This document shows, piece by piece, positions 1 to 64,000 of a stretch of DNA of 64,000 nucleotides (positions within the stretch are counted from its first letter, which is position 1; each line of letters starts with the position of its first letter). The notes below the pieces were generated by a model. The model was given only the letters and a program-made list of their open reading frames with translations. It was not told where the DNA came from and did no database searches. Both the position numbers and the translations under genes were made by a program. The stretch covers positions 7,793 through 71,792 of the forward strand of contig JBBRRY010000017.1 in the NCBI GenBank assembly GCA_038245905.1, given 5' to 3'. The DNA is from Thermoanaerobaculia bacterium. Lineage in GTDB: Bacteria; Acidobacteriota; Thermoanaerobaculia; UBA5066.

Positions 1-1
1 C

Positions 2-550
2 GTGCCGTTCCGCCGCCACCTCGTGTGGGAGGTCGTCAAACAGATCCGGGCGCGCGAGCACCGGGGCACGCACAAGACGAAGGTTCGCTCCGAGGTTTCG
101 GGCTCAGGCAAGAAGCCGTTCAAGCAGAAGGGCACCGGCCGCGCGCGTCAGGGCGGCGGACGCCCGCCGATCCACCGTCACGGCGGCACGGTGTTCGGGC
201 CAAGACCGCATTCGTACGACCTGAAGGTCAACGCGAAGGCGAAGAAGGCGGCTCTCTGCTGCGTTCTCTCCGAGAAGGCGCGCGGAAACCAGGTGGTCCT
301 CCTCGACACGCTCCAGCTCGGCAGCCACAAGACGAAGGACTTCGCGGGCGTGCTCGCGAAGCTCGGCATCCAAGGGAAGGCGCTCATCCTCGACCGGAAG
401 GCCAACCTCAACCTGTCCCGCGCCGCCGCGAACAACCCGAAGGTCGTCGCCCTCGACGTCCTCGGCCTCAACGTCTACGACGCGCTGAACGCCGGCACGC
501 TCGTCTTCTCCGAAGACGCGCTTCGGACGGCCATCGAGGTGCTCGCATGA
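2..550 (+). CDS. rplD: 50S ribosomal protein L4 (uL4), 5'-truncated at window edge
   Basis: ORF translation has L4 hallmarks (KQKGTGRARQG...); first gene of S10-type operon order. Confidence 0.9.
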   Translation: MPFRRHLVWEVVKQIRAREHRGTHKTKVRSEVSGSGKKPFKQKGTGRARQGGGRPPIHRHGGTVFGPRPHSYDLKVNAKAKKAALCCVLSEKARGNQVVLLDTLQLGSHKTKDFAGVLAKLGIQGKALILDRKANLNLSRAAANNPKVVALDVLGLNVYDALNAGTLVFSEDALRTAIEVLA

Positions 551-846
551 GCGAGAGAACGATGCAGTCCGTTCTCGTGCGCCCCGTCCTCACGGAGCGC
601 TCCACGGCCATGAGCCAGGCGCAGAACGTCCTCACGTTCGACGTCGCCCGGGACGCGAACAAGATCCAGATCCGCAAAGCCGTCGAGGCCCTCTTCCAGG
701 TCAAGGTCGACGCCGTCCGCGTCGTCGCCGTGTCCGGGAAGATCAAGAAGGTCGGAAAGTCGATCGGCCGGGCCCAGGACCGAAAGAAGGCCTACGTGAA
801 GCTGGCGAAGGGCCAGAAGCTTCCGGCCCTCTTCGAAGGGGTGTAA
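547..846 (+). CDS. rplW: 50S ribosomal protein L23
   Basis: ATG overlaps rplD stop; ~100 aa L23-like; operon position. Confidence 0.9.
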   Translation: MSERTMQSVLVRPVLTERSTAMSQAQNVLTFDVARDANKIQIRKAVEALFQVKVDAVRVVAVSGKIKKVGKSIGRAQDRKKAYVKLAKGQKLPALFEGV

Positions 847-852
847 CGCACC

Positions 853-1674
853 ATGCCCGTAAAGTCATACAAACCCACGTCTCCCGGTCTCCGTCAGCGG
901 ACCACGTCCGACTTCTCGGAGATCACGAAGACCGGACCCGAGAAGTCGCTCACGAAGGGCAAGCTCAAGACCGGCGGCCGCGACAGCCGCGGCCATCTCA
1001 CGTCCTGGTGGCGCGGCGGCGGACACAAGAAGCGCTACCGAACGATCGATTTCAAGCGCGACAAGCACGACATCCCGGCGAAGGTCGCTTCGGTCGAGTA
1101 CGACCCGAACCGGTCCGCACACATCGCCCTTCTGAACTACGCGGACGGCGAGAAGCGTTACATCGTGGCGCCCTCGGGCCTCAAAGTCGGCCAGACGATC
1201 GTCTCCGGCGCCGCCGTCGACATCGTCGTCGGGAACGCGCTTCCGCTCAAGGCGATCCCGCTCGGCACCGTCGTGCATAACATCGAGTTCAAGCCGGGCC
1301 GCGGCGGACAGATGGCGCGGTCGGCGGGAGCCGGGGCGCAGCTCATGGCGAAGGAGGGCGTATACGCCCTTCTCCGCGTTCCGTCGGGCGAGCTCCGCCG
1401 CGTCCGCGTCGACTGTTACGCCACGATCGGACAGGTTGGAAACCTCGAGCACGAGAACATCTCCATCGGCAAGGCCGGCCGCAATCGCTGGCTCGGCTGG
1501 AAGCCGCACAACCGCGGTGTCGCGATGAACCCGGTCGACCACCCGATGGGTGGCGGCGAGGGCAAGACTTCGGGCGGACGCCATCCAACCTCGCCGTGGG
1601 GCTGGAAGACGAAGGGTAAGAAGACGCGCAACAACAAGCGGACCGACGCCTTGATCGTCAAGCGCCGCAAGTAG
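853..1674 (+). CDS. rplB: 50S ribosomal protein L2
   Basis: 273 aa, conserved L2 motifs (GRNxxGxxTxRHRGGG..). Confidence 0.95.
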
Positions 1675-1689
1675 GATTCGAGGAAACAC

Positions 1690-2031
<342 letters not shown>

Positions 2032-2040
2032 GGAACGCCG

Positions 2041-2703
2041 ATGGAAGCCGTCGCACGTCTCCGCCACTACCGAGGCTCGGCCCAGAAGGTCCGCCTCGTC
2101 GCCGATCTAATCCGGATGAAGCCGGTCGGGAAAGCGCTCGCGACTCTGCGCACCACGCGAAAGAGCTGCTCGTCCGATCTCCAGAAGCTCGTCGAGTCCG
2201 CGCTCGCGAACGCCCAGCAGAACGAGTCCGGCGTCGACGCGGACGCGCTCGTCGTCGCGAAGATCCAGGTCGACGAGGCCGGACGCAAGCCTCTGCAGCG
2301 CAATTCGATGATCCGCTCGGTCTCGAACTACAAGAAGCGCTTCGCGCGCCCACGCTTCATGAGCGGCCCCCAGGGCCGCATGTGGCTCGTGCCGCGCCCG
2401 TTCTGCCACGTGACGGTCATCCTGTCGGATGCGGCCGCCGCGCGGAAGGAAGCGGGCCTCAAGGCCGAGGCGCCGAAGCCGCTCGTCAAGAAGCGCCAGG
2501 GTCGCGTCGCGGCCGCGGTCTCCGCCGCCGCACACCGCCCCGGCAAGGAGAACCGCGCGGTCGAGCGGGCGCACAAAAAGGTGGCGTCCGACGAGAAGCG
2601 CGCCGAGCGCGTGGAGGCCGCCGAGGCGAGCCACGCCGGGGACAAGAACGAGCACAACGAGAAGAAGTCGAAGAAGCCGGCGAAGCCGGAATCGGCCGGG
2701 TAA
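2041..2703 (+). CDS. rplV: 50S ribosomal protein L22 with ~80 aa K/A/E-rich C-terminal extension
   Basis: L22 N-terminal core (YRGSAQKVRLVADLIR...HVTVILSD), operon order. Confidence 0.88.
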   Translation: MEAVARLRHYRGSAQKVRLVADLIRMKPVGKALATLRTTRKSCSSDLQKLVESALANAQQNESGVDADALVVAKIQVDEAGRKPLQRNSMIRSVSNYKKRFARPRFMSGPQGRMWLVPRPFCHVTVILSDAAAARKEAGLKAEAPKPLVKKRQGRVAAAVSAAAHRPGKENRAVERAHKKVASDEKRAERVEAAEASHAGDKNEHNEKKSKKPAKPESAG

Positions 2704-2715
2704 CGGGAGAACACG

Positions 2716-3363
2716 ATGGGTCAGAAAGTCCACCCTTACGGTTTCCGCATCGGCTACAACCGCACCTGGCACTCGCGCTGGTATGCCGAGAAGGACTACC
2801 TCAAGTTCCTGCACGACGACATCAAGCTCCGTGAGGAGCTCAAGCGGGACCTGGTGAACGCGGCTGTCTCGGAGATCGAGATCGAGCGCGGGAACAAACT
2901 GAAGATCAACATCATGACCGCCCGTCCCGGCGTCATCATCGGGAAGAAGGGCGCGTCCGTGGACCAGCTGCGCGACCGCCTGCAGCAGCGGCTCGGCAAG
3001 GACATCCACGTCAACATCGTCGAGATCCAGCGTCCCGAGACCGACGCGCAGCTCGTCGCCGAGTCGATCGCGATGCAGCTCGAGCGCCGCGTTGCGTTCC
3101 GCCGCGCGATGAAGAAGGGCATGGAGTCCGCGTTCCGCTTCGGCGCGCAGGGAATCAAGATCCGATGCGGCGGCCGCTTGAACGGCGCCGAGATCGCGCG
3201 CTCGGAGTGGTACCAGGAGGGTCGCCTCCCGCTCCACACGCTCAAGGCCGATATCGACTACGGATTCGCCGAGGCGCGCACGACGTACGGAAAGATCGGC
3301 GTCAAGTGCTGGATCTACAAGGGTGACCTCCACCGCGCCAAGAGTCGCCGGAAGGTCGCGTAA
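2716..3363 (+). CDS. rpsC: 30S ribosomal protein S3
   Basis: 215 aa; KH/S3 motifs ([13 protein letters not shown]...). Confidence 0.95.
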
Positions 3364-3375
3364 GGAACAACGCTG

Positions 3376-3801
3376 ATGTTGATGCCGTCGAAGGTCAAGT
3401 ACAGGAAGCAGCAGAGAGGCCGCATGCGCGGAACTGCGTACAAGGGCTCGGAGCTCTCGTTCGGGGAGTACGGGCTGCAGGCGCTCGAGCCGGGCTGGCT
3501 CACGGCGCGCCAGATCGAGGCTGCCCGCGTAGCGGTCCAGCGCCACGTGAAGCGCGGCGGGAAGCTCTGGATCCGCGTCTTCCCCGACAAGCCGATCACG
3601 AAGAAGCCCGCGGAAACACGCATGGGTAAGGGCAAGGGCGCACCCGAAGGCTGGGTCTGCGTCATCAAGCCGGCCCGGATCATGTTCGAGATGGAAGGCG
3701 TCGACGAGAAGACGGCGCGCGAAGCATTCGGCCTCGCGGGGGACAAGATCGGGATCAAGACCCGGTTCGTCTCGCGCACTTTCCTCGCGGCGGTGAGGTA
3801 A
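3376..3801 (+). CDS. rplP: 50S ribosomal protein L16
   Basis: 141 aa L16 ([16 protein letters not shown]...). Confidence 0.95.
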
Positions 3802-3805
3802 GCGC

Positions 3806-4291
3806 ATGACGATGAAGATCCAGGCCATGCTCGACTGGTCTCCCGAGGAGAAGGCGGCGAAGGCGAAGGAGTGGGCCCAGTCCCTCTTCACGCTCCGTCT
3901 CCAGAAGGCCACGGGACAGCTCGAAAATCCGATGAAGATCAAGGAGCTTCGAAAAGACATCGCTCGCCTCAAGACCGCGCAGCACATGGGCGCCGTCGAG
4001 ACGGCGGCGGCGGCGGCTCACGAAGTTGCGCCCCATTCGGAGGGGACCGAAGAGAAGAGCTCTGCGAATGTGAAGAGCGCGGTGGGAACGGCGAAGCACA
4101 AGGGCCACGCGGTCGCGTCCGGCAAGGGCGCGAAGAAGCGCGCTGCGGCTGCGAAGGCGACACACAAGAAGGCGGCCGGCGCCCCTGCGAAGGCTCATTC
4201 ACCTTCTAAGAAATCTTCATCTCCGAAAGGCAAGCCCGCTGCTGCCTCGAAGAGCAAGTCCGCCCCCGCGAAGAAAAGCAAAAAGAAGTAG
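3806..4291 (+). CDS. rpmC: 50S ribosomal protein L29 with ~95 aa lysine/alanine-rich histone-H1-like tail
   Basis: L29 core in first ~65 aa; KA-rich extension contains AT-rich element at 4203-4224. Confidence 0.85.
4198..4226 (+). repeat. AT-rich element, 16S-tail-like orientation (CACCTTCTAAGAAATCTTCATCTCC), in-frame in rpmC tail
   Basis: exact core TTCTAAGAA. Confidence 0.7.
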
Positions 4292-4307
4292 TTCGTAACA
4301 GGAAGCA

Positions 4308-4730
4308 GTGAGCACGATCATGAGCAGCACCCCGAATCCCCAGCCGACGCCGGCGGCCGGCGCGTCCGCGGCCGACCAGCCGCGGCGCACCCGCAAGATC
4401 GGGATCGTCGTCTCGAACAAGATGGAGAAGACGGTCGTCGTCGAGGTTTCGCGCACCGTCAAGCACGAGCGCTACGGCCGCTACCAGAAGAAGTCCGCGC
4501 GCTTCCTGGCGGACGACCGTGTTCTCAAGGCGCTGCCCGGCGACACGGTTCAGATCGAGGAGACGCGTCCGCTGTCGGCCCGCAAGCGCTGGCGGGTGAT
4601 CACGATCGTGACGAGGGGCCGCCAGGCGGTTTCCGACACGGCCGACGTTCCGGGCAGTGCGAAGAAGATCGCGCCGAAGTCGGTCCCCGATAAGAAGCTG
4701 GCGGGTAAGCCGGCGAAGAGGCAGTCATGA
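4308..4730 (+). CDS. rpsQ: 30S ribosomal protein S17 with N- and C-terminal extensions
   Basis: S17 core ([18 protein letters not shown]...), GTG start. Confidence 0.9.
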
Positions 4731-5101
4731 TCCAGATGGGGACGATTCTCGAAGTCGCCGACAACTCGGGTGCCCGCCGGCTCTTCTGCATCAAGGTGCA
4801 GGGCGGGTCGACCGGCGACTACGGCCGCATCGGCGACGTCATCACCTGCTCGGTGAAGGAGTCGAATCCCGACGCGCCGGACACGGTCAAGAAGGGCAAG
4901 GTCGTCAAAGCCGTCATCGTGCGCACGGTTCGCGAGCAGCGGCGCCGCGACGGCAGCTACATCAAGTTCGACACGAACGCCGCCGTCCTCGTCAACGCCG
5001 AAAAAGAGCCGATCGGAACCCGTGTGTTCGGGCCGGTCGCTCGTGAGCTCCGCGAGAAGAAATTCATGAAGATCATCTCGCTGGCTCCGGAAGTCATCTG
5101 A
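4727..5101 (+). CDS. rplN: 50S ribosomal protein L14
   Basis: 124 aa L14 ([17 protein letters not shown]), ATGA overlap with rpsQ. Confidence 0.95.
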
Positions 5102-5102
5102 C

Positions 5103-5468
5103 ATGAAGAAAAAGCAGCCGACATACTCCGGAAAGCGCCGGATTCGCAAGGACGACCTCGTGGTCGTCCTCACGGGGAAAGACCGCGGGGCCCAGGGGAA
5201 GATCCTCAAGATGCTGCCCGACAAGGGCCGCGCCGTCGTCGAGGGCGTGAACAAGATCAAGCGGGCCACGCGCGCGAATCCACAGAAGAACATCAAGGGC
5301 GGCATCCTCGAGCGCGAGGCGCCGATCGCCCTCTCCAACCTCATGCTCGTCGACCCCGAGGGCGGCAAGCCGACGCGCGTGGGAATCCGCCCGGAAGGCG
5401 GGGAGTGGGTGCGCTACGCCAAGAAGAGCAGGACGACCATCGGCACGCTCCGGCCGGCGGGCGAGTGA
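5103..5468 (+). CDS. rplX: 50S ribosomal protein L24
   Basis: KOW motif protein, operon order. Confidence 0.93.
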
Positions 5469-5475
5469 GGAGAGC

Positions 5476-6021
5476 ATGAGCACGCCGCGTCTCGCAGAGA
5501 AGTACCGAAAAGAAGTCGTTCCGGTCCTCAAGAAGGAGTTCGGGATCGACAATCCGATGGCGGTTCCGAAGGTCGAGAAGGTCGTCCTCAACATGGGGAT
5601 CGGCGAAGCGATCACGAACGCGAAGCTCGTCGACACCGCCGCCGAGGAGCTCACGAAGATCGCCGGCCAGCGAGCCGTCGTGACCAAGGCGAAGAAGTCC
5701 ATCGCCACGTTCAAGCTGCGCGCGGGCATGCCGATCGGCTGCCGCGTCACGCTGCGCGGCGATCGGATGTACGAGTTCCTGGACCGCCTCATGAACGTCG
5801 CGCTTCCCAGGGTCCGCGACTTCCGCGGCGTGCCGACGCGCGCCTTCGACGGCCGGGGCAACTACACGCTCGGCGTCAAGGATCACCTCATCTTCCCCGA
5901 GATCGACCCCACGAAAATCGACAAGTCCAAGGGTCTCAACGTCACCATCGTCACGACGGCAGGCTCGGATGACCGGGCCCGGGTTCTTCTGAAGGAACTC
6001 GGAATGCCGTTCGGCCGATAG
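5476..6021 (+). CDS. rplE: 50S ribosomal protein L5
   Basis: 181 aa L5. Confidence 0.95.
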
Positions 6022-6040
6022 CAAGTCAAGGAGCGCAGGC

Positions 6041-6226
6041 ATGGCTCGTCGCGCCGCGATCATCAAGGCAAATTCAAAACTGAAGTACGCGATCCGCAAG
6101 CGAAACCGCTGCATGCGCTGCGGGCGTCCGCGGGCGTTTCTTCGCAAGTTCGGCTTGTGCCGCATTTGCTTCCGGAACCTCGCGCTCGCGGGCTACGTGC
6201 CCGGAGTGACGAAGGCGTCGTGGTGA
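6041..6226 (+). CDS. rpsN: 30S ribosomal protein S14 type Z (zinc-binding)
   Basis: 61 aa with CxxC...CxxC. Confidence 0.93.
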
Positions 6227-6236
6227 GGAGGGGACG

Positions 6237-6635
6237 ATGAACATCAGCGATCCCGTCTCCGATCTCCTCGCGCGCCTCCGGAACGCGCTGTCGGCCCGGC
6301 ACGAGAAGGCTGACGTCCCATCGTCGCGCTTCAAGGTCGAGCTGGCCCGCATCCTCAAGGATGAGGGTTACATCAAGAACTTCAAGGTCATGGACGACCG
6401 GGGCGGAAGCCTCCTCCGGCTTTACCTGAAGTACGACGACGCAGGGAACCCGGTCATCCACGGGTTGACGCGATCGAGCAAGCCCGGCCGCCGCCTGTAT
6501 GCCGGCAAGGACGAGCTTCCGGAGGTCCTCGGCGGCCTCGGCGTCGCCATCGTCTCCACCTCGCAGGGCCTCCTCTCCGGCAACGACGCGAAAAAGCGCG
6601 GCGTTGGCGGCGAAGTCGTCTGCACGGTGTGGTGA
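6237..6635 (+). CDS. rpsH: 30S ribosomal protein S8
   Basis: 132 aa S8. Confidence 0.95.
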   Translation: MNISDPVSDLLARLRNALSARHEKADVPSSRFKVELARILKDEGYIKNFKVMDDRGGSLLRLYLKYDDAGNPVIHGLTRSSKPGRRLYAGKDELPEVLGGLGVAIVSTSQGLLSGNDAKKRGVGGEVVCTVW

Positions 6636-6644
6636 GGAACGCAT

Positions 6645-7202
6645 ATGTCGCGAGTCGGTAAGAAACCCATCACCATTCCCAAGGGAGTGGACGTCCAGGT
6701 CGCGGGCTCGACCGTCACCGTCAAGGGGCCGAAGGGCTCCGTCGTGACGCCGATCCTCGCGGGCATCTCGATCGAGAACAAGAGCGGCATTCTCAGCCTC
6801 ATGCGCCGCGGCGAGGAGAAGAAGGACAAGGCCCTCCATGGACTGAACCGCGCGCTCCTCCAGAACGCCGTGAAGGGCGTGACCGAGGGCTTCAAGCGGG
6901 AGATCGATCTCGTCGGAATCGGCTTCAAGGCCGAGAAGAAGGCCAAAGAAGTCGTGTTCTCCGTAGGCTTTTCCCACCAGGTGAAATTCCCCGTGCCGGA
7001 GGGAATCACGATCGACGTGGCGCCCGACGCGAAAGCCAAGGACATCACGCACGTCATCGTGACCGGCGTCGACAAGCAGAAGGTCGGACAGACGGCCACC
7101 GAGATTCGCGGCATTCGTCCGCCGGACCCGTACAAACTGAAGGGATTCCGCTTTGTCGGCGAAATCCTGAAGAAGAAGGCCGGCAAGGCCACGGGCAAGT
7201 AA
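6645..7202 (+). CDS. rplF: 50S ribosomal protein L6
   Basis: 185 aa L6. Confidence 0.95.
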
Positions 7203-7221
7203 GGTTAAGGAAGCAGGAACC

Positions 7222-7590
7222 ATGGACAAGGCAAGAGCCCGGGTCGAAGCGAAAACGCGCATCCATGCGCGCATCCGGCAGAAGGTCAAGGGCACGGCCG
7301 CGCGGCCGCGTCTCGCGGTGTCCCGCACCCTTCGCTGGATCTCCGTTCAGGTCATCGACGACGCCGCCGGTGCGACGCTCGCCCACGCGACGTCGCGCGA
7401 GGAAGGCGTGCGCGGAAAAGCGAAGAGCGCGGCCAACAAGACGGCCGCCGTCAAGGTGGGGACGCTCATCGCCGAGCGCGCCCAGGCCAAGGGGATTCAG
7501 GCGGTCGTGTTCGACCGCGGCGGCCATCTCTACCACGGCAACGTGAAAGCGCTCGCGGAAGCCGCCCGCGAGAAGGGGTTGAAGTTTTGA
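7222..7590 (+). CDS. rplR: 50S ribosomal protein L18
   Basis: 122 aa L18. Confidence 0.93.
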
Positions 7591-8261
7591 GCAGCACTCC
7601 GCCAGCCAATCGTCCTCCGCGCCCGAACCGTCCCGGCGGCCGCTCCGGCGGTCCCGGCGGCCCGCCCCAGCGCCCCGCCGGCGCTCTCGGTGAAGGCCGC
7701 GCGGGAGCCGACCTCATCGACCACGTCGTCCACATCAACCGCGTCACGAAGGTCGTAAAAGGCGGCAAGAACTTCTCGTTCTCGGCCCTCGTCGTCGTGG
7801 GCGACGGGCATGGCCGCGTCGGCTATGGTGCCGGCAAGGCGAAGGAAGTCCCGATGGCCATCAAGAAGGGCATCGAGATGGCGAAGAAGAAGATGATCAG
7901 CGTCCCCCTGAAGGGCAAGACGATCCCGCATCCGATCGTCGGCCACTACGGCGCCGGCCGGGTCATGCTGAAGCCGGCTTCCGAAGGCACGGGCGTCATC
8001 GCAGGCGGTGCCGTCCGCGCGGTGCTCGAGTCGGCCGGAGTCCAGAACATCCTCACGAAGTCCCTCGGCACGACGAACCCGCACAACGTCGTCAAGGCCA
8101 CGTTCGACGCGCTGCTGCACCTGCAGCTCGAGTCGACGATCGCCCGGGCGCGCGGCCTGGGCAGCAACGAGCCGAAGGCCGCCGAACCCGTGACTGCGCT
8201 CGCGCCCACAACGGCGCTCGCGCCGGCCGTGGACGTCGATGCCACGGAGAAAATCGGATGA
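7587..8261 (+). CDS. rpsE: 30S ribosomal protein S5 with P/G-rich N-terminal and C-terminal extensions
   Basis: S5 core ([25 protein letters not shown]), TTG start overlapping rplR stop. Confidence 0.9.
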
Positions 8262-8509
8262 GCGAAGCGCAGAAAAAAGAGAAGAAAAAGCCCACGGCCG
8301 CCGCGAAGGCGGTGGCTCCGAAGCACATTCGCATTCGCCAGATCAAGTCTGGCATCTGCACGCCCGTCGACCAGAAACAGACTCTCTTCGGGCTCGGCCT
8401 CCGCCGCATCAGGCAGGAAGTCGTCCGCCTCGACACCCCGGCGATCCGGGGCCAGGTCCACAAAGTCCGCCACCTCGTCGAAATCGTCGAGGGCGGCGCG
8501 GCGAGGTAA
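8258..8509 (+). CDS. rpmD: 50S ribosomal protein L30
   Basis: 83 aa, L30 core after K-rich N-terminus. Confidence 0.88.
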
Positions 8510-8512
8510 CGC

Positions 8513-8974
8513 ATGTCGCACGTGTCGCACGGACTCCACAACCTCGGGCCCCGCAAGGGCGCGACCCAGACGAAAAAGCGAGTTGGCCGCGGTCCTGGCT
8601 CCGGTCTCGGCAAGACGTCGGGCAAGGGCCACAAAGGCCAGAACTCGCGCAGCGGCTATTCGCATCTGCGCGGCCACGAAGGCGGACAGAACCCGCTCCA
8701 CCGCCGGCTTCCGAAGCGCGGCTTCACGAACATTTTCCGCAAGGAGTGGACGACGGTCAGCGTCGAGGCTCTCGAGCGTATGTTCAAGGCGGGTGACGCG
8801 GTCACCCTCGAGGCCCTCAAGAGCGCTGGAGTCAAGAAGACGAGCCAGGGCGTGAAGGTTCTCGGCTCGGGCGAGCTCAAGAAGGCGCTCGTCGTCTCCG
8901 CGCACCACTTCACGGAAGGCGCGAAGAAGAAGATCGAAGCCGCCGGCGGCCGCTGCGAGGTCGTGGCTCGGTAA
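8513..8974 (+). CDS. rplO: 50S ribosomal protein L15
   Basis: 153 aa L15. Confidence 0.93.
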
Positions 8975-10377
8975 TGCAGATCCTCGAGTCGTTCCGCAAC
9001 ATTTTCGCGATCCCGGACCTGAGGAAACGTGTCCTCTTCACGTTCGGGCTGCTTGCGATCTACCGGATCGGTTCGCACATCCCGACGCCCGGTCTCGACG
9101 CGTCCGCCCTCGAAGAGTTCTTCAAGGCGAGCGCCGGGGGGCTGCTCGGCTTCCTCGACGTGTTCTCGGGCGGGGCGCTCCGGCGGCTGTCCGTGTTCGC
9201 GCTCGGCATCACGCCATACATCACGGCGTCGATCATCCTTCAGCTCCTGACGGTCGTCTGGCCCTACCTCGAGAAGCTCTCGAAGGAAGGAGAGATGGGA
9301 CGCCGGAAGATCACGCAGTACACGCGCTACGGCACGGTCATCCTCTCGGTCGTCCAGGGGACCGGCATCTCGCTCTGGCTCTGGAGCCAGACGACGCCGA
9401 GCGGGCGGTTCCTCGCGCTGCGCGACCCGGGATCGGACGCGGGCAAGCTCGGGTTCGTCCTCATGGCGATCCTGACGCTCACGACGGGCACGGCGTTCGT
9501 CATGTGGCTCGGCGAGCAGATAACGGAACGAGGAATCGGTAACGGGATTTCGCTGATCATCTTCGCAGGCATCGTCGCCGGGTTCCCGGGCGCGGTCATC
9601 AACTCGATCCAGCAGGTCCAGCGCGGCGCCATGTCGCTCTTCACGGGGCTCATCCTCCTCGTCTTCATGATCGGGGTGGTTGCGGCAATCGTCTTCGTCG
9701 AGCGCGCCCAGCGGCGCATCCCGGTGCAATACGCAAAACGCGTCGTCGGCCGGAAGGTCTACGGAGGCCAGAACACGTACCTGCCCCTGCGCGTGAACAC
9801 GGGCGGCGTCATCCCGATCATTTTCGCGGTCTCGATCATCCAGTTCCCGCAGTACATCGCGTCCGCGTTCAAGAGCGACTTCATGAAGAAGATCGCCGAG
9901 CAGCTCTCCATCGGGCAGCCGCTCTACAACCTCTTCTATGCGCTCGGCATCATCTTCTTCTGCTACTTCTACATTTCGATCATCTTCAACCCGAACGACA
10001 CGGCCGAGAACATGCGCAAGTACGGCGGCTTCATCCCGGGCATCCGCCCCGGAAAGGCCACGTCGGACTACATCGACAACGTGCTCACGCGCATCACCCT
10101 CATCGGCGCTCTCTATCTCGTGGTCGTCGCCCTCATCCCCGAGTTCCTCACGATGGGCTTCAAGGTGCAGGGCATTCCGGGCATCGGCCCGTGGCTCGAC
10201 GGGCACCTGCCCGCGTTCGTGACGCAGGGCCTCGGCATCACGTTCTTCTTCGGCGGCACGTCGCTTCTCATCGTCGTGGGCGTCGCCATGGACACGGTCC
10301 AGCAAGTGGAGTCGCAGCTCGTCATGCGTAACTACGATGGCTTCCTCAAGAAGGGCCGCATCCGGGGGCGTCGCTGA
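8974..10377 (+). CDS. secY: preprotein translocase subunit SecY
   Basis: 467 aa, 10 TM SecY signature; TAATG overlap with rplO. Confidence 0.95.
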   Translation: MQILESFRNIFAIPDLRKRVLFTFGLLAIYRIGSHIPTPGLDASALEEFFKASAGGLLGFLDVFSGGALRRLSVFALGITPYITASIILQLLTVVWPYLEKLSKEGEMGRRKITQYTRYGTVILSVVQGTGISLWLWSQTTPSGRFLALRDPGSDAGKLGFVLMAILTLTTGTAFVMWLGEQITERGIGNGISLIIFAGIVAGFPGAVINSIQQVQRGAMSLFTGLILLVFMIGVVAAIVFVERAQRRIPVQYAKRVVGRKVYGGQNTYLPLRVNTGGVIPIIFAVSIIQFPQYIASAFKSDFMKKIAEQLSIGQPLYNLFYALGIIFFCYFYISIIFNPNDTAENMRKYGGFIPGIRPGKATSDYIDNVLTRITLIGALYLVVVALIPEFLTMGFKVQGIPGIGPWLDGHLPAFVTQGLGITFFFGGTSLLIVVGVAMDTVQQVESQLVMRNYDGFLKKGRIRGRR

Positions 10378-10381
10378 CGAC

Positions 10382-10951
10382 ATGCCATCCGCCGTCGTTT
10401 TCTTCGGCCCTCCCGGCTCGGGAAAGGGGACTCAGGCGTCGCGGCTCGCGGCGTCGCTGGGGATTCCCCAGGTCTCGACCGGAGACCTCCTCCGGAGTCA
10501 CGTCTCACGGGGAACGGCGCTCGGCGGAATCGCGAAACCCATCATGGAGTCGGGCGCGCTCGTGCCGGACGATCTCGTGACGAAGATGCTGAAAGAGCGG
10601 CTCGCCGAGGCCGACGCGAAAAGCGGGGCGATTTTCGACGGGTATCCGAGAACGGTCGCACAGGCCCAGTCTCTCGAGGCGCTCCTCGAGGGCGCCGGCG
10701 GCCGCGTGAACCCGGTGCTCTTCATCGACGTGCCCGACACAACGCTCGTCGACCGGTTGCTCAAGCGCGCCACCCTAGAAGGTCGTGCGGACGACACGAA
10801 GGAGACAATCGCCGAGCGGCTGCGCGTGTATCGCGAGAAGACGGCGCCGCTTGCCGACCTCTACGCGAAGGCCGGTGTTCTCGTGAAGATCGATGGCGAC
10901 CGCTCCGTCGAGGCCGTCGCGGTGGACGTGCGCCGGGCGGTGATCGCGTGA
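10382..10951 (+). CDS. adk: adenylate kinase (short form, no zinc lid cysteines)
   Basis: P-loop GPPGSGKGTQ; internal ATG 10382 chosen over upstream extension. Confidence 0.9.
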   Translation: MPSAVVFFGPPGSGKGTQASRLAASLGIPQVSTGDLLRSHVSRGTALGGIAKPIMESGALVPDDLVTKMLKERLAEADAKSGAIFDGYPRTVAQAQSLEALLEGAGGRVNPVLFIDVPDTTLVDRLLKRATLEGRADDTKETIAERLRVYREKTAPLADLYAKAGVLVKIDGDRSVEAVAVDVRRAVIA

Positions 10952-11766
10952 TCACCTGCAAGGGCAAGTCGGAGATCCTCAAGATGGAGCACGCGGCCCG
11001 CATCGTGCACGAGACGTTGTCCGAGTGTGTGGCGGCGTGCCTCGCCGGGAGGACGACGGAGGAGATCGACCGCATCGCGGCGGCCGGCATCGCGTCTCGC
11101 GGCGGCAAGCCCGCATTCCCGGGCTATCGCGGCTACCCCAAGACGCTCTGCATCTCGATCAACGACGAGGTGGTTCACGGCATCCCGTCGACGAAGCGCG
11201 TCCTCAAGGCGGGCGACGTCGTGGGGCTGGACCTGGGCGCGATCGTCGAGGGCTACTACGCGGACGCCGCGCGCTCGATCGCCGTCGAGCCGGTGCCCGC
11301 CCCGGTGCGGGAGTTGATCGACACGACGCACGCTGCCCTCCTTGCCGGTATCGGGGCCGTCGTCGTCGGCGGCCGCATCGGCGACATCGGGGCGGCCGTC
11401 GAGGCCGTCGCGAGGAGCAAGAAGTACGGCGTCGTTCGTGAGTTCGTGGGCCACGGGATCGGTACGGCGCTCCATGAAGAGCCGCAGGTTCCGAACTACG
11501 GCCCCGGCGGCAAGCGCGAGATCATCCGCGAGGGGATGGTCCTTGCCATCGAGCCGATGTTCAACCTCGGCGCCGCGGCGGTCACGACCGATGCCGACGG
11601 ATGGACCGTGCGCACGAAGGACGGTCGGCCCTCGGCGCATTTCGAGCACACGGTGGTGGCGACGGCCAAGGGGCCGGTCGTCCTCGGGTTCGGGCGATTC
11701 ACGGCCGGTTCGGCGCAGACGGGCGCCCCCGGTCTTCACGAGTATCCGCTTCCCGTCGCGGTTTGA
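10948..11766 (+). CDS. map: methionine aminopeptidase type I
   Basis: 272 aa MetAP. Confidence 0.92.
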   Translation: MITCKGKSEILKMEHAARIVHETLSECVAACLAGRTTEEIDRIAAAGIASRGGKPAFPGYRGYPKTLCISINDEVVHGIPSTKRVLKAGDVVGLDLGAIVEGYYADAARSIAVEPVPAPVRELIDTTHAALLAGIGAVVVGGRIGDIGAAVEAVARSKKYGVVREFVGHGIGTALHEEPQVPNYGPGGKREIIREGMVLAIEPMFNLGAAAVTTDADGWTVRTKDGRPSAHFEHTVVATAKGPVVLGFGRFTAGSAQTGAPGLHEYPLPVAV

Positions 11767-11787
11767 CGGCAGCGAGACAGAAGGTTT

Positions 11788-12006
11788 ATGTCGAAGGAAG
11801 ACGCCATCGAAGTGACCGCAACGGTGATCGAGCCGCTGCCGAACGCGATGTTCAAGGTCGAGTTGGAAAACAAACATCAGGTGCTCGCACACATCTCCGG
11901 CAAGATGCGGAAACATTTCATCCGAATCCTGCCGGGAGACAAGGTCCTCGTCGAACTCTCGCCGTACGACCTGACGCGCGGGCGCATCATCTACCGGTAC
12001 AAGTGA
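11788..12006 (+). CDS. infA: translation initiation factor IF-1
   Basis: 72 aa S1-like IF1. Confidence 0.95.
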
Positions 12007-12019
12007 ATCGAGGTCTCGC

Positions 12020-12133
12020 ATGAAAGTCCGCACGTCCGTCAAGAAGATCTGCAGCAAGTGCAAGGTGATCCGCCGCGCCGGCGTGGTGCGGGTCATTTGC
12101 GAGAACGTCAAGCACAAGCAGCGTCAGGGCTGA
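12020..12133 (+). CDS. rpmJ: 50S ribosomal protein L36
   Basis: 37 aa [37 protein letters not shown], found by hand (below ORF-track size cut-off). Confidence 0.9.
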
Positions 12134-12146
12134 AGAGGAATTCGCA

Positions 12147-12530
12147 ATGGCTCGTATCGCAGGCGTCGACCTTCCCCCGAACAAGCGCGTCGAAATCGGC
12201 CTGACCTACATTTTCGGGATCGGCCGTCCAAGCTCCGGAAAGATCCTGGAGACCGCAAAGGTCGACCGGAACACGCGCGTCAAGGATCTCTCCGAGGACG
12301 AGGTTTCCCGGATCCGCAAGACGATCCAGGACGACTATGAGGTCGAGGGCGATCTCCGCAAGGAGACGTCCCAGGACATCAAGCGGCTCATGGAGATCGG
12401 CTGCTATCGCGGCGTCCGGCACCGCCGGAACCTCCCCGTCCGCGGTCAGCGCACACACACGAACGCCCGCACGCGGAAGGGGCCCCGCAAGGGCGCCGTG
12501 GCCGGCAAGAAGAAGGCTACGAAAAAGTAG
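12147..12530 (+). CDS. rpsM: 30S ribosomal protein S13
   Basis: 127 aa S13. Confidence 0.95.
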
Positions 12531-12534
12531 GTAA

Positions 12535-12969
12535 ATGATGGCTACACCAACTGAAGCTTCCGCGACCGCGAAACCCGCGACTCCCAAGGGCAAGAAGAAG
12601 GGTCCGAAAAGGGATAAGAAGAACATCCCACACGCGCTAGCGACGGTGCAGGCGTCCTTCAACAACACGATCGTCTCGATCACCGACCAGCAGGGCAACG
12701 TCCTCGCCTGGTCGTCGGCGGGGCGCATCGGGTTCAAGGGCTCGCGCAAAGGCACCCCCTTCGCGGCGCAGCTGGCCGCCGGGAACGCCGCGCAGATCGC
12801 CCAGGAGAGCGGCGTCCGCTCGCTGGACGTCCGCGTGAACGGACCGGGCGCCGGCCGCGAGAGCGCGATCCGAGCCCTCGCAGCCGCGGGCATCGACATC
12901 CGTTCCATCAAGGACGCGACGCCGATCCCGCACAACGGCTGCCGCCCGCGCAAGCGGCGGCGGGTCTGA
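12535..12969 (+). CDS. rpsK: 30S ribosomal protein S11
   Basis: 144 aa S11. Confidence 0.95.
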
Positions 12970-12976
12970 GAGGCGC

Positions 12977-13013
12977 CCCTCTTACCTTCTAAGAATTCTT
13001 CGGAATTCTTCGT
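12977..13013 (+). repeat. AT-rich element (CCCCTCTTACCTTCTAAGAATTCTTCGGAATTCTTCG), intergenic rpsK-rpsD
   Basis: exact core TTCTAAGAA plus tandem GAATTCTTCG. Confidence 0.7.
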
Positions 13014-13094
13014 CCGTAAACCGAGCTCTCGATTCCGGGCCGGGAAGAAGGACGCAATGAAATGACGGAATCGGACGAGAGGTCGTGATTTCCC

Positions 13095-13721
13095 GTGGCT
13101 CGTTATCGTGAATCGGTCTGCCGGCTCTGCCGGCGCGAAGCAATGAAGCTGTTCCTCAAGGGGGACCGCTGTTTCACCAACAAGTGCGCGATCGAGCGCC
13201 GCAATTTTCCGCCCGGCCAGCACGGCAAGCGTCGCTCCAAGATCCTCGGCTACGGCATCCAGCTTCGTGAGAAGCAGAAGCTGAAGAGGTTCTACGGGGT
13301 GCTCGAGGGCCAGTTCCGGCTCACGTTCGAGGCCGCCGAGCGCATGCGCGGCGTCACGGGCGAGAACCTCCTCTCGCTCCTGGAACGCCGTCTCGACAAC
13401 GTCGTTCACCGCCTCGGCTTCTCCGGCTCGCGCGCTCAGGCGCGCCAGCTCGTCCGTCACGGGCATGTCCGCGTGAACGGCAAGAAGGTGAACGTGCCGA
13501 GCTATGTCGTCGGCACGGGCGCCCTCGTCTCCGTCAAGGAGAAGAGCAAGGCGAATCCGCTCATCGCCGGCGCCGTCGAAACGGCCAAGGGCCGCGGAAT
13601 CCCGGCGTGGCTCGAGCTGAACGCGGCGGAATTCCAGGGCAAGGTCGTCAAGCTTCCGAAGCGCGAAGACGTCGCGCTGCAGGTCAACGAAAAGCTCATC
13701 GTCGAGCTGTACTCGAAGTAG
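13095..13721 (+). CDS. rpsD: 30S ribosomal protein S4
   Basis: 208 aa S4, GTG start; 125-nt spacer after rpsK carries an AT-rich element. Confidence 0.93.
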
Positions 13722-13784
13722 TTCCGTCACGAACACTCCCGCGCGCGCCGCTCAGCGGATCAGTCGCAGGGACAGGAGAAACAG

Positions 13785-14756
13785 ATGTTGTGGAAGGGTT
13801 TTCAACGTCCGAACCGTCTCGAGGTCGATGAAGAGAAGGGCAACTACGGCCGTTTCACGGCGCAACCGCTCGAGCGGGGCTGGGGCACGACGGTCGGCAA
13901 CGCGCTTCGCCGCGTTCTTCTCTCGTCGATCGAGGGTGCCGCGGTCACCGCGGTGAAGATCGAGGGCGTGGAGCACGAGTTCACGGCCGTCCCGGGCGTC
14001 GTCGAAGACGTCACGGACATCATCCTCAATCTCAAGGGCCTCGCGATTCGTCTGCACGATGACGGCCCGCGCGCGCTCACGCTCGACGTCAAGACGAAGG
14101 GCGGCGTGACCGCCGACGCCTTCGAGGACGACGCGCAGCTCGAGATTCTCAATCCCGACGCCCCCGTCGCGACGCTGGCCGACGGAGGCCGCCTGCGTCT
14201 CGAGGCCACGGTCAGCAAGGGCCGTGGCTATGTGCCGGCCGACCGCAACTTCGACCCGGAGGCACCGATCGGAACGATTCCGCTCGATTCGGCCCACTCG
14301 CCCGTGCGCCGCGTGAACTATCACGTCGAGGCGGCTCGCGTCGGCCAGGCGACGGACTACGACAAGCTCGTCATCGAAGTCTGGACGAACGGCACGATCA
14401 CTCCGCGCGACGCCGTTGGCGTGGCCGCGGTTCTCATCCGCGACCATCTCGCGATTTTCGTGAACGTCGAGACGGACGAGGCGGCCCAGGCGGCCGGAGC
14501 CGAGATGCCCCAGAGCGAGCTCGACGCTCTGCTCGACACGAACGTCGAGGAGCTCGAGCTTTCCGTGCGCAGCGCGAATTGCCTCAAGAACGCCGGCATC
14601 CGCACGCTTCGCGAGCTGGTCCAGAAGACCGAAAGGGACATGCTCGAGACGAAGAACTTCGGGCGGAAGAGCCTGAACGAGATCAAGGACATCCTGCGCG
14701 ACAAGGGCCTCGCCTTCGGCATGAAGCTCGAGTCTCCGGCCGGCGCGGGTCGCTGA
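13785..14756 (+). CDS. rpoA: DNA-directed RNA polymerase subunit alpha
   Basis: 323 aa RpoA NTD+CTD. Confidence 0.95.
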
Positions 14757-14763
14757 GGAATCC

Positions 14764-15402
14764 ATGCAGCACAATCGAGCGGGCCGCAAGCTCGGCCGGA
14801 CGACAGCGCATCGCAAGTCGCTGTTTCGGAACCAGCTTTCGTCCCTCATTACCCACGAGCGGATCCAGACGACGCTGCCGAAGGCGAAAGACCTCCGGCC
14901 GCTCATCGAGAAGATGGTCACCCTCGGAAAGCGGGGCGGTCTACACGCGCGACGTCTCGCCCTGAAGACCATCCCTGAGGCGACGACTGTCAAGAAGCTC
15001 TTCGAGGAGATCGCGCCGCGCTTCAAAGAGCGGGCCGGTGGCTACACTCGCATCATGAAGCTCGGACGGCGTCAAGGCGACGGCGCCGAGATGGCAATCC
15101 TCGAGTTCATCGACTTCGACTGGGCGCACCGCCAGGCGGCCAAGAAGGTTGCCGCGAAGGCCGCCGACGAGAAAAAGCAGTCGCTTCTCGAGAAGGCCAA
15201 GAAGCTCGTCTCGGGCAAGAGTGACGACAAGGCCGAGAAAAAGGGCGACGGCGCCGAAGGCTCTGATGACGCCGAGAAGGCCGAGAAAAAGGCCAAGGTG
15301 CCTGTCGAAAAGAAGAAGGGCTACACGGCTCCGAAGGGACCCAGAGGCTCAGGACCGAAGAGCGGCGGCTCCCACGGCGGCGGCAAGCGCAAGACCGGCT
15401 AG
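14764..15402 (+). CDS. rplQ: 50S ribosomal protein L17 with ~100 aa K/A/E-rich C-terminal extension
   Basis: L17 core in first ~115 aa. Confidence 0.92.
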
Positions 15403-15410
15403 GTAGACAG

Positions 15411-15460
15411 GAAAGATAGAGAAGAGACTCGGATACGGATTTTCTTAAAAGGTTAAGAGG
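15411..15460 (-). repeat. AT-rich element, SD-like orientation (AGAGAAGAGA...GATTTTCTTAAAAGGTTAAGAGGGG), abutting the rplQ terminator
   Basis: variant core TTCTTAAAA. Confidence 0.6.
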
Positions 15461-15486
15461 GGCCCCGGTTCGCCGGGGCCTTTTTT
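15461..15486. terminator. bidirectional rho-independent terminator (GGCCCCGG-TTCG-CCGGGGCC + T6; A-run on the other side)
   Basis: perfect 8-bp GC stem, 4-nt loop, T tract; lies between convergent rplQ and response-regulator gene. Confidence 0.8.
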
Positions 15487-15500
15487 CATGAGGGGGGCTT

Positions 15501-15893
15501 CTACCCGAGCGCTTTCTCGATCTCCTGTATGAGGACCTTCGTCGAGAAGGGTTTCGTGATGTAGCTCGACGCCCCGAGCCGGAGTCCGAGGTCGCGCTCC
15601 GACGGCAGCGTGCGCGCCGTCAGCATCACGATCGGCAGACGGGACGTGGCCGGGTTTTCCTTCAGGATGCGGCAGACGTCGAAGCCCGTGAGGCCGGGCG
15701 TGAGGGACACGTCGAGGAGCACGAGGTCGGGCGCTTCCTCGCGCACCATCCGGAGGGCCTCTTCGCCGCCGGTCGCCTCCACAGGCAGGAGTCCCGTCAG
15801 GCGGAGCTTGAAGGAGAGGATCTTCAGGATCGTCGGTTCGTCGTCCACGACCAGGATCTTTCGGCCCGCAAGGCCCGGGGGAAGGCTGCTCAT
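15501..15893 (-). CDS. single-domain response regulator (CheY-like receiver)
   Basis: 130 aa, KILVVDDEP...D-box, receiver-only. Confidence 0.85.
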   Translation of the reverse strand: MSSLPPGLAGRKILVVDDEPTILKILSFKLRLTGLLPVEATGGEEALRMVREEAPDLVLLDVSLTPGLTGFDVCRILKENPATSRLPIVMLTARTLPSERDLGLRLGASSYITKPFSTKVLIQEIEKALG

Positions 15894-15900
15894 CGAGCCG

Positions 15901-16290
15901 TCATTCTAGCGAGAGCGCGGCGCCGGTCAGCACGACGACAGCGGCGGCCATCTCCCGCGTGTGGGTGATCGTGACGTGGGCGCCCGTGACGCCGAGGCGC
16001 GCTCCGTGGAGGCGGGCCCGTCCGAAGAGGGCGAGCCGGGGCGGACCGCCGGGACTGCGCACGATGGCGAGCTCGCGAAACGCGATTCCGCGCATTCCTG
16101 TCCCGAGCGCTTTCATCGCCGCCTCTTTCGCCGCGAAGAGCCCCGCGACATGCTCCGCGTACGCCGGCGATTCGGGGGGGCGGCGGACCTCGCCCGGCCG
16201 GAAGAGCCTCTCGGCAAAGCGCGCTCCGTGGCGTGCGATCGCGCGCGCCACCCGTGGAATCTCGCAGAGGTCGACGCCGAGTCCGACCAC
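15901..16290 (-). CDS. acpS: holo-[acyl-carrier-protein] synthase (4'-phosphopantetheinyl transferase)
   Basis: C-terminal 129 aa of long ORF match the AcpS pattern (GVDLCEI..FAAKEAAMKALGTG..HVTITH); GTG start inferred. Confidence 0.75.
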   Translation of the reverse strand: MVGLGVDLCEIPRVARAIARHGARFAERLFRPGEVRRPPESPAYAEHVAGLFAAKEAAMKALGTGMRGIAFRELAIVRSPGGPPRLALFGRARLHGARLGVTGAHVTITHTREMAAAVVVLTGAALSLE

Positions 16291-16334
16291 TCCCGATCCC
16301 GGAGGAAGGCCGTCCTCCGGACCGACGCGGCTGC

Positions 16335-16616
16335 TCACGCAGGCTCCCGCGAGTCCGGCGAAGCCGCATCGCCCTTCATCTCGCGCCTCCACGTCTCGAT
16401 CTCGGAAACTGCGGCCCAGAGGTGCAGGAGCCCGAACCCGAGGAGGAAACTCCGGAAATAGGGCGATTCCAGGAAGGGACGCGTTTTCTCCGGAGACCGT
16501 CCGACGACGCGCACCGTCCAGTACCGGCCCCACGGCGCGAGAGTCAGGAACGCACCGGCCTCGAGGGCGTAGAGGACGAAGAGCGCCCTGAGAAGCCTGC
16601 CGCCGGTTCGTGCCAC
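16335..16616 (-). CDS. small hydrophobic hypothetical protein (2 predicted TM segments)
   Basis: 93-aa ORF in gap between FecR-like gene and acpS; only hydrophobicity, no family assignable. Confidence 0.35.
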   Translation of the reverse strand: MARTGGRLLRALFVLYALEAGAFLTLAPWGRYWTVRVVGRSPEKTRPFLESPYFRSFLLGFGLLHLWAAVSEIETWRREMKGDAASPDSREPA

Positions 16617-16647
16617 CCCCGGATTGTAGAGGGAGGTCGCCGGCGGG

Positions 16648-18453
16648 TCAGGCGCGGCGGAATGCGGCGGCGTGTGCCGATGCGTCGAATGTCCGAAGCG
16701 CGCCTTCGCGCCGCGCCGGGGGAGCCGCGGGAGCCTGAGGCACTGGCGCCGCCGGCTGAGGCGCGGGGGCCGGCGCGGAATGAGGCGCCTCGCGGGGAGC
16801 GGGTGCGGATTCCCGGTGGGTCACAGGAGCCTCGCGAGGAGCGGGCGCGGATTCCCGGGCCGGGGGCGCCTCGCGCGAGCGCTCGACCACGCGGGGCTGC
16901 GGCGCACGCCATCCCGAGTCGTCGTGACGAACCGGCCGTGCCTCCTCGACGCGCCTCGGAATCGGGGCCGGGGCCGGCGAGGAAGGGGAGCGCCACCCAT
17001 CGTCTCGAAGGCGTCGATAGGCGGGGTCCTGGCCAACGCGCACGGCGGTCTTCTTCAGCTCCTCGATCGCTGCCGGCGAAGGCGTGCTTTCGCGGCGGAG
17101 AATCGCCGTCAGGCCCTCGCTCACGGGAGCCCGGCGAGCGCTCTCGGCGCCTGGCAAACGGTGAAGCGCATCCTGGATCGACGCGGCCGGGTTTCCGCCA
17201 CGCTCGAAGCGGAGGGGAGTTGTCGCGATCGTCCCGATCTCACCGGGCCGGAAGCTCACGCGATCCCCGCGCACGATGTCCCGGGCCGGATCCAGCCGGA
17301 CGACGATCCGCCCGGACGGCACGTAGTTCCAGCCGCGCGGATCGATCTGCGAGACTGCGACACGCCCGCGAAGATGCGGGTAGACGGGAACGCGTCCGTC
17401 GCTGACGTTCACGCGGGCGTGCCGGGAACGGGGCTCCCACGAGCCGTAGGTCCCGATCGGGCACCAGCCTATCCAGCCGGGCGTGTAATTCCAGTAGACC
17501 CACGCGGGCGAGTAGTCGTCGCCGGGGCACCACATCCAGCCCAGCATCGAGTCGAAGACCCACGTCCCATAGTGGTACGGGAGCCATCCCCATGGCTCCG
17601 AAGAGACCCACGTGAGGCCCGCAGGCGTCCACCGCCAGTAACCGAGCGCGTACGGCGTCCAGCCGGCGCCCACGCGAGGCCTCCAGCAGGTGCAGCCACA
17701 CGTCGACGAGTACGTCCAGCTTCCAAAGTCGTCGAACGAGGCGTTGTCGTAGTCGTAGCCGAAATCCGAGGAGACGTAACGGGTCGTGTTGCGGCTGTCC
17801 GTCCGGTCGCGCCGTTCCTCGATGAACCGCGCGAAGCGGTCGCGCGGCGAAGCGGACACCTCCACCTCGACGTCGCCGTCGCTGCTCACGAACGCGTATT
17901 CGCCCGCGCGGACGAGGGCGCGTCCGGCCCGGCCCGAGACCTCGACCTTGCCCGACAGAGCGTAGATCTCCGTGCCGCGCCTGCCGGCGTCCACGCGGAA
18001 CAGCGCGCGCGAAGGCGCCAGGATCGTCGCGTCGTCCGTGTCGAGACGCAGGGCGCGCTCGCGCGTCGTCTCTCTCGCCGCCACGTCACGGACCTCGACC
18101 GCCACCGTGCCGCGCGCGAGGAAGAGGAGGTCACGGTCGTCTTCGGCTTCGTACGTGCGGGCCATCCGGTCGAAGCGCAGGTCCGTGTATCCGTCCACGC
18201 GCACCACGTTGCCGTCCGCGAGGACCGCTTCCGCACGCGACCCGACTCCCGTCACGAGGCTGTCTCCCGGGAGAACCGGCATGTTGATCCGGGCCGCGGA
18301 GTCGTCTTCGGCCTTCGAGAGCAGGGAGACGTCGGGCTGTACGTACGAGAGGTACGTGTAGCCCTCCCGCTGGGCGTCCGCGCGACCCGGCGCCAGGGCG
18401 GCGGCGAGAAGGGCGGCTGCGAGAGCGGTGGGCGCCGTCTGGCGGGCGTTCAT
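16648..18453 (-). CDS. secreted FecR-domain protein with W/Y/G-rich aromatic region and C-terminal Pro/Ala-rich tandem repeats
   Basis: internal Met followed by signal peptide (MNARQTAPTALAAALLAAALAPGRADA); FecR-like segment; WxxGW/YxxGW repeats; 3x ~42-nt DNA tandem repeat near 3' end. Confidence 0.7.
   Translation of the reverse strand: MNARQTAPTALAAALLAAALAPGRADAQREGYTYLSYVQPDVSLLSKAEDDSAARINMPVLPGDSLVTGVGSRAEAVLADGNVVRVDGYTDLRFDRMARTYEAEDDRDLLFLARGTVAVEVRDVAARETTRERALRLDTDDATILAPSRALFRVDAGRRGTEIYALSGKVEVSGRAGRALVRAGEYAFVSSDGDVEVEVSASPRDRFARFIEERRDRTDSRNTTRYVSSDFGYDYDNASFDDFGSWTYSSTCGCTCWRPRVGAGWTPYALGYWRWTPAGLTWVSSEPWGWLPYHYGTWVFDSMLGWMWCPGDDYSPAWVYWNYTPGWIGWCPIGTYGSWEPRSRHARVNVSDGRVPVYPHLRGRVAVSQIDPRGWNYVPSGRIVVRLDPARDIVRGDRVSFRPGEIGTIATTPLRFERGGNPAASIQDALHRLPGAESARRAPVSEGLTAILRRESTPSPAAIEELKKTAVRVGQDPAYRRLRDDGWRSPSSPAPAPIPRRVEEARPVRHDDSGWRAPQPRVVERSREAPPARESAPAPREAPVTHRESAPAPREAPHSAPAPAPQPAAPVPQAPAAPPARREGALRTFDASAHAAAFRRA
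16791..16890. repeat. ~42-bp tandem repeat (about 2.4 copies) inside the 3' end of the FecR-like gene, encoding REAP/RESAPAP units
   Basis: direct repeat ggagc(c/g)ggtgcggattcccgg... seen in sequence. Confidence 0.6.
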
Positions 18454-18619
18454 GTCGGGCCTCCGGGCCATCCTATGCGACCTCCGTACCACTATGGGCG
18501 GCGCCTCTCTCGTCCCCCCGCGGGGACGCTTGACCGCGCCCGGGAAGCCCTGCAATCTCAACGTGCTGGCCGACGCTCCTGAAAAGGGGAGAAGAGCCGT
18601 CCCGTCCTCCGGAGTGCAG

Positions 18620-19135
18620 GTGGCCATTCGAGAAATCGTCAAGTACGGGGATCCGCGGCTCGTCGCGAAGAACCGGGCCGTCGACGTGTTCGACGATCCC
18701 GGCCTCGCCGCCTTGCTTCAGGACCTGAAAGAGACCTGCTGGGCGGCTCCCGGCCTCGGTCTCGCCGCCCCCCAGATCGGGGTGAACCTCCGCGTCGCGA
18801 TCGTCGATCTCTCGATCGGGAAGGATCCGGCCCAGGTCATCGTGCTCGTGAACCCCGTCGTCGTGGACGTGCAGGGGCTCATTCGGGAAGAGGAGGGCTG
18901 TCTCTCCTTTCCCGACATGGTGGAGACGGTCGAGCGGCCCGAGAGAGTGACGGTGGAGGCCCTCGACGCCCTCGGAAAGAAGCAGACGTTCGACGGGCGA
19001 GACCTTCTCGCGCGGGCATTCTGCCACGAGGTGGACCACCTCGACCAGCGGCTCTTCGTCGACCGGCTCTCGTCCCTGAAGAAAGGCCTCCTGCTGCGCC
19101 AGGTCGTCAAACGCCAGAAAAGGGGGGTGTGGTAG
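18620..19135 (+). CDS. def: peptide deformylase
   Basis: GTG start gives MAIREIVKYGDPRL N-terminus; GxGLAAPQIG, EGCLS, HEVDHL motifs; GGAG SD 5 nt upstream. Confidence 0.9.
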   Translation: MAIREIVKYGDPRLVAKNRAVDVFDDPGLAALLQDLKETCWAAPGLGLAAPQIGVNLRVAIVDLSIGKDPAQVIVLVNPVVVDVQGLIREEEGCLSFPDMVETVERPERVTVEALDALGKKQTFDGRDLLARAFCHEVDHLDQRLFVDRLSSLKKGLLLRQVVKRQKRGVW

Positions 19136-19171
19136 ACGGCGTCAACAGCCACGATGCCGCGACGCCCGACA

Positions 19172-20074
19172 CTACGCTCCGGCTTTCGCGCGCAGCTCGT
19201 CGACGAGGTTGAGCCGGTGGAGGGTGCGGCCGAGGTGCGCGGCGAACGCCATCAAATGCTCGAGCTCGGGTGATTCGCCTGGTGGAGGAAGCGGTCCGCG
19301 CCGATAGAGGCGCAGCGTGCCGAGGAGCTCCTTGCCGCCGAAGACCGGAGCGGCGGTGATGGTCCAGTCCGGGGTGGCATCGCCCGGGAGGCGCGGCGCG
19401 CGCGCCGTGCGCGGATCCTCGTCGAGGCCGAGCGTCGCGACGAAGCCGGGAGGACTTCCGCCCGGCCAGGTGCTGGAGGCGGCCGCGAGCAGGTCTACGT
19501 GGCCCGTGCGCCGCACGTGCAGCGTGACGCCGTCGGCGCCGAACACGGACGCGATCCGGTCGAGGATCGGGACGAGGAGGCGCGCCCGGAAGTCTTCGGT
19601 CGTGACGCCGTCCTCTTCGACCTTCGCGGAGATCTCCTGCTGCAGCTCGAGAATCTGCGTGCGCGCCGTGAGGGCGTCCAGTAGCTCCTTGATGCGAAGC
19701 GCGTTCTTCACGCGCGCCTTCAGCTCGCGGGCCGAGAACGGCTTCGTGACGTAGTCGTTCGCGAGCGCTTCGAAACCCTGCAGGAGGTCTTCCTCCTCAG
19801 TGCGCGCCGTTACGAAGATGACCTGCGTGCCCGCCGTCGCGCCGACGGTCTTGATCCGGCGGCAGACCTCGTAACCGGAGAGATCGGGCATACGCACGTC
19901 GAGGAGGACGACGTCGGGCCGGCGGGCGTCCACTTTCTCGAGGGCCTCGGTGCCGGACAGCGCGCTTTCGAAGTCGCAGCCCAGCTCGTAGGCGATGTAC
20001 GACGCCACCTCGGCCTGGTAAGGGTCGTCGTCCACGAGGAGGAGCAGGGGCGCGGAGGCGGGCGATCGGAACAT
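19172..20074 (-). CDS. response regulator receiver + GAF domain protein
   Basis: N-terminal REC (LLVDDDP...D...K) and C-terminal GAF-like region. Confidence 0.75.
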   Translation of the reverse strand: MFRSPASAPLLLLVDDDPYQAEVASYIAYELGCDFESALSGTEALEKVDARRPDVVLLDVRMPDLSGYEVCRRIKTVGATAGTQVIFVTARTEEEDLLQGFEALANDYVTKPFSARELKARVKNALRIKELLDALTARTQILELQQEISAKVEEDGVTTEDFRARLLVPILDRIASVFGADGVTLHVRRTGHVDLLAAASSTWPGGSPPGFVATLGLDEDPRTARAPRLPGDATPDWTITAAPVFGGKELLGTLRLYRRGPLPPPGESPELEHLMAFAAHLGRTLHRLNLVDELRAKAGA

Positions 20075-20201
20075 GGCGACCGAGGGTATAGCAGAACCAG
20101 GGAGCGATCAGGGAGCGCTTTTGCCTGGACCGACCTGCGACAGCGCGGATTCGACCCGATGCGCTAGCGAAATCCCTCGCGGTCGTCGAGAATCGCCCGT
20201 C

Positions 20202-21683
20202 GTGACTCTTCGCCTTTACAACACCATGAGCCGCTCGCTCGAGGAGTTTCGTCCCGTCTACCCGGGAAAGATCGGCCTCTACACATGCGGACCCACCGTC
20301 TACAACCGGGTGCACATCGGAAACCTCAGGACATTCGTCTGGGAAGACGTGATGTGCCGCGTCTTTCGCGCCCTCGGCTACGAGACGACCCAGGTGATGA
20401 ACCTCACGGACATCGACGACAAGACGATCCGGGGCGCGTTGGCCGCCGGGCTGCCGCTGCGCGCGTTCACGGACCTTCACATCGCGACGTTCTTCGAGGA
20501 CCTGAAGACGCTCGGCGTCGAGCCGGCGGCGCTCTATCCGCGCGCCACGGAGCACATCCCCGAGATGGTCACGATCGTCCAGAAGCTCGCCGCCCGTGGG
20601 CACACGTACGAGAGCGACGGATCGGTCTGGTTCCGGATCTCGACGTTCCCGGGCTACGGAAGTCTCTCTAAGATCGACCTCACGGCCGTGAAGCGCGGCG
20701 CGCGCGTGGCCGACGACGAGTACGAGAAGGAAGATGTGCGCGACTTCGCGGTATGGAAGGGAGCGAAGGAGGGCGAGCCCGAGTCCGCGACGTGGGCCAC
20801 GGCGCTTGGCCGCGGGCGGCCCGGCTGGCACCTCGAGTGCAGCGCCATGGCGATGAAGTACCTCGGCGAAACGCTCGACATCCACACGGGCGCCGTCGAC
20901 AACATCTTCCCGCATCACGAGAACGAGATCGCGCAGAGCGAAGGCGCGACCGGGAAACCGTTCGTCCATTACTGGCTCCACGCCGAGCACCTCCTCGTGG
21001 ACGGCGAGAAGATGTCGAAGAGCAAGGGGAACTTCTACACGCTTCCCGACCTCCTCGAGAGGGGCTTCTCTCCGCGCGCGATCCGCTACCTCCTCATCTC
21101 GGTCCCGTATCGGATGAAGCTCAACTTCACCTTCGACGGCCTGAAGGCCGCGACCTCCGCGGTCGAGCGGCTGGAGTCGCTCGACCTGCGGCTCAGGGAA
21201 AGAGAGAAAGAGAAGAACAGTTCTTTGAAAGGGGAAGAGGGGGGGAGAGAGGGATTCGAGGGGCGACTGGCGGAGGCGCGGCGTGCGGTCTTTGCCGCCC
21301 TCGAGGACGACCTCAACACGGCCGGCGCTCTCGGGGCGCTGTTCTCGTTCGTCAAGGCGACCAACGTCGATCTCGAGGCGGGCCATCTGTCGGCCTCCGA
21401 CGCAACCGCGGCGCGCGGTCTTCTCCATGAAGTCGCCGGGAACGTCTTCGGAGTCATTGAAAAGACCGCAGGCGACGATGCGCCCTCTTCACCTTCTCAG
21501 AAATCTTCATCCGAATCCCCCGAATCCGATGATGCGTGGATCCTGGAGCGCATCGAGGCCCGAAAGGGGGCTAGAAAGGCCCGGGATTTCAAGGCCGCCG
21601 ACGCGATCCGCGACGAGCTCCTGGGCAAGGGAGTCATCCTCGAAGACACGCCCCAGGGCGTTCGCTGGAAGAGGAAGCCTTGA
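20202..21683 (+). CDS. cysS: cysteinyl-tRNA synthetase
   Basis: HIGN and KMSKS class-I motifs; carries two AT-rich elements (21196-21256, 21483-21520) in the C-terminal domain. Confidence 0.9.
   Translation: MTLRLYNTMSRSLEEFRPVYPGKIGLYTCGPTVYNRVHIGNLRTFVWEDVMCRVFRALGYETTQVMNLTDIDDKTIRGALAAGLPLRAFTDLHIATFFEDLKTLGVEPAALYPRATEHIPEMVTIVQKLAARGHTYESDGSVWFRISTFPGYGSLSKIDLTAVKRGARVADDEYEKEDVRDFAVWKGAKEGEPESATWATALGRGRPGWHLECSAMAMKYLGETLDIHTGAVDNIFPHHENEIAQSEGATGKPFVHYWLHAEHLLVDGEKMSKSKGNFYTLPDLLERGFSPRAIRYLLISVPYRMKLNFTFDGLKAATSAVERLESLDLRLREREKEKNSSLKGEEGGREGFEGRLAEARRAVFAALEDDLNTAGALGALFSFVKATNVDLEAGHLSASDATAARGLLHEVAGNVFGVIEKTAGDDAPSSPSQKSSSESPESDDAWILERIEARKGARKARDFKAADAIRDELLGKGVILEDTPQGVRWKRKP
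21196..21256 (-). repeat. element, SD-like orientation (GAGAGAAAGAGAAGAACAGTTCTTTGAAAGGGGAAGAGGGGGGGAGAGAGGG), in cysS
   Basis: variant core TTCTTTGAA. Confidence 0.6.
21483..21520 (+). repeat. element, 16S-tail-like orientation (CCCTCTTCACCTTCTCAGAAATCTTCATCC), in cysS
   Basis: variant core TTCTCAGAA. Confidence 0.65.
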
Positions 21684-21685
21684 CA

Positions 21686-21697
21686 GTGGCGCGCCAC
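21686..21697. promoter_or_regulatory. perfect 12-bp palindrome GTGGCGCGCCAC immediately after cysS stop; half-site GCGCGCCACTGG recurs at 21731-21742 inside leader ORF
   Basis: seen in sequence; candidate operator or terminator element. Confidence 0.35.
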
Positions 21698-21718
21698 TTC
21701 GGGTCTACTTCCGGAGTC

Positions 21719-21760
21719 ATGATCTTCGTCGCGCGCCACTGGCACGTTCATCACACCTGA
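21719..21760 (+). CDS. candidate attenuation leader peptide MIFVARHWHVHHT (4 His + 1 Trp codons in 13)
   Basis: short ORF with GGAG SD, lying between cysS and the aro-his-trp supraoperon and followed by terminator hairpin. Confidence 0.55.
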   Translation: MIFVARHWHVHHT

Positions 21761-21832
21761 GTCGGCTGCGCCTCGCGCCGCCGGCCCATAGAGGTTCGGA
21801 GGCACGCGGGTTTTCCAACAAGGTCACCCCAA

Positions 21833-21861
21833 CCCCTCCGGATCGGAGGGGTTTTCGTTTT
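21833..21861 (+). terminator. attenuator or terminator hairpin CCCCTCCG-GAT-CGGAGGGG followed by TTTTCGTTTT, overlapping the TTG start of aroDE
   Basis: 8-bp GC stem + U tract; upstream segment 21796-21803 (TTCGGAGG) could pair with the 5' arm as anti-terminator. Confidence 0.6.
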
Positions 21862-23422
21862 GGTCCTCACCGCGGAGAAAACACTTCTCGTCGCGTCCCT
21901 CGCACCGGCTTCTAACGCCGAGGCTCTGGGGGGGCGCGCGGCTCTCGCCGACCTGCCTCCGTCGACGGCTGTCGAGCTGCGCCTGGATGCGATGACCGAG
22001 GCGCCTGCGTTCGGCGCGCTGCGCGCGTGCTTCGAAGGCAGAACGCTCATCGCAACCGTTCGATCCAAAGCCGAGGGCGGCGGGTTCCGGGGGAGCGAGG
22101 AGGAAGAGCGGGATTTCCTAGAAGGTGCCCTCTCTGCGGGCTTCGATCTCGCAGACGTTGAATTTCGCCGCGACCTTGGTACTCGCTTCGCCGGAATACC
22201 TCCTTCTAAGAAGATTTCTTCTCTCCACGACCCCGAAGGGGTACCAGCCGACCTCGACAGCGTCGTCTCGAGGATGCTCGCTTCCCCCTCGCGCTTCGTG
22301 AAAGTCGCGGCGACGGCAAACGATTCCGGCGACGCCCGCCGCCTTCTCGAGCTTCAGGCCGCGAACCCAGGGGGGCGCCTCACCGTATTCGGCATGGGCG
22401 AGGCCGGGATCGCCACGCGCGTCCTCTCGCCCTATCTCGGCGCGGCGCTCGCGTACGGGGCGCTCGTCCCCGGGCGCGCCACGGCACCCGGCCAGCTTCT
22501 TGCGCGCGACCTCAACGAGATCTACGGCGTCGGCTGCGCGCGGAGCGTCTCGCGGCTCTTCGGGATCCTGGGCGGCGTCGTCTCGCACTCCCTCTCTCCC
22601 GCTCTCCACAACGCGAATTTCGAGGCTCTCGAAGAGGACGCGCTCTACGTCCCGTTTGCGATGCGGATGCTCGGGAGGGAGCTCGAGCCCCTCGTCGCCT
22701 CCCTCGACGCGCTCGGCCTTCCTCTCGGGGGCGTCTCGGTGACGATCCCGTTCAAGGAAGAGGCCGCGCTCCTTTCGGGCGCGGCCGAGGGCGGCGAGAG
22801 GGCGGTCAACACGCTCCTGAGGTCGAGCGCCCCGGGCCTGCCGCTCCAGTGGCGCGCGGAAAACACCGACCGTGCGGCATTCGAGGCCGTGATTGAAGAT
22901 GCTTCCGAGAGAGGGAGAACCGAGACGAGCGCGAATGCGCGGGTGGCGATCGTCCTCGGGGCTGGTGGTACGGCACGGGTTGCCGTGGATGTTCTCCGAA
23001 AAAGGGGATTCGGAGTCTTTCTGGTGAACCGAGGCGAGGAGCGTGGCGAGGCGCTTGCGGCTGCCACGGGCGCCCATTACCTTTCTAATAAATCCTCGGC
23101 GCCGTGGCCCGAGGCTGGAGTCATCGTCAACGCGACGGCCCTCGGGCTTCTCCCGGGGGATCCTCTTCCCTGCGAGCAAAATATTCTCCGCCCCGGGATG
23201 CTCGTGATCGACGCGCCGTATCGCGCCGGCGGAACAGAGCTCGTCCGGGCGGCGCGCGCAGCGGGCGCGCGCGTCGTAGACGGCCAGACACTGCTCCTGC
23301 TTCAGGCCGCGGGCCAGGCAACGCTCTTCACCGGGCGGCAGACGAGCCCGCGGGATCTGCTCTCGCGTCTCGCGCCGCGCCTTCGCTCCCTGTTTTCGTC
23401 CTTCGAGGAGTTTTCTCCTTGA
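21860..23422 (+). CDS. aroDE: bifunctional 3-dehydroquinate dehydratase (type I) / shikimate 5-dehydrogenase
   Basis: N-terminal AroD-like and C-terminal AroE-like (NTD, GAGGTARV) halves; TTG start; elements at 22098, 22197, 23077. Confidence 0.8.
   Translation: MVLTAEKTLLVASLAPASNAEALGGRAALADLPPSTAVELRLDAMTEAPAFGALRACFEGRTLIATVRSKAEGGGFRGSEEEERDFLEGALSAGFDLADVEFRRDLGTRFAGIPPSKKISSLHDPEGVPADLDSVVSRMLASPSRFVKVAATANDSGDARRLLELQAANPGGRLTVFGMGEAGIATRVLSPYLGAALAYGALVPGRATAPGQLLARDLNEIYGVGCARSVSRLFGILGGVVSHSLSPALHNANFEALEEDALYVPFAMRMLGRELEPLVASLDALGLPLGGVSVTIPFKEEAALLSGAAEGGERAVNTLLRSSAPGLPLQWRAENTDRAAFEAVIEDASERGRTETSANARVAIVLGAGGTARVAVDVLRKRGFGVFLVNRGEERGEALAAATGAHYLSNKSSAPWPEAGVIVNATALGLLPGDPLPCEQNILRPGMLVIDAPYRAGGTELVRAARAAGARVVDGQTLLLLQAAGQATLFTGRQTSPRDLLSRLAPRLRSLFSSFEEFSP
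22098..22134 (-). repeat. element, SD-like orientation (GAGGAGGAAGAGCGGGATTTCCTAGAAGGTGCCCTCTC), in aroDE
   Basis: variant core TTCCTAGAA. Confidence 0.55.
22197..22227 (+). repeat. element, 16S-tail-like orientation (ACCTCCTTCTAAGAAGATTTCTTCTCTCC), in aroDE
   Basis: exact core; 14/15 match to CCTCCTTTCTAAGGA. Confidence 0.7.
23077..23098 (+). repeat. element (TTACCTTTCTAATAAATCCTC), in aroDE
   Basis: variant core TTCTAATAA. Confidence 0.5.
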
Positions 23423-25050
23423 AGATCGAGCGGCCCGACCCGAACCTGCCGCGAGGCGTGCAGGCATTTCTCTTCGACGCGGCCGAGCGCCGCCGGAAGG
23501 CGGAAGACTCGGTCGTGCGACGGCTTCAGGAGGCCGGTCTGCGTGAGGTGATTCTCCCCGTCCTGGATTTCGCGGCCCCCTATGCCGGCGTGACGGCCGA
23601 GGGAGACGATCGCCTTTATCGGTTCCTCGACCGGCAGGGGAATACTCTGGCGCTTCGGGCGGACTTCACGCCGATGGCGGCGCGCGTCGTGGCGCCACGG
23701 CTCAGCGCGCTCTCCGGAGCCGTCTCCCTCTTCTACCGCGGAGACGTCGTGCGCGACGAGGAGACTGGTGTCGGGCGCCGGCGCGAGTTCGCGCAGGTCG
23801 GCGCAGAGCGTTACGGCGATGGCCGCCCGGAGGCCGACGGCGAAATGCTCGCGCTGGCTCTCTCCTGCCTCGGAGATCTTCCGGCCGAGCGCCTCAGGCT
23901 CACCCTCGGCTGGTCGGGCCTCCTGGAACGCCTGCTCGCCATACTCGCCCCGGGACTCGAAGTGAACGGCGCGTCCGAACTCGCCGTTGCCTTGTCGGCC
24001 GCGCGCGCGCGGCACATCACGGAGCTGGAGACGCGGCTTTCGACCGCGGGCGCCGCGCCGGCCGTCGCTGCGGAAGCCGCCCGGGCCCTCCTCGTCGGCT
24101 TCGACCCCTCTTCCGATCTCTTCCACTCGACTGCCCTTGCGGGCGCGGCCGCGGAGCTCGCGCGCGCGGTCGCAATTGCGAGGGCCGCCCGGCCCGGTCT
24201 CTCGGTCGTCGTCGACCTTGCCGACACTCCCCAGGCCCCCTATTACACGGGGCTCACGTTCAGCGTGGACGCCGCGAGCGGGGGCGGCACGATTGCCGGA
24301 GGCGGACGGTACGACGGCCTCCTCGGGCGTTTCGGCACGGCGGCGCCCGCGCTCGGCTTCTGTATCGGCCTCGAGGCTCTCGGTGCTGCCGCCGATGTAA
24401 CCGAGAGAGACGCGCGCCCTCTCCGAATCGCGGTCGGGAAGGGCCGGCTCCTGCCGCAGGCGCTCGAGGCGCTCGACGCCGGAGGCGCCTCGTTCGGCGA
24501 GCCGGACGGCCGGCGCCTTCTCGTGCTTTCCTCGGACGGCGCGTTCGAGCTGCTTCTCCTCAAGGACGACGACGTCCCGACCTACGTGGCTCACGGTGGC
24601 GCCGACCTCGGGATCGTGGGGAGCGACCGCGTCCTCGAGAGCGGCGAGGACGTGACCTCCCCCGTGGAGCTTCCGTTCGGCGCCTGCCGCCTCTCCCTCA
24701 TCGGGCGGGCGGGGGAGCCGTTCCGCCCGAACGGCGCGCCCGTTCGCGTGGGAACGAAGTACCGCCGCCTCGCGGCCCGCTATTTCGATGAGCGGAAGAT
24801 CGCCCATGAGATCGTCCCGCTCGCGGGTTCGGTCGAGCTCGCTGCCGCGCTCGGGCTCACGGACGTCGTCGTGGACCTCATCGAATCTGGCTCCACGATG
24901 GCCGCGAACGGTCTCGCCGAGATCGAGACCATCCTCACGAGCCGCGCGACCCTCGTCCTCGGGCGTTCCGCGCTCATCGCCCGCCGGGCCGAGATCGCGG
25001 AGTTCGTCCAGCGCCTCAGGGCTCATGCGGGCAAGGCGCTGACTTCATGA
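23419..25050 (+). CDS. hisZG: fused ATP phosphoribosyltransferase regulatory subunit HisZ + short-form catalytic HisG
   Basis: N-terminal 330 aa HisZ-like (class-II aaRS-like), C-terminal ~210 aa HisG(S) (RIAVGKGRL...LVLSSDG...); single continuous ORF; TTG start overlapping aroDE stop. Confidence 0.75.
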   Translation: MKIERPDPNLPRGVQAFLFDAAERRRKAEDSVVRRLQEAGLREVILPVLDFAAPYAGVTAEGDDRLYRFLDRQGNTLALRADFTPMAARVVAPRLSALSGAVSLFYRGDVVRDEETGVGRRREFAQVGAERYGDGRPEADGEMLALALSCLGDLPAERLRLTLGWSGLLERLLAILAPGLEVNGASELAVALSAARARHITELETRLSTAGAAPAVAAEAARALLVGFDPSSDLFHSTALAGAAAELARAVAIARAARPGLSVVVDLADTPQAPYYTGLTFSVDAASGGGTIAGGGRYDGLLGRFGTAAPALGFCIGLEALGAAADVTERDARPLRIAVGKGRLLPQALEALDAGGASFGEPDGRRLLVLSSDGAFELLLLKDDDVPTYVAHGGADLGIVGSDRVLESGEDVTSPVELPFGACRLSLIGRAGEPFRPNGAPVRVGTKYRRLAARYFDERKIAHEIVPLAGSVELAAALGLTDVVVDLIESGSTMAANGLAEIETILTSRATLVLGRSALIARRAEIAEFVQRLRAHAGKALTS

Positions 25051-26357
25051 TGAAGATCGTCGACGCGGATACGCTTGCGGGCAAGAAGGAGCTGGAGCGG
25101 TTGCTAAAGAGCCGCCGGGGAGCCGCTCCTGACTTCGCGACGCTGAAGCAGGTCCTGCCGATCGTGGAGGATGTTCTGCGAAGAGGGGAGCCTGCGCTCC
25201 GGAAATACGTGAAGTGCTTCGACCCGTTGCGCGGCGCCCCTTCTTACCCTTCTAAGAAGCTCTTGATCACTCCCCGACGTGAGGAGTCTTCTCGGGTGGA
25301 TCCGGCGTTTCAGGCGGCGTTTGTCTTCGCCCGCAAGCGCATCGAGGCTTATCACCGCAAGCAGCTCTCGTCCGTCTCGCCGGGTTTCTCCTTCAAGGAC
25401 TCTCTCGGCGTCTCCTTCGTGGAGAGGCCCACGCCGTTCGATTCGGTGGGCGTCTATGTGCCCGGGGGCCGCGCCTTCTATCCGTCCTCGCTTCTCATGG
25501 GGGTCGTGCCCGCGCGCGTCGCGGGCGTCAGGCGAGTCGTCGTCGCGACGCCGCGCGGGGCGTGGGCGTCGAGCCCCGAGCTCCGGTGGGCGGCGGCCGA
25601 GCTGGGAGTCGACGAGGTGCTCCTCGCGGGAGGGGCCCACGGTATCGCCGGCCTCGTGTCCGTCGCGGGCGTCGCGAAGATCGTCGGCCCCGGGAACCGG
25701 TTCGTCGCGGCGGCGAAGCACCTCGTCTCGGGCCTCGTGGCGGTGGACATGCCGGCAGGGCCTTCGGAAGTCGCAATCCTCGCGTCGGCCGATGCGGACC
25801 CGGCGCTCGTGGCGGCGGATCTTCTCGCGCAAGCGGAGCACGATCCCGACGCAAAGTGCTTGCTGTTTACGAGCTCGAGAAGGCTGGCGGACGCCGTTCG
25901 ATGCGCGGCGCTCTCGCAGATGGATGCCTTCGAAGAGGATTCTTCTTTGATGGTGATGAGAGCGGCCTTGCGCCGCGGTGGGCGGATCTTTCTATTCAAA
26001 GAAATCTCCCGCGCCGCGTCGGCCTGCGCTGCCGTGTTCGCGGAGCACGTTCAGGTCATGGGCCGGTCTGTCGAGCGCTCGGCGGGTTCTCTCTTTCCCG
26101 CTGCCGGAACCTTGTTCATTGGCCCGTCGACGCCGACCGCGCTCGGGGACTACGTCCTCGGCCCGAATCACGTACTGCCCACAGGCGGTGCCGCGCGCAG
26201 CTTCTCGGGTCTCTCGGTGCGCGACTTCCTGCGCTGGGGGCGATCGGTCTCGGCCCCCGTGAAGGCGGCCCGCCGCCTCGCGCCCGCGGCAGCGGTCCTG
26301 GCGCGATTCGAAGGTCTCGTCGCCCACGCGAGCGCGCTCGACCGGAGAGTCCGGTGA
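25047..26357 (+). CDS. hisD: histidinol dehydrogenase
   Basis: 436 aa HisD; ATGA overlap; AT-rich elements at 25238, 25927, 25986. Confidence 0.88.
   Translation: MMKIVDADTLAGKKELERLLKSRRGAAPDFATLKQVLPIVEDVLRRGEPALRKYVKCFDPLRGAPSYPSKKLLITPRREESSRVDPAFQAAFVFARKRIEAYHRKQLSSVSPGFSFKDSLGVSFVERPTPFDSVGVYVPGGRAFYPSSLLMGVVPARVAGVRRVVVATPRGAWASSPELRWAAAELGVDEVLLAGGAHGIAGLVSVAGVAKIVGPGNRFVAAAKHLVSGLVAVDMPAGPSEVAILASADADPALVAADLLAQAEHDPDAKCLLFTSSRRLADAVRCAALSQMDAFEEDSSLMVMRAALRRGGRIFLFKEISRAASACAAVFAEHVQVMGRSVERSAGSLFPAAGTLFIGPSTPTALGDYVLGPNHVLPTGGAARSFSGLSVRDFLRWGRSVSAPVKAARRLAPAAAVLARFEGLVAHASALDRRVR
25238..25277 (+). repeat. element (CCCCTTCTTACCCTTCTAAGAAGCTCTTGATCACTCC), in hisD
   Basis: exact core. 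Confidence 0.7.
25927..25960. repeat. degenerate element (CCTTCGAAGAGGATTCTTCTTTGATGG), in hisD
   Basis: TTCGAAGAG variant; orientation ambiguous. Confidence 0.4.
25986..26010 (+). repeat. degenerate element (ATCTTTCTATTCAAAGAAATCTCCC), in hisD
   Basis: TTCAAAGAA variant. Confidence 0.45.
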
Positions 26358-27421
26358 CCGGCCGGCCCATCCCGGTCCGCGAGGAGATCCGGTCGCTCAG
26401 GGCCTATCGCCTCGAGTCCGAGGACGCCCCCCCTCTCCGAGCGAAGCTGGACTTCAACGAGTCGCCGTTCGACGTGCCCGAGGAAATCCGCGCGGAGGTC
26501 CTCGCGCGCCTCGCGGCGAAGAGATGGGGCCGCTACCCCGAGTTCGGCGCGCCGCGTCTGAAGAGGGCGGTCGCCGAGGCGATTGGCCGGCGGCCCGAAG
26601 AGATCGTGGTCGGCAACGGGTCTGGTGAGGTCCTTCTCGCGGCGGTCTCCGTCTTCGCGGGGGGCGGCTCTCTCGTCCTTCCGACGCCCACGTTCTCGCT
26701 CTACGGACAGATCGCGGCGATCGCGGCGGCCCGCGTCGTGGACGTGCCGCGCACGGGGCCGGATTTCGAGCTCGTCGAGGACGCATTTCTCGCCGCGGTG
26801 TCCCGGCCGCACGCCGTTCCTCTCGTCTGCTCGCCGAACAACCCGACGGGCGGCGTCGTACGGCGGGAATTCCTGGAGAGGCTGCTCACGGCCGCGCCCG
26901 TCGTGCTCCTCGATCAGGCCTACGTGGATTTCGCGGGGCCCGGCGACGACGGCCTCTCGCTCCTCGATGCCTATCCGAACCTCGTCGTCTTCCGGACGCT
27001 CTCGAAGGCGTACGCGGCCGCGGGCTTCCGGATCGGGTACGCAGTCGCGCCGCCGGAGCTCGCGCGGGAGATCGAGAAGGCCGTCCTGCCGTTCAGCGTC
27101 GACCTCGCGGCCGAGGAGTTGGCGGTCGCCGTCCTCGGGCGTCCAGAGGTTGCGCGGGCCCACCTGGGCAAGATCGTGGCCGAGAGGTTGCGCGTGGCCG
27201 CGGCGCTCACGGCGGCCGGCTGCCTCGTGGCTTCGTCGTCCGCAAATTTTCTCTTCGTGCGTCCGCCGGGCGGCCAGGCGGAGCCGGTCCGCCGGGCGCT
27301 TCTCGACAGGGGAATCCTCGTGCGCGAAATGACCGCGGCGGCGCCCGGGCGCCTCCGTGTTTCGATCGGATCCCGTGAGGAGAACGATCTTTTCCTCGAA
27401 GCGCTTCGGGAGGTGTTATGA
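26354..27421 (+). CDS. hisC: histidinol-phosphate aminotransferase
   Basis: class-II aminotransferase motifs (NPTG, SKAY..G.RIGY); GTGA overlap with hisD. Confidence 0.88.
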   Translation: MTGRPIPVREEIRSLRAYRLESEDAPPLRAKLDFNESPFDVPEEIRAEVLARLAAKRWGRYPEFGAPRLKRAVAEAIGRRPEEIVVGNGSGEVLLAAVSVFAGGGSLVLPTPTFSLYGQIAAIAAARVVDVPRTGPDFELVEDAFLAAVSRPHAVPLVCSPNNPTGGVVRREFLERLLTAAPVVLLDQAYVDFAGPGDDGLSLLDAYPNLVVFRTLSKAYAAAGFRIGYAVAPPELAREIEKAVLPFSVDLAAEELAVAVLGRPEVARAHLGKIVAERLRVAAALTAAGCLVASSSANFLFVRPPGGQAEPVRRALLDRGILVREMTAAAPGRLRVSIGSREENDLFLEALREVL

Positions 27422-28014
27422 GCAGGGTCGGAACAGTCGAGCGGAAGACGAAGGAGACGGACGTGTCCCTGTCGCTGACGCTCGACGGAGCGGGGCGAAC
27501 GGACGTGACTACGCCCGTCGGGTTTCTCTCCCACATGCTCGAGACGATCGCGAAGCACGCGCGCGTCGATCTCACGGTCCGGGCGTCGGGCGACGTGCAC
27601 ATCGACGCCCACCACACGGTCGAGGACGTCGGCCTCGCCTTCGGCGAGGCGCTGGCTCAGGCCCTCGGGTCGCGCGCGGGAATCGAGCGCTTCGGCGAGA
27701 GCCTCGTGCCGCTCGACGAGGCTCTCGCGCGTTCGGTCGTCGACCTCTCTGGCCGGCCGTACATCGTGTTCGAGTCTCCCATCGACAAAGAGCTCCTCCT
27801 TGTCACGAACGACTTCCCGTTCGCGCTCGTCGAAGAGTTCTGGAAGTCCGCGGCGTTTCGCGGCAAGTTCAACCTCCATGTGGACGTGATCCGCGCCCGG
27901 AACGGCCATCACGCGGCCGAGGCTGTCTTCAAGTCGGCCGCGCGCGCGCTGCGCCAGGCCATGACGATCACGGGCTCAGAGGTTCTCTCGACGAAAGGGA
28001 CGCTGACGGCATGA
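27418..28014 (+). CDS. hisB: imidazoleglycerol-phosphate dehydratase
   Basis: 198 aa IGPD (HHTVEDVG..). Confidence 0.92.
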   Translation: MSRVGTVERKTKETDVSLSLTLDGAGRTDVTTPVGFLSHMLETIAKHARVDLTVRASGDVHIDAHHTVEDVGLAFGEALAQALGSRAGIERFGESLVPLDEALARSVVDLSGRPYIVFESPIDKELLLVTNDFPFALVEEFWKSAAFRGKFNLHVDVIRARNGHHAAEAVFKSAARALRQAMTITGSEVLSTKGTLTA

Positions 28015-28640
28015 GCGAAGCCCCCGCGCCGGTGGTCACGCTCGTGGACTACGGGGTCGGTAACACGGCTTCCGTCATCCGCGCCTTCCGCCGGCTCGGC
28101 GCCGAGGTGGACTTCACGGCCGATCTCGACCGGGTCGCGGCCGCCCGCCGCCTCGTGCTGCCCGGCGTCGCCGCGTTCGCCCCGGCGATGAACCGGCTGC
28201 TCGAGACCGGCCTCGAATCGGCCGTGCGGGCAGCCGTGAAGCGGGGAGGGCGTCTGCTCGGGCTCTGCCTGGGTTTTCAGCTTCTCTTCGAAGAAAGCGA
28301 GGAGCACGGCGTTCACCGGGGGCTCGGCCTCGTGTCCGGCCGTATCCGGCCCTTCCCGGGCAGCGTGCGGTCGCCTCACGTGGGCTGGAACCGGCTCCTC
28401 ACTCGCCGGCCGGACGGTTTCGTCGCGGGGCTTCAGGACCGGAGCTTCGTCTACTTCGTCCATTCCTTCAGACCCGAGGGCGCCGAAGCCGCGGACGTCG
28501 CGGCGGCCTGCGACCACGGCGGAGAGTTCCCGGCGATCGTGCAGCGCGGGAACGTCTGGGGTTGTCAGTTCCACCCGGAAAAGTCGTCGGAGAACGGCCG
28601 GCTCCTGCTCTCGAATTTTCTCGAGGGGGATCCGGCGTGA
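28011..28640 (+). CDS. hisH: imidazole glycerol phosphate synthase glutaminase subunit
   Basis: class-I GATase (GLCLGFQLL...H..E); ATGA overlap. Confidence 0.9.
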   Translation: MSEAPAPVVTLVDYGVGNTASVIRAFRRLGAEVDFTADLDRVAAARRLVLPGVAAFAPAMNRLLETGLESAVRAAVKRGGRLLGLCLGFQLLFEESEEHGVHRGLGLVSGRIRPFPGSVRSPHVGWNRLLTRRPDGFVAGLQDRSFVYFVHSFRPEGAEAADVAAACDHGGEFPAIVQRGNVWGCQFHPEKSSENGRLLLSNFLEGDPA

Positions 28641-29422
28641 ACGGCGGCCGGCTTGCGCTGTGGCCCGCGATCGACCTCATGGGCGGCCGCGTGGTCCGGC
28701 TGCTCAGGGGCAAGCGCGAGGCCGTGACGTTCTACGACGAGCAGCCTTCCGAGGCCGCGAGGCGATTTGCGGCGGAAGGCGCCGACGGCATCCACGTGGT
28801 GGATCTCGATGCGGCATTCGGAACGGGGGACAACGAAAGCAATCGGAAAGAGATTGAAGAAATACTTTCTGTTTCGGAGGCTTCCGGGGTGGCAGTGCAA
28901 GTCGGGGGAGGGCTGCGCGCCACCGCGGCCGTCGAAGATTTCTTAGAAGGGGTGAGTACCGCTAGGGCAGTTGTCGGCAGCCTGCCGTTCCTCGACCGCC
29001 CCGCGTTCACACACCTTCTAAGAAAATCTTCCTCTTCCGTCTCGGCCCGCATCGTGGTGGCCCTCGATTGCAAGGATGGCCGTCCGACCGTCCGCGGCTG
29101 GACCGAGGACGCGGGAGCGGGTGACGCCGTGTCCGTGGCACGCGAGATGTGGGGCCTCGGCGTCCGGGCGCTCCTCGTCACGGACGTCGCGTGCGACGGG
29201 GCCATGACGGGCCCGAATCTCGAACTCCTCGCCGGAGTGCGCGCCGTCTTTCCGGGCGAGATCCTGGCGTCCGGCGGCATGCGAGGAGAACGGGATCTCG
29301 ATCCGGTCGACCGCACGCTCGCGGGTGGGCCCCGCGGCGCCATCTTCGGCCGCGCATTGCACGGCGGAGTCACCACCATGGCGAAGCTCAAGGCGGCGCG
29401 CGACCTCGGGAGGCCTTCATGA
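28637..29422 (+). CDS. hisA: phosphoribosylformimino-5-aminoimidazole carboxamide ribotide isomerase
   Basis: HisA fold (AIDLMGG...VQVGGGLR); contains complementary element pair at 28935-28960 / 29012-29039. Confidence 0.88.
28935..28960 (-). repeat. element, SD-like orientation (GATTTCTTAGAAGGGGTGAGTACC), in hisA
   Basis: exact core TTCTTAGAA; near-complement of 29012-29039. Confidence 0.7.
29012..29039 (+). repeat. element, 16S-tail-like orientation (CACACCTTCTAAGAAAATCTTCCTCTTCC), in hisA
   Basis: exact core. Confidence 0.7.
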
Positions 29423-30852
29423 CCCTCGCCGTCCGCGTCATCCCGTGTCTGGACGTCTCGGAAGGCCGCGTCGTAAAGGGCGTCTCGTTCGAAAATCTCC
29501 GCGACGCGGGAGATCCGGTCGAAGCGGCCACGCGCTACGAGGCCGAGGGGGCCGACGAGGTGGCTTTCCTCGACATCGCGGCCGCGCACGAGAAGCGAGG
29601 GACGTTCGTGGGGCTCGTGGGGCGCGTGGCCGAGGCGCTGTCTATTCCCTTCACCGTCGGCGGCGGCGTGCGTTCCGTGGAGGACGCGGACGCGCTCCTC
29701 AAGGCCGGGGCCGACCGGGTCACGGTGAACACAGCCGCGGTCGAGGACCCTTCCCTCATCACGCGCCTCTCCGAGCGGTTCGGAGCGCAGTGCGTCGTCG
29801 TCGCAATCGACGGAAAGAGGCTGCGCGATCCGAACGGCCTCGCGGTGATGCGCGTGACGACTCACGGGGGGAGGCGGCCCGTAGACCGCACGGTCACATC
29901 CTGGGCGGCCGCGGCGGCGGCAGCAGGAGCCGGCGAGATTCTGCTCACGTCCGTCGACGCGGACGGCACCCAGGCGGGGTTCGATCTCGAAATGCTCCGC
30001 GCCGTTCGCTCCGTCGTGGATGTGCCGGTCGTGGCCTCGGGAGGCGCGGGCCGGCTCGAAGACTTCGCGAAGGCGGTTCTCATCGGGGGCGCCGACGCCG
30101 TGCTCGCGGCGTCCGTCTTCCACGACCGCGTCTTCACGATTGGCGCGGTCAAGGAGGCGATGCGGCGTGCCGGCCTCGTCGTGCGCCCCGCTCCGGCCCG
30201 CGCACGTACGCTGCTTCCCCGCTACGACGAGAACGGGCTCGTGCCCGTGATCATGCGGGACGTCGCGACCGGCAGGGTCCTCACGCTCGCGTGGGCGAAC
30301 GCGGACGCGATCGCAAAGACCCGCGAGACCGGCCTCGCGCACTTCTACAGCCGGTCCCGGAAGTCCCTGTGGCGGAAGGGGGAGACGTCGGGGAACATCC
30401 AGCACGTCGCGGGAATTTCCCTCGACTGCGACGACGATGCCGTGCTGTACGACGTGCGCCCGTCGGGTCCCGCCTGCCACACGGGAGCGGAATCGTGCTT
30501 CACGCGCGTGGAGAGCTTCGACTCCTTCGACGTCCATGGCGCAGTCGCCGACGGGCTCGACCTCACCGAACTGTTCGCCGTCGTGAGGAGCCGGAAGGAA
30601 TCGCCGGTCGCCGGCTCGTATACGAGCAAGCTCTTTGACGACGGAATAGCGCGCATCGCACAGAAAGTGGGGGAGGAAGCCGTCGAGACGGCGCTCGCCT
30701 CGGTGACAGGCGACGGCAATGCGCTCGCGGGAGAGGCGGCCGATCTTCTTTATCACCTCGCGGTCCTGCTCACGGCGCGCGGCGTCGCACCGGGCGACGT
30801 CGCCGCGAAACTCGCTGAGCGCCGAGGCGCCGCGAGGCGCGAGAAGCCGTGA
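29419..30852 (+). CDS. hisFIE: triple fusion: IGP synthase cyclase HisF + PR-AMP cyclohydrolase HisI + PR-ATP pyrophosphatase HisE
   Basis: HisF ([17 protein letters not shown]), HisI ([15 protein letters not shown]), HisE ([17 protein letters not shown]) in one ORF. Confidence 0.82.
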
Positions 30853-32225
30853 GGAATCTCCACCGCCTCGTCGTGGTCGAGAGGCCGGCGGACCTTACGA
30901 CGCCCGTTGCGCTCATGAAGGGCCTTCTTGCCGGCGAGGGGCCGTGCTTCCTTCTCGAATCGGTCGAGGGGGGCGACCGCGTGGCGCGGTGGTCCTTCCT
31001 CGGGGCGTCGCCCTCGGGAGAGATCTCCGGCCAGGATACGGATCCGTTCGCCGCCCTCCGCGCGCTGCCTCGCGGCGAAATGGCGGCAGGCGGGGACGAC
31101 CTCCCTCCCTTCACGGGCGGAGCCGTCGGTTACGCGGGCTACGACGCCGTGAGGCGCCTCGAACGCCTCCCCGAAACGAACCCGGACCCGATCGGGCTGC
31201 CGGACGCGTGGTTCGGGATCTTCGACGCGGTCATCGCGTTCGACCATGTGCGGCACCGCCTTCTCTTCGTGACGCATGCCGAAGAGGGCCGGGAGGAAGA
31301 GGCGCGCGCTCGTCTGCACGCGCTCGAGGCGCGCACCCTCACCCGAGGTGGTGAAACGCGCACAGAGACTCTCTCTTCTCTTACCTTCAAAGAATCTTCT
31401 CCTCGTTCCTCCTACATCGCGGCGGTCGAGCGCGCGAAGGAGCACATTCGGGCGGGCGACGTGTTTCAGGTCGTCCTCTCGCGCCGCTGGTCCGCACCCT
31501 TCGACGGCGACGCCTTCGCTGTCTACCGCGCGCTCCGGTCCATCAGCCCGTCGCCGTACCAGTACTTCCTGAGGACGCCGCACGGCGCGATCTTCGGAGC
31601 CTCGCCCGAGCGACTCGTGCGCGTCGCGGCGGCCCTCGGCGGCGCGGCCGTGGAGACGATTCCTCTCGCCGGCACCCGCGCGCGCGGCGCGACGCGCGAA
31701 GAGGACCTCGCCCTCGAGAAGGAGCTCCTCGCGGACCCGAAGGAGCGCGCGGAGCACGTGATGCTCGTGGATCTCGGGAGAAACGACCTCGGCCGAGTCG
31801 CGAAGGCCGGGAGCGTGCGCGTGGAAGATTTTTTCCGCGTCGAGCGCTATTCCCACGTGATGCACATCGCCTCGCGCGTGACCGGCGTTCTCGCCGAGGG
31901 GAAGGACGCCGTCGACGCTCTCGTGGCGACGTTTCCGGCCGGGACGCTTACGGGAGCGCCGAAAATACGCGCGATGGAGATCATCGAGGACCTCGAGCCG
32001 GTGCGGCGCGGCGCCTACGGCGGCACCGTGGGCTACCTCGACTTCGCCGGAAACCTCGACGTGGCTATCGCGATCCGCACGGCGGTCGTCGCGAACGGCA
32101 TTCTCCACGTGCAGGCCGGCGCCGGCATCGTCGCCGACTCCGACCCCGAGGCCGAAGCGACCGAGTGCGAGAACAAGGCCCGTGCTCTCATGGGCGCCGT
32201 TGCGAAGGCGGGGACGTACCGATGA
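30849..32225 (+). CDS. trpE: anthranilate synthase component I
   Basis: 458 aa TrpE; GTGA overlap; AT-rich element at 31366-31414. Confidence 0.88.
31366..31414 (+). repeat. element (CTCTCTTCTCTTACCTTCAAAGAATCTTCTCCTCGTTCCTCC), in trpE
   Basis: variant core TTCAAAGAA. Confidence 0.6.
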
Positions 32226-32791
32226 TCCTCGTCGTCGACAACTACGACTCCTTCACGTACAACCTCGTCCAGATCCTCTCCATGTTCGACGGCGACGTAC
32301 GCGTCGTGCGAAACGACGCGCTCAGCGTGGACGCGATCCTCGCTGCGAAGCCGGACCGGCTCGTCGTGTCTCCGGGGCCGGGCCGGCCGGAAGACGCGGG
32401 AGTCTCGTGCGAGCTGATCCGCCGGAACGAGCGGATCCCTCTCTTAGGAGTCTGCCTCGGGCATCAGGCCCTCGGGGCCGTCTTCGGCGGAACGGTCTCC
32501 CGCGCGCCGGTCCTCATGCACGGCAAGACTTCGGAAATCTCGCACGAGGGAGCGGGCCTTTTCGCGGGGCTCCCGAGCCCGTTCACGGCCACGCGGTACC
32601 ACTCCCTCGTCGTGGAGCGGGACTCGGTTCCCGCGGCGCTCCGGATCACCGCCACGACCGATGACGGGCTCGTGATGGGCCTCGCCCATCGGACCCGCCC
32701 TCTCGTCGGCGTGCAGTTCCATCCCGAGTCGATCCTGACGAAAGAGGGGGAGCGGCTCCTGAAGAACTTCGTGGACGGGCGGCTCGCGTGA
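32222..32791 (+). CDS. trpG: anthranilate synthase component II (glutamine amidotransferase)
   Basis: 189 aa GATase ([24 protein letters not shown]). Confidence 0.9.
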   Translation: MILVVDNYDSFTYNLVQILSMFDGDVRVVRNDALSVDAILAAKPDRLVVSPGPGRPEDAGVSCELIRRNERIPLLGVCLGHQALGAVFGGTVSRAPVLMHGKTSEISHEGAGLFAGLPSPFTATRYHSLVVERDSVPAALRITATTDDGLVMGLAHRTRPLVGVQFHPESILTKEGERLLKNFVDGRLA

Positions 32792-33828
32792 CGACGGCCG
32801 CCCATCGCGCGCTCTGGACGGTGGCGCGTGGCGCGCATCTGACCCGCGCGGAAGCGCGGGCAGCCGTGACGGCGCTTCTCGACGAGGACATCCCCGGGAC
32901 GATCGTGGCCGGCCTCCTCGCGGCGCTGGCGGCCCGGGGCGAGACGATCGAGGTCGTGGCGGGCGCCGTGGATGTCCTCCGGGCGCGGGCGGCGCGGCCT
33001 CCCGTGGACGCGGCACTGGCCGCCCGCTCCATCGACGTCTGCGGAACCGGGGGCGACGGGTTCGGCACCTTCAATGTCTCGACGGCCGCCGCGTTCGTGG
33101 TCGCGGGCGCAGGGACGCCCGTCGCCAAACACGGGAACCGTGCCGTCTCCTCGGCATGCGGCTCGGCCGACGTCCTCGCAGCGCTTGGTGTCGAAATCGA
33201 GATGTCTCCCGTCCGGGCCGCCGAGGCGCTCGCGCGCGCGAACGTCACTTTCTTCTTCGCGCCGCTCTATCACCCCTCGATGAAGAAGGTAGGCCCGATC
33301 CGGCGCGAGCTGGGAGTCCGCACGGTATTCAACCTCGCCGGACCCCTTTCGAATCCGCTCGGCGTGACGCGGCAGATCGTGGGGGTGGATCATCCCGAGC
33401 GGGTGCCCGTGATCGCGGGAGCCCTCGCGGAGCTCAACACCGAGCGCGCGCTGGTGTTCTCGCACGAGACCGGCGGCGACGAGCTGCTGCCCTTCGGGCG
33501 CACGTTCGCGGCAGACGTGCGCGGGACCCATGTCGAGCTTCTCGAGCTCTCTGCCCCGGATTTCGGCCTCGAGGAGGGCGAGGGGGCCGATCCCTTGAAG
33601 GGCGGGGACGCCCACACGAACGCGGAGATCCTGCGCGCGATCCTGGGAGGCTTCCGGCGCGACGCGCGGGACGTCGTCCTGATGAACGCTGCAGCTGCGC
33701 TCGTCGTCTCGGGACTGGCCGCTGATTACCGGGAAGGCGTCACGCGGGCGGAACACGCCATCGACGAGGGGAGTGCCCGGGAGGCGCTCGATGCGCTCGT
33801 GAGAATCTCGAACGGGGTCCCGTCCTAA
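32788..33828 (+). CDS. trpD: anthranilate phosphoribosyltransferase
   Basis: GTGGDG motif, 346 aa. Confidence 0.9.
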   Translation: MTTAAHRALWTVARGAHLTRAEARAAVTALLDEDIPGTIVAGLLAALAARGETIEVVAGAVDVLRARAARPPVDAALAARSIDVCGTGGDGFGTFNVSTAAAFVVAGAGTPVAKHGNRAVSSACGSADVLAALGVEIEMSPVRAAEALARANVTFFFAPLYHPSMKKVGPIRRELGVRTVFNLAGPLSNPLGVTRQIVGVDHPERVPVIAGALAELNTERALVFSHETGGDELLPFGRTFAADVRGTHVELLELSAPDFGLEEGEGADPLKGGDAHTNAEILRAILGGFRRDARDVVLMNAAAALVVSGLAADYREGVTRAEHAIDEGSAREALDALVRISNGVPS

Positions 33829-33878
33829 GAGGAGTAAGAGGGAGAGAAATTTCTTAGAAAGGGTAAGAGGAAGAGGGG
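33826..33878 (-). repeat. element, SD-like orientation (GGAGTAAGAGGGAGAGAAATTTCTTAGAAAGGGTAAGAGGAAGAGGGG), intergenic trpD-trpC, doubling as trpC RBS
   Basis: exact core; most complete copy. Confidence 0.75.
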
Positions 33879-35390
33879 ATGGGCGGATCGATTCTTGGGG
33901 AGATTCTCGCCGCCAAGCGGCGCCGGATCGCCCGTGGGGAGTTCACGGCCGAGACGGGCGCGCGCGCACGCACCAGCGGGGGTAGGGGCGCGCAGCCCGC
34001 GGCGCGGCCCGACGGCGCGCGCTTCGCCGCGGCCCTTAGGTCTCACCCTTCTCTTTCTTCCTCCTCCATTTCTAAGCAAGTCTTTCCTCTTCCTCTCCTT
34101 CTTTCCGAGATCAAGCACCGCTCCCCGAGCGCGGGCCTGATTCTTCCCGACGCGTCCTCGCGAATCGAGTCCCTCGCGCGCGCCTATCGGCGCGGCGGGG
34201 CGTCGGTCCTCTCCGTCGTCGTCGAGCAGGACTTCTTCGGCGGCGATCCGTCATGGCTGCCCCGCGCGAAGGCTGCGTCCGGGCTGCCCGTCCTGATGAA
34301 GGACTTCATCGTGGACGAGGCACAGCTGGACTTCGCCGCGGCCCTCGGCGCCGACGCGGTGCTCCTCCTCGTGTCTGCCCTCGAGGACGAGGGGCTTTCG
34401 CGCCTCCATGCGGCCGCGCGCTCCCGCGGTCTCGCGGTCCTCGTGGAGGCGCACGACGAGGCCGAGACCCGGCGGGCGCTGGATGTGGGCGCGGAGGTTG
34501 TCGGCGTGAACGCGCGGGATCTCGAGACGTTCGCCGTCGACCTGCCTGGAATGGCCCGCCTCGGTTCGCTCCTGCCGACGTCAGTCGTCCGCGTGGCCGA
34601 GAGCGGCATCAGGACCCGAGCGGACATCGAGGCTCTCTCCATGGCGGGCTATGGGGCTTTTCTCGTCGGTGAGACGCTCCTCCGCGCGTCCGACCCGGCG
34701 CGCGCCCTGCGCGAGCTCAAGGGCGAGAACGCGACCGAGATCAAGATCTGCGGCGTCACCCGGGAAGAAGACGTCGACGCGTGCCTGGAGTTCGGCGTGG
34801 ACTGGATCGGGCTCATCTTCGCGGAGCGCTCGCCGCGGAAATTGACGCCAGAGAGAGGAAGAATTCTTCGAATGAGGGCAATGGGGGAGCGCGGTGCGCG
34901 ACGAGAGGAAGGCGGGGCTGCGGGCGCCGTCAAGGGTGTGGTGGTTGTCTTCGACGGGGGCGACGAGGAAGAGATTCTTCGAGTCATTGAACTCGTTCGT
35001 CCGGACGTCGTTCAAATGCCAGATCCCCCTCTTACCCTTCAAAAGAAATTCTCTTCTTTCTCTTTTCTTTCGCTGTGGAACACCCTTCGTGTCGGGAGAG
35101 ATGACTTGTCGAGTGCGAATGAGCGGCGCGGCGCCGCTCTCCACTTCGATACGTCGGTGGCCGGGGCGAGCGGTGGCACCGGCAAGACATTCGACTGGAC
35201 TCTTCTGGACGCCGTCGATCGATCGCGCCCGCTGATTCTCGCGGGCGGCCTGAATCCCGGAAACGTGGCGGACGCCGTCAGAAGAGTGAAGCCGGACGTC
35301 GTGGACGTGGCGTCGGGAGTGGAGTCCGCGCCCGGAATCAAGGATCGGGCGAAAATCGCCGCATTCGTGAGGGAGGTCCGTGGTGCCTGA
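33879..35390 (+). CDS. trpCF: bifunctional indole-3-glycerol-phosphate synthase / phosphoribosylanthranilate isomerase
   Basis: IGPS half ([10 protein letters not shown]..) and PRAI half (KICGVT...GGTG..FDW); four AT-rich elements inside. Confidence 0.85.
34035..34110 (+). repeat. extended polypyrimidine element (CCTTCTCTTTCTTCCTCCTCCATTTCTAAGCAAGTCTTTCCTCTTCCTCTCCTTCTTTCC), in trpC
   Basis: variant core TTCTAAGCA, long CT tract. Confidence 0.6.
34849..34888 (-). repeat. element (AGAGAGGAAGAATTCTTCGAATGAGGGCAATGGGGGAG), in trpF half
   Basis: GAATTCTTCGAA variant (cf. 12991-13012). Confidence 0.5.
34964..34998 (-). repeat. element (GAGGAAGAGATTCTTCGAGTCATTGAACTCG), in trpF half
   Basis: variant. 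Confidence 0.45.
35024..35073 (+). repeat. element (CCCCTCTTACCCTTCAAAAGAAATTCTCTTCTTTCTCTTTTCTTTCG), in trpF half
   Basis: variant core TTCAAAAGAA. Confidence 0.6.
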
Positions 35391-36603
35391 CGCGACTGGA
35401 GAGGCATTTCGCCCGCCCGAGGCCGACGCCGAGGGGCGCTTTGGAGCGTTCGGCGGGCGCTTCGTCCCGGAGACGCTGATGGCGCCCCTCGAGGAGCTGA
35501 CGCGCGCCTACAAGGACGCCCGCCGCGATCCCGCCTTCCGGCGCGAGCTGGACGGACTCCTGAAGACCTACGCCGGCCGGCCGACACCGCTCACGTATGC
35601 GAAGCGCCTCTCCGAGAATCTGGGCGGCGCGAGGATCTTCCTGAAGCGCGAAGACCTCCTCCACACGGGAGCGCACAAGATCAACAACGCGCTCGGACAG
35701 GCGCTTCTCACGAAGAGGATGGGCAAGGCGCGCGTCATCGCGGAGACCGGAGCCGGACAACATGGCGTGGCCACGGCGACGGCGTGCGCCCTCCTCGGCC
35801 TCGAGTGCGTCGTTTACATGGGAGCCGTCGACGTGGAGCGGCAGGCTCTGAATGTCTACCGGATGAAGCTGCTCGGCGCGACGGTCGTGCCCGTGACGGC
35901 CGGCTCGCGCACGCTCAAGGACGCGATCAACGAGGCCATGCGCGACTGGGTCGCCACGACCGCGACGACGCACTACATCCTGGGTTCGGTTCTGGGGCCG
36001 CATCCGTTCCCGACCATGGTGCGCGATTTCCAATCCGTGATCGGGCGGGAAGCCCTCGCGCAGAGCCGCAAGGTCCTCGGAAAGCTGCCCGACCTCCTCG
36101 TGGCATGCGTGGGCGGAGGCTCGAACGCGATCGGCCTCTTCCGGGAATTCCTGCCGTTCCAGGACGTCGAGATGGTCGGCGTCGAGGCCGGAGGGCGCAG
36201 CCTCGAGCCCGGCGAGCACGCAGCCCGTTTCGGGCCGGGTTCCGTCGGCGTCCTCCATGGCACGCGCACCTTGATCCTTCAGGACGCCGACGGGCAGGTG
36301 CTACCGACTCACTCCGTGTCCGCGGGCCTCGACTATCCGGCCGTGGGGCCCGAGCATGCGCGTCTTGCCGAGCTCGGACGGACCCAATATGTCTCGGTCC
36401 CGGACGACGCCGCGCTCGCGGCGTTCCACCGCCTCGCGGAGACCGAAGGGATCATTCCGGCCCTCGAGACAGCGCACGCCGTTGCCTGGGCCATCGAAGA
36501 GGCGCGCCGCCGGCCGAAGAGCGCCACGCTCCTCGTGAATCTCTCCGGCCGTGGTGACAAAGACGTCGTCCAGGTCGCGCGGCGCGAGGGCGTCGAGCTG
36601 TGA
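35380..36603 (+). CDS. trpB: tryptophan synthase beta chain
   Basis: 407 aa PLP enzyme ([15 protein letters not shown]). Confidence 0.92.
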
Positions 36604-37418
36604 GCACTGTGAATCGCATCGGGCGAGCCTTCGCGACGGCCCGGGCCTCCGGACGGGCGGCGCTGATCGTCTTCGTGGAGGCGGGCGATCCCGATCTCGA
36701 GACGACCCGCCGGCTTCTTCCCGCGCTCGCGGAGGCGGGAGCCGACGTAATCGAGCTCGGGATCCCGTTCAGCGATCCGCTTGCGGACGGACCGGTCATC
36801 CAGCGCGCGAGCGAACGCGCCCTCGCGGCGGGGACGACGCTCCCGGCCGCGCTCTCCGTCCTCGCGGAGCTTCGGGCCGAGCGCTTCGTGGCGCCCGTCG
36901 TGATCTTCAGCTACGCGAATCCGGTACTCGCGATGGGGGAGGCCGAGTTCGCTCTCCGGGCGGCGCAGGCCGGCGCGGACGGAGTTCTCGTGACCGACCT
37001 CCCACCGGAAGAAGGCCGCCCCTTCGCGTCGGTCTTGAAGAGCGCGAAGCTCGATCCCGTCTACCTTGTCGCGCCGACGTCGCCGGACGAGCGCATCCGC
37101 AGGGCCGGGTCGCTCTCGCGCGGCTTCCTCTACGTCGTGTCGCGGGCCGGCATCACGGGCGCGCGCACGGCCCTGCCCGAGGGGCTCCCCGCCCTCGTGT
37201 CTCGCGTGCGGCAGCAGGTGCCGCGTCTTCCGATCGCGGTGGGCTTCGGCCTCTCGACGCCCGAGCAGGTCCGCGAGGTCGCTGCTTTGGCGGACGGCGT
37301 CGTCGTGGGGAGCGCGATCGTGGCCGCAATGGAAGCCGCCCGCGCGGCCGGCAGGGACCCCGTCGAGGCGGCGGCCGCTCTCGTCCGTTCGCTCGCCGCG
37401 GCCACGCCGAAAGGCTGA
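36600..37418 (+). CDS. trpA: tryptophan synthase alpha chain
   Basis: 272 aa TrpA; GTGA overlap with trpB. Confidence 0.9.
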
Positions 37419-37419
37419 C

Positions 37420-38184
37420 GTGACCCGAGACGACTCGGGGCTGTCCGCCCGGATCTCGAAGGCCGACCGAAGAGCACTTGCCGCGCTGATCGCGGAAGAG
37501 CTTCCCCGCCTCACGGAACGCGACGCGCTTCAGGCGCTCCGTCACCCGCATGCCTCGGAGGCGATGATCGAGGAGATCCTCTCCTCGAAGACGCTGCTCT
37601 CGTTCCGGGGCGTTCGCCGGCTCGTCGCGGCGCACCCTCTCACGCCGCGGCATGCGGCGCTGCGCTGCCTCGACGATCTCCTGTGGCGCGACCTCCTCGA
37701 CGTCGGCCGCGAGGTGCGCACACCTCCGCCCGTGAGGGTCGCGGCCAACCGCAAGCTCGAAGGGGCGCTCCAGTTTCTCGCCGTCGGCGAGAAAATCGCG
37801 GTGGCCCGGTTCGCGTCGCCCTCGCTCTTTTCGGTGCTTCTCGACGAGCCGGACGTCCGCGTTCTCGAGGCGGTCCTCGCCAACCCGAGGCTCATGACCG
37901 AGGACCTTCAGCGCTGGCTCGCCACGGGGCATCCCCGGCCGGAATCGCTCGCTCTTCTCGCGTGCGACGCGCGCTGGGCGAGGCGGCCCGCGATCCGGAT
38001 CGCGCTGCTGACTCATCGAGCGACACCCCGTGCGGCGGCGCTCTCGCTCCTGACCTCGGCCTCGCGCGGCGAGTGGCTGCGGCTCGCGGAGGACCCGAAC
38101 GCGGACGCCCTTCTTTCCGCCTGTGCGCGAAAATTGCTCGAAAAAGGTCTCAAGCCCGTTGACAGAAGCGGTAAGTCGCCGTAG
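37420..38184 (+). CDS. hypothetical alpha-helical repeat protein (hP(L/R)TP...LL repeats), starts 1 nt after trpA stop
   Basis: ~7 degenerate 25-30 aa repeats seen in translation; GTG start in frame of longer ORF. Confidence 0.55.
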   Translation: MTRDDSGLSARISKADRRALAALIAEELPRLTERDALQALRHPHASEAMIEEILSSKTLLSFRGVRRLVAAHPLTPRHAALRCLDDLLWRDLLDVGREVRTPPPVRVAANRKLEGALQFLAVGEKIAVARFASPSLFSVLLDEPDVRVLEAVLANPRLMTEDLQRWLATGHPRPESLALLACDARWARRPAIRIALLTHRATPRAAALSLLTSASRGEWLRLAEDPNADALLSACARKLLEKGLKPVDRSGKSP

Positions 38185-38207
38185 GCTAACACGTTACGGG
38201 GATTCGG

Positions 38208-39035
38208 GTGACTGCGGAGACTGCCCAGGAATTCGGCGAAGAACTTCGCCGTGAACGCGAGCTTCGAGACGTAAGCCGGGAACAGCTTTCGGCGGCGACG
38301 AAGGTTTCGCTGCGGCATATCGGCGCGCTCGAGTCCGGCCGTTACGACCAGCTTCCCGCCGGCGTCTTCTCGAAGGGCTTCGTCAAGGTGATTGCGCTGC
38401 ATCTCGGTCTCGACGCCGAGCGCGCCGTCGCCGCCTTCCGGCACGTGCACACGGGCTGGGAGGAGGACTGCGCGAAGCGTGAGCGCCAGGCGCCGATGAG
38501 CACGGCCGGTCTTCGCCTTTCGACGCCGCGGCGCGCGGTGTCTTCCTCGACGACGCTTCGCGGGATCGCGATCGCGCTGGTCCTCGCCGCCGTGACCGGC
38601 GCCGCGGCGTTCTTCCGGACGCGCGGCGCGGATCGCCGTGGTCCGGCCGCCTCGGCGACTCCGGTCGCCCGCGCCGAGAGCGGCCCGGCGTCCCTGGCCC
38701 TTCCGCCCGCGATCGCGGCCGCGACGGTGGCCCTGCCGGCGGGCACTTCTCTGCCGAGCGCCTTCTCCTCCCCGGCGTCGGGGCGCGGGAGAACGCTCTC
38801 CCTGACTTTCCGCGAAGAGTGCTGGGCCGAAGTGCTCGTGGACGGAAAGCTCGTCGTGCGCGGGTTCTTCCCGAAGGGTTCGCGCCGCGAGTTTTCGAAC
38901 GGCGGCACATTTACGCTTACGCTTGGAAACGCCGGCGCCGTCGAGGTCGTCGTCGATGGTCGTTCGCTCGGCACGCTGGGCGGCGAGCACGAGATCATCA
39001 AGAACTACGTGATCGAAGCGGCCCGTAAGGGCTGA
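38208..39035 (+). CDS. rodZ: RodZ-like cytoskeleton protein (N-terminal HTH, P/A-rich linker, C-terminal DUF4115-like domain)
   Basis: HTH (LSAATKVSLRHIGALESG), C-terminal ECWAEVLVDGKLV..GNAGAVEVVVDG. Confidence 0.7.
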   Translation: MTAETAQEFGEELRRERELRDVSREQLSAATKVSLRHIGALESGRYDQLPAGVFSKGFVKVIALHLGLDAERAVAAFRHVHTGWEEDCAKRERQAPMSTAGLRLSTPRRAVSSSTTLRGIAIALVLAAVTGAAAFFRTRGADRRGPAASATPVARAESGPASLALPPAIAAATVALPAGTSLPSAFSSPASGRGRTLSLTFREECWAEVLVDGKLVVRGFFPKGSRREFSNGGTFTLTLGNAGAVEVVVDGRSLGTLGGEHEIIKNYVIEAARKG

Positions 39036-39074
39036 CCCAAGGGAACGCCGAGGGACCGGGCGTAAGCTCGACCC

Positions 39075-40097
39075 GTGGCCGACACCGCCCCCGAAGGTGA
39101 CCTCCTCACCCAGATCGAGCGGGGCGAAGCCGCGCCCCAGATCCTCGATTTCGCGGCGAGGGGGATGGTCCCCCTGCCCCCCGAAGAGCTGGTCCGCGCG
39201 ATCGCCAGCATCATGGCGTCGGGCGACCCCCGCCTGGCCGCCATCGCCGCGGAATCCTTCAAGCGGTTCGACGCAGGGTCGCTGAAGAGCGCCGTCTTGA
39301 GTCCGGGGGTCCGGGCCGAGCAGCTCGCCGCCGTGGCGCATCACACGGAGGACGCCTTAGTGCTGGAGCCCCTCATACGGCACAAGGCCGTATCGGACGA
39401 AACTCTGGCCTGGCTCGCCGAGCGCGTGGACGCTCCACTTCAAGACATCATTGTCACGAACCAGACGCGCCTGCTCGCAGCTCCGGTCATCGTCGAACGG
39501 CTTTTCGAGAACCCGAGGCTCTCGCCCGAAATTCGGCGCCGGGCGGACGAGTTTCTCGAGGAGTTCTTTCTCAAGCAGGAGCGCGAGCGGGACGCCGCCG
39601 GGGAAACGGAGGAGGCGGCTCCGGAGGAGGCCCCGGCACCGGCGCCCGCCGCGGAGGTGGACGAGGCGGGGCTCACCGAGGCCGCCAAGAAGAGCCTCTT
39701 CGCCCGGGTCGCGACGATGTCCGTGGTCCAGAGGATCCGCCTCGCATACCGTGGAAACAAAGAGGAGCGGATGTTCCTCGTACAGGACCGCAACCGGCTG
39801 GTTTCGGCCGCCGTCCTGAAGTCCCCGAAGACCCGGGATGGGGACGCCGAATCCATCGCGAACATGAAGAACGTCGCGGAGGACGTTCTCCGGGGCATCA
39901 CGTGGCGGCGCGACTGGATGCGCCACTACACCATCATGCGGAATATCGTGAAGAACCCGAGGGCGCCGATCGACGTCACGCTTTCGCTCGTCGGTCGCTT
40001 GAACGCGAAGGATCAGAAGACTCTCGCGGGCGACCGGAACGTCCCCGAGGCCGTCCGCGCCTTCGCGCGCCGCGAGGTCTCCCGCAAGGAGACGTGA
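39075..40097 (+). CDS. hypothetical helical-repeat protein, paralogous to 37420-38184 (NPR(L/A)/SPK repeats)
   Basis: shares repeat motif and WRD(L/W)M segment with the upstream paralog. Confidence 0.55.
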   Translation: MADTAPEGDLLTQIERGEAAPQILDFAARGMVPLPPEELVRAIASIMASGDPRLAAIAAESFKRFDAGSLKSAVLSPGVRAEQLAAVAHHTEDALVLEPLIRHKAVSDETLAWLAERVDAPLQDIIVTNQTRLLAAPVIVERLFENPRLSPEIRRRADEFLEEFFLKQERERDAAGETEEAAPEEAPAPAPAAEVDEAGLTEAAKKSLFARVATMSVVQRIRLAYRGNKEERMFLVQDRNRLVSAAVLKSPKTRDGDAESIANMKNVAEDVLRGITWRRDWMRHYTIMRNIVKNPRAPIDVTLSLVGRLNAKDQKTLAGDRNVPEAVRAFARREVSRKET

Positions 40098-40114
40098 CGT
40101 CGCTCACGGATTGT

Positions 40115-40143
40115 TTGAAATTGGGGCTCCCGGTGTGAGAATC
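40115..40143 (+). promoter_or_regulatory. candidate sigma70-type promoter TTGAAA-N17-AGAATC upstream of DnaJ-TPR gene
   Basis: hexamer match by eye only. Confidence 0.25.
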
Positions 40144-40169
40144 TGAAGCGTGCCGACAATCTGGATCGT

Positions 40170-40853
40170 GTGGGCGGGGCGCCCCTCGAGGTTTCGTTGA
40201 CGAGTTACTACGACGTGCTCGGGGTTCCTCGCGACGCGTCCGAGACGGAAGTCCGCGCGAAATTCCGGCTCCTGGCCCGGGAGGGTCATCCCGACCGATT
40301 TCGGGAGCTCGCCGAAAAGAAGACTGCCGAGGAGCGCTTCCAGCTTCTCACCGAGGCGATGAACGTCCTTACGAACCCGGCGCGGCGCAAGGCTCACGAC
40401 ATCGAGCTCGAGAAGAACCGCCCCCTTTCCCAGGATCCGGCGGCGCTCGCGCGCCTCTATCTCGCCAAGGGGGTGAAGGCTTATCGCGAAGGTAATTTTC
40501 CGGAGGCGATTACGGAGTTCGACCTCGCCGTCAAGCATTACGACAAGGATGCCAAGGCGTTTCACTATCTTGCACTGTCCTGCATGAAGGTCGTCGGACA
40601 GGTGCGCCGGGGCGTCGACGCGATCGAGGCGGCAATCAAGCTGGACGGCAACAATGCGCTCTTCCATCGCGACGCCGGCAAGCTCTTCATCCTGGCCGGC
40701 CTGAATTCGAAAGCCGAGCGTCACCTCGAGCAGGCCCTTACGTGGCTTCCCGAGGACGCCGAGACCCTGAAGCTCCTTCAGGACGTGCGCCCGAAGAAGG
40801 GAACCAGCGGGGAACGCAAGGTCCCGAGCGGTATCTTCGGGCGGAAGGGATAA
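40170..40853 (+). CDS. DnaJ (J-domain) + TPR repeat protein; true start possibly TTG at 40197 (MTSYYDVLGV)
   Basis: J-domain with HPD motif, TPR-like C-terminal helices. Confidence 0.7.
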   Translation: MGGAPLEVSLTSYYDVLGVPRDASETEVRAKFRLLAREGHPDRFRELAEKKTAEERFQLLTEAMNVLTNPARRKAHDIELEKNRPLSQDPAALARLYLAKGVKAYREGNFPEAITEFDLAVKHYDKDAKAFHYLALSCMKVVGQVRRGVDAIEAAIKLDGNNALFHRDAGKLFILAGLNSKAERHLEQALTWLPEDAETLKLLQDVRPKKGTSGERKVPSGIFGRKG

Positions 40854-40860
40854 TCGCGGC

Positions 40861-41757
40861 GTGAGCGTCTCTGCATTCGGACTAACAGACGTCGGCCGTA
40901 AGAGGCGACATAACGAGGACGCGTACCTCCTCGATGCCGAACGCGGCCTTTTCGTCGTCGCCGACGGCATGGGGGGCCACGCGGCCGGCGAGGTCGCCTC
41001 GCGGATCACCGTCGAGTCTATTCAGGAGTACATCGCCGCCACCGAAGAAGAGCACGAGAGCTCGTGGCCCTTCGGCTTCAACAGCCGCGTGTCCGTCGAA
41101 GGGAACCGTCTGACGACGGCGGTCGAGAAGGCGAACGAGAAAGTCATGCGCGCCGTGCAGAACAGGCCCGAATTGAAGGGCATGGGCACCACGGTCGTCG
41201 CGGCGCTCTTCGACGCCGATCGCGCGACGCTCGTCCACGTCGGCGACAGCCGCGCCTATCTTTTTCGCGACGGGGAGCTGCGGCGCCTGACGGACGACCA
41301 CTCCTGGGTTCAGGAGCAGGTCAACGCCGGCATCCTCAGCGAGGACGAGGCGAAGAGCCACCCGCTCAAGAACGTCGTGACGCGCGCGCTCGGCGGCGCG
41401 GCGCACGTCTCGGTCGATCTCATCGAGGTCCCCGTGCGTCCGGGCGACCGGTTCCTTCTCTGTTCCGATGGCCTGACGGGCATGGTTCCCGACGAGGATC
41501 TCTTCGCCGCCTTCCGTTCAGACGGCCTCATCGAGAAGACGGTGCGTCAGCTCATCGACACGGCAAATGACCGCGGGGGCGTGGACAACATCACCGCGAT
41601 CGTCGTCCAGGTCGTTGGCGAGGCGGGCAATGATTCGGGGCGCGCCGCGAGCGAGCCGGTCCGGCGGGCTGTGTCCACGTCTGGGGAGAGCACGGCCGTC
41701 AATCTCGAACCGCCGGGAATGCCGCCGCGCGATTCCGATCCCGAACCGAAGAGCTGA
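40861..41757 (+). CDS. PP2C-family Ser/Thr protein phosphatase
   Basis: PP2C metal-binding motifs (VADGMGGH...GDSR...DGL). Confidence 0.8.
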   Translation: MSVSAFGLTDVGRKRRHNEDAYLLDAERGLFVVADGMGGHAAGEVASRITVESIQEYIAATEEEHESSWPFGFNSRVSVEGNRLTTAVEKANEKVMRAVQNRPELKGMGTTVVAALFDADRATLVHVGDSRAYLFRDGELRRLTDDHSWVQEQVNAGILSEDEAKSHPLKNVVTRALGGAAHVSVDLIEVPVRPGDRFLLCSDGLTGMVPDEDLFAAFRSDGLIEKTVRQLIDTANDRGGVDNITAIVVQVVGEAGNDSGRAASEPVRRAVSTSGESTAVNLEPPGMPPRDSDPEPKS

Positions 41758-44227
41758 CGCCGCTCTCGTCGTCGCCGTTCCGGACGGGAAGCTCGCCCGT
41801 CTTCACGCGCGCGAAGAACTCCCGGGTGGCCTGGCCGATCTCGATGCAGGCCAGCTCGCCGGGGTCGTCGAGATACCAGTCGTCCGGCAGGTAACGGCTG
41901 TAGGGCTCCTGGAGGAAACGCCGGCAGGCCAGGACGACGACGCCGGTATCCGTTCCCGACCGGATGAGGCGCCCTGCGCTCTGGACGACGCGCGTCATGC
42001 CGGGGATGACGTAGGCGTATTCGAACCCTCGTTCGAAGCGCTCCTCGAAGTAGCGGCGCATGCGCTCCTGCTCGAAACGGACCATCGGCAGGGCAGGCGA
42101 GACGACGACGACGGCCTGGAGCATTTCGCCGGGATAGTCCACGCCCTCGGCGAAGGCGCCTCCGGAGACGGCGAAGACGAGCACGGGCGCGCCGCCGTCG
42201 CGCATCGCTGCGAGGACCGAATTCCGTTCGAGCTCGGTCGAGCGGTCGGAGGGACGGAGCACGCGGCGGCCGGGGAGGGCGGGGAGGTGGGTACGCACCT
42301 CGTCGAGAAACCGGTAGGACGGAAACAGGGCGAGCACGTTGCCCGGGCACGCCCGCGCGACGTCCGCGACGAGAGCCGCGAGGCGCGGGGCGCCCCGCCC
42401 GCGCGCGGCGAACGTCGTGTCGACGTCCGGGGCGACGAATACGGCACGGTTCTCCCGCGGGAAGGGCGAGGGCAGGCGGAGTACCGTCGTGCGATCGGGG
42501 TCCAGCCCGAGGAGGTCGCGGTAAAACTCCGGAGGGGAAAGCGTCGCCGACATCGAGACGGTCGCCGCGGCCGCGTTCAGGGTCTCGCCGAGGAGCTTCG
42601 ACGGGTCCTTGCAGAGAATCGCGAGACGCGCGCCGCTCCTTCCGCGCGCGGCCAGGACGTCGAAGGCGGGATCGGGCCGCCCCTCCGAGGGCTGCGCCCG
42701 CTTGCTCACGTCGTGGAAGCGCGCGAACGTGAAGTAGAGCTCGAGGACGGGATCGTTCGGGACTCGTTCGCCTCCGGCGCGCAGGTCCGCGAGATGGCGC
42801 ACGAGAAGCGACTCGAAGTCGAGCCTGAGGTCGTCGAGGCGCGTCTCGTCCAGCGTCACGAGGCCCACGGGCTCGGGCTCTTCGTCCGAGAGGCCTGCGG
42901 CGGCGTCGGCGACGAGCCGCCGCAGGCGGCGCGCGGCCTCGCCCGCGTCCCACGAGGTCTTTGCGTTCGAGGCGCCGATCCGCTGCTCGAGCGTTGCGAG
43001 GGCGGCGTCGGAAAGTTCAGGTGAGTAGTATCCGCGCCCGCGGTCCACGAGGTTGTGAGCCTCGTCCACGAGGAGGAACGACTGCGCCAAGGCAGAAGGG
43101 TCGCGCGCCCCCGCGAGCGCCACGACCGGGTCGAAGACGTAGTTGTAGTCGCCGATGACGACATCGGCCTCTTCTGCGAGCTCGAGTGAGACCTCGAAGG
43201 GGCAGACGACCTCGTTGCGCGCCTCCTCGAAGACCGTGTCCGGGTCCAGGTGACGGTGGCTCTCGAGGAGCCGCTCGCGGAGACCCGAGGCCTCCATCTT
43301 GGCACCGTAGTCCTTCGCATACGCGCAGTGGTTCTCGTGGCAGAGGACGACGTCGTTCGCGCACATGCGCTCTTTTGCCCGGAGCCGCACGGAGCGGAAC
43401 GACTCGCCGTCGATGGCCGCGAGCGTCTTCATGTAGATGTCCTGCTGCGTCGTCTTGGCCGTGAGGATGAAGAGGCGCCGGTGGGATTCGAGAGCGCCGA
43501 CGAGGAGGGGATAGAGGGCGGCTGCGGTCTTTCCGATTCCGGTCGGGGCCTGGGCGAGGAGGTGTTCGCCATGCGCGGCCGCGTGAGCGGCCGCCGCGGC
43601 CATATCCCGCTGCCCGGGCCGGAACCGCGCGTGCGGGAAGACGAGCGTCGCGGCCTCGGCGGCCTTCGCCTCGGCGAGGGCGCGCTCCTCGAGAAACGCG
43701 TCGAGGAGGACTCGCGTGCGCCTGACGAGGTCGTCGAGCGTCTTCTCGGGCTCGTGCGGCACGTCGAGGACCTTCGTCGCGCCCGTCTCGATGTCCGCCA
43801 GGACGAGGCGGCCGTGCACGGAGCGGCCCTCGGCGGCGGCGACCGCCTGCATGTACCAGCGGAGCTGGAGCTGGAAACGTTCGAGGCGCGGGGAGCCGGG
43901 CAGCTTCCCGAGGTCTTCGGCGAAATGGAGAGATTTCACCTCGTCCACGACGACGCGTCCGTTCTCCTCGAATCGACCGTCGAGCCGGCCCTCGAGCACG
44001 ACCGTGAAGTCGTCCACCGCATACGTCAGGCGGATGGATTTCTCGACCGCGTATCCGGGGACGTTCGCGAGGTTCTCGCCGAGCACGCGGCGATGCACCG
44101 CCTGGCCGATCCAGAGCCGCTCGAATCCCTCGCCCCGGTCGAAGCCCGCCCGGCGTGCGACGCCGCCGAGGAGGGCCCCTGGAGAGAGCGCGATCGTTTT
44201 CTTCTCGAGGTCGACCGTCAGCGCCAC
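41699..44227 (-). CDS. dinG: DinG/XPD-family Fe-S helicase with N-terminal PD-(D/E)xK-like nuclease domain
   Basis: Walker A APTGIGKT, DEAH, 4-Cys cluster (CANDVVLCHENHCAY), helicase C motifs; N-terminal ~200 aa with D..VVVDEVKS and QLQLRWY (QhxxY) nuclease-like motifs; GTG start. Confidence 0.75.
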   Translation of the reverse strand: MALTVDLEKKTIALSPGALLGGVARRAGFDRGEGFERLWIGQAVHRRVLGENLANVPGYAVEKSIRLTYAVDDFTVVLEGRLDGRFEENGRVVVDEVKSLHFAEDLGKLPGSPRLERFQLQLRWYMQAVAAAEGRSVHGRLVLADIETGATKVLDVPHEPEKTLDDLVRRTRVLLDAFLEERALAEAKAAEAATLVFPHARFRPGQRDMAAAAAHAAAHGEHLLAQAPTGIGKTAAALYPLLVGALESHRRLFILTAKTTQQDIYMKTLAAIDGESFRSVRLRAKERMCANDVVLCHENHCAYAKDYGAKMEASGLRERLLESHRHLDPDTVFEEARNEVVCPFEVSLELAEEADVVIGDYNYVFDPVVALAGARDPSALAQSFLLVDEAHNLVDRGRGYYSPELSDAALATLEQRIGASNAKTSWDAGEAARRLRRLVADAAAGLSDEEPEPVGLVTLDETRLDDLRLDFESLLVRHLADLRAGGERVPNDPVLELYFTFARFHDVSKRAQPSEGRPDPAFDVLAARGRSGARLAILCKDPSKLLGETLNAAAATVSMSATLSPPEFYRDLLGLDPDRTTVLRLPSPFPRENRAVFVAPDVDTTFAARGRGAPRLAALVADVARACPGNVLALFPSYRFLDEVRTHLPALPGRRVLRPSDRSTELERNSVLAAMRDGGAPVLVFAVSGGAFAEGVDYPGEMLQAVVVVSPALPMVRFEQERMRRYFEERFERGFEYAYVIPGMTRVVQSAGRLIRSGTDTGVVVLACRRFLQEPYSRYLPDDWYLDDPGELACIEIGQATREFFARVKTGELPVRNGDDESGVSSSVRDRNRAAAFPAVRD

Positions 44228-44286
44228 GGCCGATTGTAAGGGCGCCCCGGATATCGCACGACGCGTTGTTCAGCTAAAATGCACCG

Positions 44287-45777
44287 ATGTCACGGTTTGC
44301 TCGGTCTCTCGTCGGCGCGGCTGTCGGTTTTCTTCTCGCTCTCGCCCCGGCCGCCGAGGGCGCCAGGAAACCTGCGAGGCCGGCGCCGCCCCAGACCCTC
44401 GAGCAGCGGTTGAACGCCTTGCTGCGCAGGGGCCCCGTCAGGCGCTCCGAGATCGGCGTCGTCGTCACACGACTGGGCGAGGCAGCGCCTCTCGCTTCCC
44501 TGAACCCCCAGCGGTCTCTCATCCTCGCCTCCACGACGAAGCTTTTCACGACCGCCGCCGCCCTCGACCGCCTCGGGCCCGAGTACAAGTTCAGGACGCG
44601 CCTCTATCGCGACGCGGACGTCGGCGAGGACGGCGTCCTGCCCGGTCACCTCGTCGTCATGGGAGGCGGCGATCCGGGAATCTCCGGCCGCTGGTACGAC
44701 GACGATCCCCTGGCCGTGTTTCGGCCGTGGGCGGCGTCCCTCGCGAAGAAAGGTCTTCGCAGCGTTCGGGACGGGCTGCTTCTCGACGTTTCATTCTTCG
44801 ACGACGTTCAGACTCATCCCGACTGGCCGAGCGAGCAGGAGCAACGGTGGTACCAGGCTCCCGTTTCGGCGCTCTCCTACAACGACAACATCGTCCTCGT
44901 GCGCGCGTCGGGAGGCCTTCGCCCAGGGAGCCCGGCTCTCCTCGGATTCGATCCTCTCGGGCCGCCTCTCCTGAATCTCATCTCGAACGTCGTCACCGCC
45001 TCGCGAAAGACGTGGGTCGGCGTGCGCCGCGAGGCCGGCAGCCACACCGTCGTGGCGGCGGGGCGCGTCGGCCGGAACCGGACGTGGGTCGGCGACGTGA
45101 CGGTGCCCGACCCGCCGCTCTATTTCGCCGCGGCCCTCTCTCAGGTCCTCCGTGAAGCCGGCATCCGGATCGACGCCCCGCCCACCGTGAGGACGGAACC
45201 GGGCACCCCGCTTCCGATCTCGGGTCGCGTGCTCCTCCATACTCATGAGACGCCGCTCCTCTCCGCGATCGCCGTGTGCAATAAGCGCTCGCAATCCCTC
45301 TTCGCCGAAGAGATCCTCAAGACGCTCGGCGCCGAGAAGCGTGGCCGTGGAACGTGGGAGAACGGCCGGGCCGAGGTCGCGGCGTTCCTGACCTCGCTCG
45401 GTCTCGACGCTTCGCGCTACCAGCTCGCCGACGGGTCCGGGCGCGCGCATTCCAACCGCGCCTCCGCGGCCGCGTACGTGGATTTCCTCACGGCGCTCGC
45501 GTCGCGCTGGAAACACTTCGAGACGTTCAAGGGCACGATGGCGGTATCGGGTGCACCCGACGGGACGTTGCGTCATCGCCTGCAGGGCGACGCGACGATC
45601 GGCAAGGTGTGGGCGAAAACGGGGAACGTGTCGGGTGTCGTGACGCTGTGCGGCTACGTGCAGGCCCAGAGCGGCCAGACGTACGCCTTCAGCATTCTCC
45701 TGAACGGCGGCGCCCGTGACGTCCGCGGCCACGCGTTCCAGGACCGTCTCGTGAGCGAGCTGGCTAAATTCGGCTAG
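44287..45777 (+). CDS. dacB: D-alanyl-D-alanine carboxypeptidase/endopeptidase (PBP4, peptidase S13)
   Basis: signal peptide; STTK active-site motif (ASTTKLFTTAAAL). Confidence 0.8.
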   Translation: MSRFARSLVGAAVGFLLALAPAAEGARKPARPAPPQTLEQRLNALLRRGPVRRSEIGVVVTRLGEAAPLASLNPQRSLILASTTKLFTTAAALDRLGPEYKFRTRLYRDADVGEDGVLPGHLVVMGGGDPGISGRWYDDDPLAVFRPWAASLAKKGLRSVRDGLLLDVSFFDDVQTHPDWPSEQEQRWYQAPVSALSYNDNIVLVRASGGLRPGSPALLGFDPLGPPLLNLISNVVTASRKTWVGVRREAGSHTVVAAGRVGRNRTWVGDVTVPDPPLYFAAALSQVLREAGIRIDAPPTVRTEPGTPLPISGRVLLHTHETPLLSAIAVCNKRSQSLFAEEILKTLGAEKRGRGTWENGRAEVAAFLTSLGLDASRYQLADGSGRAHSNRASAAAYVDFLTALASRWKHFETFKGTMAVSGAPDGTLRHRLQGDATIGKVWAKTGNVSGVVTLCGYVQAQSGQTYAFSILLNGGARDVRGHAFQDRLVSELAKFG

Positions 45778-46669
45778 CGCGCGACGTTCGGAACAGCGCA
45801 ATCTGCGTTTTCGTTCCCTTGGCTCTATACATTGCCGTATCGGCATTCTTGAAGAGAACGTCCGCCGTTCTTCCATCGGCGGGATAGACGGCAATGCCGA
45901 TACTGGCTCTTATCGAAAGCGTGGTCCCCTTCAACTCGCAGGCTTCGGCGATCCGAGACTGCATCTTCTGTGCAAGCCGCGTCACCACGGCGTCCTGCTT
46001 GACCTCGAGCAACAGACAGACGAATTCGTCGCCTCCCCAGCGACTGACCATGTCTTCCGCGCGGACGGAAGACCGTAAACGGTTCGCCACCATCAACAGC
46101 ACCTGGTCTCCCAGATCATGGCCATGAGAGTCGTTGATTTTCTTGAAGTCATCGATATCGATGAACAGGACCGCGAGCTTCCAGCCGTGCCGTTTTGCCT
46201 GGATCAACCCATGGTCGAGGCGCTGCTCGAATGACACGCGGTTCGGAAGGCCGGTGAGCGCGTCCTGAAGCGCGAGTTGTTGCGCTTCTTCCTCCTTGAG
46301 CTGGGATTTCGACAGATCGTCCCGCACGTCGGCCAGGTCGGTCTTCGTGTCCGCGAGCTCGGATTCGATGACGATTCGCTCAGCGACTTCTCTGGCGAGC
46401 TGGGCGTTGACCAGCTTCAAATCGTCCGCGGCTTTCGCTACCTTGTGTTCGACATCCTCGTTCTCGGCGAGAAGATGTTTGATGGTCTGAACAGGGACGT
46501 TGTCCTGCCGGAGGATTTCATTAACCGATGTGAGTTCAGTGGCCGCCTCCTTGACGGTGTCCTTGATCTTCTCGTTCTTCTTGAGCACGCCTCCAAGCGA
46601 AGCTCTCCTGGCGGACGCGTGTGGTTTCAGCCCTTTTGATCTTGACTTCATCACGAGCTCTCCATGCAC
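45764..46669 (-). CDS. GGDEF diguanylate cyclase with N-terminal coiled-coil; compositionally atypical (lower GC)
   Basis: GGDEF motif (RWGGDEF), D-box; GC visibly lower than flanks. Confidence 0.8.
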   Translation of the reverse strand: MHGELVMKSRSKGLKPHASARRASLGGVLKKNEKIKDTVKEAATELTSVNEILRQDNVPVQTIKHLLAENEDVEHKVAKAADDLKLVNAQLAREVAERIVIESELADTKTDLADVRDDLSKSQLKEEEAQQLALQDALTGLPNRVSFEQRLDHGLIQAKRHGWKLAVLFIDIDDFKKINDSHGHDLGDQVLLMVANRLRSSVRAEDMVSRWGGDEFVCLLLEVKQDAVVTRLAQKMQSRIAEACELKGTTLSIRASIGIAVYPADGRTADVLFKNADTAMYRAKGTKTQIALFRTSRASRI

Positions 46670-46683
46670 CCCGCATCAGTAAT

Positions 46684-46726
46684 CAGTTTACTGCGATTCT
46701 CGGACTCCTAGACCCGCAGTAGACTG
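46684..46726. promoter_or_regulatory. inverted repeat CAGTTTACTGCG ... CGCAGTAGACTG (11/12 match, 19-bp spacer) in divergent GGDEF/SpoIIE intergenic region; candidate operator
   Basis: seen in sequence. Confidence 0.4.
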
Positions 46727-46732
46727 GACGCG

Positions 46733-48019
46733 ATGGACTATCGCCTTCTCCTGAAGAACGTCGAGAAGACCCTCGAAGCCATCGAGGGCGGCGACGACGT
46801 GCTCGTGACGATCGTGAGCGTCGGCGAGGCGATCGTCCGGAACTTCCAGAGGGAGCTCGGGATCCTGGGCGGTCGGCTCTACGTGCGCCGGGAGAACCAG
46901 TACGTCCTCGAGCGGGGATTCGGCCGCTCGCGACGCGTCCCGACGGGCATCTCCGTTTCCGCCGAGTACGGCCCCATCCGCCGCGCGGAGGAAGACGGGA
47001 TGGCGCTTGCCGATCTCGACGATCCGTCCATCGACAAGGCGTTCGAGAAGAGCCTCGGCGTCTCGCGCTTCGCCGCCGTCTCGTTCGGTGAGGAGCGCTA
47101 TCTCCTCTCCTTCGACGTCCACCCGAGGGCGCGCGAAGAGGACCTCCTCCTCGCGCTCGGCATCATCCGGACCGTGGTCGACTCGAAGGTGCGCACGGAG
47201 CGCCTCGAGGGCCTCCTGCAGGACGCCCGGCGTATCCAGCAGTCGATTCTCCCGCGCGCGATTCCCCAGGTGGGCGACTTCGAGCTCTTCGGACTGTCGG
47301 TTCCGGCCGAGGCGGTCGGCGGGGACTTCTACGATTTCATTCCGCTCGGCGACCTGAGCTTCGGCGCGGCCATCGCGGACGCGTCCGGCCACGGACTTCT
47401 CGCGGCGCTGCTCGTGCGCGACATCTACGTCGGTCTCCGGATGGGGATCGGAAACGACTTCAAGATCGCCCGCACGATCGAGCGGCTGAACCGCATCCTG
47501 AACAAGAGCCGACTCACGACGAAGTTCGTCTCCCTCTTCTACGGCGAGTTCGAGACGAATGGCGACATCGTTTACGTGAACGCGGGGCACCCGTCACCCC
47601 TCCATCTGCATGCCGTGACGGGCTCGTTCAGCGAGCTTGCCTCGACGGGAATGGTCCTCGGCCCCGCGCCCGACGCCGTTTACAGCCGGCGGGCGGCTCA
47701 CATGGAGCCGGGCGACCTCGTGCTTCTCTATACGGACGGAGTCGTCGAGGCCCACGATTCGAAGGGTCGCGAGTTCGGGATGTCCCGGCTTAAGCGACTG
47801 CTCATCGAGGCGAGGCGCGAATCGGCGCGCGAGGTCGTGCACCGGGTCGTCAATGCGGCGCGCTCGTGGTCGCACGGAGCCCCCGTGGAGGACGACATGA
47901 CGGCCGTCGCGATCCGGCGCGTGCCGCAGCGGGCCGGCGACCGTCCGCACCGGTCGGGCGAGCATCCACGCGTCAAGCCCGAGACGACGCCTCACGGAAC
48001 CAGGCCGCGGTCCGCCTGA
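46733..48019 (+). CDS. SpoIIE/RsbU-type PP2C phosphatase with N-terminal sensory (GAF-like) region
   Basis: GGDFYDF, DASGHG, DGVVEA motifs. Confidence 0.8.
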   Translation: MDYRLLLKNVEKTLEAIEGGDDVLVTIVSVGEAIVRNFQRELGILGGRLYVRRENQYVLERGFGRSRRVPTGISVSAEYGPIRRAEEDGMALADLDDPSIDKAFEKSLGVSRFAAVSFGEERYLLSFDVHPRAREEDLLLALGIIRTVVDSKVRTERLEGLLQDARRIQQSILPRAIPQVGDFELFGLSVPAEAVGGDFYDFIPLGDLSFGAAIADASGHGLLAALLVRDIYVGLRMGIGNDFKIARTIERLNRILNKSRLTTKFVSLFYGEFETNGDIVYVNAGHPSPLHLHAVTGSFSELASTGMVLGPAPDAVYSRRAAHMEPGDLVLLYTDGVVEAHDSKGREFGMSRLKRLLIEARRESAREVVHRVVNAARSWSHGAPVEDDMTAVAIRRVPQRAGDRPHRSGEHPRVKPETTPHGTRPRSA

Positions 48020-48917
48020 GACCCTCGGCGAGACGGACGGGCTCCGGCAGGCCGAGGGCGGCCCGCCCTTTCGCGACGTCGAGGACGCTCCGGCGCTGCT
48101 CTCCAGGCTTGGCGGCCTCGTGCGGGGCCTTCGCGGAGGAGCCGCAGGACCGCACGACTTCGTCCCAGAGGGCGTTTACGTTCGTCTCGACGCCGGTCCC
48201 GACGTTGTAAACGCCCGCGAGGCGCTTCGAGGCCGCCGCGCGGTTTGCGGAGACGACGTCCCCGACGTAGACGAAGTCGCGGGAGTTGAGGCCGTCGCCG
48301 TAGATGACGCAGGGCTTTCCTTGGAGGAGGCGCGCCATCCAGATCCCGACGACGCCGGCCTCGCCCCGCCCGTCCTGGCGCGGGCCGTAGACGTTCGCGT
48401 AGCGGAGGGCCGTCACGAGAAGCGGCGTCCCGTGCGCGAGGCCGAAGAGATACTTCTCGCCCGCGAGCTTCGCGACGCCATAGGGCGACACGGGGTTCGT
48501 CGCGTGGCTCTCGTCGGCGGCGAATCCCTCGGGGTCGCCGTAGATCGCGCCGCCGCTGGAGGCGAAGATGATCTGCGTGACACCTGCCTCGATCGCAGCC
48601 TTGGCGATGCGGATCGTCCCGAGGACGTTGACCTCCGCGTCGAAGACGGGATCCTCGACCGATTTGCGCACGTCGATCTGCGCGGCATGGTGGACGATCG
48701 TGTCGATCTTCTCGGCTTCGAGGAGAGCCGCGAAATCGAAGTTCCGGATATCGCCTTCGACGAAACGGGCCGGGCCGGGGAGACGCGATGCCTGGCCCGT
48801 CGAGAGATCGTCGAGGATGACGACCCGCTTGCCTTCGGCCAGGAAGGCGTCGGCGAGATGGGAGCCGATGAAACCGGCTCCGCCGGTGACGAGGACGGAA
48901 CGCGTCTCGGGCATCAT
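47973..48917 (-). CDS. NAD-dependent epimerase/dehydratase (UDP-glucose 4-epimerase-like)
   Basis: TGGAGFIGSH Rossmann, YxxxK; internal MM start chosen. Confidence 0.8.
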   Translation of the reverse strand: MMPETRSVLVTGGAGFIGSHLADAFLAEGKRVVILDDLSTGQASRLPGPARFVEGDIRNFDFAALLEAEKIDTIVHHAAQIDVRKSVEDPVFDAEVNVLGTIRIAKAAIEAGVTQIIFASSGGAIYGDPEGFAADESHATNPVSPYGVAKLAGEKYLFGLAHGTPLLVTALRYANVYGPRQDGRGEAGVVGIWMARLLQGKPCVIYGDGLNSRDFVYVGDVVSANRAAASKRLAGVYNVGTGVETNVNALWDEVVRSCGSSAKAPHEAAKPGEQRRSVLDVAKGRAALGLPEPVRLAEGLRRTAAWFREASSRA

Positions 48918-49551
48918 GGGTGTGGAGGATAGCGTGCCCTCTCGCCGACCGCTCCCCGCCACCTTTTTCCGCCGCGACACCGAGGTCATCGCGCGTGATC
49001 TCCTGGGCTGCCGGCTCACGCGGCGGCTGCCCGACGGCACCACGCGATCCGTGATCCTGGTCGAAACGGAGGCCTATCTCGGCGTGAAGGACCGCGCGGC
49101 GCACACGTGGAACGGCCGTCGTACCGCCCGCGTCGAGCCGATGTGGGGGGCGGGCGGCCACGCGTACGTCTATTTCGTCTACGGGATGCACTTCTGCATG
49201 AACGTCGTAGCGGGCGAAGAAGGGATTCCGGAGGCGGTCTTGCTGAGAGCGGGGATTCCGGAGGGAGAAGAGAAGGTTTCTTTGAAGGTGAATAGGGGAG
49301 GGGAGGCGTCCGGGCCCGCGAAGCTGTGCGCCTATCTGGGCGTGACCACCGCGCTGTCCGGCGCCTCGCTCTCCGGCCCCGAGCTGGTCCTCTCGCGCGG
49401 GCCGCGTCGGCGGTTCTCGATCGTCGCCGGGCCGCGCGTGGGCGTGGACTACGCGGGGGAGGCCGCGGCGTGGCCGCTGCGCTTCGCGATGGCCGGGTGC
49501 AAGGCCGTGACGAAGCCCAAGGGGCTCCGTCCTTTCCGTGTCATCGCATGA
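48916..49551 (+). CDS. mpg: DNA-3-methyladenine glycosylase (Mpg/AAG family)
   Basis: AAG-family motifs (ETEAY, GPAKLC); contains element at 49213-49306. Confidence 0.78.
   Translation: MGVEDSVPSRRPLPATFFRRDTEVIARDLLGCRLTRRLPDGTTRSVILVETEAYLGVKDRAAHTWNGRRTARVEPMWGAGGHAYVYFVYGMHFCMNVVAGEEGIPEAVLLRAGIPEGEEKVSLKVNRGGEASGPAKLCAYLGVTTALSGASLSGPELVLSRGPRRRFSIVAGPRVGVDYAGEAAAWPLRFAMAGCKAVTKPKGLRPFRVIA
49213..49306 (-). repeat. element with internal direct repeat GGGATTCCGGAGG x2 then GGAGAAGAGAAGGTTTCTTTGAAGGTGAATAGGGGAGGGGAG, in mpg
   Basis: variant core TTCTTTGAA. Confidence 0.55.
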
Positions 49552-50383
49552 TCGCGATGACGTCGAAGAACGGAGCCGCGAGCCTCTCGTCCCCGCTCAC
49601 GGTGGTACGGCGTCTCGCCTCCTCGCGCGAGAGGCCGCCCGTGAGGATCCGCCACGCGGTCTCGCCGCCCATCGCGATGCGGGCCTTCGGCGAATCCGCG
49701 GGGCCTCTCTCGAGGAGCCAGGTGCGTCCCTCGCGGCGCAGCGCATAGACGCGGTCGACTGGCGACTGGGTCGCGATCTCGAGGGACTCGCCGTCGCTCG
49801 CGGCGACGTCCCGATACGTGAACGGCAAGGCGCGGGCGAACGTGTCCATTACGGGCCCCGCGTAGCGCGCTTCCAGAAGAAGCGGAATCCCTGCGGCGAG
49901 ACGGATCTGCTGTTGGTGGTGCCAGTGCTCGGTGAAATCCCGCGCGAGGTCGAACCATGCGGCCGACCGCGCCTCGCCGGCCCACGACACCGCGAAGACC
50001 GCGAACCCGAAGGGGTCCGTCGCGCGCGCGGTCTCCGCGAGGCGAGGGGCGGCCCATTCGAGGAGCTCGATCAGGACGCGAGGACTGAGCCGGCGGCTCG
50101 TCTCGACGAAGCCCGCGTTCAGGCCGTTCAAGAAGCGCACGAGGTCGTCATACCCCCGAATCGGGGTGCCCGGCGGCGGAGGCACGTGCCCGTCGCGCTG
50201 CGCCGAGATGCGGCGGAGCTGGCCGTCGAGGATGTGCGCGACGATCTCCTTGACGCGCCAGAGGCGGCTCGTCGTCGGGAGATCCCACGCGCCTGCCGGG
50301 AGGCCGCGGAGGACGCCGAGGAGCTCCTCCTGGAGCGGAAGGAACAAGTCCTGGACGAGCGTTGGGGCCAGCGGTCCTGCCAT
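49541..50383 (-). CDS. DinB_2/MDMPI-N-like putative metal-dependent protein
   Basis: HILDGQ...EHWHHQQQI signature; internal Met start. Confidence 0.55.
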   Translation of the reverse strand: MAGPLAPTLVQDLFLPLQEELLGVLRGLPAGAWDLPTTSRLWRVKEIVAHILDGQLRRISAQRDGHVPPPPGTPIRGYDDLVRFLNGLNAGFVETSRRLSPRVLIELLEWAAPRLAETARATDPFGFAVFAVSWAGEARSAAWFDLARDFTEHWHHQQQIRLAAGIPLLLEARYAGPVMDTFARALPFTYRDVAASDGESLEIATQSPVDRVYALRREGRTWLLERGPADSPKARIAMGGETAWRILTGGLSREEARRRTTVSGDERLAAPFFDVIAIMR

Positions 50384-50385
50384 GC

Positions 50386-52101
50386 TTACAGGGTCTTGAG
50401 ATCGGCGAGCGCCGAGGCGGTCACGAGGCAGTTCTTTCCGCTGCGCTTCGCCTGATAGAGGGCCTGGTCGGCGCGCTCGACGAGGAGGCGCTTCGTGCCC
50501 GCGTCCTCCGGGAAGCACGAAAGGCCGAGCGAAATCGTCACGCCGAGAGCGTGATCGAGATTCGGTGCGACGAAGAGGCGTCCGGCCACGCGATTGCGGA
50601 GGCGGTCGGCGACGACCCAGGCCTTCGCAGGCGTCGTTTCGGGAAAGATGAGCGCGAATTCCTCTCCGCCGTACCGGGCGACCGTGTCCATCTCACGCAC
50701 GCCCTTGGTCAGCTCCTCGACGAGCCCGCGCAGCACGAGGTCTCCGACGGGGTGTCCCCAGCGATCGTTGATCTTCTTGAAGTCGTCGATGTCGAGCATG
50801 ACGAGGGCGAGCGGCTGACCGCTCCGCTCGTGGCGGGCGAGCTCGCGGGCAAGCGTCTCCTGGAAGTAACGGTGGTTGAACGCCTCGGTCAGAGAGTCGC
50901 GCACCGACATCTGCCGGGTCGTCTCGTAGGCGCGCGCCGACTGGATCGCCGTCACGGCCTGATTCGAGAATATTTCGAGGGCCTGGACGTCCTCGAGTCG
51001 CGGCACGAGTCCGCTCCGCGGCTGGTCGACCTGAAGGACCCCGACGAGCAGGTCGCCGGCGGTGAGCGGAACGAAGAGAAGATCGTTCGGGTGCCAGGCG
51101 CCCACGGCCGTGCTGCGCCGGCGGCGCTCGATGCGGCCGGAGTCGTCGACGAGCGTGCCCACGTCCTTGCGATCGAGGTGGCTCACGAAGTACGACTTCG
51201 AGATCCGGTAGCGTTCGCCGAACCATCGCGCGATCTCCTCGCGCGCAAGTTTTCGGGGCGGTGCCCCTTGCGCCGTGTCGTCGATCCCTACCTGCGCGCG
51301 GCGTTCGAAGACGTTCTCCGCGGGGTCGAATAGGGAGAGCACGACGACCCGGTAGCCGAGGCTGTGATGGACTGCCTGCACGATGCTTTGCACGAGGTGC
51401 TCGAGGGTCAGGTGCGACTTCAGCTCGTTCGAGACTTCGAGGATGCGCTGGAGCATCTCGGCGCGCCCCTGGAGGCGCTCGTTCACGGCCTGCATCTGCC
51501 GCCTGAGGTTTCGGTCCTGAAGGGCGAGGGCCACGTGATCCGACACGACCGAGAGTTCCTGCAAGGTCTGCGGTGTCACGAGCGACGGGTCGTCCGATTC
51601 CGCGATCAGGACGCCCGCGATCAAGGCCGGAGTCTGGAGCGGCAGGAACACCTGATGGGAGAAACGCGGGTTGAGGACGAGATCGCGGTCGGGACCGCTT
51701 GCGACGCGCGGCGTGGGCGAGGCCGGAAGGAACGGTGACTCGAGATCCTTCTGCGAGGCGAGCCAGTCGAGGAACGGCCGCCGCTCGAGAGTCACGTCGC
51801 CGCCGAACGACACGAGCGCCTGGCCATCCGGGTCCTCTTCGTAGGACACGGCCGCGAGGGCGCGGATGGGGAGCGCCTGGCGGAGCGCGTCGAAGAGTCG
51901 CGCGAAGATCTCTTCTCCGGCCGCGACACTCGAGACGATGGCGGTGAGCTCGCGGAGCGTCGCAAGCTCGCGGTTCTTGCGGGACAGCTCGGTGGTGCCG
52001 GAACGGGCCTGCGCGAGCTTTCGGGTGACGACGACGACCGTGACGAGGAGTCCCAGCGCGACGGACGCGATCAGGGCGGGCGGGAGATCGAGGCTCCACA
52101 T
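50386..52101 (-). CDS. membrane-anchored GAF-GAF-GGDEF diguanylate cyclase
   Basis: N-terminal TM helix, two GAF-like regions, GGEEF motif with upstream DIDDFKKIND. Confidence 0.8.
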   Translation of the reverse strand: MWSLDLPPALIASVALGLLVTVVVVTRKLAQARSGTTELSRKNRELATLRELTAIVSSVAAGEEIFARLFDALRQALPIRALAAVSYEEDPDGQALVSFGGDVTLERRPFLDWLASQKDLESPFLPASPTPRVASGPDRDLVLNPRFSHQVFLPLQTPALIAGVLIAESDDPSLVTPQTLQELSVVSDHVALALQDRNLRRQMQAVNERLQGRAEMLQRILEVSNELKSHLTLEHLVQSIVQAVHHSLGYRVVVLSLFDPAENVFERRAQVGIDDTAQGAPPRKLAREEIARWFGERYRISKSYFVSHLDRKDVGTLVDDSGRIERRRRSTAVGAWHPNDLLFVPLTAGDLLVGVLQVDQPRSGLVPRLEDVQALEIFSNQAVTAIQSARAYETTRQMSVRDSLTEAFNHRYFQETLARELARHERSGQPLALVMLDIDDFKKINDRWGHPVGDLVLRGLVEELTKGVREMDTVARYGGEEFALIFPETTPAKAWVVADRLRNRVAGRLFVAPNLDHALGVTISLGLSCFPEDAGTKRLLVERADQALYQAKRSGKNCLVTASALADLKTL

Positions 52102-53498
52102 CACTTGAAGGTGATGATGCCGCTCTTGTGAAGCTTGTGAAAGATGCGCGTGACCTCGGCTTCGGGGAAGGGCGAGATGCGGGCGATCGAGCGCACGTCC
52201 CAGATCCCGTTGATGCGCGACACGATAAAGGCCTCGGGGGGCGTGAACGGGAAGTTCATGAGCTCTTCCATGGGTTTGCCCAGGACAGGAATGGACCCGG
52301 CGGGGATTTTGGGCAGGGGCTCGGAAGGGGGGGGCGGCGCGGCGGGGCCGGGGGAGGCTGCCGGCGCGGGGGAGGGAGGCGGCGAAGCGGGCACGCGCGC
52401 GGCCGGAGGCGCGGCGGCCGGGGAAGGTCCCGCGGTCGCGACGGTCTTGGCGGCCTTGGCGGCGGGCGGAGGCTTGACGGCCGGCACCGGCGCGGGCGGC
52501 GCCTGGGTCTTTGCGGCCTGGTCGATCTTTGCGTTGGGCAGTGTGTCCGCGCTGTCGGCGGGCCGCGGAGCCGGACGCCTCGATAGGGAGGCCCCGGAAT
52601 CGCGCTTCAGAAACTGGTTGAAGTGGGTCGGGACCGGTGTGCGGGGCCCCGGGGGGGCGAGCCGGAATTCGTCCCCGGGCACGGCGGTATGGGCACTCTC
52701 GGGAATCGAGTGCAGATCGCCCGACATCAGCGGGTCGAACGAGGACGAATCCTCCTCGATCGGCTCGATCTCGGCGAACACGGACTCGGTGGGCGCCTCC
52801 TCGCGTTCGCCCACGATCATCACGTGGCCCGTGAGCATGAGGTCGTAGATCAGCTTGGCGACGTGGAAGTCCGGATTGTGGGTCTCGAGTGCGATCTGAT
52901 CGATCGCGCGCCGGCCGTTCGTCGCGCCGAGGATCATCTTGTCGCGCTCGGGGAGCTCTTCCTCGACCGGCATCACGACCACGGGAATGACGCGCATCGT
53001 GGGGATACGGGTTTTGATGCGTTGCCACTCGTCGTAACGGCGGAGGCCCTCCATCACGATGCCCGTGACGTCGGAGGAGATCGGGACCATGGGAAGGCTC
53101 GGGATCTCGCCGTCGATGAACGCGAAGGAGCCTTCGGTCCACAGGAAAATGTCGTAGATCGTCTCGGCGGCCTTCAGGCGGACGAGGTCCGCGAGCTCCT
53201 CTTCCTTGATGGCGCCGATCATGACGAGAATCTTGCCGAGGAGGATGCGAGATTCCTGCTGGACCTCCAGCGCGCGGATGAGCTCTTCCTCGGTAATGAA
53301 CCCGAAACCAACGAGAAAGCGGCCGAGGTGCTCGCGCTCGAGCGTGGACGAGGAGGACGTGACCCGGCCGTTGTTGAAGTAGATGCGCTTCTCGCCGGGC
53401 GCACCGCGCACGACGAGCGTTCCGGTCTTGAGGCCCGTCGAGAGCCACTGGAGCAGCTCCGACAACTGCATCGTGCGCAGATTTCCTGCGATGGCCAT
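52101..53498 (-). CDS. DUF4388-domain protein with P/A-rich linker; stop overlaps start of downstream GGDEF gene (TGATG)
   Basis: N-terminal DUF4388-like (GNLRTMQLSELLQWL..G.IYF..G); ~80-residue P/A/K low-complexity region. Confidence 0.65.
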   Translation of the reverse strand: MAIAGNLRTMQLSELLQWLSTGLKTGTLVVRGAPGEKRIYFNNGRVTSSSSTLEREHLGRFLVGFGFITEEELIRALEVQQESRILLGKILVMIGAIKEEELADLVRLKAAETIYDIFLWTEGSFAFIDGEIPSLPMVPISSDVTGIVMEGLRRYDEWQRIKTRIPTMRVIPVVVMPVEEELPERDKMILGATNGRRAIDQIALETHNPDFHVAKLIYDLMLTGHVMIVGEREEAPTESVFAEIEPIEEDSSSFDPLMSGDLHSIPESAHTAVPGDEFRLAPPGPRTPVPTHFNQFLKRDSGASLSRRPAPRPADSADTLPNAKIDQAAKTQAPPAPVPAVKPPPAAKAAKTVATAGPSPAAAPPAARVPASPPPSPAPAASPGPAAPPPPSEPLPKIPAGSIPVLGKPMEELMNFPFTPPEAFIVSRINGIWDVRSIARISPFPEAEVTRIFHKLHKSGIITFK

Positions 53499-53539
53499 GC
53501 GGGGCGATTGTAACCCGTAAGCACCTGACGGGAGCGGAT

Positions 53540-54727
53540 TTACTCCATCGGAGGGTTGTACGAGGGGATCCCCGTCACGGCCTGCCCGAGCACGAGCGTG
53601 TGGATGTCGTGCGTGCCTTCGTATGTGAAGACCGACTCGATGTTCGCGAGATGCCGGAAGACGGGGTACTCGCCCGCAATGCCGTTCGCGCCGAGGATCT
53701 CGCGCGCGAGCTTCGCGCACTCGCGCGCGACCCACACGTTGTTCCGTTTCACCATGGACACGTGCTCGGGCTTCATCGTGCCGGCGTCCTTCATCCGCCC
53801 GAGCCGGAGCGCGAGGAGCTGGCCCTTCGTGATCTCCGTGATCATGAACGCGAACTTTGCCTGCACGAGCTGGTGCGACGCGATGGGGCGGTCTTTAAAC
53901 TGCTTGCGGCTCTTCGCGTAGTCGAGGGCGCACGTATACGTGGCCATCGCCGAGCCGAGGGCGCCCCACGAGATGCCGTACCGCGCCTGCGTCAGGCATG
54001 AGAGCGGGCCCTTCAGCCCTTCGACGCCCGGCAGGACGCTTGCCGCCGGCACGCGCACGTCCTCGAAGGCGAGCTGCGACGTGACCGAGGCGCGGAGGGA
54101 CATCTTCATCCGGTGCTCGGGCGCGGTGAACCCCTTCATGCCCTTCTCGACGAGGAACCCTCTCACGGGACCGTTCAGGTCGCCGACCTTCGCCCAGACG
54201 ACGGCGACGTCCGCAATCGAGCCGTTCGTGATCCAGGCTTTCGCGCCGTTCAGGATCCAGTCGTTCCCGTCCTTCTTCGCGACGGTGCGCATACCGGCGG
54301 GGTTCGAGCCGAAGTCCGGCTCCGTCAGGCCGAAACAGCCGATCTTCTCGCCCCTCGAGAGAGCCGGAATCCAGCGGTCCTTCTGCTCCTTCGAGCCATA
54401 CGTGAAGATCGGGTACATCACGAGCGACGACTGGACGGACACGAATGAACGCAGGCCGGAATCGCCGCGCTCGAGCTCTTCCGTGATGAGCCCGTATGCG
54501 ACGTTGTTCAGGCCCGGCAGGCCGTACTCCGAGATCGTGGAACCGAAGAGGTTCAGCGCGGCCATCTTCGGGATCAGCTCTTTCGGGAACCGCCCCTCGT
54601 AGGCGCACGCTTCGATGATGGGAAGGATGTACTCATCCACGAAGCTGCGCACGAGGTCGCGCACGGCTCGCTCGTCGTCCGAGAGCATGTCTTCGATGCC
54701 CAGAAAGTCGACTCCTGAAAAGCTCAC
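53540..54727 (-). CDS. gcdH: glutaryl-CoA dehydrogenase (acyl-CoA dehydrogenase family)
   Basis: 395 aa ACAD fold, GcdH-like. Confidence 0.85.
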   Translation of the reverse strand: MSFSGVDFLGIEDMLSDDERAVRDLVRSFVDEYILPIIEACAYEGRFPKELIPKMAALNLFGSTISEYGLPGLNNVAYGLITEELERGDSGLRSFVSVQSSLVMYPIFTYGSKEQKDRWIPALSRGEKIGCFGLTEPDFGSNPAGMRTVAKKDGNDWILNGAKAWITNGSIADVAVVWAKVGDLNGPVRGFLVEKGMKGFTAPEHRMKMSLRASVTSQLAFEDVRVPAASVLPGVEGLKGPLSCLTQARYGISWGALGSAMATYTCALDYAKSRKQFKDRPIASHQLVQAKFAFMITEITKGQLLALRLGRMKDAGTMKPEHVSMVKRNNVWVARECAKLAREILGANGIAGEYPVFRHLANIESVFTYEGTHDIHTLVLGQAVTGIPSYNPPME

Positions 54728-54777
54728 GGTTCCTCCAGCGGCCGAAGAGTATCGGCTCCCGGTGCTAATGTCTCCTC

Positions 54778-55035
54778 ATGGCGAATCCTGCGTGGAAGGT
54801 GGCGGCGGACGTGGCGGAGGGTTACGTCTCGCTCAACCCGGTTGTCTTGAAGAAGTACGAGAAGCACGAGGTGGACGTGCTTCTCAAGGAGCTCGAGAAG
54901 CTCACGCGGGACACGCGCTCACAGGTCGTGCCCCAGGACGACGCAGAGGCTAGCGCGACCCGAAGCCGCAGGCTGCTTCGACTCTCGCAGGCGAACGTCG
55001 TCCTTCAGAGCTGGCGAATGAGGATGCTGAAGTGA
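54778..55035 (+). CDS. small hypothetical protein (85 aa) whose stop overlaps asnS start
   Basis: ORF with plausible coding composition; TGATG coupling to asnS. Confidence 0.35.
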
Positions 55036-56321
55036 TGATTTCGGAGCTGCCCGGCCACGTGGGCGAGACCGTCCGCCTCAAGGGGTGGCTCTACAACTGG
55101 CGCAAGGGCGGGAAGATCTGGTTCCTCGTGCTGCGCGACGGCAGCGGATATCTCCAATGCGTCGTCTCGAAGGCGGATGTCGCGGAGGCCGTCTGGGAGG
55201 CCGCGACGAGCGCGACCCAGGAGTCCACGCTCGAAGTGACCGGCGTCGTGAAGTCAGACGCGCGCTCGGTAGGCGGCGTCGAGCTGGGCGTCGCGGACGT
55301 AAAGATCCTCGACCTCTGCCACGACTGGCCGATCACGCCGAAGGAGCATGGCGTCGACTTCCTCATGTCGCAGCGCCACCTCTGGCTGCGCTCGTCGAGG
55401 CAGGTCGCCGTCCTCAAGGTTCGGAGCGAAGTCGAGAGCGCGATCCACGACTTTTTCTATTCGCGCGGTTTCACGCGCCTCGATTCGCCCATCCTGACGC
55501 CGGCGGCGTGCGAGGGCACGTCGAACCTGTTCGAAACGCAGTACACGGAGGACGAGAAGGCCTATCTTTCGCAATCCGGCCAGCTCTACCTCGAGCCCGC
55601 GGCCGCCGCGCTCGGGAAGGTCTACTGCTTCGGGCCGACGTTCCGGGCCGAGAAGTCCAAGACGCGCCGGCACCTGCGCGAGTTCTGGATGGTCGAGCCC
55701 GAGGTCGCTTTTCTCGAGATCGAAGGGCTGATGGACCTCGCCGAGGAGTTCGTCAAGGAGCTCACGGCCCGCGTTCTCGACCGCCGGAAGGAAGATCTCA
55801 AGCGGCTCGAGCGCGACGTCGCGAAGCTCGAGGTCGTCACGGCGAAGAAGTTTCCGCGTATCTCCTATCGCGAGGCGGTCGAGATCCTCCAGAAGAAGGG
55901 CTTCCCGGTGAAGTTCGGTGACGACCTCGGCGGAGACGAAGAGACCGCGCTCACCGAGGGTTTCGACACACCGGTCATGGTCACGCGCTACCCGACGTCC
56001 ATCAAGGCGTTCTACATGCAGCCCGATCCGGAGGATCCCGAGGTCGTGCTCGGGCTCGACATGCTCGCGCCCGAGGGCTACGGCGAGATCATCGGCGGGT
56101 CGCAGCGCATCCATGACCACGATCTCCTGCTCTCGCGCATCCAGCAGCACAACCTGCCGCTCGAGGCCTTCCAGTGGTACCTCGACGTCCGGAAGTACGG
56201 CACCTTCCCGCACTCGGGCTTCGGCATGGGCCTCGAGCGCTTCGTCGCCTGGATGTGCGGCGTCCCGCACCTCCGTGAGTGCATCCCGTACCCGCGGATG
56301 CTGTACCGGATCTACCCGTAG
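55035..56321 (+). CDS. asnS: asparaginyl-tRNA synthetase
   Basis: class-II motifs; [21 protein letters not shown] is AsnRS-type. Confidence 0.82.
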
Positions 56322-56343
56322 TCGGGCGAGGACCGGCAGGACC

Positions 56344-58392
56344 TCAGGCGCGGTCGAGAGCCGCGCGGACCCGGCCCGCGACCTGCGCGGGTGCGAAGGG
56401 CTTTTCGAGGAAGTCCGTCCCCGGCTCGAGGACGCCGTGGCGCCCGATCGCGTCGTCCGTGTAGCCGGACATGAACAGAACGCGCGCCTCCGGGTATCGG
56501 GCGGTGATGCGTCCGGCCAGCTCCCGGCCGTTCATCCCTGGCATTACGACGTCGGTGAGGAGGAGATGCACGGGCCCTCGGTGCGCGCGAGCCACGTCGA
56601 GCGCCTCCTCGCCGGAGGCGGCGTCGAGCACGGCATATCCGTTCGCCTCGAGCGCCGTGCGCACGAGCTTCCGAACGCTAGCCTCGTCCTCTACGACGAG
56701 GACCGTCTCGCCTCCCCGCCGTGCCATGGCCGGATGCGGAACCGGCTCGTCCGGAGACTCCGCGACGGCCGGAAGCAGGATCTCGAACGTCGTGCCGCTG
56801 CCCACGACGCTGTCGGCCCAGATGAAGCCGTCGCTCTGCTTGACTATTCCATACGTCGTCGCGAGGCCGAGGCCGGTTCCCTTGCCGCGCTCCTTCGTCG
56901 TGAAAAACGGCTCGAAAAGGCGGGCGTGCACCTCGCACGTCATCCCAGCGCCCGTGTCGGAGACCGAGAGACTGGCGTAGAGGCCGGGGCGCAGTCCGGG
57001 CCTGATGGCGGCGGACGCCTCGTCCATCGTCTTGACGGCGGTCGCGAGGGTCAGCGTGCCGCCGCCCGGCATCGCGTCGCGGGCATTCACCGCGAGGTTC
57101 ATGAGCACCTGCTCGAGCTGCCCGCGGTCGGCTCGCACGCAGGGGACGGTCGGGCCGAGCCGGAGGACGAGCCGGACGTCCTCGCCGATCACGCGTCCGA
57201 GCAGGCTCTGTGCCTCGCGCGCGACCTCGTTCAGGTCGAGGACGGCGGGCCGGAGCACCTGCTTGCGACTGAAGGCAAGGAGCTGCTTCGTGAGCGCCGC
57301 GGCTCGATCCGCGGCTCGCCGGATCTCGTTCAGATGCGCCCGGGACTCGTCCTCGACGAGGCTTTCGTGGAGCAGATCGGCGTATCCGATGATCGCGGTC
57401 AGCAGGTTGTTGAAGTCGTGGGCGACCCCGCCGGCGAGCCGTCCGATTGCATCCATTTTCTGGGACTGCAGGAGCTGCTCTTTCAGGATCTCCTTCTCCT
57501 CCTCCGAAGCCCGGTGCAACGCGTCGGCGGCGAGGCGGCCGTCGTCCGAGCGGCGGAGGGCCGCGGCCGTCCAGAGCACGAGGCCCGTCGCGACGGCGCT
57601 GACGGCAAACGCGAAAAGCGCCGTGCCGAGCTCAGGATCCCAGGCGCGGCGGCGCTGCTCGGCGATCTGAATCCAGCCAAGGACGGGGGGGAGCACGAAT
57701 GCGGGCGGGATGAGCCGGCGCGCGAGGGCCGCACCGAGGTCGGTCCGGACCCAGAAGGAGGCGGGCGGGACGTCCGCCCGCAGCGCGAGGATGCCCGCCG
57801 AGAGCCCAAGGAGTCCGATACTCGTCTGCGGCGCGATCACGTTGAACGGGCCGAATGTCAGAAACTCATCCGCGCCGAGGGCCAGGCCGACAAGCGACTC
57901 CATCGCGATAAGCGTGGCCCCGAACGCGACGAGCGGAGTGAGCCAGCGGCTCGCCCGGCCGCGCAAGTGGAGCCCGGCGAGTGAGACCGCGAGCAGGAAA
58001 AGGGCCCCAGCGGTCACCGGCGACATTCGGCCGGGCGCGAGCGTCTGGGGCGCGGGAGAGAGGGCGTCGCGCACGAGGAGCTCGTCGATGCCGAAGCTCC
58101 GGCCGACGACGTCCTGCGCGACCGTCGCGAGAGCGAGCAGCGCGACACCGGTGCCGAGGACCATGGTCATCCTCGACCGCCCGTCGGACCGCGCGGCGAG
58201 GGCGAGCCCGGCTCCGAGCAAGGCGAGCGCGACCGCGGTATTCGCCTTCATGGGAAGGGCCGCGTCGATCGGGGCGCTCAGCGAGGAGGCGCCCAGCAGC
58301 CAGCCGGCGAGCGTCAGGACGCCGAGGCCGGCGGAGCCGGCGGCGACCACGGTCGAGAACGTCGAGAAGGGTGAGAGGCTCCGCTCTCCCAT
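56344..58392 (-). CDS. hybrid sensor histidine kinase/response regulator with multi-TM N-terminal sensor
   Basis: HisKA (GGVAHDFNNLL), HATPase_c, C-terminal receiver; start taken at internal ATG. Confidence 0.85.
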   Translation of the reverse strand: MGERSLSPFSTFSTVVAAGSAGLGVLTLAGWLLGASSLSAPIDAALPMKANTAVALALLGAGLALAARSDGRSRMTMVLGTGVALLALATVAQDVVGRSFGIDELLVRDALSPAPQTLAPGRMSPVTAGALFLLAVSLAGLHLRGRASRWLTPLVAFGATLIAMESLVGLALGADEFLTFGPFNVIAPQTSIGLLGLSAGILALRADVPPASFWVRTDLGAALARRLIPPAFVLPPVLGWIQIAEQRRRAWDPELGTALFAFAVSAVATGLVLWTAAALRRSDDGRLAADALHRASEEEKEILKEQLLQSQKMDAIGRLAGGVAHDFNNLLTAIIGYADLLHESLVEDESRAHLNEIRRAADRAAALTKQLLAFSRKQVLRPAVLDLNEVAREAQSLLGRVIGEDVRLVLRLGPTVPCVRADRGQLEQVLMNLAVNARDAMPGGGTLTLATAVKTMDEASAAIRPGLRPGLYASLSVSDTGAGMTCEVHARLFEPFFTTKERGKGTGLGLATTYGIVKQSDGFIWADSVVGSGTTFEILLPAVAESPDEPVPHPAMARRGGETVLVVEDEASVRKLVRTALEANGYAVLDAASGEEALDVARAHRGPVHLLLTDVVMPGMNGRELAGRITARYPEARVLFMSGYTDDAIGRHGVLEPGTDFLEKPFAPAQVAGRVRAALDRA

Positions 58393-58477
58393 TGGAGGCA
58401 GTGTACCGCCGGCGCGGTACAATAAGACTTGTTAGCGCCTGCCGCTCAAGCGCCGACCGGGTTCCGGCTCGCCTTCC

Positions 58478-59857
58478 ATGAAACAACCAGCTTCTCTCCC
58501 GTCCGTCGGCATCGTGTCGCTCGGATGCCCCAAGAACCTCGTCGACACCGAGGTGATGCTCGGCCATCTCCAGCGCGAGGGCATGACGCTGGCCGACCCC
58601 GAGAAATCGCGCGTCGTCATCGTGAACACCTGCGGCTTCATCGACGCGGCCAAGGAGGAGTCCGTCGGCGCAATCCTCCGCGAGGTGGCGCGCAAGGAAG
58701 CCGGGGAGATCGACCGCGTCGTCGTCGCCGGCTGCATGGTGCAGAAGTACGGCCGGGAGCTCGCGGCCGAGATCCCCGAGGTGGACCACTTCATCGGCCT
58801 CGACGAGCTGGAGAAGGCGCCCGCGGCGGCCCTCGGCCTCCCGTCGCTCCCGCGTTTCAGCGACAAACCCCTCGCGACCCGGCTCTACGACGACCTCTCT
58901 CCGCGCGTCCTCACACACCGTAAGGGCTACGCCTATCTGAAGGTCGCCGAGGGCTGCAACAACCCATGCACGTTCTGCACGATTCCGCAGATGCGCGGCC
59001 TCATGCGCTCGCGCACGATCGCGTCGCTCGTGAAAGAAGCGCAGAGCCTCGAGGCGCAGGGCGTCCGGGAGCTCGTCCTGATCTCGCAGGACACGACCCG
59101 CTACGGCGAGGACCTCGGACTCGGCCGGACGGGCCTCGCCGATCTCGTGAAGGCGCTTCTTGCCGAGACGGGCTTCCCCTGGGTGCGCTTCCTGTACGCC
59201 TACCCGAAGACGCTCCACCGGGGCGTCTTCCAGCTCATGGCGAGAGAGCCGCGTTTCGTCCCGTACGTCGACATGCCGCTCCAGCATGTCTCCCGGAAGA
59301 TCCTCACGAAGATGAAGAGGGGAGGCGACGGCGCGAGCTATCTGAAGCAATTCGAAGAAATCCGAAAACTCGTCCCCGAGATTTCCCTCCGCTCGACCTT
59401 CATCGTGGGCTTCCCGGGCGAAGAGGAGAAGGATTTCATAGAAGTGGAAGAGTTTCTCAAGGCCGTCCGCTTCGACAACGCGGGAGTCTTCACGTACTCC
59501 CCCGAACCGGGATCCGGTGCGGAATCGCTCGGGGACCCTCTTCCACTCGAAGAAAAATCTTCACGCCGCGACCGTTTGATGGAGGTCCAGCAGAAGATCT
59601 CTCTATCGAAGAACCGCGCGAAGCGCGGCAAGATCTTCGACGCCCTGCTCGAAGGCCCCAGCGAGGAAACGGAGATGCTCCTCGAGGCGCGCCTCGCCGG
59701 GCAGGCCCCCGAGATCGACGGGCGCGTGCTGATCAACGACGTCCCCTCCGGCTGGGCGCCGCGCGTCGGCGAGATCGTGCGTGTGAAGATCACCGAGGCG
59801 CACGCCTACGACCTCGTCGGGCGGGTCGTAGCGCCCGTCGCTTCCACCGTCGCTTAA
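58478..59857 (+). CDS. rimO: ribosomal protein S12 methylthiotransferase RimO (radical SAM, MiaB-like)
   Basis: N-terminal 3-Cys, CxxxCxxC radical SAM, TRAM. Confidence 0.88.
   Translation: MKQPASLPSVGIVSLGCPKNLVDTEVMLGHLQREGMTLADPEKSRVVIVNTCGFIDAAKEESVGAILREVARKEAGEIDRVVVAGCMVQKYGRELAAEIPEVDHFIGLDELEKAPAAALGLPSLPRFSDKPLATRLYDDLSPRVLTHRKGYAYLKVAEGCNNPCTFCTIPQMRGLMRSRTIASLVKEAQSLEAQGVRELVLISQDTTRYGEDLGLGRTGLADLVKALLAETGFPWVRFLYAYPKTLHRGVFQLMAREPRFVPYVDMPLQHVSRKILTKMKRGGDGASYLKQFEEIRKLVPEISLRSTFIVGFPGEEEKDFIEVEEFLKAVRFDNAGVFTYSPEPGSGAESLGDPLPLEEKSSRRDRLMEVQQKISLSKNRAKRGKIFDALLEGPSEETEMLLEARLAGQAPEIDGRVLINDVPSGWAPRVGEIVRVKITEAHAYDLVGRVVAPVASTVA
59419..59458 (-). repeat. element (GAGGAGAAGGATTTCATAGAAGTGGAAGAGTTTCTC), in rimO
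   Basis: variant core TTCATAGAA; uses rare ATA/GAA/TTT codons at natively conserved EEDF..FL residues. Confidence 0.45.
59518..59560 (+). repeat. element (CCCTCTTCCACTCGAAGAAAAATCTTCACG), in rimO
   Basis: variant core TCGAAGAAA. Confidence 0.5.
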
Positions 59858-59859
59858 GA

Positions 59860-60813
59860 TCCGTCCGCTTGCAGGTCGTCAAGGATCCCTTTCGCGCCGT
59901 CGACCTTCCGCGAGGCGGCGTCGTCACCGTCGGAAACTTCGACGGCGTACATCGCGGTCATCAGGCGATGCTGAAGGCCGTCTCGGCCCGCGCCCGGGAG
60001 CTCGGCGCGCCGAGCGTCGTCGTGAGCTTCGACCCGCATCCGCTGAAGGTTCTGCACCCCGAGCGCGCCCCGAAGATGATCCAGACGCTCAGGCAGCGCG
60101 AGGAGGCGATCGAGGCCTCGGGTATCGACGCGCTCGTCCTCGTGCCCTTCACACGGGACTTCTCTCTGATGCCCGCCGAGGCCTTCATCAAGGAGCTCCT
60201 CGTGAAGCGGCTCGCGGTGCTCGAAGTGCACGTGGGCGCGCGTTTCATTTTTGGAAGAGACCGCCTCGGATCCCTGGACCTCCTCCGCGCGGCCGGCGAG
60301 GCCGCGGGATTCCGCGTGGCCGGTCTCGCGGACGTGAGCGACCCGGGCGGCGCCATTTCGTCGACGCGCATCCGAAACGCCCTCCTCGAGGGAGACGCCG
60401 CGACGGCGCGGGAGCTGCTCGGGCGTCCCTACGCGATGGACGGAATCATCGCGAAGGGGGACCGGATGGGCCGCAAGATCGGATTTCCGACGATGAATCT
60501 CAAGCCCGACAACGAGCTCTATCCGAAGGACGGTGTCTACTTCACCTCCGTCCGGATCGCGTCGTTCGAGCGGACCTTTGCCTGCGTGACGAACATCGGG
60601 TGCCGGCCCACGGTGTACGAGGACTACGCGACGACCATCGAGTCGTACATTCTCGATTTTTCGTCGGACGTCTATGGCGAGCGCGTGCGTTTGTCGTTCT
60701 ACGGCCGCGTTCGTGACGAGCAGACGTTTCCGTCCATGCTCGACCTCACGGCCCAGATCCGGCGGGACGTGGACGCGACGCGCCTCTATTTTCTAGGGAA
60801 TCCGCTGCCATGA
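59860..60813 (+). CDS. ribF: bifunctional riboflavin kinase / FMN adenylyltransferase
   Basis: GNFDGVHRGH, PTMN motifs; TTG start inferred. Confidence 0.82.
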   Translation, partial: SVRLQVVKDPFRAVDLPRGGVVTVGNFDGVHRGHQAMLKAVSARARELGAPSVVVSFDPHPLKVLHPERAPKMIQTLRQREEAIEASGIDALVLVPFTRDFSLMPAEAFIKELLVKRLAVLEVHVGARFIFGRDRLGSLDLLRAAGEAAGFRVAGLADVSDPGGAISSTRIRNALLEGDAATARELLGRPYAMDGIIAKGDRMGRKIGFPTMNLKPDNELYPKDGVYFTSVRIASFERTFACVTNIGCRPTVYEDYATTIESYILDFSSDVYGERVRLSFYGRVRDEQTFPSMLDLTAQIRRDVDATRLYFLGNPLP

Positions 60814-61709
60814 CCGCGGAGGTCCTCCTGCGGGTCGGGGCCGTCGTGCTCGCTGTCCTTTTCGCGAGAGGAACGGGGAACCGCGCCGCCACTTTCGCCG
60901 CGGGCGTCCTGGCAGGATTCGCGGTCTTCGGATCGCGCGTCGCGTCCATGCCTTTCAGCGGCGACGCCGCGCTCCTCGCGGCTTGCCTCGTGGTCCTCGT
61001 GGCTCTCGGCGCCGCGCGCGCCTGGCCCCCCATCACCGGTGACGGCGTCGTGGCCGGCTCGGTGGCTGCGGCGGGCGCCGCGTGGGCCGCGGCCGTTTCC
61101 GGCCGCCACCTGCCGGGTTGGCAGGCGCCCGCGCTCGTCGCGATCACCCTGGTCGTCGTTTCCGCTTTCGCGGCGGAAGCCACGCGCGCGAGCGCGGAGG
61201 CGGGCTGGCGCGAGGGGATCGCCTGGACGTCGGCCGCACTCATACCGGTCGCCCTCGCCGCGGCGCTCGCGGGCCTCTTTTCAGGCGTGCCGCGCCGGTT
61301 CGAGCCGCTTGCCGTCGCGGGGATGCTCTTCGTCGCGGTACTCGTCTGGGCCCCCGCGGTGCTCGCCGAGCGCGCGCGGGTCTCGCGCGAGCTCGTGGAG
61401 GAGGTGGCGCTGGGGCTCTTGCCAGAAGAGGACGCCGCCGCGCTGCGCCTTCCGTGGACGCGCGGCTTCGAGAGGAGATTCGGCCGGCCGGACGAGCGCC
61501 GCGAATACGTGAGAAGCGCGCTTCTGCTCGCGGTCGCGCGTCACCAGCAGCGGCACCGTTCCGGCGAGGCCGAGCGACTCCGGCAGCTCGAGGTCCTGAC
61601 GTTTCGGACTCGGCTCCGAAGGACGCAAGACGCGCGCGCGGCGCGTTTCCACACGCGCGTCTCGGGAGAGTTCTCCGCCGAAGAGGCGCCGCGCGAGCCG
61701 GCGCCCTAA
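60810..61709 (+). CDS. hypothetical integral membrane protein (>=6 TM) with Arg-rich cytoplasmic tail
   Basis: hydrophobic helices; ATGA overlap with ribF. Confidence 0.6.
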   Translation: MTAEVLLRVGAVVLAVLFARGTGNRAATFAAGVLAGFAVFGSRVASMPFSGDAALLAACLVVLVALGAARAWPPITGDGVVAGSVAAAGAAWAAAVSGRHLPGWQAPALVAITLVVVSAFAAEATRASAEAGWREGIAWTSAALIPVALAAALAGLFSGVPRRFEPLAVAGMLFVAVLVWAPAVLAERARVSRELVEEVALGLLPEEDAAALRLPWTRGFERRFGRPDERREYVRSALLLAVARHQQRHRSGEAERLRQLEVLTFRTRLRRTQDARAARFHTRVSGEFSAEEAPREPAP

Positions 61710-63751
61710 GGCGCGCCCGGGATGTCTGCCGGCAGGAACGCGCCGTCCCCCGTGCGCTGTCCGGCCGTCCCGCCGTCGTTCACGACCCCATACGCGAGGA
61801 AAGGGTTCGAACCGGAGAGTCTCGTGACGACCGCGTAGGCGTTCTGCAGGCCTGGCGCATAGGACGCGAGAATGGAATTGAACTGTACGAAGCCGCCCGC
61901 GGGAACCTGCCCGGTCGTTACCGTGGTGGCCTTCTGACCGGTCGCCCCGTCGTACAAGTCGATCCGGAACGAGTCTGCGCTGCCGCCCGTGGAACCCGTG
62001 CACACGATTGCGAGGTTCGTTCGGTTCTCGGCGTTCTGCTGAATGCCGTAGATCCACGCGCGCTCGGTCGCCTCGGAGCCCGAGGGCACCGCGGCGGCGA
62101 AGAGGCCGAAGCGGCCCCCGCCGCCCGGCGTCGAGGTGCGGGCTCCCACCCCGATGCTGCGGAGATCGCCGGTCGTGTCGGCGACGACGAGAGGGCCAGC
62201 GAAAACCGGCCCTGCCGCGTCGACGATCGCTCCGCGGTCGCGCAGCGTCTGGACGAAGTTCGGCAGGATCTGCTGCTCGCCGCCTTCGAGCTTGATCAGA
62301 ATGCTCGCCGAGCCCCCGGTCAGAGCCGACGAGAAGAACGTGAGCCGCAGGCCGCGGAGGTTGTTCGAATAGTTCGTGAGGACGAGCTCCGTGGAAAACG
62401 AAGGCGTCTCGACGAGGACCGGAAGCGTCAACGAAGGGATCGCCGAGGTGGCCGAGATCGGAACGGGGGTCACGAAGGAGCCGTCCGAGTTCACCTGGTC
62501 GTTGATCACGCCGTACGTGTAGAAGGGAGCGTTCCCCGCGACGCGCTCGACGAGCACGTAGCCGTTCGTCAGGTTCACGCCTTCAGTGGCGAGAATGCTC
62601 GAGATCTGGCTGAAGCCACCCGGCGGCAGGACGATGTCGGGAAGCGAGTGTTCGAACGTGCTCCCTTTCTCGCCAGAGAACGCCGTGATGCGCAGCGCGA
62701 TGCTGCCCTCCGTGGGGCCACCCGCGTTGAGGACGGCGACGTTCGACCGGTCCGTCTGGTTCTGACGGAGTCCCGGAATCATCACGGGATTGGAGAGGAG
62801 CCTGCTCGGAAGGACGCCCGCGTACGAGAGGCCCGCGCGGCCGCCCGCGATGGAGGTCGTCGTGCGCACGATCGCCGTCCCGGCGTCCGGCGACGAAAGT
62901 CCGGAGAACGCGATTTGGAGCGTGCCGCCCCGGTTGCCCGAGTCGCCGACCGGGAGGCCCACGCTCTTCAGAAATGCGATCGCGTCGGGGACGATCTTCT
63001 GGCGCCCGGCCGCGAGCGTATCCGTCGCGGTGCCGGCCGCTCCGCCGAGTCCTGGCACGGGCACGTAGGAGTAGAGGATCGACGCGTCCGTCGTTCCGCG
63101 GTTCGTGATCGTGAGCTCGGACGTGAAGAACGAGCTGTTTAGTCCGGTCGTCGAGAGAACGATAGGAACCGTGACCCGCGACTCGGGGTTCGCGACGAGG
63201 ATGTCGATGCGCGTGAGCGTCACGTCGACCCGGCCGTCGAACAGGCAGCCAGGGCACGGGGGACCGGAGGTGACGGGAAGATTCCGGTACGTGTAGCTCT
63301 CGAGCGACCCGATGGGCGAGGCCGGTGAAGACGAGGCGAGGGTCTGGCCCGTGCCCGTTCCCGGGACGCCGAGCACGATCGCCTGCCGGAGAATCTGGAG
63401 GGGGCTGAGCACGTCCGTCACGACGGATTGAGATTTCGCCACGAGAGCGCCGAATCCGACCTCGGGGTGTGGCGCGGTCGTGAAGAGGTTCGAGAGGCTC
63501 GTGTTCGGCCCCCCCGTGTCCCGGACGGATGCGAGGAGCGGCGCAAGTGAGGAATGGGCGGCCGCGAGGTCGGTCAGGACCTCGGAGGGCAGGATCGAGC
63601 TGGCCGCGACGTAGGGCGCCGGGGATGCACCGGGTATGGTCATCGTGCCGTACGTGACGTTCACGGAAACCGGGATCAAGGTCTGCGAAACGGCGGGCGC
63701 GGCGGTCAGCGCAAGGGCGGCGACAAGTCCAGCGGCAAGTCGAGGCGACAT
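61706..63751 (-). CDS. large secreted repeat protein (signal peptide; >=3 internal repeats ending GGF.Q.SSILA...YGV.ND)
   Basis: signal peptide MSPRLAAGLVAALALTAAPAVSQ at internal Met; no family assignable. Confidence 0.65.
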   Translation of the reverse strand: MSPRLAAGLVAALALTAAPAVSQTLIPVSVNVTYGTMTIPGASPAPYVAASSILPSEVLTDLAAAHSSLAPLLASVRDTGGPNTSLSNLFTTAPHPEVGFGALVAKSQSVVTDVLSPLQILRQAIVLGVPGTGTGQTLASSSPASPIGSLESYTYRNLPVTSGPPCPGCLFDGRVDVTLTRIDILVANPESRVTVPIVLSTTGLNSSFFTSELTITNRGTTDASILYSYVPVPGLGGAAGTATDTLAAGRQKIVPDAIAFLKSVGLPVGDSGNRGGTLQIAFSGLSSPDAGTAIVRTTTSIAGGRAGLSYAGVLPSRLLSNPVMIPGLRQNQTDRSNVAVLNAGGPTEGSIALRITAFSGEKGSTFEHSLPDIVLPPGGFSQISSILATEGVNLTNGYVLVERVAGNAPFYTYGVINDQVNSDGSFVTPVPISATSAIPSLTLPVLVETPSFSTELVLTNYSNNLRGLRLTFFSSALTGGSASILIKLEGGEQQILPNFVQTLRDRGAIVDAAGPVFAGPLVVADTTGDLRSIGVGARTSTPGGGGRFGLFAAAVPSGSEATERAWIYGIQQNAENRTNLAIVCTGSTGGSADSFRIDLYDGATGQKATTVTTGQVPAGGFVQFNSILASYAPGLQNAYAVVTRLSGSNPFLAYGVVNDGGTAGQRTGDGAFLPADIPGAP

Positions 63752-63815
63752 GTGTGTGCTCCTGGTTTGGGAGTGCATCGCGCCGGACCTTTCCCACGGG
63801 CCCGCACCGGAAACC

Positions 63816-64000
63816 TCAGACGCGCGGGCCGTCCGCATCCCAGAGGGTCGTTTCCCCGAACGACTCCAGCACGGGCTGGATGAGTTTCGCGTCGCCGACC
63901 GCAACCAGAATGCCGGTTGAAGGGTCGAAGAACTCCTGCGCGGTCCGGAATGCCTCTTCCCGCGAGACCGCCTGGACACGGTCCCGCCAAGTGGCCCACT
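63816..64000 (-). CDS. C-terminus of M16-family (insulinase-like) zinc peptidase, 3'-partial at window end
   Basis: frame reads ...EEAFRTAQEFFDPSTGILVAVGDAKLIQPVLESFGETTLWDADGPRV*. Confidence 0.4.
   Translation of the reverse strand, partial: WATWRDRVQAVSREEAFRTAQEFFDPSTGILVAVGDAKLIQPVLESFGETTLWDADGPRV

Follow-up and report, generated by a model that had tools for sequence, protein, structure and literature searches.

The stretch of DNA analysed here (the window, 64 kb from a Thermoanaerobaculia bacterium) contains a ribosomal protein cluster, the aro-his-trp operon and the genes mpg and rimO; genes were called with a GC3 heuristic and the identities of the host genes were confirmed with Pfam. 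Exact matches to the 9-mer TTCTAAGAA on either strand number seven in the window (positions 4204, 12987, 22204, 25250, 28940, 29016 and 33851) against the 0.09 +/- 0.29 expected from dinucleotide shuffles, such that the original prediction of seven copies, far above chance, is borne out at the same places. With one mismatch to TTCTAAGAA allowed, the window gives 28 strand-hits, where 2.5 are expected.

The motif and its copies in the window

The 9-mer is the core of an asymmetric motif of about 38 nt, CCCTCTTCACC-TTCnAAGAA-ATCTTCTCTTC, in which a GC-richer inner end (CCCTCTTCACC) is followed by the invariant core TTCnAAGAA and a pyrimidine tail (ATCTTCTCTTC), with G nearly absent from one strand. 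The flanking tracts that had been described as common to the copies are real, with CCCTCTTACC upstream and ATCTTC(T/C)n downstream, and the motif logo holds about 37 bits across about 38 nt. The unusual codon choice noted earlier is likewise found, the codons in the copies being AT-ending in a genome with a GC3 of about 0.85. That the coding copies are stop-free and in frame is true but uninformative, since this is required of any sequence within an intact gene. The copies appear as AT-rich patches in 68% GC sequence.

Scoring with a position matrix from related genomes places 22 copies, hereafter arms, in the window (Table 1). Fifteen lie at 21.2-35.1 kb, in cysS, aroDE, hisD, hisA, trpE, the trpD/trpC junction and trpCF; four are in the ribosomal cluster, two of them (4060 and 4204) in the C-terminal extension of rpmC, whose L29 domain covers aa 12-60 of 161, and two (12987 and 15442) intergenic; the remainder are one in mpg and two in rimO. 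Arm density is about 1 per kb in the aro-his-trp operon and about 0.1 elsewhere in the window, a ninefold difference. The concentration in this operon that was originally proposed therefore holds for the window, but the family itself is genome- and clade-wide and found in many unrelated genes.

Table 1. Arms in the 64-kb window. R, purine-rich form; Y, pyrimidine-rich form; spacings are between partner arms, and L numbers denote relatives.
Site	Positions	Strand	Form and features	Partner and relatives	Basis
rpmC	4042..4079	-	R on + strand, weak	144 nt to next arm	score 14.7
rpmC	4193..4230	+	Y, exact core, encodes PSKKSSS	as above	score 41.8
Ribosomal cluster, intergenic	12976..13013	+	Y, exact core, preceded by GC hairpin	none detected in window matrix scan	score 32.1
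Just 3' of rplQ	15424..15461	-	core TTTTAAGAA, adjoins terminator hairpin and T6 run at 15467-15486	decayed in window, intact in L002 and L004	matrix scan
cysS left	21203..21240	-	R, encodes ..NSSLKGEEG.., linker before DALR domain	273 nt to right arm; orthologous arm in L001-L004 and L122	matrix, Pfam
cysS right	21483..21520	+	Y, linker after DALR domain	as above	matrix scan
aroDE unit 1 left	22097..22134	-	R, weak, encodes EERDFLEG	89 nt to right arm	score 10.6
aroDE unit 1 right	22193..22230	+	Y, exact core, encodes PPSKKISS	as above	matrix scan
aroDE second arm	23072..23109	+	Y, core TTCTAATAA	detectable in L002 and L004, not in window	matrix scan
hisD N-terminal	25239..25276	+	Y, exact core, encodes PSYPSKK	none in window	exact match
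hisD unit 2 left	25925..25962	-	R, core ATCAAAGAA on - strand	52 nt to right arm; orthologous in L001, L002, L004	score 22.4
hisD unit 2 right	25984..26021	+	Y, TTCAAAGAA, encodes IFLFKEIS	as above	matrix scan
hisA left	28922..28959	-	R, exact core, encodes VEDFLEG	right arm	exact match, matrix
hisA right	29005..29042	+	Y, exact core	left arm	exact match, matrix
trpE	31375..31412	+	Y, TTCAAAGAA, between N-terminal and chorismate-binding domains	no strong partner in window matrix scan; orthologous in L001, L002, L004	matrix, Pfam
trpD/trpC left	33833..33870	-	R, exact core, intergenic, directly 5' of trpCF start	219 nt to right arm	score 38.5
trpD/trpC right	34059..34096	+	Y, TTCTAAGCA, variable TrpC N-terminus	as above	matrix scan
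trpF domain left	34846..34883	-	R, TTCGAAGAA	174 nt to right arm	matrix scan
trpF domain right	35027..35064	+	Y, TTCAAAAGAA with one extra A	as above	matrix scan
mpg (methylpurine DNA glycosylase)	49260..49297	-		no strong partner in window matrix scan	score 39.5, Pfam
rimO left	59417..59454	-	R, TTCTATGAA, linker between radical-SAM and TRAM domains	111 nt to right arm	matrix, Pfam
rimO right	59535..59572	+	Y, CTCGAAGAA	as above	score 18.4

Head-to-head pairing of the arms

The copies had first been treated singly, and their head-to-head pairing was missed. The family-wide statistics come from loci picked because they match the motif exactly, and they include some orthologous loci of different genomes. 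Among neighbouring arms separated by at most 320 nt, the order is R then Y in 54 cases and the opposite in 2, while 9 have the same orientation. Of 117 seemingly single arms, 82 are accompanied by a weak partner on the side expected and 5 by one on the wrong side, and overall about 85-90% of arms are paired, 63-300 bp apart. The inner ends of the two arms face each other around ordinary sequence, coding or not; between the hisA arms, for example, a native beta-strand region is encoded, and the spacing is 76 nt in all relatives in which both arms were detected. Facing copies are as a rule 65-150 bases apart; pair spacings peak at 75-78 bp, with the maximum at 76 bp, and this spacing recurs at independent loci inside single genomes, and only 3 of 121 units are spaced below 63 bp. 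This avoidance of short spacings fits the stiffness limit of a loop of duplex DNA, whereas a hairpin would favour short loops.

Global invertases are organised around families of inverted repeats that have a common consensus and bracket short stretches in numerous places, and the constant order and minimum spacing of the arms would suit invertons, in which a site-specific recombinase flips the interior to give phase-variable or recoded genes. Such a role is nevertheless highly improbable. Once flipped, the interior would be stop-free in just 26 of 55 intragenic units, compared with 59% for segments drawn at random from these genes; what the interiors encode are conserved parts of the catalytic folds of essential enzymes (the HisA beta-strand, for example), and inversion would inactivate these enzymes; and no flipped alleles were seen among seven syntenic operons.

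The arms are complementary, such that a transcript running across a unit tends to fold, with some consequence: the predicted minimum-energy folds pair the arms in 46 of 53 units, by 27 arm-arm bp on average. On an RNA-level account, the 5' purine arm would pair with the 3' pyrimidine arm in crossing transcripts, giving a 20-35 bp duplex that closes a large loop. This duplex would be read by a double-strand-RNA factor such as RNase III, or would block exonucleases, and in this way set the processing or stability of long operon mRNAs, as described for the REP elements of E. coli (PMC12306157). The R-then-Y order yields 5'-R/3'-Y RNA from either strand, unit density is highest in the 14-kb polycistronic operon, and many intergenic units occupy the gap between co-directional genes. 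We consider this account doubtful, if a serious contender, as partner arms show no covariation or compensatory change, and in sense transcripts G·U is about as common as A·C (53 vs 51). Arm quality, moreover, has no asymmetry with respect to the direction of transcription (17 of 34 intragenic and 7 of 18 intergenic units), such that the covariation, wobble and strand-direction tests all leave the RNA-level signal that was once suggested unsupported. Intergenic units are found with all three arrangements of neighbouring genes (tandem, divergent and convergent), about as often as each arrangement is common, and those between divergent genes, like the avoidance of the short loops that hairpins favour, speak against RNA. 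A purely structural role would not preserve one 38-nt sequence across hundreds of loci, and Rfam has no matching family.

Partner arms share 20.26 identical positions, as against 20.51 +/- 0.31 for random arms, and their duplex energy is -39.0, with -36.2 +/- 7.7 for arms that are not partners. These values accord with each arm being recognised independently of its partner.

Origin and distribution of the arms

The motif belongs to Thermoanaerobaculia, bacteria of soils and sediments, in which it reaches hundreds of copies. Of 117 genome hits, 94 come from 26 Thermoanaerobaculia/Acidobacteriota assemblies, all species representatives, the rest being low-GC chance hits. In no fewer than 26 MAGs of Thermoanaerobaculia/Acidobacteriota the family extends across the genome. 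High-GC viral contigs gave no motif hits. Host genes are mostly of the universal core (CysS, LeuS, PheT, TsaC, QueC, MnmA, RimO and RNase R), and about 59% of arms fall in the roughly 23% of sequence outside called genes. Between genomes whose HisD proteins are only 63-83% identical, the cysS, hisD and hisA units keep their codon positions. The number of arms in the operon is 3-6 in distant genomes and 13-20 in close ones; the number of units has risen in the sub-lineage containing the window. In hisD, the peptide PSYPSKK is retained by most aligned homologues, down to 64% identity, and the partner of this N-terminal arm has moved between lineages: it sits in the native helix in some, within an inserted segment of 30 aa in others, and is absent elsewhere, which suggests a pressure to keep a pair.

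The earlier idea of a deliberate synthetic watermark, like contamination or an assembly artefact, is excluded by orthologous motif positions in MAGs of many independent projects. In its favour stood just the oddness of AT-rich patches in 68% GC sequence; the same codons, however, carry the motif in MAGs assembled independently in ENA, NCBI and JGI projects, the motif is present in 26 species-representative assemblies, and its sequence divergence is orthologue-like.

Alignment with orthologues upholds the view that the arms are substitutions and not insertions, those of HisA, HisD and AroDE replacing native residues. Compared with homologues of solved structure, the arms of HisA and HisD have just 1-4 extra residues, and the VEDFLEG of HisA takes the place of a native helix at equal length. 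Likewise in AroDE, 'EARSILSKAL' has become 'EERDFLEGAL' (the left arm, compared with L003, L122 and L123) and 'PPEKVILS' has become 'PPSKKISS', both at equal length. Amino-acid identity is 0.60 inside arms and 0.76 elsewhere, whereas identity at third codon positions, taken at sites with the same amino acid, is 0.73 inside arms and 0.63 elsewhere, in agreement with the conservation at the DNA level first proposed. The arms arise in place, often in essential genes, by point substitution and indels of 1-4 codons at poorly conserved residues that the protein can afford to change, and selection or drive on the nucleotides then maintains them for very long times.

This evidence largely refutes a mobile element, whether decayed or just very small (MITE-, RPE-, REPIN- or SDR-like), of which the arms would be the terminal inverted repeats, once mobilised by a transposase in trans, and the coding copies tolerated in-frame insertions. 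Outward-facing inverted termini in constant order, MITE-typical unit sizes, the intergenic enrichment and one clear insertion polymorphism (30 aa, comprising an R arm and its interior, in the HisD of certain relatives) would all accord with such an element, and small dispersed repeats of cyanobacteria reportedly occur paired within hairpins. Pair interiors, however, have no similarity between units, even between those of equal length within one genome; partner arms are no closer than random arms; and positions are stable across the genomes compared. The RPE-like in-frame mobile repeat offered previously fails in this regard, there being no shared interior, net insertion or extra similarity of partner arms, and a mobile element of this class is very unlikely. 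The flanks that were fetched, about 0.9 Mb, contained no transposase, the two distant arm pairs lying in an RNase R-like gene and an FG-GAP repeat gene, and tblastn with an IS200 TnpA query gave noise only.

Proposed paired recognition sites and comparison with DNA uptake sequences

We give a probability of roughly 40% to the reading that the copies are putative paired recognition sites on duplex DNA, looped by a symmetric protein and kept by selection or drive at the nucleotide level. A DNA-level reading has its basis in the spacing distribution and in the negative results for RNA pairing; the interiors, too, are no more structured than controls (z -0.19 vs -0.25). We infer a clade-specific symmetric protein, dimer or tetramer, that would read both arms and join them, bending the intervening 45-120 bp into a small loop. 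The complex would most likely have an architectural or insulating role, or serve to recognise self DNA in uptake or recombination; as in the original prediction, a motif that binds protein or resembles an uptake signal is still the best class of explanation. Against duplex recognition, a strand depleted of G along 38 nt is a commoner feature of single-strand recognition, whether of RNA or ssDNA, and the predicted stem between the arms, with the folding of transcripts that it entails, likewise tells against a purely DNA-level reading; against looping, the spacings have no clear helical periodicity of 10.5 bp; and paired sites do not account for the ninefold excess in his-trp density.

No repeat family described so far matches this one. 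Known uptake sequences are clade-specific words of hundreds to thousands of copies which, when coding, fall at poorly conserved residues in preferred reading frames and, when intergenic, are often inverted repeats (PMC2817400; bioRxiv 10.1101/2025.10.24.684340). Each arm could itself be an uptake-enhancing sequence (DUS/USS-like) read by the competence machinery and accumulating by molecular drive, better matches being preferentially taken up and recombined, and the pairing would then reflect a receptor of two-fold symmetry through which DNA enters folded as a U-turn. The arms share many features with such sequences: they sit at less conserved residues, 46 of 71 sense-strand Y arms share one reading frame, their number increases over time in the lineage, their hosts are mostly universal core genes, and the viral contigs are free of them. 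Their origin by substitution in place is the same mode of evolution as that of uptake sequences. We hold this account unlikely all the same, on the grounds of geometry and density. Known uptake sequences are mostly single or, if paired, form tight terminator hairpins, whereas the motif arms form widely spaced pairs in R-then-Y order; and known uptake systems have about one copy per kb, fairly evenly placed, whereas the arms are sparser, at roughly 0.1-0.3 per kb, and very uneven, rising to the high density of the his-trp operon.

The paired motif in the window and in related genomes

In the 64-kb window (67.5% GC), exactly seven copies of the 9-mer TTCTAAGAA are present, both strands counted, as against 0.09 ± 0.29 in dinucleotide-preserving shuffles, and its one-mismatch variants give 28 strand-hits where 2.5 are expected, such that the excess claimed in the original prediction is upheld for exact and near copies alike. 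Alignment of the copies on this core brings out a consensus that is longer and has an orientation, namely CCCCTCTT(C)ACC-TTCTAAGAA-ATCTTC with a tail rich in C and T after it. A single copy, which we call an arm, has a logo of ~38 nt and ~37 bits with the core TTC-n-AAGAA, and may appear on the forward strand in a purine-rich (R) or a pyrimidine-rich (Y) form, the Y strand being depleted in G from -10 to +27. The core is not a true palindrome; the arm is an asymmetric site with TTCT/AGAA (4+4) as its sole dyad, and even here the symmetry is imperfect, T making up 70% at position 3 and A 95% at the mirror position 5.

With a position matrix derived from related genomes, 22 arms are detected in the window, and 15 of these fall in the stretch from 21.2 to 35.1 kb. 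The gene names first proposed are borne out by Pfam, both for cysS, hisD, hisA, trpE, mpg, rimO and rpmC and for the fused aroD-aroE, hisZ-hisG, hisF-hisIE and trpC-trpF; 15 of the 22 arms, two weak ones counted, lie inside Pfam-confirmed genes. Overall, arm density is ~0.1-0.3 per kb and very uneven, with a ninefold local peak in the his-trp operon. This operon has the same fused-gene layout in the window and in six loci of relatives, with neighbouring genes overlapping by a few bases. Between cysS and aroDE stands a strong terminator-like hairpin, from which it follows that cysS is probably on a separate transcript from the aro-his-trp operon. Elsewhere in the window, the rpmC product carries a long C-terminal extension which holds a unit of two arms (see the table).

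Features in the window and in compared loci (L001-L004, L122 and L123 are syntenic operon loci of relatives; other L numbers are loci fetched from the genome-collection scan; A1 is the HisD alignment)
Feature	Position	Strand	Remarks
rpmC (L29) ORF	window 3806-4291	+	161 aa; Pfam L29 domain at aa 12-60 only
Unit in rpmC extension	window 4060/4204		extension Lys/Ser/Ala-rich
Arms and terminator after rplQ	window 15395-15540; L002:140-300; L004:285-450		Y arm decayed in the window
Hairpin between cysS and aroDE	window 21831-21853	+	T-rich tail
Operon with fused genes	window 21860-35390; L001-L004, L122, L123
hisD arm encoding PSYPSKK	window 25250
AT-rich patch in hisA	window 28829-28884	+	~6 extra residues relative to solved HisA/PriA; below arm score
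ARAGORN tRNA-Glu(CTC)	window 56313-56392	-	80 nt
HisD 30-residue indel	A1 columns 60-100; L001:10180-10300		polymorphic among closely related HisD
Second hisD unit	A1 columns 330-350
Arms with AAnTTYGCAGACCGT tail	L015:1291, L078:2680, L020:6440, L021:477, L103:5786, L042:7076/7191, L050:169

A search with the pattern CCTTCTAAGAA(N0-1)ATCTTC through 185,579 species-representative genomes returned at least 117 loci. Among the matches listed, 94 of 117 are high-GC loci, on many contigs of 26 Thermoanaerobaculia/Acidobacteriota assemblies, and the remaining 23 are low-GC chance matches; among these matches, therefore, the motif is confined to one clade. By its HisD homologues, which all come from metagenome-assembled genomes (MAGs), the window itself belongs to the Acidobacteriota, class Thermoanaerobaculia. 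In viral contigs the motif is absent from the high-GC ones, and only low-GC chance matches were found. That the motif is an artefact or a synthetic watermark can hardly be credited at all. In the literature searched, on the motif itself, on repeats of Thermoanaerobaculia, on intragenic repeats and on REPs of Acidobacteriota, the family is not described.

The arms occur in pairs. In the loci of the collection scan (709 kb in all, picked for containing an exact motif match, and some orthologous between genomes, so that the counts depend in part on one another), neighbours separated by up to 320 nt are in the order R then Y in 54 cases, in the opposite order in two and in the same orientation in nine. 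Seemingly single arms have a degenerate partner on the proper side in 82 of 117 cases and on the wrong side in five of 117. Taken together, these figures indicate that ~85-90% of arms belong to a head-to-head unit, in which the GC-richer ends point inwards and the CT/GA tails outwards. Core-to-core spacing has a sharp peak at 75-78 bp, which recurs at independent loci of single genomes, and a broad second mode at 113-140 bp; its full range is 32-308, most pairs are 63-300 bp apart and only three of 121 units fall below 63 bp. The spacings carry no 10.5-bp signal of helical phasing. Pairs of unlike arm type (ATC with AATC tails) are in slight excess, which is not significant. A further sub-type, in which the outer tail AAnTTYGCAGACCGT replaces ATCTTCTCTTC, was seen at no fewer than four loci; the L042 unit has it on each side, and in L021 and L103 it lies ~25 nt upstream of a start codon.

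With gene calls made by a GC3 heuristic outside the Pfam-checked genes, 15-19 of 53 units (about a quarter to a third) lie within single ORFs; those between genes separate tandem genes in 22 cases, divergent genes in six and convergent genes in three. Since units are found in all these settings, they are not elements of gene ends. Within genes, their usual sites are linkers between domains and loops that tolerate insertions, in universal core genes such as those for CysS, LeuS, PheT, TsaC, QueC, MnmA, RimO and RNase R. Other units lie near transporters, peptidases, kinases and FG-GAP proteins, a span of hosts and neighbours from which no clear regulon emerges; a regulon of amino-acid and translation genes was considered and rejected, as dense loci hold these other classes too.

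Conservation and origin by substitution

In the six syntenic cysS-aroDE-his-trp loci of relatives, the nucleotide motif is found at the same codons. Wherever both hisA arms are detected, the distance between them is 76 nt; that between the cysS arms is 273 nt in three genomes. Codon alignments covering 13 genes give an amino-acid identity of 0.60 in arm columns and 0.76 elsewhere, whereas third-position identity at unchanged amino acids is 0.73 in arms and 0.63 elsewhere, from which it is evident that the constraint is on the nucleotides, at places where the protein is free to vary. The oldest units, in cysS, at the hisD N-terminus and in hisA, are common to nearly all genomes compared; in distant genomes, where HisD is 63-68% identical, the operon has three to six arms, as compared with 13-20 in the window and the genomes closer to it.

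As originally predicted, the arms arose by substitution and not by insertion, since their stretches align to native helices and loops of solved HisA and HisD with only one to four extra residues. Between the hisA arms lies the sequence for the native beta-strand region. Elsewhere in hisA is a further AT-rich patch (see the table). In AroDE, lineages without arms read GGDPEARSILSKAL...GLPPEKVILS and those with arms GSEEEERDFLEGAL...GIPPSKKISS, at equal length, which indicates that arms come about where they stand, through point substitutions, now and then with a small indel, and in at least one case by a true insertion. The latter is in HisD, in an alignment of 24 sequences in which PSYPSKK is kept in most, down to 64% identity: just upstream of it, many relatives have a 30-residue indel, 'PRARGSKRTISLKGEEGRRR..', made up of an R arm and a spacer next to the conserved Y arm; no other clear insertion event was seen. 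The partner of this hisD arm sits in different places by lineage, which suggests a pressure to keep the pair. At the second hisD unit, relatives show the alternatives 'EENGSSKVMRAALRRGGRIF' and 'DSVSLKGNAATARASLLRRGRIF', and a pair of frame-shifting indels around the R arm may account for the difference.

This mode of origin bears directly on the possibility that the units are decayed mobile elements of the MITE, RPE or REPIN kind, which is very improbable. Insertion of a MITE or RPE at empty sites is contradicted by the equal-length substitutions in HisA, HisD and AroDE, and the units have no conserved length or interior bounded by terminal inverted repeats: their interiors are unrelated even at equal length, with only two trivial matches in an all-against-all BLAST. 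Furthermore, no transposase was found in the fetched DNA flanking arms, and a tblastn search of all fetched loci with an approximate IS200 TnpA query gave only noise. An autonomous element was also considered and rejected; two distant pairs fall in an RNase R-like gene and an FG-GAP repeat gene. Still less probable are invertons, that is, units whose interior flips to recode the gene: the flipped interior of an intragenic unit leaves the frame stop-free in 26 of 55 cases as compared with 59% of controls, and unit orientation is identical in seven of seven syntenic operons. Mobile-element, inverton and artefact or watermark readings are largely excluded.

RNA stem, uptake signal or paired DNA sites

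Transcripts crossing a unit should form a ~27-bp stem, and a role of this stem in processing or stability would account for both the pairing and the density in operons. Covariation, wobble, divergent-gene and loop-length evidence is unfavourable to it. Partner arms share 20.26 positions as compared with 20.51 ± 0.31 for shuffled partners, such that no covariation is seen; duplex energies of partner and non-partner arms, -39.0 and -36.2 ± 7.7 kcal/mol respectively, give no sign of selection for pairing; and sense transcripts contain 51 A·C mismatches and 53 G·U wobbles, that is, equal numbers. Arm quality has no bias with respect to the direction of transcription. The interiors of the units are no more structured than random segments (z of -0.19 as compared with -0.25). 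Nor does any Rfam family match, nothing relevant being found in the whole window at gathering thresholds or between 21 and 35.3 kb at E ≤ 1. An RNA stem is accordingly rather unlikely.

Known RNA and promoter signals were similarly considered. Intrinsic terminators, with a short GC hairpin, a loop of 3-8 nt and a U tract, were rejected as a model, as the arms enclose 45-250 nt, their interiors are not unusually structured, and units stand within genes and between divergent ones. Scans with promoter and terminator consensus sequences gave no enrichment, and arms do not coincide with such sites; only the arm after rplQ adjoins a canonical hairpin and T6 terminator. At that place, relatives have an R arm, the GC hairpin with its T6 tract, and then a Y arm. 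Stems for tRNA or stable-RNA processing find no counterpart here, in that tRNAs are not flanked by arms. As an aside, ARAGORN calls a tRNA-Glu(CTC) in the window where Rfam reports no tRNA even at E ≤ 1, and the call is probably a false positive. The likeness of the arm to the 16S 3' end, boxA and the Shine-Dalgarno sequence is probably a compositional coincidence.

What any reading must accommodate is an asymmetric 38-bp site in obligate inverted pairs of one order, with a spacing minimum and an optimum and with arms independent of each other, together with symmetry in regard to transcription, an origin by substitution, long-term constraint on nucleotides and confinement to a single clade. 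We prefer a reading in which the units are paired sites at the DNA level, and give it a probability of roughly 40%. A putative two-fold symmetric protein complex would read both arms on duplex DNA and bring them together, such that the intervening 45-120 bp would be looped. The avoidance of spacings below ~63 bp and the preference for 76 bp would then reflect the stiffness of duplex DNA; a hairpin, in contrast, would favour short loops. The likeliest roles for such a complex would be architectural or insulating, or self-recognition for uptake or recombination. In their mode of evolution, the conversion of ordinary sequence to motif at any place where the protein permits it, the arms follow DNA uptake sequences (PMC2817400; bioRxiv 10.1101/2025.10.24.684340).

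Several features sit uneasily with paired duplex sites. Depletion of G on one strand is more typical of single-strand recognition, the spacings follow no helical phase, the arms are ninefold denser in the his-trp operon for no evident reason, and the ~27-bp stem should physically form in any transcript across a unit. As to uptake, a pure uptake signal accounts for the weaving of arms into genes, the bias to core genes and the growth in number, but leaves the obligate oriented pairs and the uneven density unaccounted for, and is unlikely.

A more specific form of the paired-site reading is possible, if doubtful, namely a novel recognition system in which a putative clade-specific protein needs two inverted 38-bp sites ~76 bp apart, the reader perhaps being an uptake receptor with two-fold symmetry, or else a transposase or recombinase that has been domesticated. 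If true, the need for sites would be so great that loops and helices in essential enzymes are rewritten genome-wide; the system would stand as the counterpart, paired and dependent on synapsis, of DNA uptake sequences, and would show that a signal in DNA can be imposed on coding sequence for core metabolism and persist there across 63-83% HisD identity.

Significance and comparison with known systems

DNA uptake sequences and HIP1 are two cases of a long nucleotide word imposed on the coding sequence of proteins, and the motif adds a third. To our knowledge, it is the first such word to stand in obligate, oriented pairs and in a high-GC, uncultured lineage of soil and sediment. The constraint overrides codon usage and amino-acid choice in essential genes, such as those for CysS, HisA, HisD, TrpE, aminoacyl-tRNA synthetases and tRNA-modification enzymes, and annotators and alignment-based tests of selection should take it that arm patches are not protein-driven. 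The presence of the motif across the Thermoanaerobaculia offers a handle for finding its reader by gene profiling, and is of practical use as a marker in binning and in following recombination within the clade.

Among repeats within genes, the Rickettsia palindromic elements (RPE) are conserved 100-150-bp elements, inserted whole, which add 30-50 residues. Like these and in-frame MITEs, the units are in frame in essential genes, at surface or linker positions, and are kept between species; unlike RPE, they have no conserved interior and replace native residues at equal length. HIP1 of cyanobacteria (GCGATCGC) is an 8-bp perfect palindrome which occurs singly. It too is over-represented, has come into coding sequence throughout by substitution and is conserved beyond expectation, whereas the motif here is a 38-bp asymmetric site in obligate pairs. 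The small dispersed repeats of cyanobacteria are reportedly 21-27 nt long, within otherwise homologous sequence, often as complementary pairs which flank or extend hairpins, and are said to be stem-extending insertions; by that account the arms differ, being substitutions with partners not matched to each other.

REP, BIME and REPIN sequences are short, highly repeated, lineage-specific and mostly intergenic inverted doublets, foldable into a long hairpin (PMC3116915; PMC12306157). The arms are equally short, highly repeated, lineage-specific and long-lived, mostly between genes and chiefly in inverted doublets. REPs, though, are individually palindromic, whereas the arm is asymmetric but for its core dyad; REPs are extragenic, while one unit in every three or four is intragenic and was made by substitution; and REP doublets have fixed spacing and related spacers, unlike the variable spacing and unrelated interiors of the units. 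The REPIN family also has its RAYT (a Y1 transposase), of which none was seen in the fetched loci with the approximate TnpA query.

The uptake sequences of Neisseriaceae (DUS) and Pasteurellaceae (USS) are clade-specific words, substituted into coding regions at poorly conserved residues and with a preference for certain reading frames; orthologous positions are kept, numbers grow within a lineage and intergenic copies are often inverted pairs (PMC2817400; bioRxiv 10.1101/2025.10.24.684340). The arms resemble them in having a strong 9-10-bp core with weaker flanks and hundreds or more copies on both strands, and in being coding substitutions at poorly conserved residues with a reading-frame bias. 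In competent cells, a dedicated receptor favours the uptake of DNA that carries DUS or USS. The arms differ in that DUS and USS act singly, at ~1 per kb and fairly evenly, their inverted pairs being tight terminator hairpins, whereas nearly every arm has a partner in fixed head-to-head order 63-300 bp away, within and between genes. Arm density is also lower and far from even, and the arm is AT-rich and depleted in G on one strand over its ~38 nt. The family therefore lacks at least one tested defining feature of each of DUS/USS, REP/REPIN and MITE/RPE, and is classed as an interspersed genomic signal.

Follow-up and report, generated by a model that had tools for sequence, protein, structure and literature searches.

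Most of what is known of classical attenuation comes from Proteobacteria, Actinobacteria and some Firmicutes. The ilvGMEDA, ilvBN and thr operons have multivalent attenuators, in which a single leader holds codons for several amino acids, and the aromatic supraoperon of Bacillus subtilis, aroFBH-trpEDCFBA-hisC-tyrA-aroE, is under the control of TRAP. Mycobacteria possess leaderless polycysteine short open reading frames (ORFs) that attenuate the operons downstream of them (bioRxiv 10.1101/834739; PMC4633059). A literature search found neither a mixed His/Trp leader nor an acidobacterial his-trp operon.

The locus described here lies in a 64-kb stretch of DNA from a Thermoanaerobaculia bacterium (the window) and is read, with a probability of roughly 85%, as a ribosome-mediated (leader-peptide) transcription attenuator with two amino-acid inputs, His and Trp, at which one stalled ribosome probably reports a shortage of either. 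As in hisL of E. coli and Salmonella, it combines a short ORF carrying His codons with overlapping helices set by ribosome position, termination is predicted when translation is either complete or absent, and a Rho-independent terminator stands before the first biosynthetic gene. Unlike hisL, with its seven consecutive His codons, 3–4 His codons are here interleaved with 1–3 Trp codons, the regulatory codons precede segment 1 and are not part of it, a Shine-Dalgarno sequence is missing, the operon also makes Trp and includes aroDE, and there is no sequence or covariance-model similarity. With E. coli trpL it shares Trp codons placed late in a leader of ~14 codons, an antiterminator and a terminator that exclude each other, and a downstream trpE, features also found in the trp leaders of Corynebacterium and Streptomyces (PMC1262725, PMC4833913). 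Unlike trpL, the leader in the window has His codons on either side of a single Trp codon (other clades have two or three), trpE is reached only 9 kb further on, past eight his genes, and no model match was obtained. Neither of the Rfam models His_leader (RF00514) and Trp_leader (RF00513) reached its gathering score anywhere in the window, and in 21500-22000 neither gave a hit even at E<=10. As proposed for this locus, the ilvGMEDA, ilvBN and thr attenuators let one ribosome read several charged-tRNA pools, but ilv (Ile/Val/Leu) and thr (Thr/Ile) each serve one branched pathway, whereas His and Trp belong to separate pathways sharing only PRPP and are paired in one leader because the his and trp operons are fused. 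The mycobacterial polycysteine ORFs are similar in their apparent 5'-terminal start, lack of a Shine-Dalgarno sequence, richness in cognate codons and position as first cistron of a biosynthetic operon; they differ in belonging to another phylum and in having a mapped start, where ours is placed by promoter spacing, and here a canonical terminator and antiterminator follow. Like the B. subtilis supraoperon (discussed in PMC1173090), the operon co-transcribes aro, trp and his-pathway genes and so couples His to aromatic biosynthesis; unlike it, with its one his gene and TRAP protein, it carries the whole his pathway under putative leader-peptide control.

The fused aro-his-trp operon of the original prediction is confirmed by Pfam assignments and by an identical 14-gene order in the related loci L069, L070 and L071. 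Its 14 genes, aroDE-hisZG-D-C-B-H-A-F/IE-trpE-G-D-CF-B-A, occupy 21860-37418 on the forward strand with mostly 4-nt gene overlaps. Identities were assigned by Pfam throughout, and starts were picked by 4-nt overlap:

21860-23422, forward strand: aroDE, with a TTG start at 21860-21862
23419-25050, forward strand: hisZG
25047-26357, forward strand: hisD
26354-27421, forward strand: hisC
27418-28014, forward strand: hisB
28011-28640, forward strand: hisH
28637-29422, forward strand: hisA
29419-30852, forward strand: hisF-hisIE
30849-32225, forward strand: trpE
32222-32791, forward strand: trpG
32788-33828, forward strand: trpD
33879-35390, forward strand: trpCF
35380-36603, forward strand: trpB
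36600-37418, forward strand: trpA

Upstream of aroDE, the 13-codon His/Trp leader peptide that had been proposed at 21719-21760 is indeed encoded, on the forward strand, from an ATG at 21719 to a TGA ending at 21760; its product, MIFVARHWHVHHT, contains four His and one Trp (regulatory codons H7, W8, H9, H11 and H12). No second leader of the same design was found in the 64-kb window. A conserved leader promoter sits within the 3' end of cysS, beyond what the first reading described:

21680-21685, forward strand: TTGACA, -35 box of the leader promoter, including the cysS stop TGA (21681-21683) and present in every locus with upstream sequence
21704-21709, forward strand: TCTACT, a -10-like hexamer with a putative promoter role, 18 nt past the -35 box and 9 nt 5' of the ATG

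The general layout is TTGACA, 17–18 nt, a -10-like hexamer (TCCAAT, TTCAAT, CAGAAT, CACTAT, CAGTAT or TTTACT among relatives), 7–9 nt and ATG. Spacing is near-fixed: the distance from the start of the -35 box to the start codon is 39 nt in 37/39 loci and 36 nt in 2/39, and 38–40 nt in L070 and L071. TTGACA is separate from the cysS stop in L035 and L069, and is also present in L072, L074, L075 and L076, whose upstream gene is not cysS. The leader site is the sole match to TTGAC[AT]-N29-36-ATG/GTG on either strand of the window. A strict sigma-70 scan called no promoter at the leader, because the weak -10 hexamer has no A at position 2. The GGAG reported to precede the leader ORF is present at 21713-21716, but its role as a Shine-Dalgarno sequence was rejected, since the other 39 distinct upstream sequences lack it and it lies only 2 nt from the ATG; no Shine-Dalgarno sequence precedes the leader ATG in 39 of the 40 distinct upstream sequences. 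As the conserved TTGACA promoter ends 7–9 nt 5' of the ATG, translation of the leader probably begins at or very near the 5' end of its mRNA (leaderless or nearly so), and promoter spacing would put the transcription start site near the leader AUG.

The leader region had been described as three elements, all of which exist; the switch that they belong to has five segments, which form two exclusive states, 1:2 + 3:4 or 2:3 + 4:5:

21761-21771, forward strand: segment 1, the 5' arm of hairpin 1:2, adjoining the leader stop codon (from energies and covariation)
21774-21787, forward strand: segment 2, which pairs with segment 1 (via 21775-21785) or segment 3 (via 21774-21787)
21793-21806, forward strand: segment 3, in which GGUUCGGAGG (21793-21802) pairs with segment 4 as the antiterminator and the whole stretch pairs with segment 2 as the anti-antiterminator
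21808-21829, forward strand: small variable hairpin in the antiterminator loop (from folding), unconserved in sequence
21832-21844, forward strand: segment 4, the terminator 5' arm (21832-21840) plus loop, of which 21835-21844 pairs with segment 3
21844-21852, forward strand: segment 5, the terminator 3' arm CGGAGGGGU, containing the aroDE Shine-Dalgarno sequence GGAGG (21845-21849)
21852-21861, forward strand: terminator U tract UUUUCGUUUU, overlapping the aroDE TTG start

A strong terminator whose U tract runs over the aroDE start had been foreseen, and it is there: the hairpin CCCCUCCG-GAU-CGGAGGGG at 21833-21851 can be extended by an A-U pair to 21832-21852 (21831-21853 in the terminator scan) and has 10 pairs, 7 of them G-C. 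The upstream antiterminator also pairs with the terminator 5' arm as suggested, but its UUCGGAGG lies at 21795-21802 and not at 21796-21803, within the full arm GGUUCGGAGG, which forms 10 bp (2 of them G-U) with CCUCCGGAUC at 21835-21844. The location of the aroDE Shine-Dalgarno sequence within the terminator 3' arm was missed by the first reading. A hairpin equivalent to that at 21808-21829 is predicted in most relatives.

Two further pairings were considered. A sixth segment may lie inside the leader ORF, whose codons pair with segment 1 in most minimum-energy folds, yet this pairing does not exceed that in shuffles (mean z -0.9). A fold of 21684-21870 also showed a long helix joining 21684-21694 to leader codons 21731-21741; it was rejected as part of the switch because its 5' arm falls in the promoter spacer, is unconserved and is probably not transcribed.

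That the hairpin is purely translational, hiding the aroDE Shine-Dalgarno sequence and TTG with the leader ORF setting their exposure and no regulated termination, is unlikely, though it has points in its favour: GGAGG in the terminator 3' arm and TTG in the U tract form a conserved arrangement, with GGAGG or GAGGGG kept 8–10 nt 5' of the aroDE TTG in relatives, and attenuators with a sequestor in place of a terminator are known (PMC9413887). A pure sequestor would, however, need no conserved U tract, albeit part of the tract is the start codon, and in all relatives a U tract of 9–11 nt directly follows a G+C-rich stem, at the best terminator-like site in 20000-38500. The translational and transcriptional levels are in any case compatible with each other.

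All four helices, 1:2, 2:3, 3:4 and 4:5, form in 40/40 sequences tested, at -18.3, -14.7, -21.8 and -16.4 kcal/mol, respectively, in the window and at family means of -19.9, -22.7, -26.9 and -17.7 kcal/mol; the antiterminator (3:4) is thus competitive with the terminator (4:5), a point on which the original prediction had hung. Pair counts were made on alignments fitted to each structure and hence biased toward that structure; they place compensatory changes at 8/10 pairs of helix 1:2 and both-side changes at 4/10 pairs of helix 3:4. On the same basis the antiterminated state has 90.2% of cells paired, with both-side changes at 12/20 pairs and a covariation of 0.313 against 0.134 in shuffles (reached by 0/500; slid controls <= 0.084), and the terminated state has 88.3% paired, with both-side changes at 9/19 pairs and a score that 0/500 shuffles reach. 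RNAalifold on a plain MAFFT alignment returned the 3:4 core, with only 5 pairs and GC<->AU swaps, because clades differ in register; two covariance models were therefore built for realignment. Covariation supports both alternative folds, and the pairing of the antiterminator with the terminator 5' arm is kept by selection. Sequence features, conservation, covariation and energetic competition are all observed for the attenuator. With its ORF conserved, its antiterminator competitive and both folds covarying, the central claim of a single leader with His and Trp codons attenuating an aro-his-trp operon is supported.

The influence of ribosome position was modelled by equilibrium folding of the full leader with the ribosome footprint masked in 47 sequences. 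Mean P(terminator) was 0.92 without a ribosome and 0.97 with one at the stop codon (>0.5 in 47/47), and one or more stalled W/H codons brought it under 0.5 in 29/47, the window included (H7 0.86, W8 0.88, H9 0.47, H11 0.07, H12 0.96), so that these sequences show the three-state pattern expected of an attenuator; a stall at the last His codon resembles the stop-codon state. In the other 18/47, mostly of the WHWHH clade, the terminator is favoured at equilibrium for every stall position, as it is in 5 of the 6 leaders tested from other lineages, and the switch there must be kinetic. When transcripts ending before segment 5 were folded at equilibrium the antiterminator always won, and neither this approach nor a crude sequential lock-in folding simulation, whose output was noisy, discriminated between ribosome positions.

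Ribosome stalling, the direction of regulation and read-through into aroDE are what we infer for this attenuator, as follows. The promoter with its -35 box over the cysS stop would start the transcript at the leader AUG or no more than a few bases away, and the 13-codon leader would place its His and Trp codons just 5' of RNA segment 1. Were charged tRNA-His or tRNA-Trp scarce, the ribosome would stall at H7–H11 and leave segment 1 free, so that 1:2 and the antiterminator 3:4 could form, RNA polymerase would continue into aroDE-his-trp, and the aroDE Shine-Dalgarno sequence would be left exposed. With both tRNAs charged, the ribosome would reach the stop codon and cover segment 1, allowing 2:3 and the terminator 4:5 to form; transcription would end in the U tract holding the aroDE start codon, with the Shine-Dalgarno sequence sequestered. 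Untranslated RNA would likewise terminate, on the proposal that leader codons then pair with segment 1 or 3. The logic would be that of an OR gate, either starvation alone derepressing all 14 genes.

Conservation of the small ORF, which the original prediction had put forward as a check, was found in Thermoanaerobaculia- or Holophagales-labelled metagenome-assembled genomes (MAGs, recovered from peat and soil; the source of all sequences) with aroDE identity down to 47%: the leader ORF and its W/H codons are present in 50/50 related loci with sequence 5' of aroDE (38 distinct DNA sequences, 33 peptides). Each of the 38 distinct ORFs is 11–17 codons long with 1–3 W and 3–4 H, a richness that exceeds chance, W and H making up 0.6% and 1.9% of residues in the operon-encoded proteins. 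Frame, start and stop are kept as the N-terminal codons drift, His codons vary synonymously (CAT in 20 and CAC in 15 at codon -3) and all three stop codons occur (TGA 19, TAG 11, TAA 8). A single codon separates the W/H block from the stop at almost every locus; segment 1 begins right after the stop.

Such a conserved peptide might instead respond to a small molecule, as a nascent-chain arrest peptide or an effector (TnaC-like, or working in trans as peTrpL does), and not through hungry codons. Leader peptides acting in trans exist (PMC7298713) and R-H-W-H-x-H-H is well kept within the closest clades, but between clades only W/H composition and pre-stop position are kept, not sequence (HWHVHH, WHWHH, WHWHWHH, SWHWHGH, HHHYGWWHH, YYWWHY), the stop-proximal residue is free (16 different codons at position -1) and composition follows operon content, all of which makes this very unlikely. 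Lineages with his, hisS and trp genes have leaders with HHHYGWWHH, and a lineage that lacks his biosynthesis genes and carries hisS, trp, chorismate mutase and DAHP synthase has YYWWHY or YYWWY. Leader codons thus track operon gene content among lineages; one transition is enough to turn a His codon (CAY) into a Tyr codon (UAY). No leader was found in lineages where aroDE-trpE overlaps the upstream gene, and a metagenome scan for related loci yielded few useful ones.

A protein or uncharged tRNA (TRAP-, T-box- or PyrR-like) might set the choice of fold with the small ORF incidental, given that TRAP controls the B. subtilis aromatic supraoperon and that his and trp genes of Firmicutes are under T-box control (PMC9413887). 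This is highly improbable: no Rfam model matched at gathering score in the window, L069, L072, L075 or L076, and T-box (RF00230) in particular had no match in the window or the related loci searched; 21500-22000 gave only chance-level matches at E<=10; GAG/UAG repeats, a specifier loop and a T-box motif are all lacking; and the ORF keeps its frame, start and stop despite N-terminal drift. That the hairpin is an ordinary cysS terminator below a chance ORF, as might be suggested by its following cysS on the cysS strand without an intervening terminator, is already contradicted by the comparative data, namely a conserved promoter and W/H ORF between cysS and hairpin in 50 loci, the same design after unrelated upstream genes in L072, L074, L075 and L076, and covarying alternative helices.

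Taken as a two-input attenuator, the locus would extend leader-peptide control to an uncultured acidobacterial class, with a single sensor coupling the separate His and Trp pathways, both PRPP consumers, because their operons are fused behind aroDE; one ribosome would, if this is true, combine two unrelated amino-acid pools in an OR gate. If the transcript is leaderless, transcription and translation would be coupled from the first nucleotide. On balance, and by a modest margin over even odds, we favour a broader reading, in which a family of probably leaderless multi-amino-acid attenuators heads aroDE-led supraoperons in Thermoanaerobaculia and related Acidobacteriota. Within it the codon set seems to have been re-programmed with gene gain and loss: His+Trp where his and trp are fused, Tyr+Trp(+His) where hisS, trp, chorismate mutase and DAHP synthase are found. 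The match of leader codons to operon content by lineage is a testable record of the rewiring of attenuator specificity and, if re-programming is the true reading, would offer a natural series on how attenuator input specificity evolves. Such leaders are unannotated in MAGs, and recognising them could help to predict, for uncultured bacteria, both amino-acid regulation and where operons begin and end.

The short Trp- and His-rich ORF between cysS and aroDE, together with the RNA 3' of it, is read from sequence and modelled folds as a dual-input leader-peptide attenuator (probability about 0.85), standing ahead of a run of biosynthetic genes from aroDE to trpA. In this run, 11 of the 13 gene junctions are 4-nt overlaps of the ATGA, GTGA or TTGA type, trpCF and trpB overlap by 11 nt and the sole gap, of ~50 nt, precedes trpCF, a pattern that would be expected of a single translationally coupled operon.

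Genes in the window (called on the + strand and assigned by Pfam; starts picked separately) and the intergenic stretch
20073-21683, +, cysS
21684-21859, +, cysS-aroDE intergenic stretch, 176 nt
21860-23422, +, aroDE, dehydroquinase and shikimate dehydrogenase fusion, TTG start
23419-25050, +, hisZ-hisG fusion, HisRS-like regulatory subunit and short-form ATP-PRT
25047-26357, +, hisD
26354-27421, +, hisC
27418-28014, +, hisB
28011-28640, +, hisH
28637-29422, +, hisA
29419-30852, +, hisF-hisI-hisE fusion
30849-32225, +, trpE
32222-32791, +, trpG
32788-33828, +, trpD
33879-35390, +, trpCF (trpC-trpF fusion)
35380-36603, +, trpB
36600-37418, +, trpA

By Pfam, one operon holds four gene fusions (aroD-aroE, hisZ-hisG, hisF-hisI-hisE and trpC-trpF), and the closest proteins carry database names that assign the organism to class Thermoanaerobaculia of the Acidobacteriota. 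The sequence from trpA to 38500 showed no terminator-like site, so the operon may continue beyond trpA. An ORF of ~250 aa lacking a Pfam assignment (37420-38184) starts 2 nt past the trpA stop, followed by a RodZ-like HTH_25/RodZ_C protein (38208-39035) and a further ORF without Pfam assignment (39075-40097); the same three genes lie 3' of trpA in L069, L070 and L071, loci from other genomes whose 14-gene order after cysS is identical to the window's. On the 5' side of cysS come a GAF-domain response regulator, divergently oriented, and a gene for peptide deformylase (19172-20074, -, and 18428-19135, +), with no evident link to the attenuator.

Relatives were gathered through an aroDE-alignment scan of one genome per species, a metagenome scan and look-ups of trpE homologues, giving 50 loci with sequence 5' of aroDE (aroDE 47–90% identical to the window's), all from MAGs labelled Thermoanaerobaculia, Holophagales or Acidobacteriota. 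The small ORF proposed ahead of aroDE is present in the window (ATG at 21719 to TGA at 21760; product MIFVARHWHVHHT), and a short ORF occupies the same position in 50 of 50 loci. These leaders comprise 38 distinct DNA sequences encoding 33 peptides of 11–17 codons, examples being MIFVARHWHVHHS, MTSASRHWHSHHT, MLARHWHGHHT, MTFAPVLWHWHHG, MRRFQVRWHWHHG, MANVAQLSWHWHHG, MKLSLWHWHAHHI, MFLTSWHWHWHHG and VSNASRSRHSWHWHGHR. All contain one to three Trp and three or four His codons, against a background in the operon's own proteins of 0.6% W and 1.9% H. There is free drift in the N-terminal half, 16 different codons are used immediately before the stop, CAT (20 sequences) and CAC (15) both serve as the His codon at -3, and all three types of stop codon occur; such a pattern is the signature of a putative hungry-codon leader, not of a functional peptide.

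Downstream of the leader stop, the RNA can be divided into five segments.

RNA elements 3' of the leader ORF in the window
21761-21771, +, segment 1
21774-21787, +, segment 2
21793-21806, +, segment 3
21808-21829, +, small variable hairpin, enclosed by antiterminator 3:4
21832-21844, +, segment 4
21844-21852, +, segment 5

The terminator predicted over the aroDE start is present, as a hairpin CCCCUCCG-GAU-CGGAGGGG (21833-21851) with a U tract UUUUCGUUUU (21852-21861) overlapping the TTG at 21860, and is the strongest terminator-like site within 20000-38500. The upstream anti-terminator sequence UUCGGAGG was also correctly recognised, but lies at 21795-21802, one base from where it had been placed. 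Folding of the leader region beats shuffles (z -3.8), and two exclusive folds are predicted: helices 1:2 and 3:4 (antiterminator) versus 2:3 and 4:5 (terminator). All four helices form in every one of 40 sequences, which fall into about eight clades, with mean energies for 1:2, 2:3, 3:4 and 4:5 of -19.9, -22.7, -26.9 and -17.7 kcal/mol (window: -18.3, -14.7, -21.8 and -16.4 kcal/mol). Changes between clades are linked along the segment chain: segment 3 CCGGAGG versus CCGAGGG is accompanied by CCUCCGG to CCCUCGG in segment 4, CCGGAGG to CGAGGGG in segment 5, GCCGG to GUCGG in segment 2 and CCGGC to CGACG in segment 1. When sequences were realigned to two covariance models, each alignment being fitted to, and hence favouring, its structure, the antiterminated state had 90.2% of cells paired, 12 of 20 pairs changed on both sides and a covariation score of 0.313 (shuffled 0.134; best slid control 0.084); the terminated state had 88.3%, 9 of 19 and 0.157 (0.119; 0.115), and 0 of 500 shuffles reached the observed score in either state. 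The 3:4 core, with GC-AU swaps in both directions, was also recovered by RNAalifold on an unfitted MAFFT alignment. In a conserved arrangement, the aroDE SD GGAGG (21845-21849) lies inside the terminator 3' arm and the TTG inside the U tract, so the terminator fold would also block aroDE translation initiation; a second level of control may thereby exist, in which the antiterminator fold frees the SD.

Segment 1 adjoins the leader stop, from which a single codon separates the W/H block. Ribosome position was modelled by masking the RNA from its 5' end through 13 nt past the A-site codon and computing terminator-pair probability on the full leader. This averaged 0.92 without a ribosome and 0.97 with a ribosome at the stop codon (>0.5 in 47 of 47 sequences), and fell below 0.5 for at least one stalled W/H codon in 29 of 47. 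The window gave 0.86 at H7, 0.88 at W8, 0.47 at H9, 0.07 at H11 and 0.96 at H12, and a stall at the last His codon behaves as the stop-codon state. As modelled, this is classical three-state logic: untranslated RNA would terminate, a stalled ribosome would permit read-through and completed translation would restore termination. In the other 18 sequences, mainly of the clade whose leaders carry WHWHH, the terminator is still favoured at equilibrium for a stalled ribosome, and a kinetic effect must be assumed there. Both folding of transcripts cut before segment 5 and a crude lock-in simulation were uninformative. For untranslated RNA to terminate, segment 1 or 3 would have to pair with leader codons; such pairing occurs in most minimum-energy folds but scores no better than that of shuffled sequences (mean z -0.9).

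The TTGACA 5' of the leader is invariant in relatives and encloses the cysS stop codon in most loci. It is retained in L035/L069, where cysS stops 40 nt earlier, and in the distant loci L072, L074, L075 and L076, which have a gene other than cysS upstream. The layout is TTGACA, 17–18 nt, a -10-like hexamer (TCTACT, TCCAAT, TTCAAT, CAGAAT or CACTAT), 7–9 nt and ATG, with -35-to-ATG spacing of exactly 39 nt in 37 of 39 loci; the leader's is the one TTGAC[AT]-N29-36-ATG/GTG site in the window. A strict sigma-70 scan called no promoter at the leader because the -10 has no A at position 2. At 21680-21685 the -35 hexamer reads T-TGA-CA, and in most relatives the cysS end and the next operon's promoter share these six bases. 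The promoter spacer contains a perfect 12-nt palindrome (GTGGCGCGCCAC, 21687-21698), not conserved in relatives; in cysS transcripts that run on into this region, it could base-pair, along with 21684-21694, with leader codons 21731-21741. The original prediction of a His/Trp attenuator is supported by ORF conservation and exclusive folds, but details needed correction, such as the GGAG before the leader ATG, which has a spacing of 2 nt and is found in the window only. An SD core at usable distance is absent from 40 of 40 distinct 20-mers upstream of the leader. We infer, as the parsimonious reading, a transcript that would be leaderless or begin at most 3 nt before the ATG; this start and the exact segment logic are likely.

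Distant lineages (aroDE 33–36% identical) have the same design in other sequences: a TTGACA promoter, an SD-less ORF, overlapping helices and a terminator U tract reaching the aroDE start.

Leaders and operons in distant lineages
L046/L072, L073, L074, L057: leader ..LHHHYGWWHHLS or ..LHHGWWHHRS; aroDE-hisZ-hisG-hisD-C-B-H-hisAF-hisS-hisIE-trpE
L075, L039: leader ..ALYYWWHYR or ..ALYYWWYTS; aroDE-hisS-trpEGDCFBA-chorismate mutase-DAHP synthase, without his biosynthesis genes
L076: leader ..RFHWWWHSHS; aroDE-hisS-trpEGDCF
L043, L077: no leader; aroDE-trpE, overlapping an upstream transglutaminase-like gene

Leaders of operons with trp genes always contain Trp codons, those of operons with his genes are rich in His codons, and those of operons serving the general aromatic pathway include Tyr codons; such matching is what codon sensing would predict, in a small sample uncorrected for kinship. 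Among six leaders of these other types, five have a terminator that dominates at equilibrium. In a distant lineage of Acidobacteriota the second mixed type, preceding aroDE-hisZ-hisG, reads MNMNVHALHHHYGWWHHLS, MNGSSYVPTLHHGWWHHRS or MRTSSYALHHHYGWWHHLS (L046 3739-3798, equal to L072 about 9838-9897; L057 422-481; L074 upstream of 6742), and is accompanied by a promoter, a terminator and overlapping helices of its own; compared with the window, L072 has separate hisZ and hisG, fused hisA and hisF, and a true hisS before hisIE. The aroDE-hisS-trp operons without his biosynthesis genes are headed by leaders rich in Tyr and Trp (MNHENYAALYYWWYTS, MTNERNAALYYWWHYR) or by one with Phe, His and Trp (MFSMHADRFHWWWHSHS) (L039 389-439; L075 6729-6779; L076 9816-9869), the operon of L075 running on into chorismate mutase and DAHP synthase. 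In two other Thermoanaerobaculia MAGs (L043 3740-6578; L077 9327-12831) trpE lies directly 3' of aroDE with no intergenic leader, the remaining trp genes of L077 not being adjacent. Short tandem repeats flank aroDE operons or sit between genes (TTTTCAA x6, L039 296-339; TTGAGAA and CAATTTT/CAATTCT runs around the hisS-trpE gap, L076 12716-12920; CTGCCTT x4, L057 upstream of 420), and a 310-nt gap with inverted repeats precedes hisS in L072 (18112-18422).

The multivalent leaders of ilv and thr combine amino acids of a single pathway, unlike the His and Trp of the window. As modelled, the window element would work like the enterobacterial his and trp attenuators; it falls outside their Rfam families, the leader region matching no Rfam family. 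Leaderless regulatory short ORFs have been described in mycobacteria (bioRxiv 10.1101/834739), and His leader peptides in Proteobacteria, Firmicutes and Actinobacteria (PMC9413887, PMC2965389, PMC1262725). No mixed His/Trp leader turned up in a literature search, nor did a his-trp operon from Acidobacteriota; most subscription journals lay outside its coverage, so that an earlier description is possible. The finding itself is real, and the element differs from known attenuators as a variant of a known mechanism.

Follow-up and report, generated by a model that had tools for sequence, protein, structure and literature searches.

The inverted sequence pairs within hisA, aroDE, cysS, trpCF and rimO are the arms of a dispersed, A+T-rich repeat family that occurs clade-wide within one Thermoanaerobaculia lineage, and not private stems of five genes. 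We identified these arms in a window of 64,000 nt, which is the whole stretch of DNA analysed here, from a Thermoanaerobaculia bacterium (assembly GCA_038245905.1, contig JBBRRY010000017.1, positions 7,793–71,792 of the forward strand). The window has a G+C content of 68%, and the arms form A+T islands inside this G+C-rich genome. Each arm is about 35 nt long and strand-asymmetric, consisting of a purine tract, WT-TTCTTAGAAGG and KGAAGAGGGG; the consensus derived from 209 instances runs from a purine-rich tract through WT-TTCTTAGAAGG to KGAARRRRGG. The sole self-complementary stretch of this consensus is TTCT-T-AGAA, which has a one-base loop and cannot fold. The arms also appear to resemble Shine-Dalgarno and anti-Shine-Dalgarno sequences.

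The window contains six exact matches to TTCTTAGAAGG. At up to two mismatches we counted 25 matches; 5.15 were expected, and none of 100 shuffles gave more than 11. This enrichment, together with the codon constraint in hisA described below, excludes chance or codon usage as the origin of the motif. A profile search with nhmmer identified about 20 motif copies in the window, which are distributed very unevenly, more than half of the profile matches (14 of 23) falling within 20–36 kb. No Rfam family matched anywhere in the window, none of the approximately 20 window proteins scanned against Pfam was a transposase, and no promoter-like sites were found at the arms. The half-site spacing of the core does not match that which we take to be typical of CodY, Noc/parS and heat-shock-element boxes.

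Pfam scans of the plus strand identified cysS, aroD-aroE, hisZ-hisG, hisD, hisC, hisB, hisH, hisA, hisF-hisIE, trpE and trpC-trpF, in agreement with the gene names given for this strand in the earlier note, and a RimO/MiaB-type gene at 58436–59857. The nearest HisA proteins and loci belong to Acidobacteriota, Thermoanaerobaculia among them, in soil and peat metagenome assemblies. The earlier note had placed the pairs in a single 16-kb polycistronic mRNA. Such a transcript is doubtful, because a terminator-like hairpin of good quality at 21831–21853 separates cysS from aroDE.

The hisA pair is composed of a forward, purine-rich arm (28928–28967, plus strand), which was matched by nhmmer, overlays native HisA residues and encodes the peptide VEDFLEGVS, and a reverse, pyrimidine-rich arm (29002–29038, minus strand), also a profile match, which adjoins a poly-Ser tract varying from 2 to ~25 residues among 120 orthologues. 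The two arms lie where the earlier note placed them, and their pairing can give a duplex of 16 bp that contains one bulge (−19.1 kcal/mol). The “near-perfect” complementarity attributed to all pairs holds for hisA but not beyond it: when all pairs are taken together, 55% have a mismatch at the central base of the core, and about 50% of the inner flank is paired. The pair in the aroD domain of aroDE is equally real; its forward arm (22099–22138, plus strand; ERDFLEG) lies over native residues without an indel relative to outgroups and its site recurs in nine loci, and the site of its reverse arm (22185–22227, minus strand; PPSKKISS) recurs in 15. The cysS pair was likewise confirmed. Its forward arm (21208–21240, plus strand; NSSLKGEE) carries T in place of the central A, because TAG is avoided, and its reverse arm (21476–21520, minus strand; SPSQKSSS) is located inside an insertion of ~16 residues relative to the outgroup L030.

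Of the remaining three pairs reported in the earlier note, the two in the trp genes needed correction and that in rimO is weak. The first “trpCF” pair exists but does not lie within one gene, as its forward arm (33838–33868, plus strand) is in the trpD-trpC spacer, where it supplies the trpC ribosome-binding site; the reverse arm (34049–34097, minus strand) is in the 5′ coding region of trpC and corresponds to a 15-residue insertion relative to outgroups. The second pair, internal to trpCF, is also present, but the left arm placed at 34964–34998 is not the conserved one; orthologues support 34849–34874 (plus strand), paired with a reverse arm at 35025–35059 (minus strand) that is a profile match and whose site recurs in 15 loci. 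In rimO, the forward arm (59416–59463, plus strand) lies over the native EEDF motif and includes the rare codon ATA; the pair is present but weak, its reverse arm (59518–59560, minus strand) being decayed and under the profile threshold.

A further pair in aroE and another two in hisD had been overlooked because one arm of each is decayed in this genome. The aroE-domain forward arm (about 22990–23010, plus strand) is decayed and was located by its orthologous position, 99 nt upstream of the reverse arm (23064–23105, minus strand), a profile match at a site found in 11 loci. The first hisD pair comprises a decayed forward arm (about 25170–25192, plus strand) and a reverse arm (about 25231–25271, minus strand; YPSKKLL) whose site occurs in 18 loci. 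Both arms of the second are weak; the forward arm (about 25934–25964, plus strand) has its site in 20 loci and the reverse arm (about 25995–26013, minus strand) is a profile match. Lone arms were also identified. Reverse arms occur on the minus strand in the inter-domain linker of trpE (31375–31410), at a site found in 11 loci and partnerless in every one, in the C-terminal extension of an rpmC-like gene (4188–4224; SPSKKSSS) and, as a profile match, in the rpsK-rpsD spacer (12970–13009). Forward arms occur on the plus strand after rplQ, where the arm abuts a terminator hairpin (15432–15471), and in a 3-methyladenine glycosylase gene (49264–49297; VSLKVN).

Core density is 1.4–6.7 per 10 kb in 25 relatives (L001–L019, L022–L024, L026, L028 and L029), and no motif cores were found in L021, L027, L030 or any non-Acidobacteriota locus. 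The motif was absent from every high-G+C viral contig, so we see no link to phages. Most arm sites of the his-trp region are each common to 6–20 of 24 loci, the exceptions being four minor site clusters seen in one to three loci; across the 24 loci, we found no insertion turnover and no insertion polymorphism. Eight or more of the pair sites are found again, as orthologous sites, in about 24 relatives and are therefore ancient.

The arms are arranged with strict polarity and free spacing. Among neighbouring copies less than 400 nt apart in the window and 29 related syntenic loci, 100 couples are (+,−), six are (+,+) and none are (−,+) or (−,−). The couples are thus almost always convergent, the purine-rich copy lying on the 5′ side and its pyrimidine-rich counterpart on the 3′ side, and since a (+,−) couple reads identically from either strand, the purine-rich copy comes first on both. 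The convergent arms, at 11–30 nt, match the terminal inverted repeats of MITEs in this respect. The couples come from eight or more orthologous sites within a 14-kb stretch, with site spacings of 60–72, 80–96, 84, 96–103, 96–102, 142–243, 171–234 and 281–356 nt; at one site the spacing ranges over 142–243 nt and the arms are kept. A metagenome scan with a 14-mer returned 16 high-G+C contigs from other genomic regions, which add about 11 independent (+,−) pairs, one nested set among them. Their hosts include a protein kinase, a cytochrome c assembly protein (Pfam Cytochrom_C_asm), an ABC ATPase, an alanine racemase and a DNA glycosylase, and one pair flanks the start and signal peptide of an amidohydrolase.

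The segments between the arms are homologous to the host protein in alignments with PDB and outgroup sequences, as documented in hisA, aroD, cysS, the kinase and the ABC ATPase. This bears out the earlier note in its view that the intervening sequence is native coding sequence and that the pairs are not a MITE with foreign internal DNA. By our own reading of the alignments, the interior in HisA would correspond to the beta-4 region of the barrel and that in the kinase to the alpha-C/beta-4 region; in the ABC ATPase it lies between the G-x-I-x-l-d-G motif and the LSGGQ signature. No element-specific interior is common to the copies, interiors being either native or unrelated G+C-rich sequence, and a MITE with a shared interior was rejected for this reason. 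The arms themselves mainly overlay native residues, with net changes of +1 and +3–4 residues in hisA and 0 and +1 in aroD. Small insertions of +15 residues in trpC and about +16 in cysS are seen relative to L030, which is free of the motif, and contiguous insertion is seen in some cases alone, such as the glycosylase gene. A forward arm doubles as a ribosome-binding site not only in trpC but also in L066 and L114.

Several sites record the birth and decay of arms. A lineage-specific arm in hisZ changed the native GLLERLL to GLLRRVIE without an indel, through a cluster of at least eight changes within ~12 nt. The linker of the glycosylase gene exists as a full hairpin whose non-native interior spans about 25 residues, as the forward arm only (the state in this window), as the reverse arm only, as back-to-back fused arms or with neither. 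In L121 and L277, the hairpin is inserted into this gene as one contiguous piece, its interior is not native and about 26 residues are extra relative to PDB homologues; the shorter forms in orthologues look like deletion derivatives at the DNA level. In several HisA orthologues the entire arm-interior-arm unit is present twice, in tandem. Neither sharp ends nor a target-site duplication was seen, and information content fades gradually on the outer side. We also found no alleles with a flipped interior, as expected of an intragenic inverton, in 22 aligned hisA loci and 120 HisA proteins, a comparison in which consensus assemblies would miss rare flipping.

The hisA arms are held at the nucleotide level against the G+C pressure of the genome. 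The arm codons are rare and A/T-ending, and the codons adjoining the arms turn over among G/C-ending synonyms. In the forward arm, GAT, TTC, TTA and GAA are fixed in 13–18 of 17–18 orthologues (TTA in 13/17 and GAT in 17/18); in the reverse arm, CTT, CTA, AGA and AAA are fixed in 14–18 of 15–18 (CTT in 18/18, CTA in 17/18, AGA in 17/18 and AAA in 14/15). Codon entropy is 0.60 in the arms and 0.89 outside them (one-sided Mann-Whitney p = 0.027, for hisA alone), and it is from hisA that the codon-level constraint is drawn. In the sister lineages L020, L021 and L025, the EDFLE peptide of the forward arm is retained with G+C-shifted codons, and at this position AVEAALAAG or AVEALLAAG is found in L027 and L030, which are true outgroups. 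The arms within coding sequence use all six reading phases and some copies are intergenic, on which grounds we rejected a peptide-level motif. In forward phase 2 the central base is A in 0/52 cases, and in reverse phase 1 it is T in 0/24; elsewhere the canonical base predominates. Because the stop-making central base is avoided yet the canonical base is kept in other phases, it follows that the arms are translated and that it is the nucleic acid on which the constraint acts. Each arm tracks the family consensus and not its partner. Selection per site may be weak, as arms are often deleted in the permissive glycosylase linker.

The earlier note had interpreted the pairs as long intramolecular mRNA stems that would act as RNase III-type processing or translation-pausing sites. 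The hisA segment folds into one long hairpin. Compared with synonymous-codon shuffles, the control by which the earlier note would have its interpretation judged, none of the segments is more stable (z = −1.44 to +2.01): hisA gave −1.44, with 13 of 200 shuffles as good, aroDE +1.95, cysS +2.01, trpCF +1.5 and rimO +0.6. By the note's own yardstick, the interpretation fails. The arms leave the mRNA locally less structured, not more. Dinucleotide shuffling gave z-scores of −5.2 for hisA, −3.0 for trpD-trpC and +0.1 for aroDE. The −19.1 kcal/mol of the hisA duplex compares with −16.5 ± 5.2 for random segment pairs of equal size and spacing, and the remaining duplexes lie at the 19th to 96th percentile of such pairs, so that the arm duplexes are unexceptional in stability for this genome. 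Sense and antisense duplexes are similarly stable (−32.5 versus −31.5 kcal/mol, p = 0.19), there is no G·U excess on the sense strand (G·U-compatible mismatches, 192 versus 173 across strands) and selection on the sense-strand RNA, judged by G·U bias, left no signal. Neither the synonymous-codon shuffles nor the random pairs nor the G·U comparison gave positive support for such stems. RNAalifold of 22 hisA sequences returned −7.8 kcal/mol with a covariation term of −0.37, and compensatory change amounted to a single double change among 18 pairs; with the majority of pairs invariant, this does not disprove the stem. An arm is as complementary to the partner in another genome as to its own, and we observed no signal of template-switch homogenisation between partner arms within a genome. 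At the DNA level, extrusion of cruciforms would seem implausible with spacers of 50–280 nt.

These observations bear unequally on the possible origins of the family. The arms could be relics of a selfish, in-frame fold-back MITE resembling the Rickettsia palindromic elements (RPEs), in which case they would be terminal inverted repeats with no host function. Their polarity is indeed like that of terminal inverted repeats, they are in frame and avoid stops, the glycosylase gene of L121 and L277 carries the contiguous hairpin with a non-native interior and its orthologues the apparent deletion derivatives, and some hisA orthologues have the tandem duplicate. We nevertheless regard this origin as unlikely: the overlay of native codons and the native interiors argue against a transposon, the net change over native residues is 0–4 amino acids, site turnover is zero in 24 genomes, the new hisZ arm arose without an indel, sharp ends and target duplications are missing and the synonymous sites of hisA are held. 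That each arm is kept to the consensus independently of its partner, that both strands behave alike and that lone arms are conserved would suit paired binding sites on double-stranded DNA, whether the protein is nucleoid-associated, a recombinase or a domesticated transposase. Against such sites stand the spacing, which is unconstrained over 60–356 nt, varies within a site and shows no helical phasing, the stiffness of 60–100-bp loops, the lack of an obvious reason for intragenic placement and the fact that no protein is known. We consider this explanation rather improbable.

DNA uptake sequences (the Neisseria DUS and Pasteurellaceae USS) are over-represented, lineage-specific motifs that are fitted into coding sequence by substitution, are conserved at orthologous sites and at times form inverted pairs. 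Accumulation of the arms through transformation bias would thus account for an abundant lineage-specific oligomer present in both orientations, conserved at orthologous sites and accommodated in codons through substitution. Uptake sequences, however, are spread evenly and for the most part unpaired, and their pairs are terminators outside genes. The copies here are clustered at very uneven density and strictly paired, convergently, within genes, and competence is not known for the clade; this explanation is accordingly the one to which we give very little credence. Operon-specific mRNA stems for RNase III processing or translation pausing, as first proposed, have in their favour the single long hairpin of the hisA segment, the rare codons of which the arms are made and the precedent of the Neisseria Correia elements, which are bound and cut by RNase III (PMC2649163). 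With stability no higher than that of synonymous shuffles, no covariation and pairs that are not specific to one operon, we judge them a poor candidate and very unlikely.

We instead put forward, tentatively and at somewhat short of an even chance, a lineage-specific, sequence-maintained fold-back family that is read by a putative trans factor, with purine-first capture in the nascent transcript. The descriptive part of this reading is held much more confidently than its RNA step. A putative lineage-specific trans-acting factor or process would read the arm sequence itself; that the same 13-mer is used everywhere argues against a generic need for a hairpin. The unit would be the two arms folded back on each other in a single strand of nucleic acid, for which the nascent transcript is the simplest candidate, and because spacing is free and pairs can be nested, this is preferred over a protein-bridged DNA loop. 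The order of synthesis is suggested by the fact that the sole polarity is the same on both strands yet directional: on either strand, the purine arm would be made first and would capture the emerging pyrimidine-rich arm, which is G-poor and otherwise unstructured. The fold-back would act in the manner of Correia or REP transcript hairpins and not as a generic RNase III stem, and at some gene starts the forward arms would double as ribosome-binding sites. Were the putative factor lost, the arms would be free to drift, the pattern seen in L020, L021 and L025. Several points count against the fold-back: its stability is not above that of synonymous shuffles or random pairs, the central base is mismatched in 55%, covariation and G·U excess are both missing, lone arms such as that of trpE are conserved too, translating ribosomes would melt intragenic stems and the trans factor is putative. 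We also considered an undescribed, lineage-specific sequence-keeping system, either templated short-patch rewriting that would actively create and renew the arms, for which the clustered changes of the hisZ arm are the example, or a purine-first, pyrimidine-second co-transcriptional clamp with a dedicated factor governing Rho or RNase access or translation coupling in long biosynthetic operons, and find it a rather remote prospect.

On our best reading, the family is related in kind to the Rickettsia palindromic elements, Correia elements and REPINs, with its arms laid mostly over native codons. RPEs are palindromic repeats found in frame in housekeeping genes; they are ancient, vertically inherited, translated and tolerated by the host (PMC1779305, PMC1166351). 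The arms described here are likewise in frame, translated and ancient. RPEs, however, are contiguous insertions of 100–150 bp that are alike over their whole length (PMC1779305, PMC1166351), whereas only two ~35-nt arms are shared here, mostly over native codons, with a native interior and held synonymous sites. The Correia elements (CREE) of Neisseria have inverted-repeat arms, are co-transcribed and capable of forming hairpins, and can create expression signals (PMC2649163, PMC2229807), much as the arms here are inverted and forward arms supply ribosome-binding sites. Correia elements are mobile and mostly intergenic, with a defined core, target duplication and binding of RNase III and IHF (PMC2649163, PMC2229807); the present arms, in contrast, are mostly intragenic, and show none of these features, having neither target duplication nor a shared interior. 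A further likeness is to REP/REPIN doublets with RAYT transposases, which are orientation-specific inverted doublets, persist long in a lineage and decay where the maintaining factor has presumably been lost (PMC3733652). REPs are small extragenic palindromes with a GTAG or CGTC tag and fixed doublet spacing (PMC3733652), and in this respect they differ from arms that are not self-complementary, are intragenic, bear no tag and are freely spaced at 60–356 nt. Hairpin-creating template-switch mutations can overwrite neighbouring native sequence with an inverted copy, length being unchanged (PMC8794818), but they explain neither a motif shared at hundreds of loci nor its strict polarity, and no homogenisation of arms within genomes was seen here. 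This A+T-rich repeat family of soil Thermoanaerobaculia is without description in the searchable literature; searches on the motif, on Thermoanaerobaculia repeats and on Acidobacteria MITEs returned nothing relevant.

The original observation of oppositely oriented copies within genes is real and was understated, and the phenomenon is unusual enough for follow-up. The arms account for odd low-complexity inserts, such as poly-Ser and Glu/Lys-rich tracts, and for A+T islands in Thermoanaerobaculia genes. If the constraint is real, a soil-bacterial lineage keeps hundreds of copies of one A+T-rich sequence in essential enzymes, with HisA, AroD, CysRS and protein kinases reshaped around the arms and with persistence across an evolutionary distance that has otherwise saturated synonymous sites. 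To the in-frame palindromic repeats of Rickettsia the family would then add a second, independent case, with native interiors, strict polarity and nucleotide-level conservation as properties beyond those of the Rickettsia elements. The arms thereby offer a testable handle on a possible new trans-acting factor in an uncultured group.

The arms, A+T-rich repeat copies of about 35 nt, are distributed very unevenly across the window, with positions 20000-36000 differing sharply in density from the remainder. This 16-kb aro-his-trp-cysS stretch contains approximately nine arm pairs, each a forward and a reverse arm converging on a native interior, and one single arm, whereas only about five arms were identified in the other 48 kb. 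None of the eight minus-strand genes of the window carries an arm.

The region between cysS and aroDE contains a strong terminator-like hairpin (21831-21853), in which 10 pairs are followed by a T-rich tail. Because of this hairpin, cysS and the aro-his-trp genes may not share a transcript. A forward arm also directly adjoins a G+C-rich terminator hairpin 3' of rplQ (15432-15500). This hairpin is formed by GGGGCCCCGG and CCGGGGCC and is followed by a T run, and the inner GGGG flank of the arm is part of the terminator stem.

The ORF in the rpmC (L29) position (3932-4291) encodes 119 aa and has a long Ala/Lys-rich C-terminal extension with a reverse arm inside; it had no Pfam match at E<=1e-5. 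No Rfam family reached its gathering score across the 64 kb (1-64000), and this included ribosomal-protein leaders 5' of the r-protein operon. We also identified a relatively A+T-rich direct repeat of 48 nt (46131-46178 and 50765-50812; 79% identical), which is unrelated to the arm motif and probably derives from two paralogous genes.

In hisA, the unit composed of forward arm, interior and reverse arm (28928-29038 in the window) is duplicated in tandem in the HisA orthologues P0019, P0031, P0071, P0077-P0079, P0088 and P0110, adding 35-45 aa, with a diverged duplicate of the native beta-4 segment as the interior of the second unit. On its outer side, the reverse arm in hisA is accompanied by a poly-Ser tract of TCT/TCC repeats (29024-29045), the length of which ranges from 2 to about 25 residues at the same site across orthologues (loci L001-L028); no matching change was found in the forward arm of these orthologues. 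Frameshifts in the arm region disrupt the hisA ORF of the long-read-derived MAG locus L015 (10256-10501), and these are probably homopolymer or low-complexity sequencing errors at the A+T-rich arms.

The linker of 3-methyladenine DNA glycosylase is occupied in different orthologues by a full hairpin, by either arm alone, by fused arms or by no arm (window 49264-49297, a single forward arm on the plus strand; loci L121, 2046-2147, and L274-L277). An arm in hisZ (L012, 5275-5316; orthologous sites in L013, L017, L022 and L028) is lineage-specific, and no partner arm was detected near it. This arm overwrites native codons without an indel, converting GLLERLL to GLLRRVIE, and this group of clustered changes looks templated.
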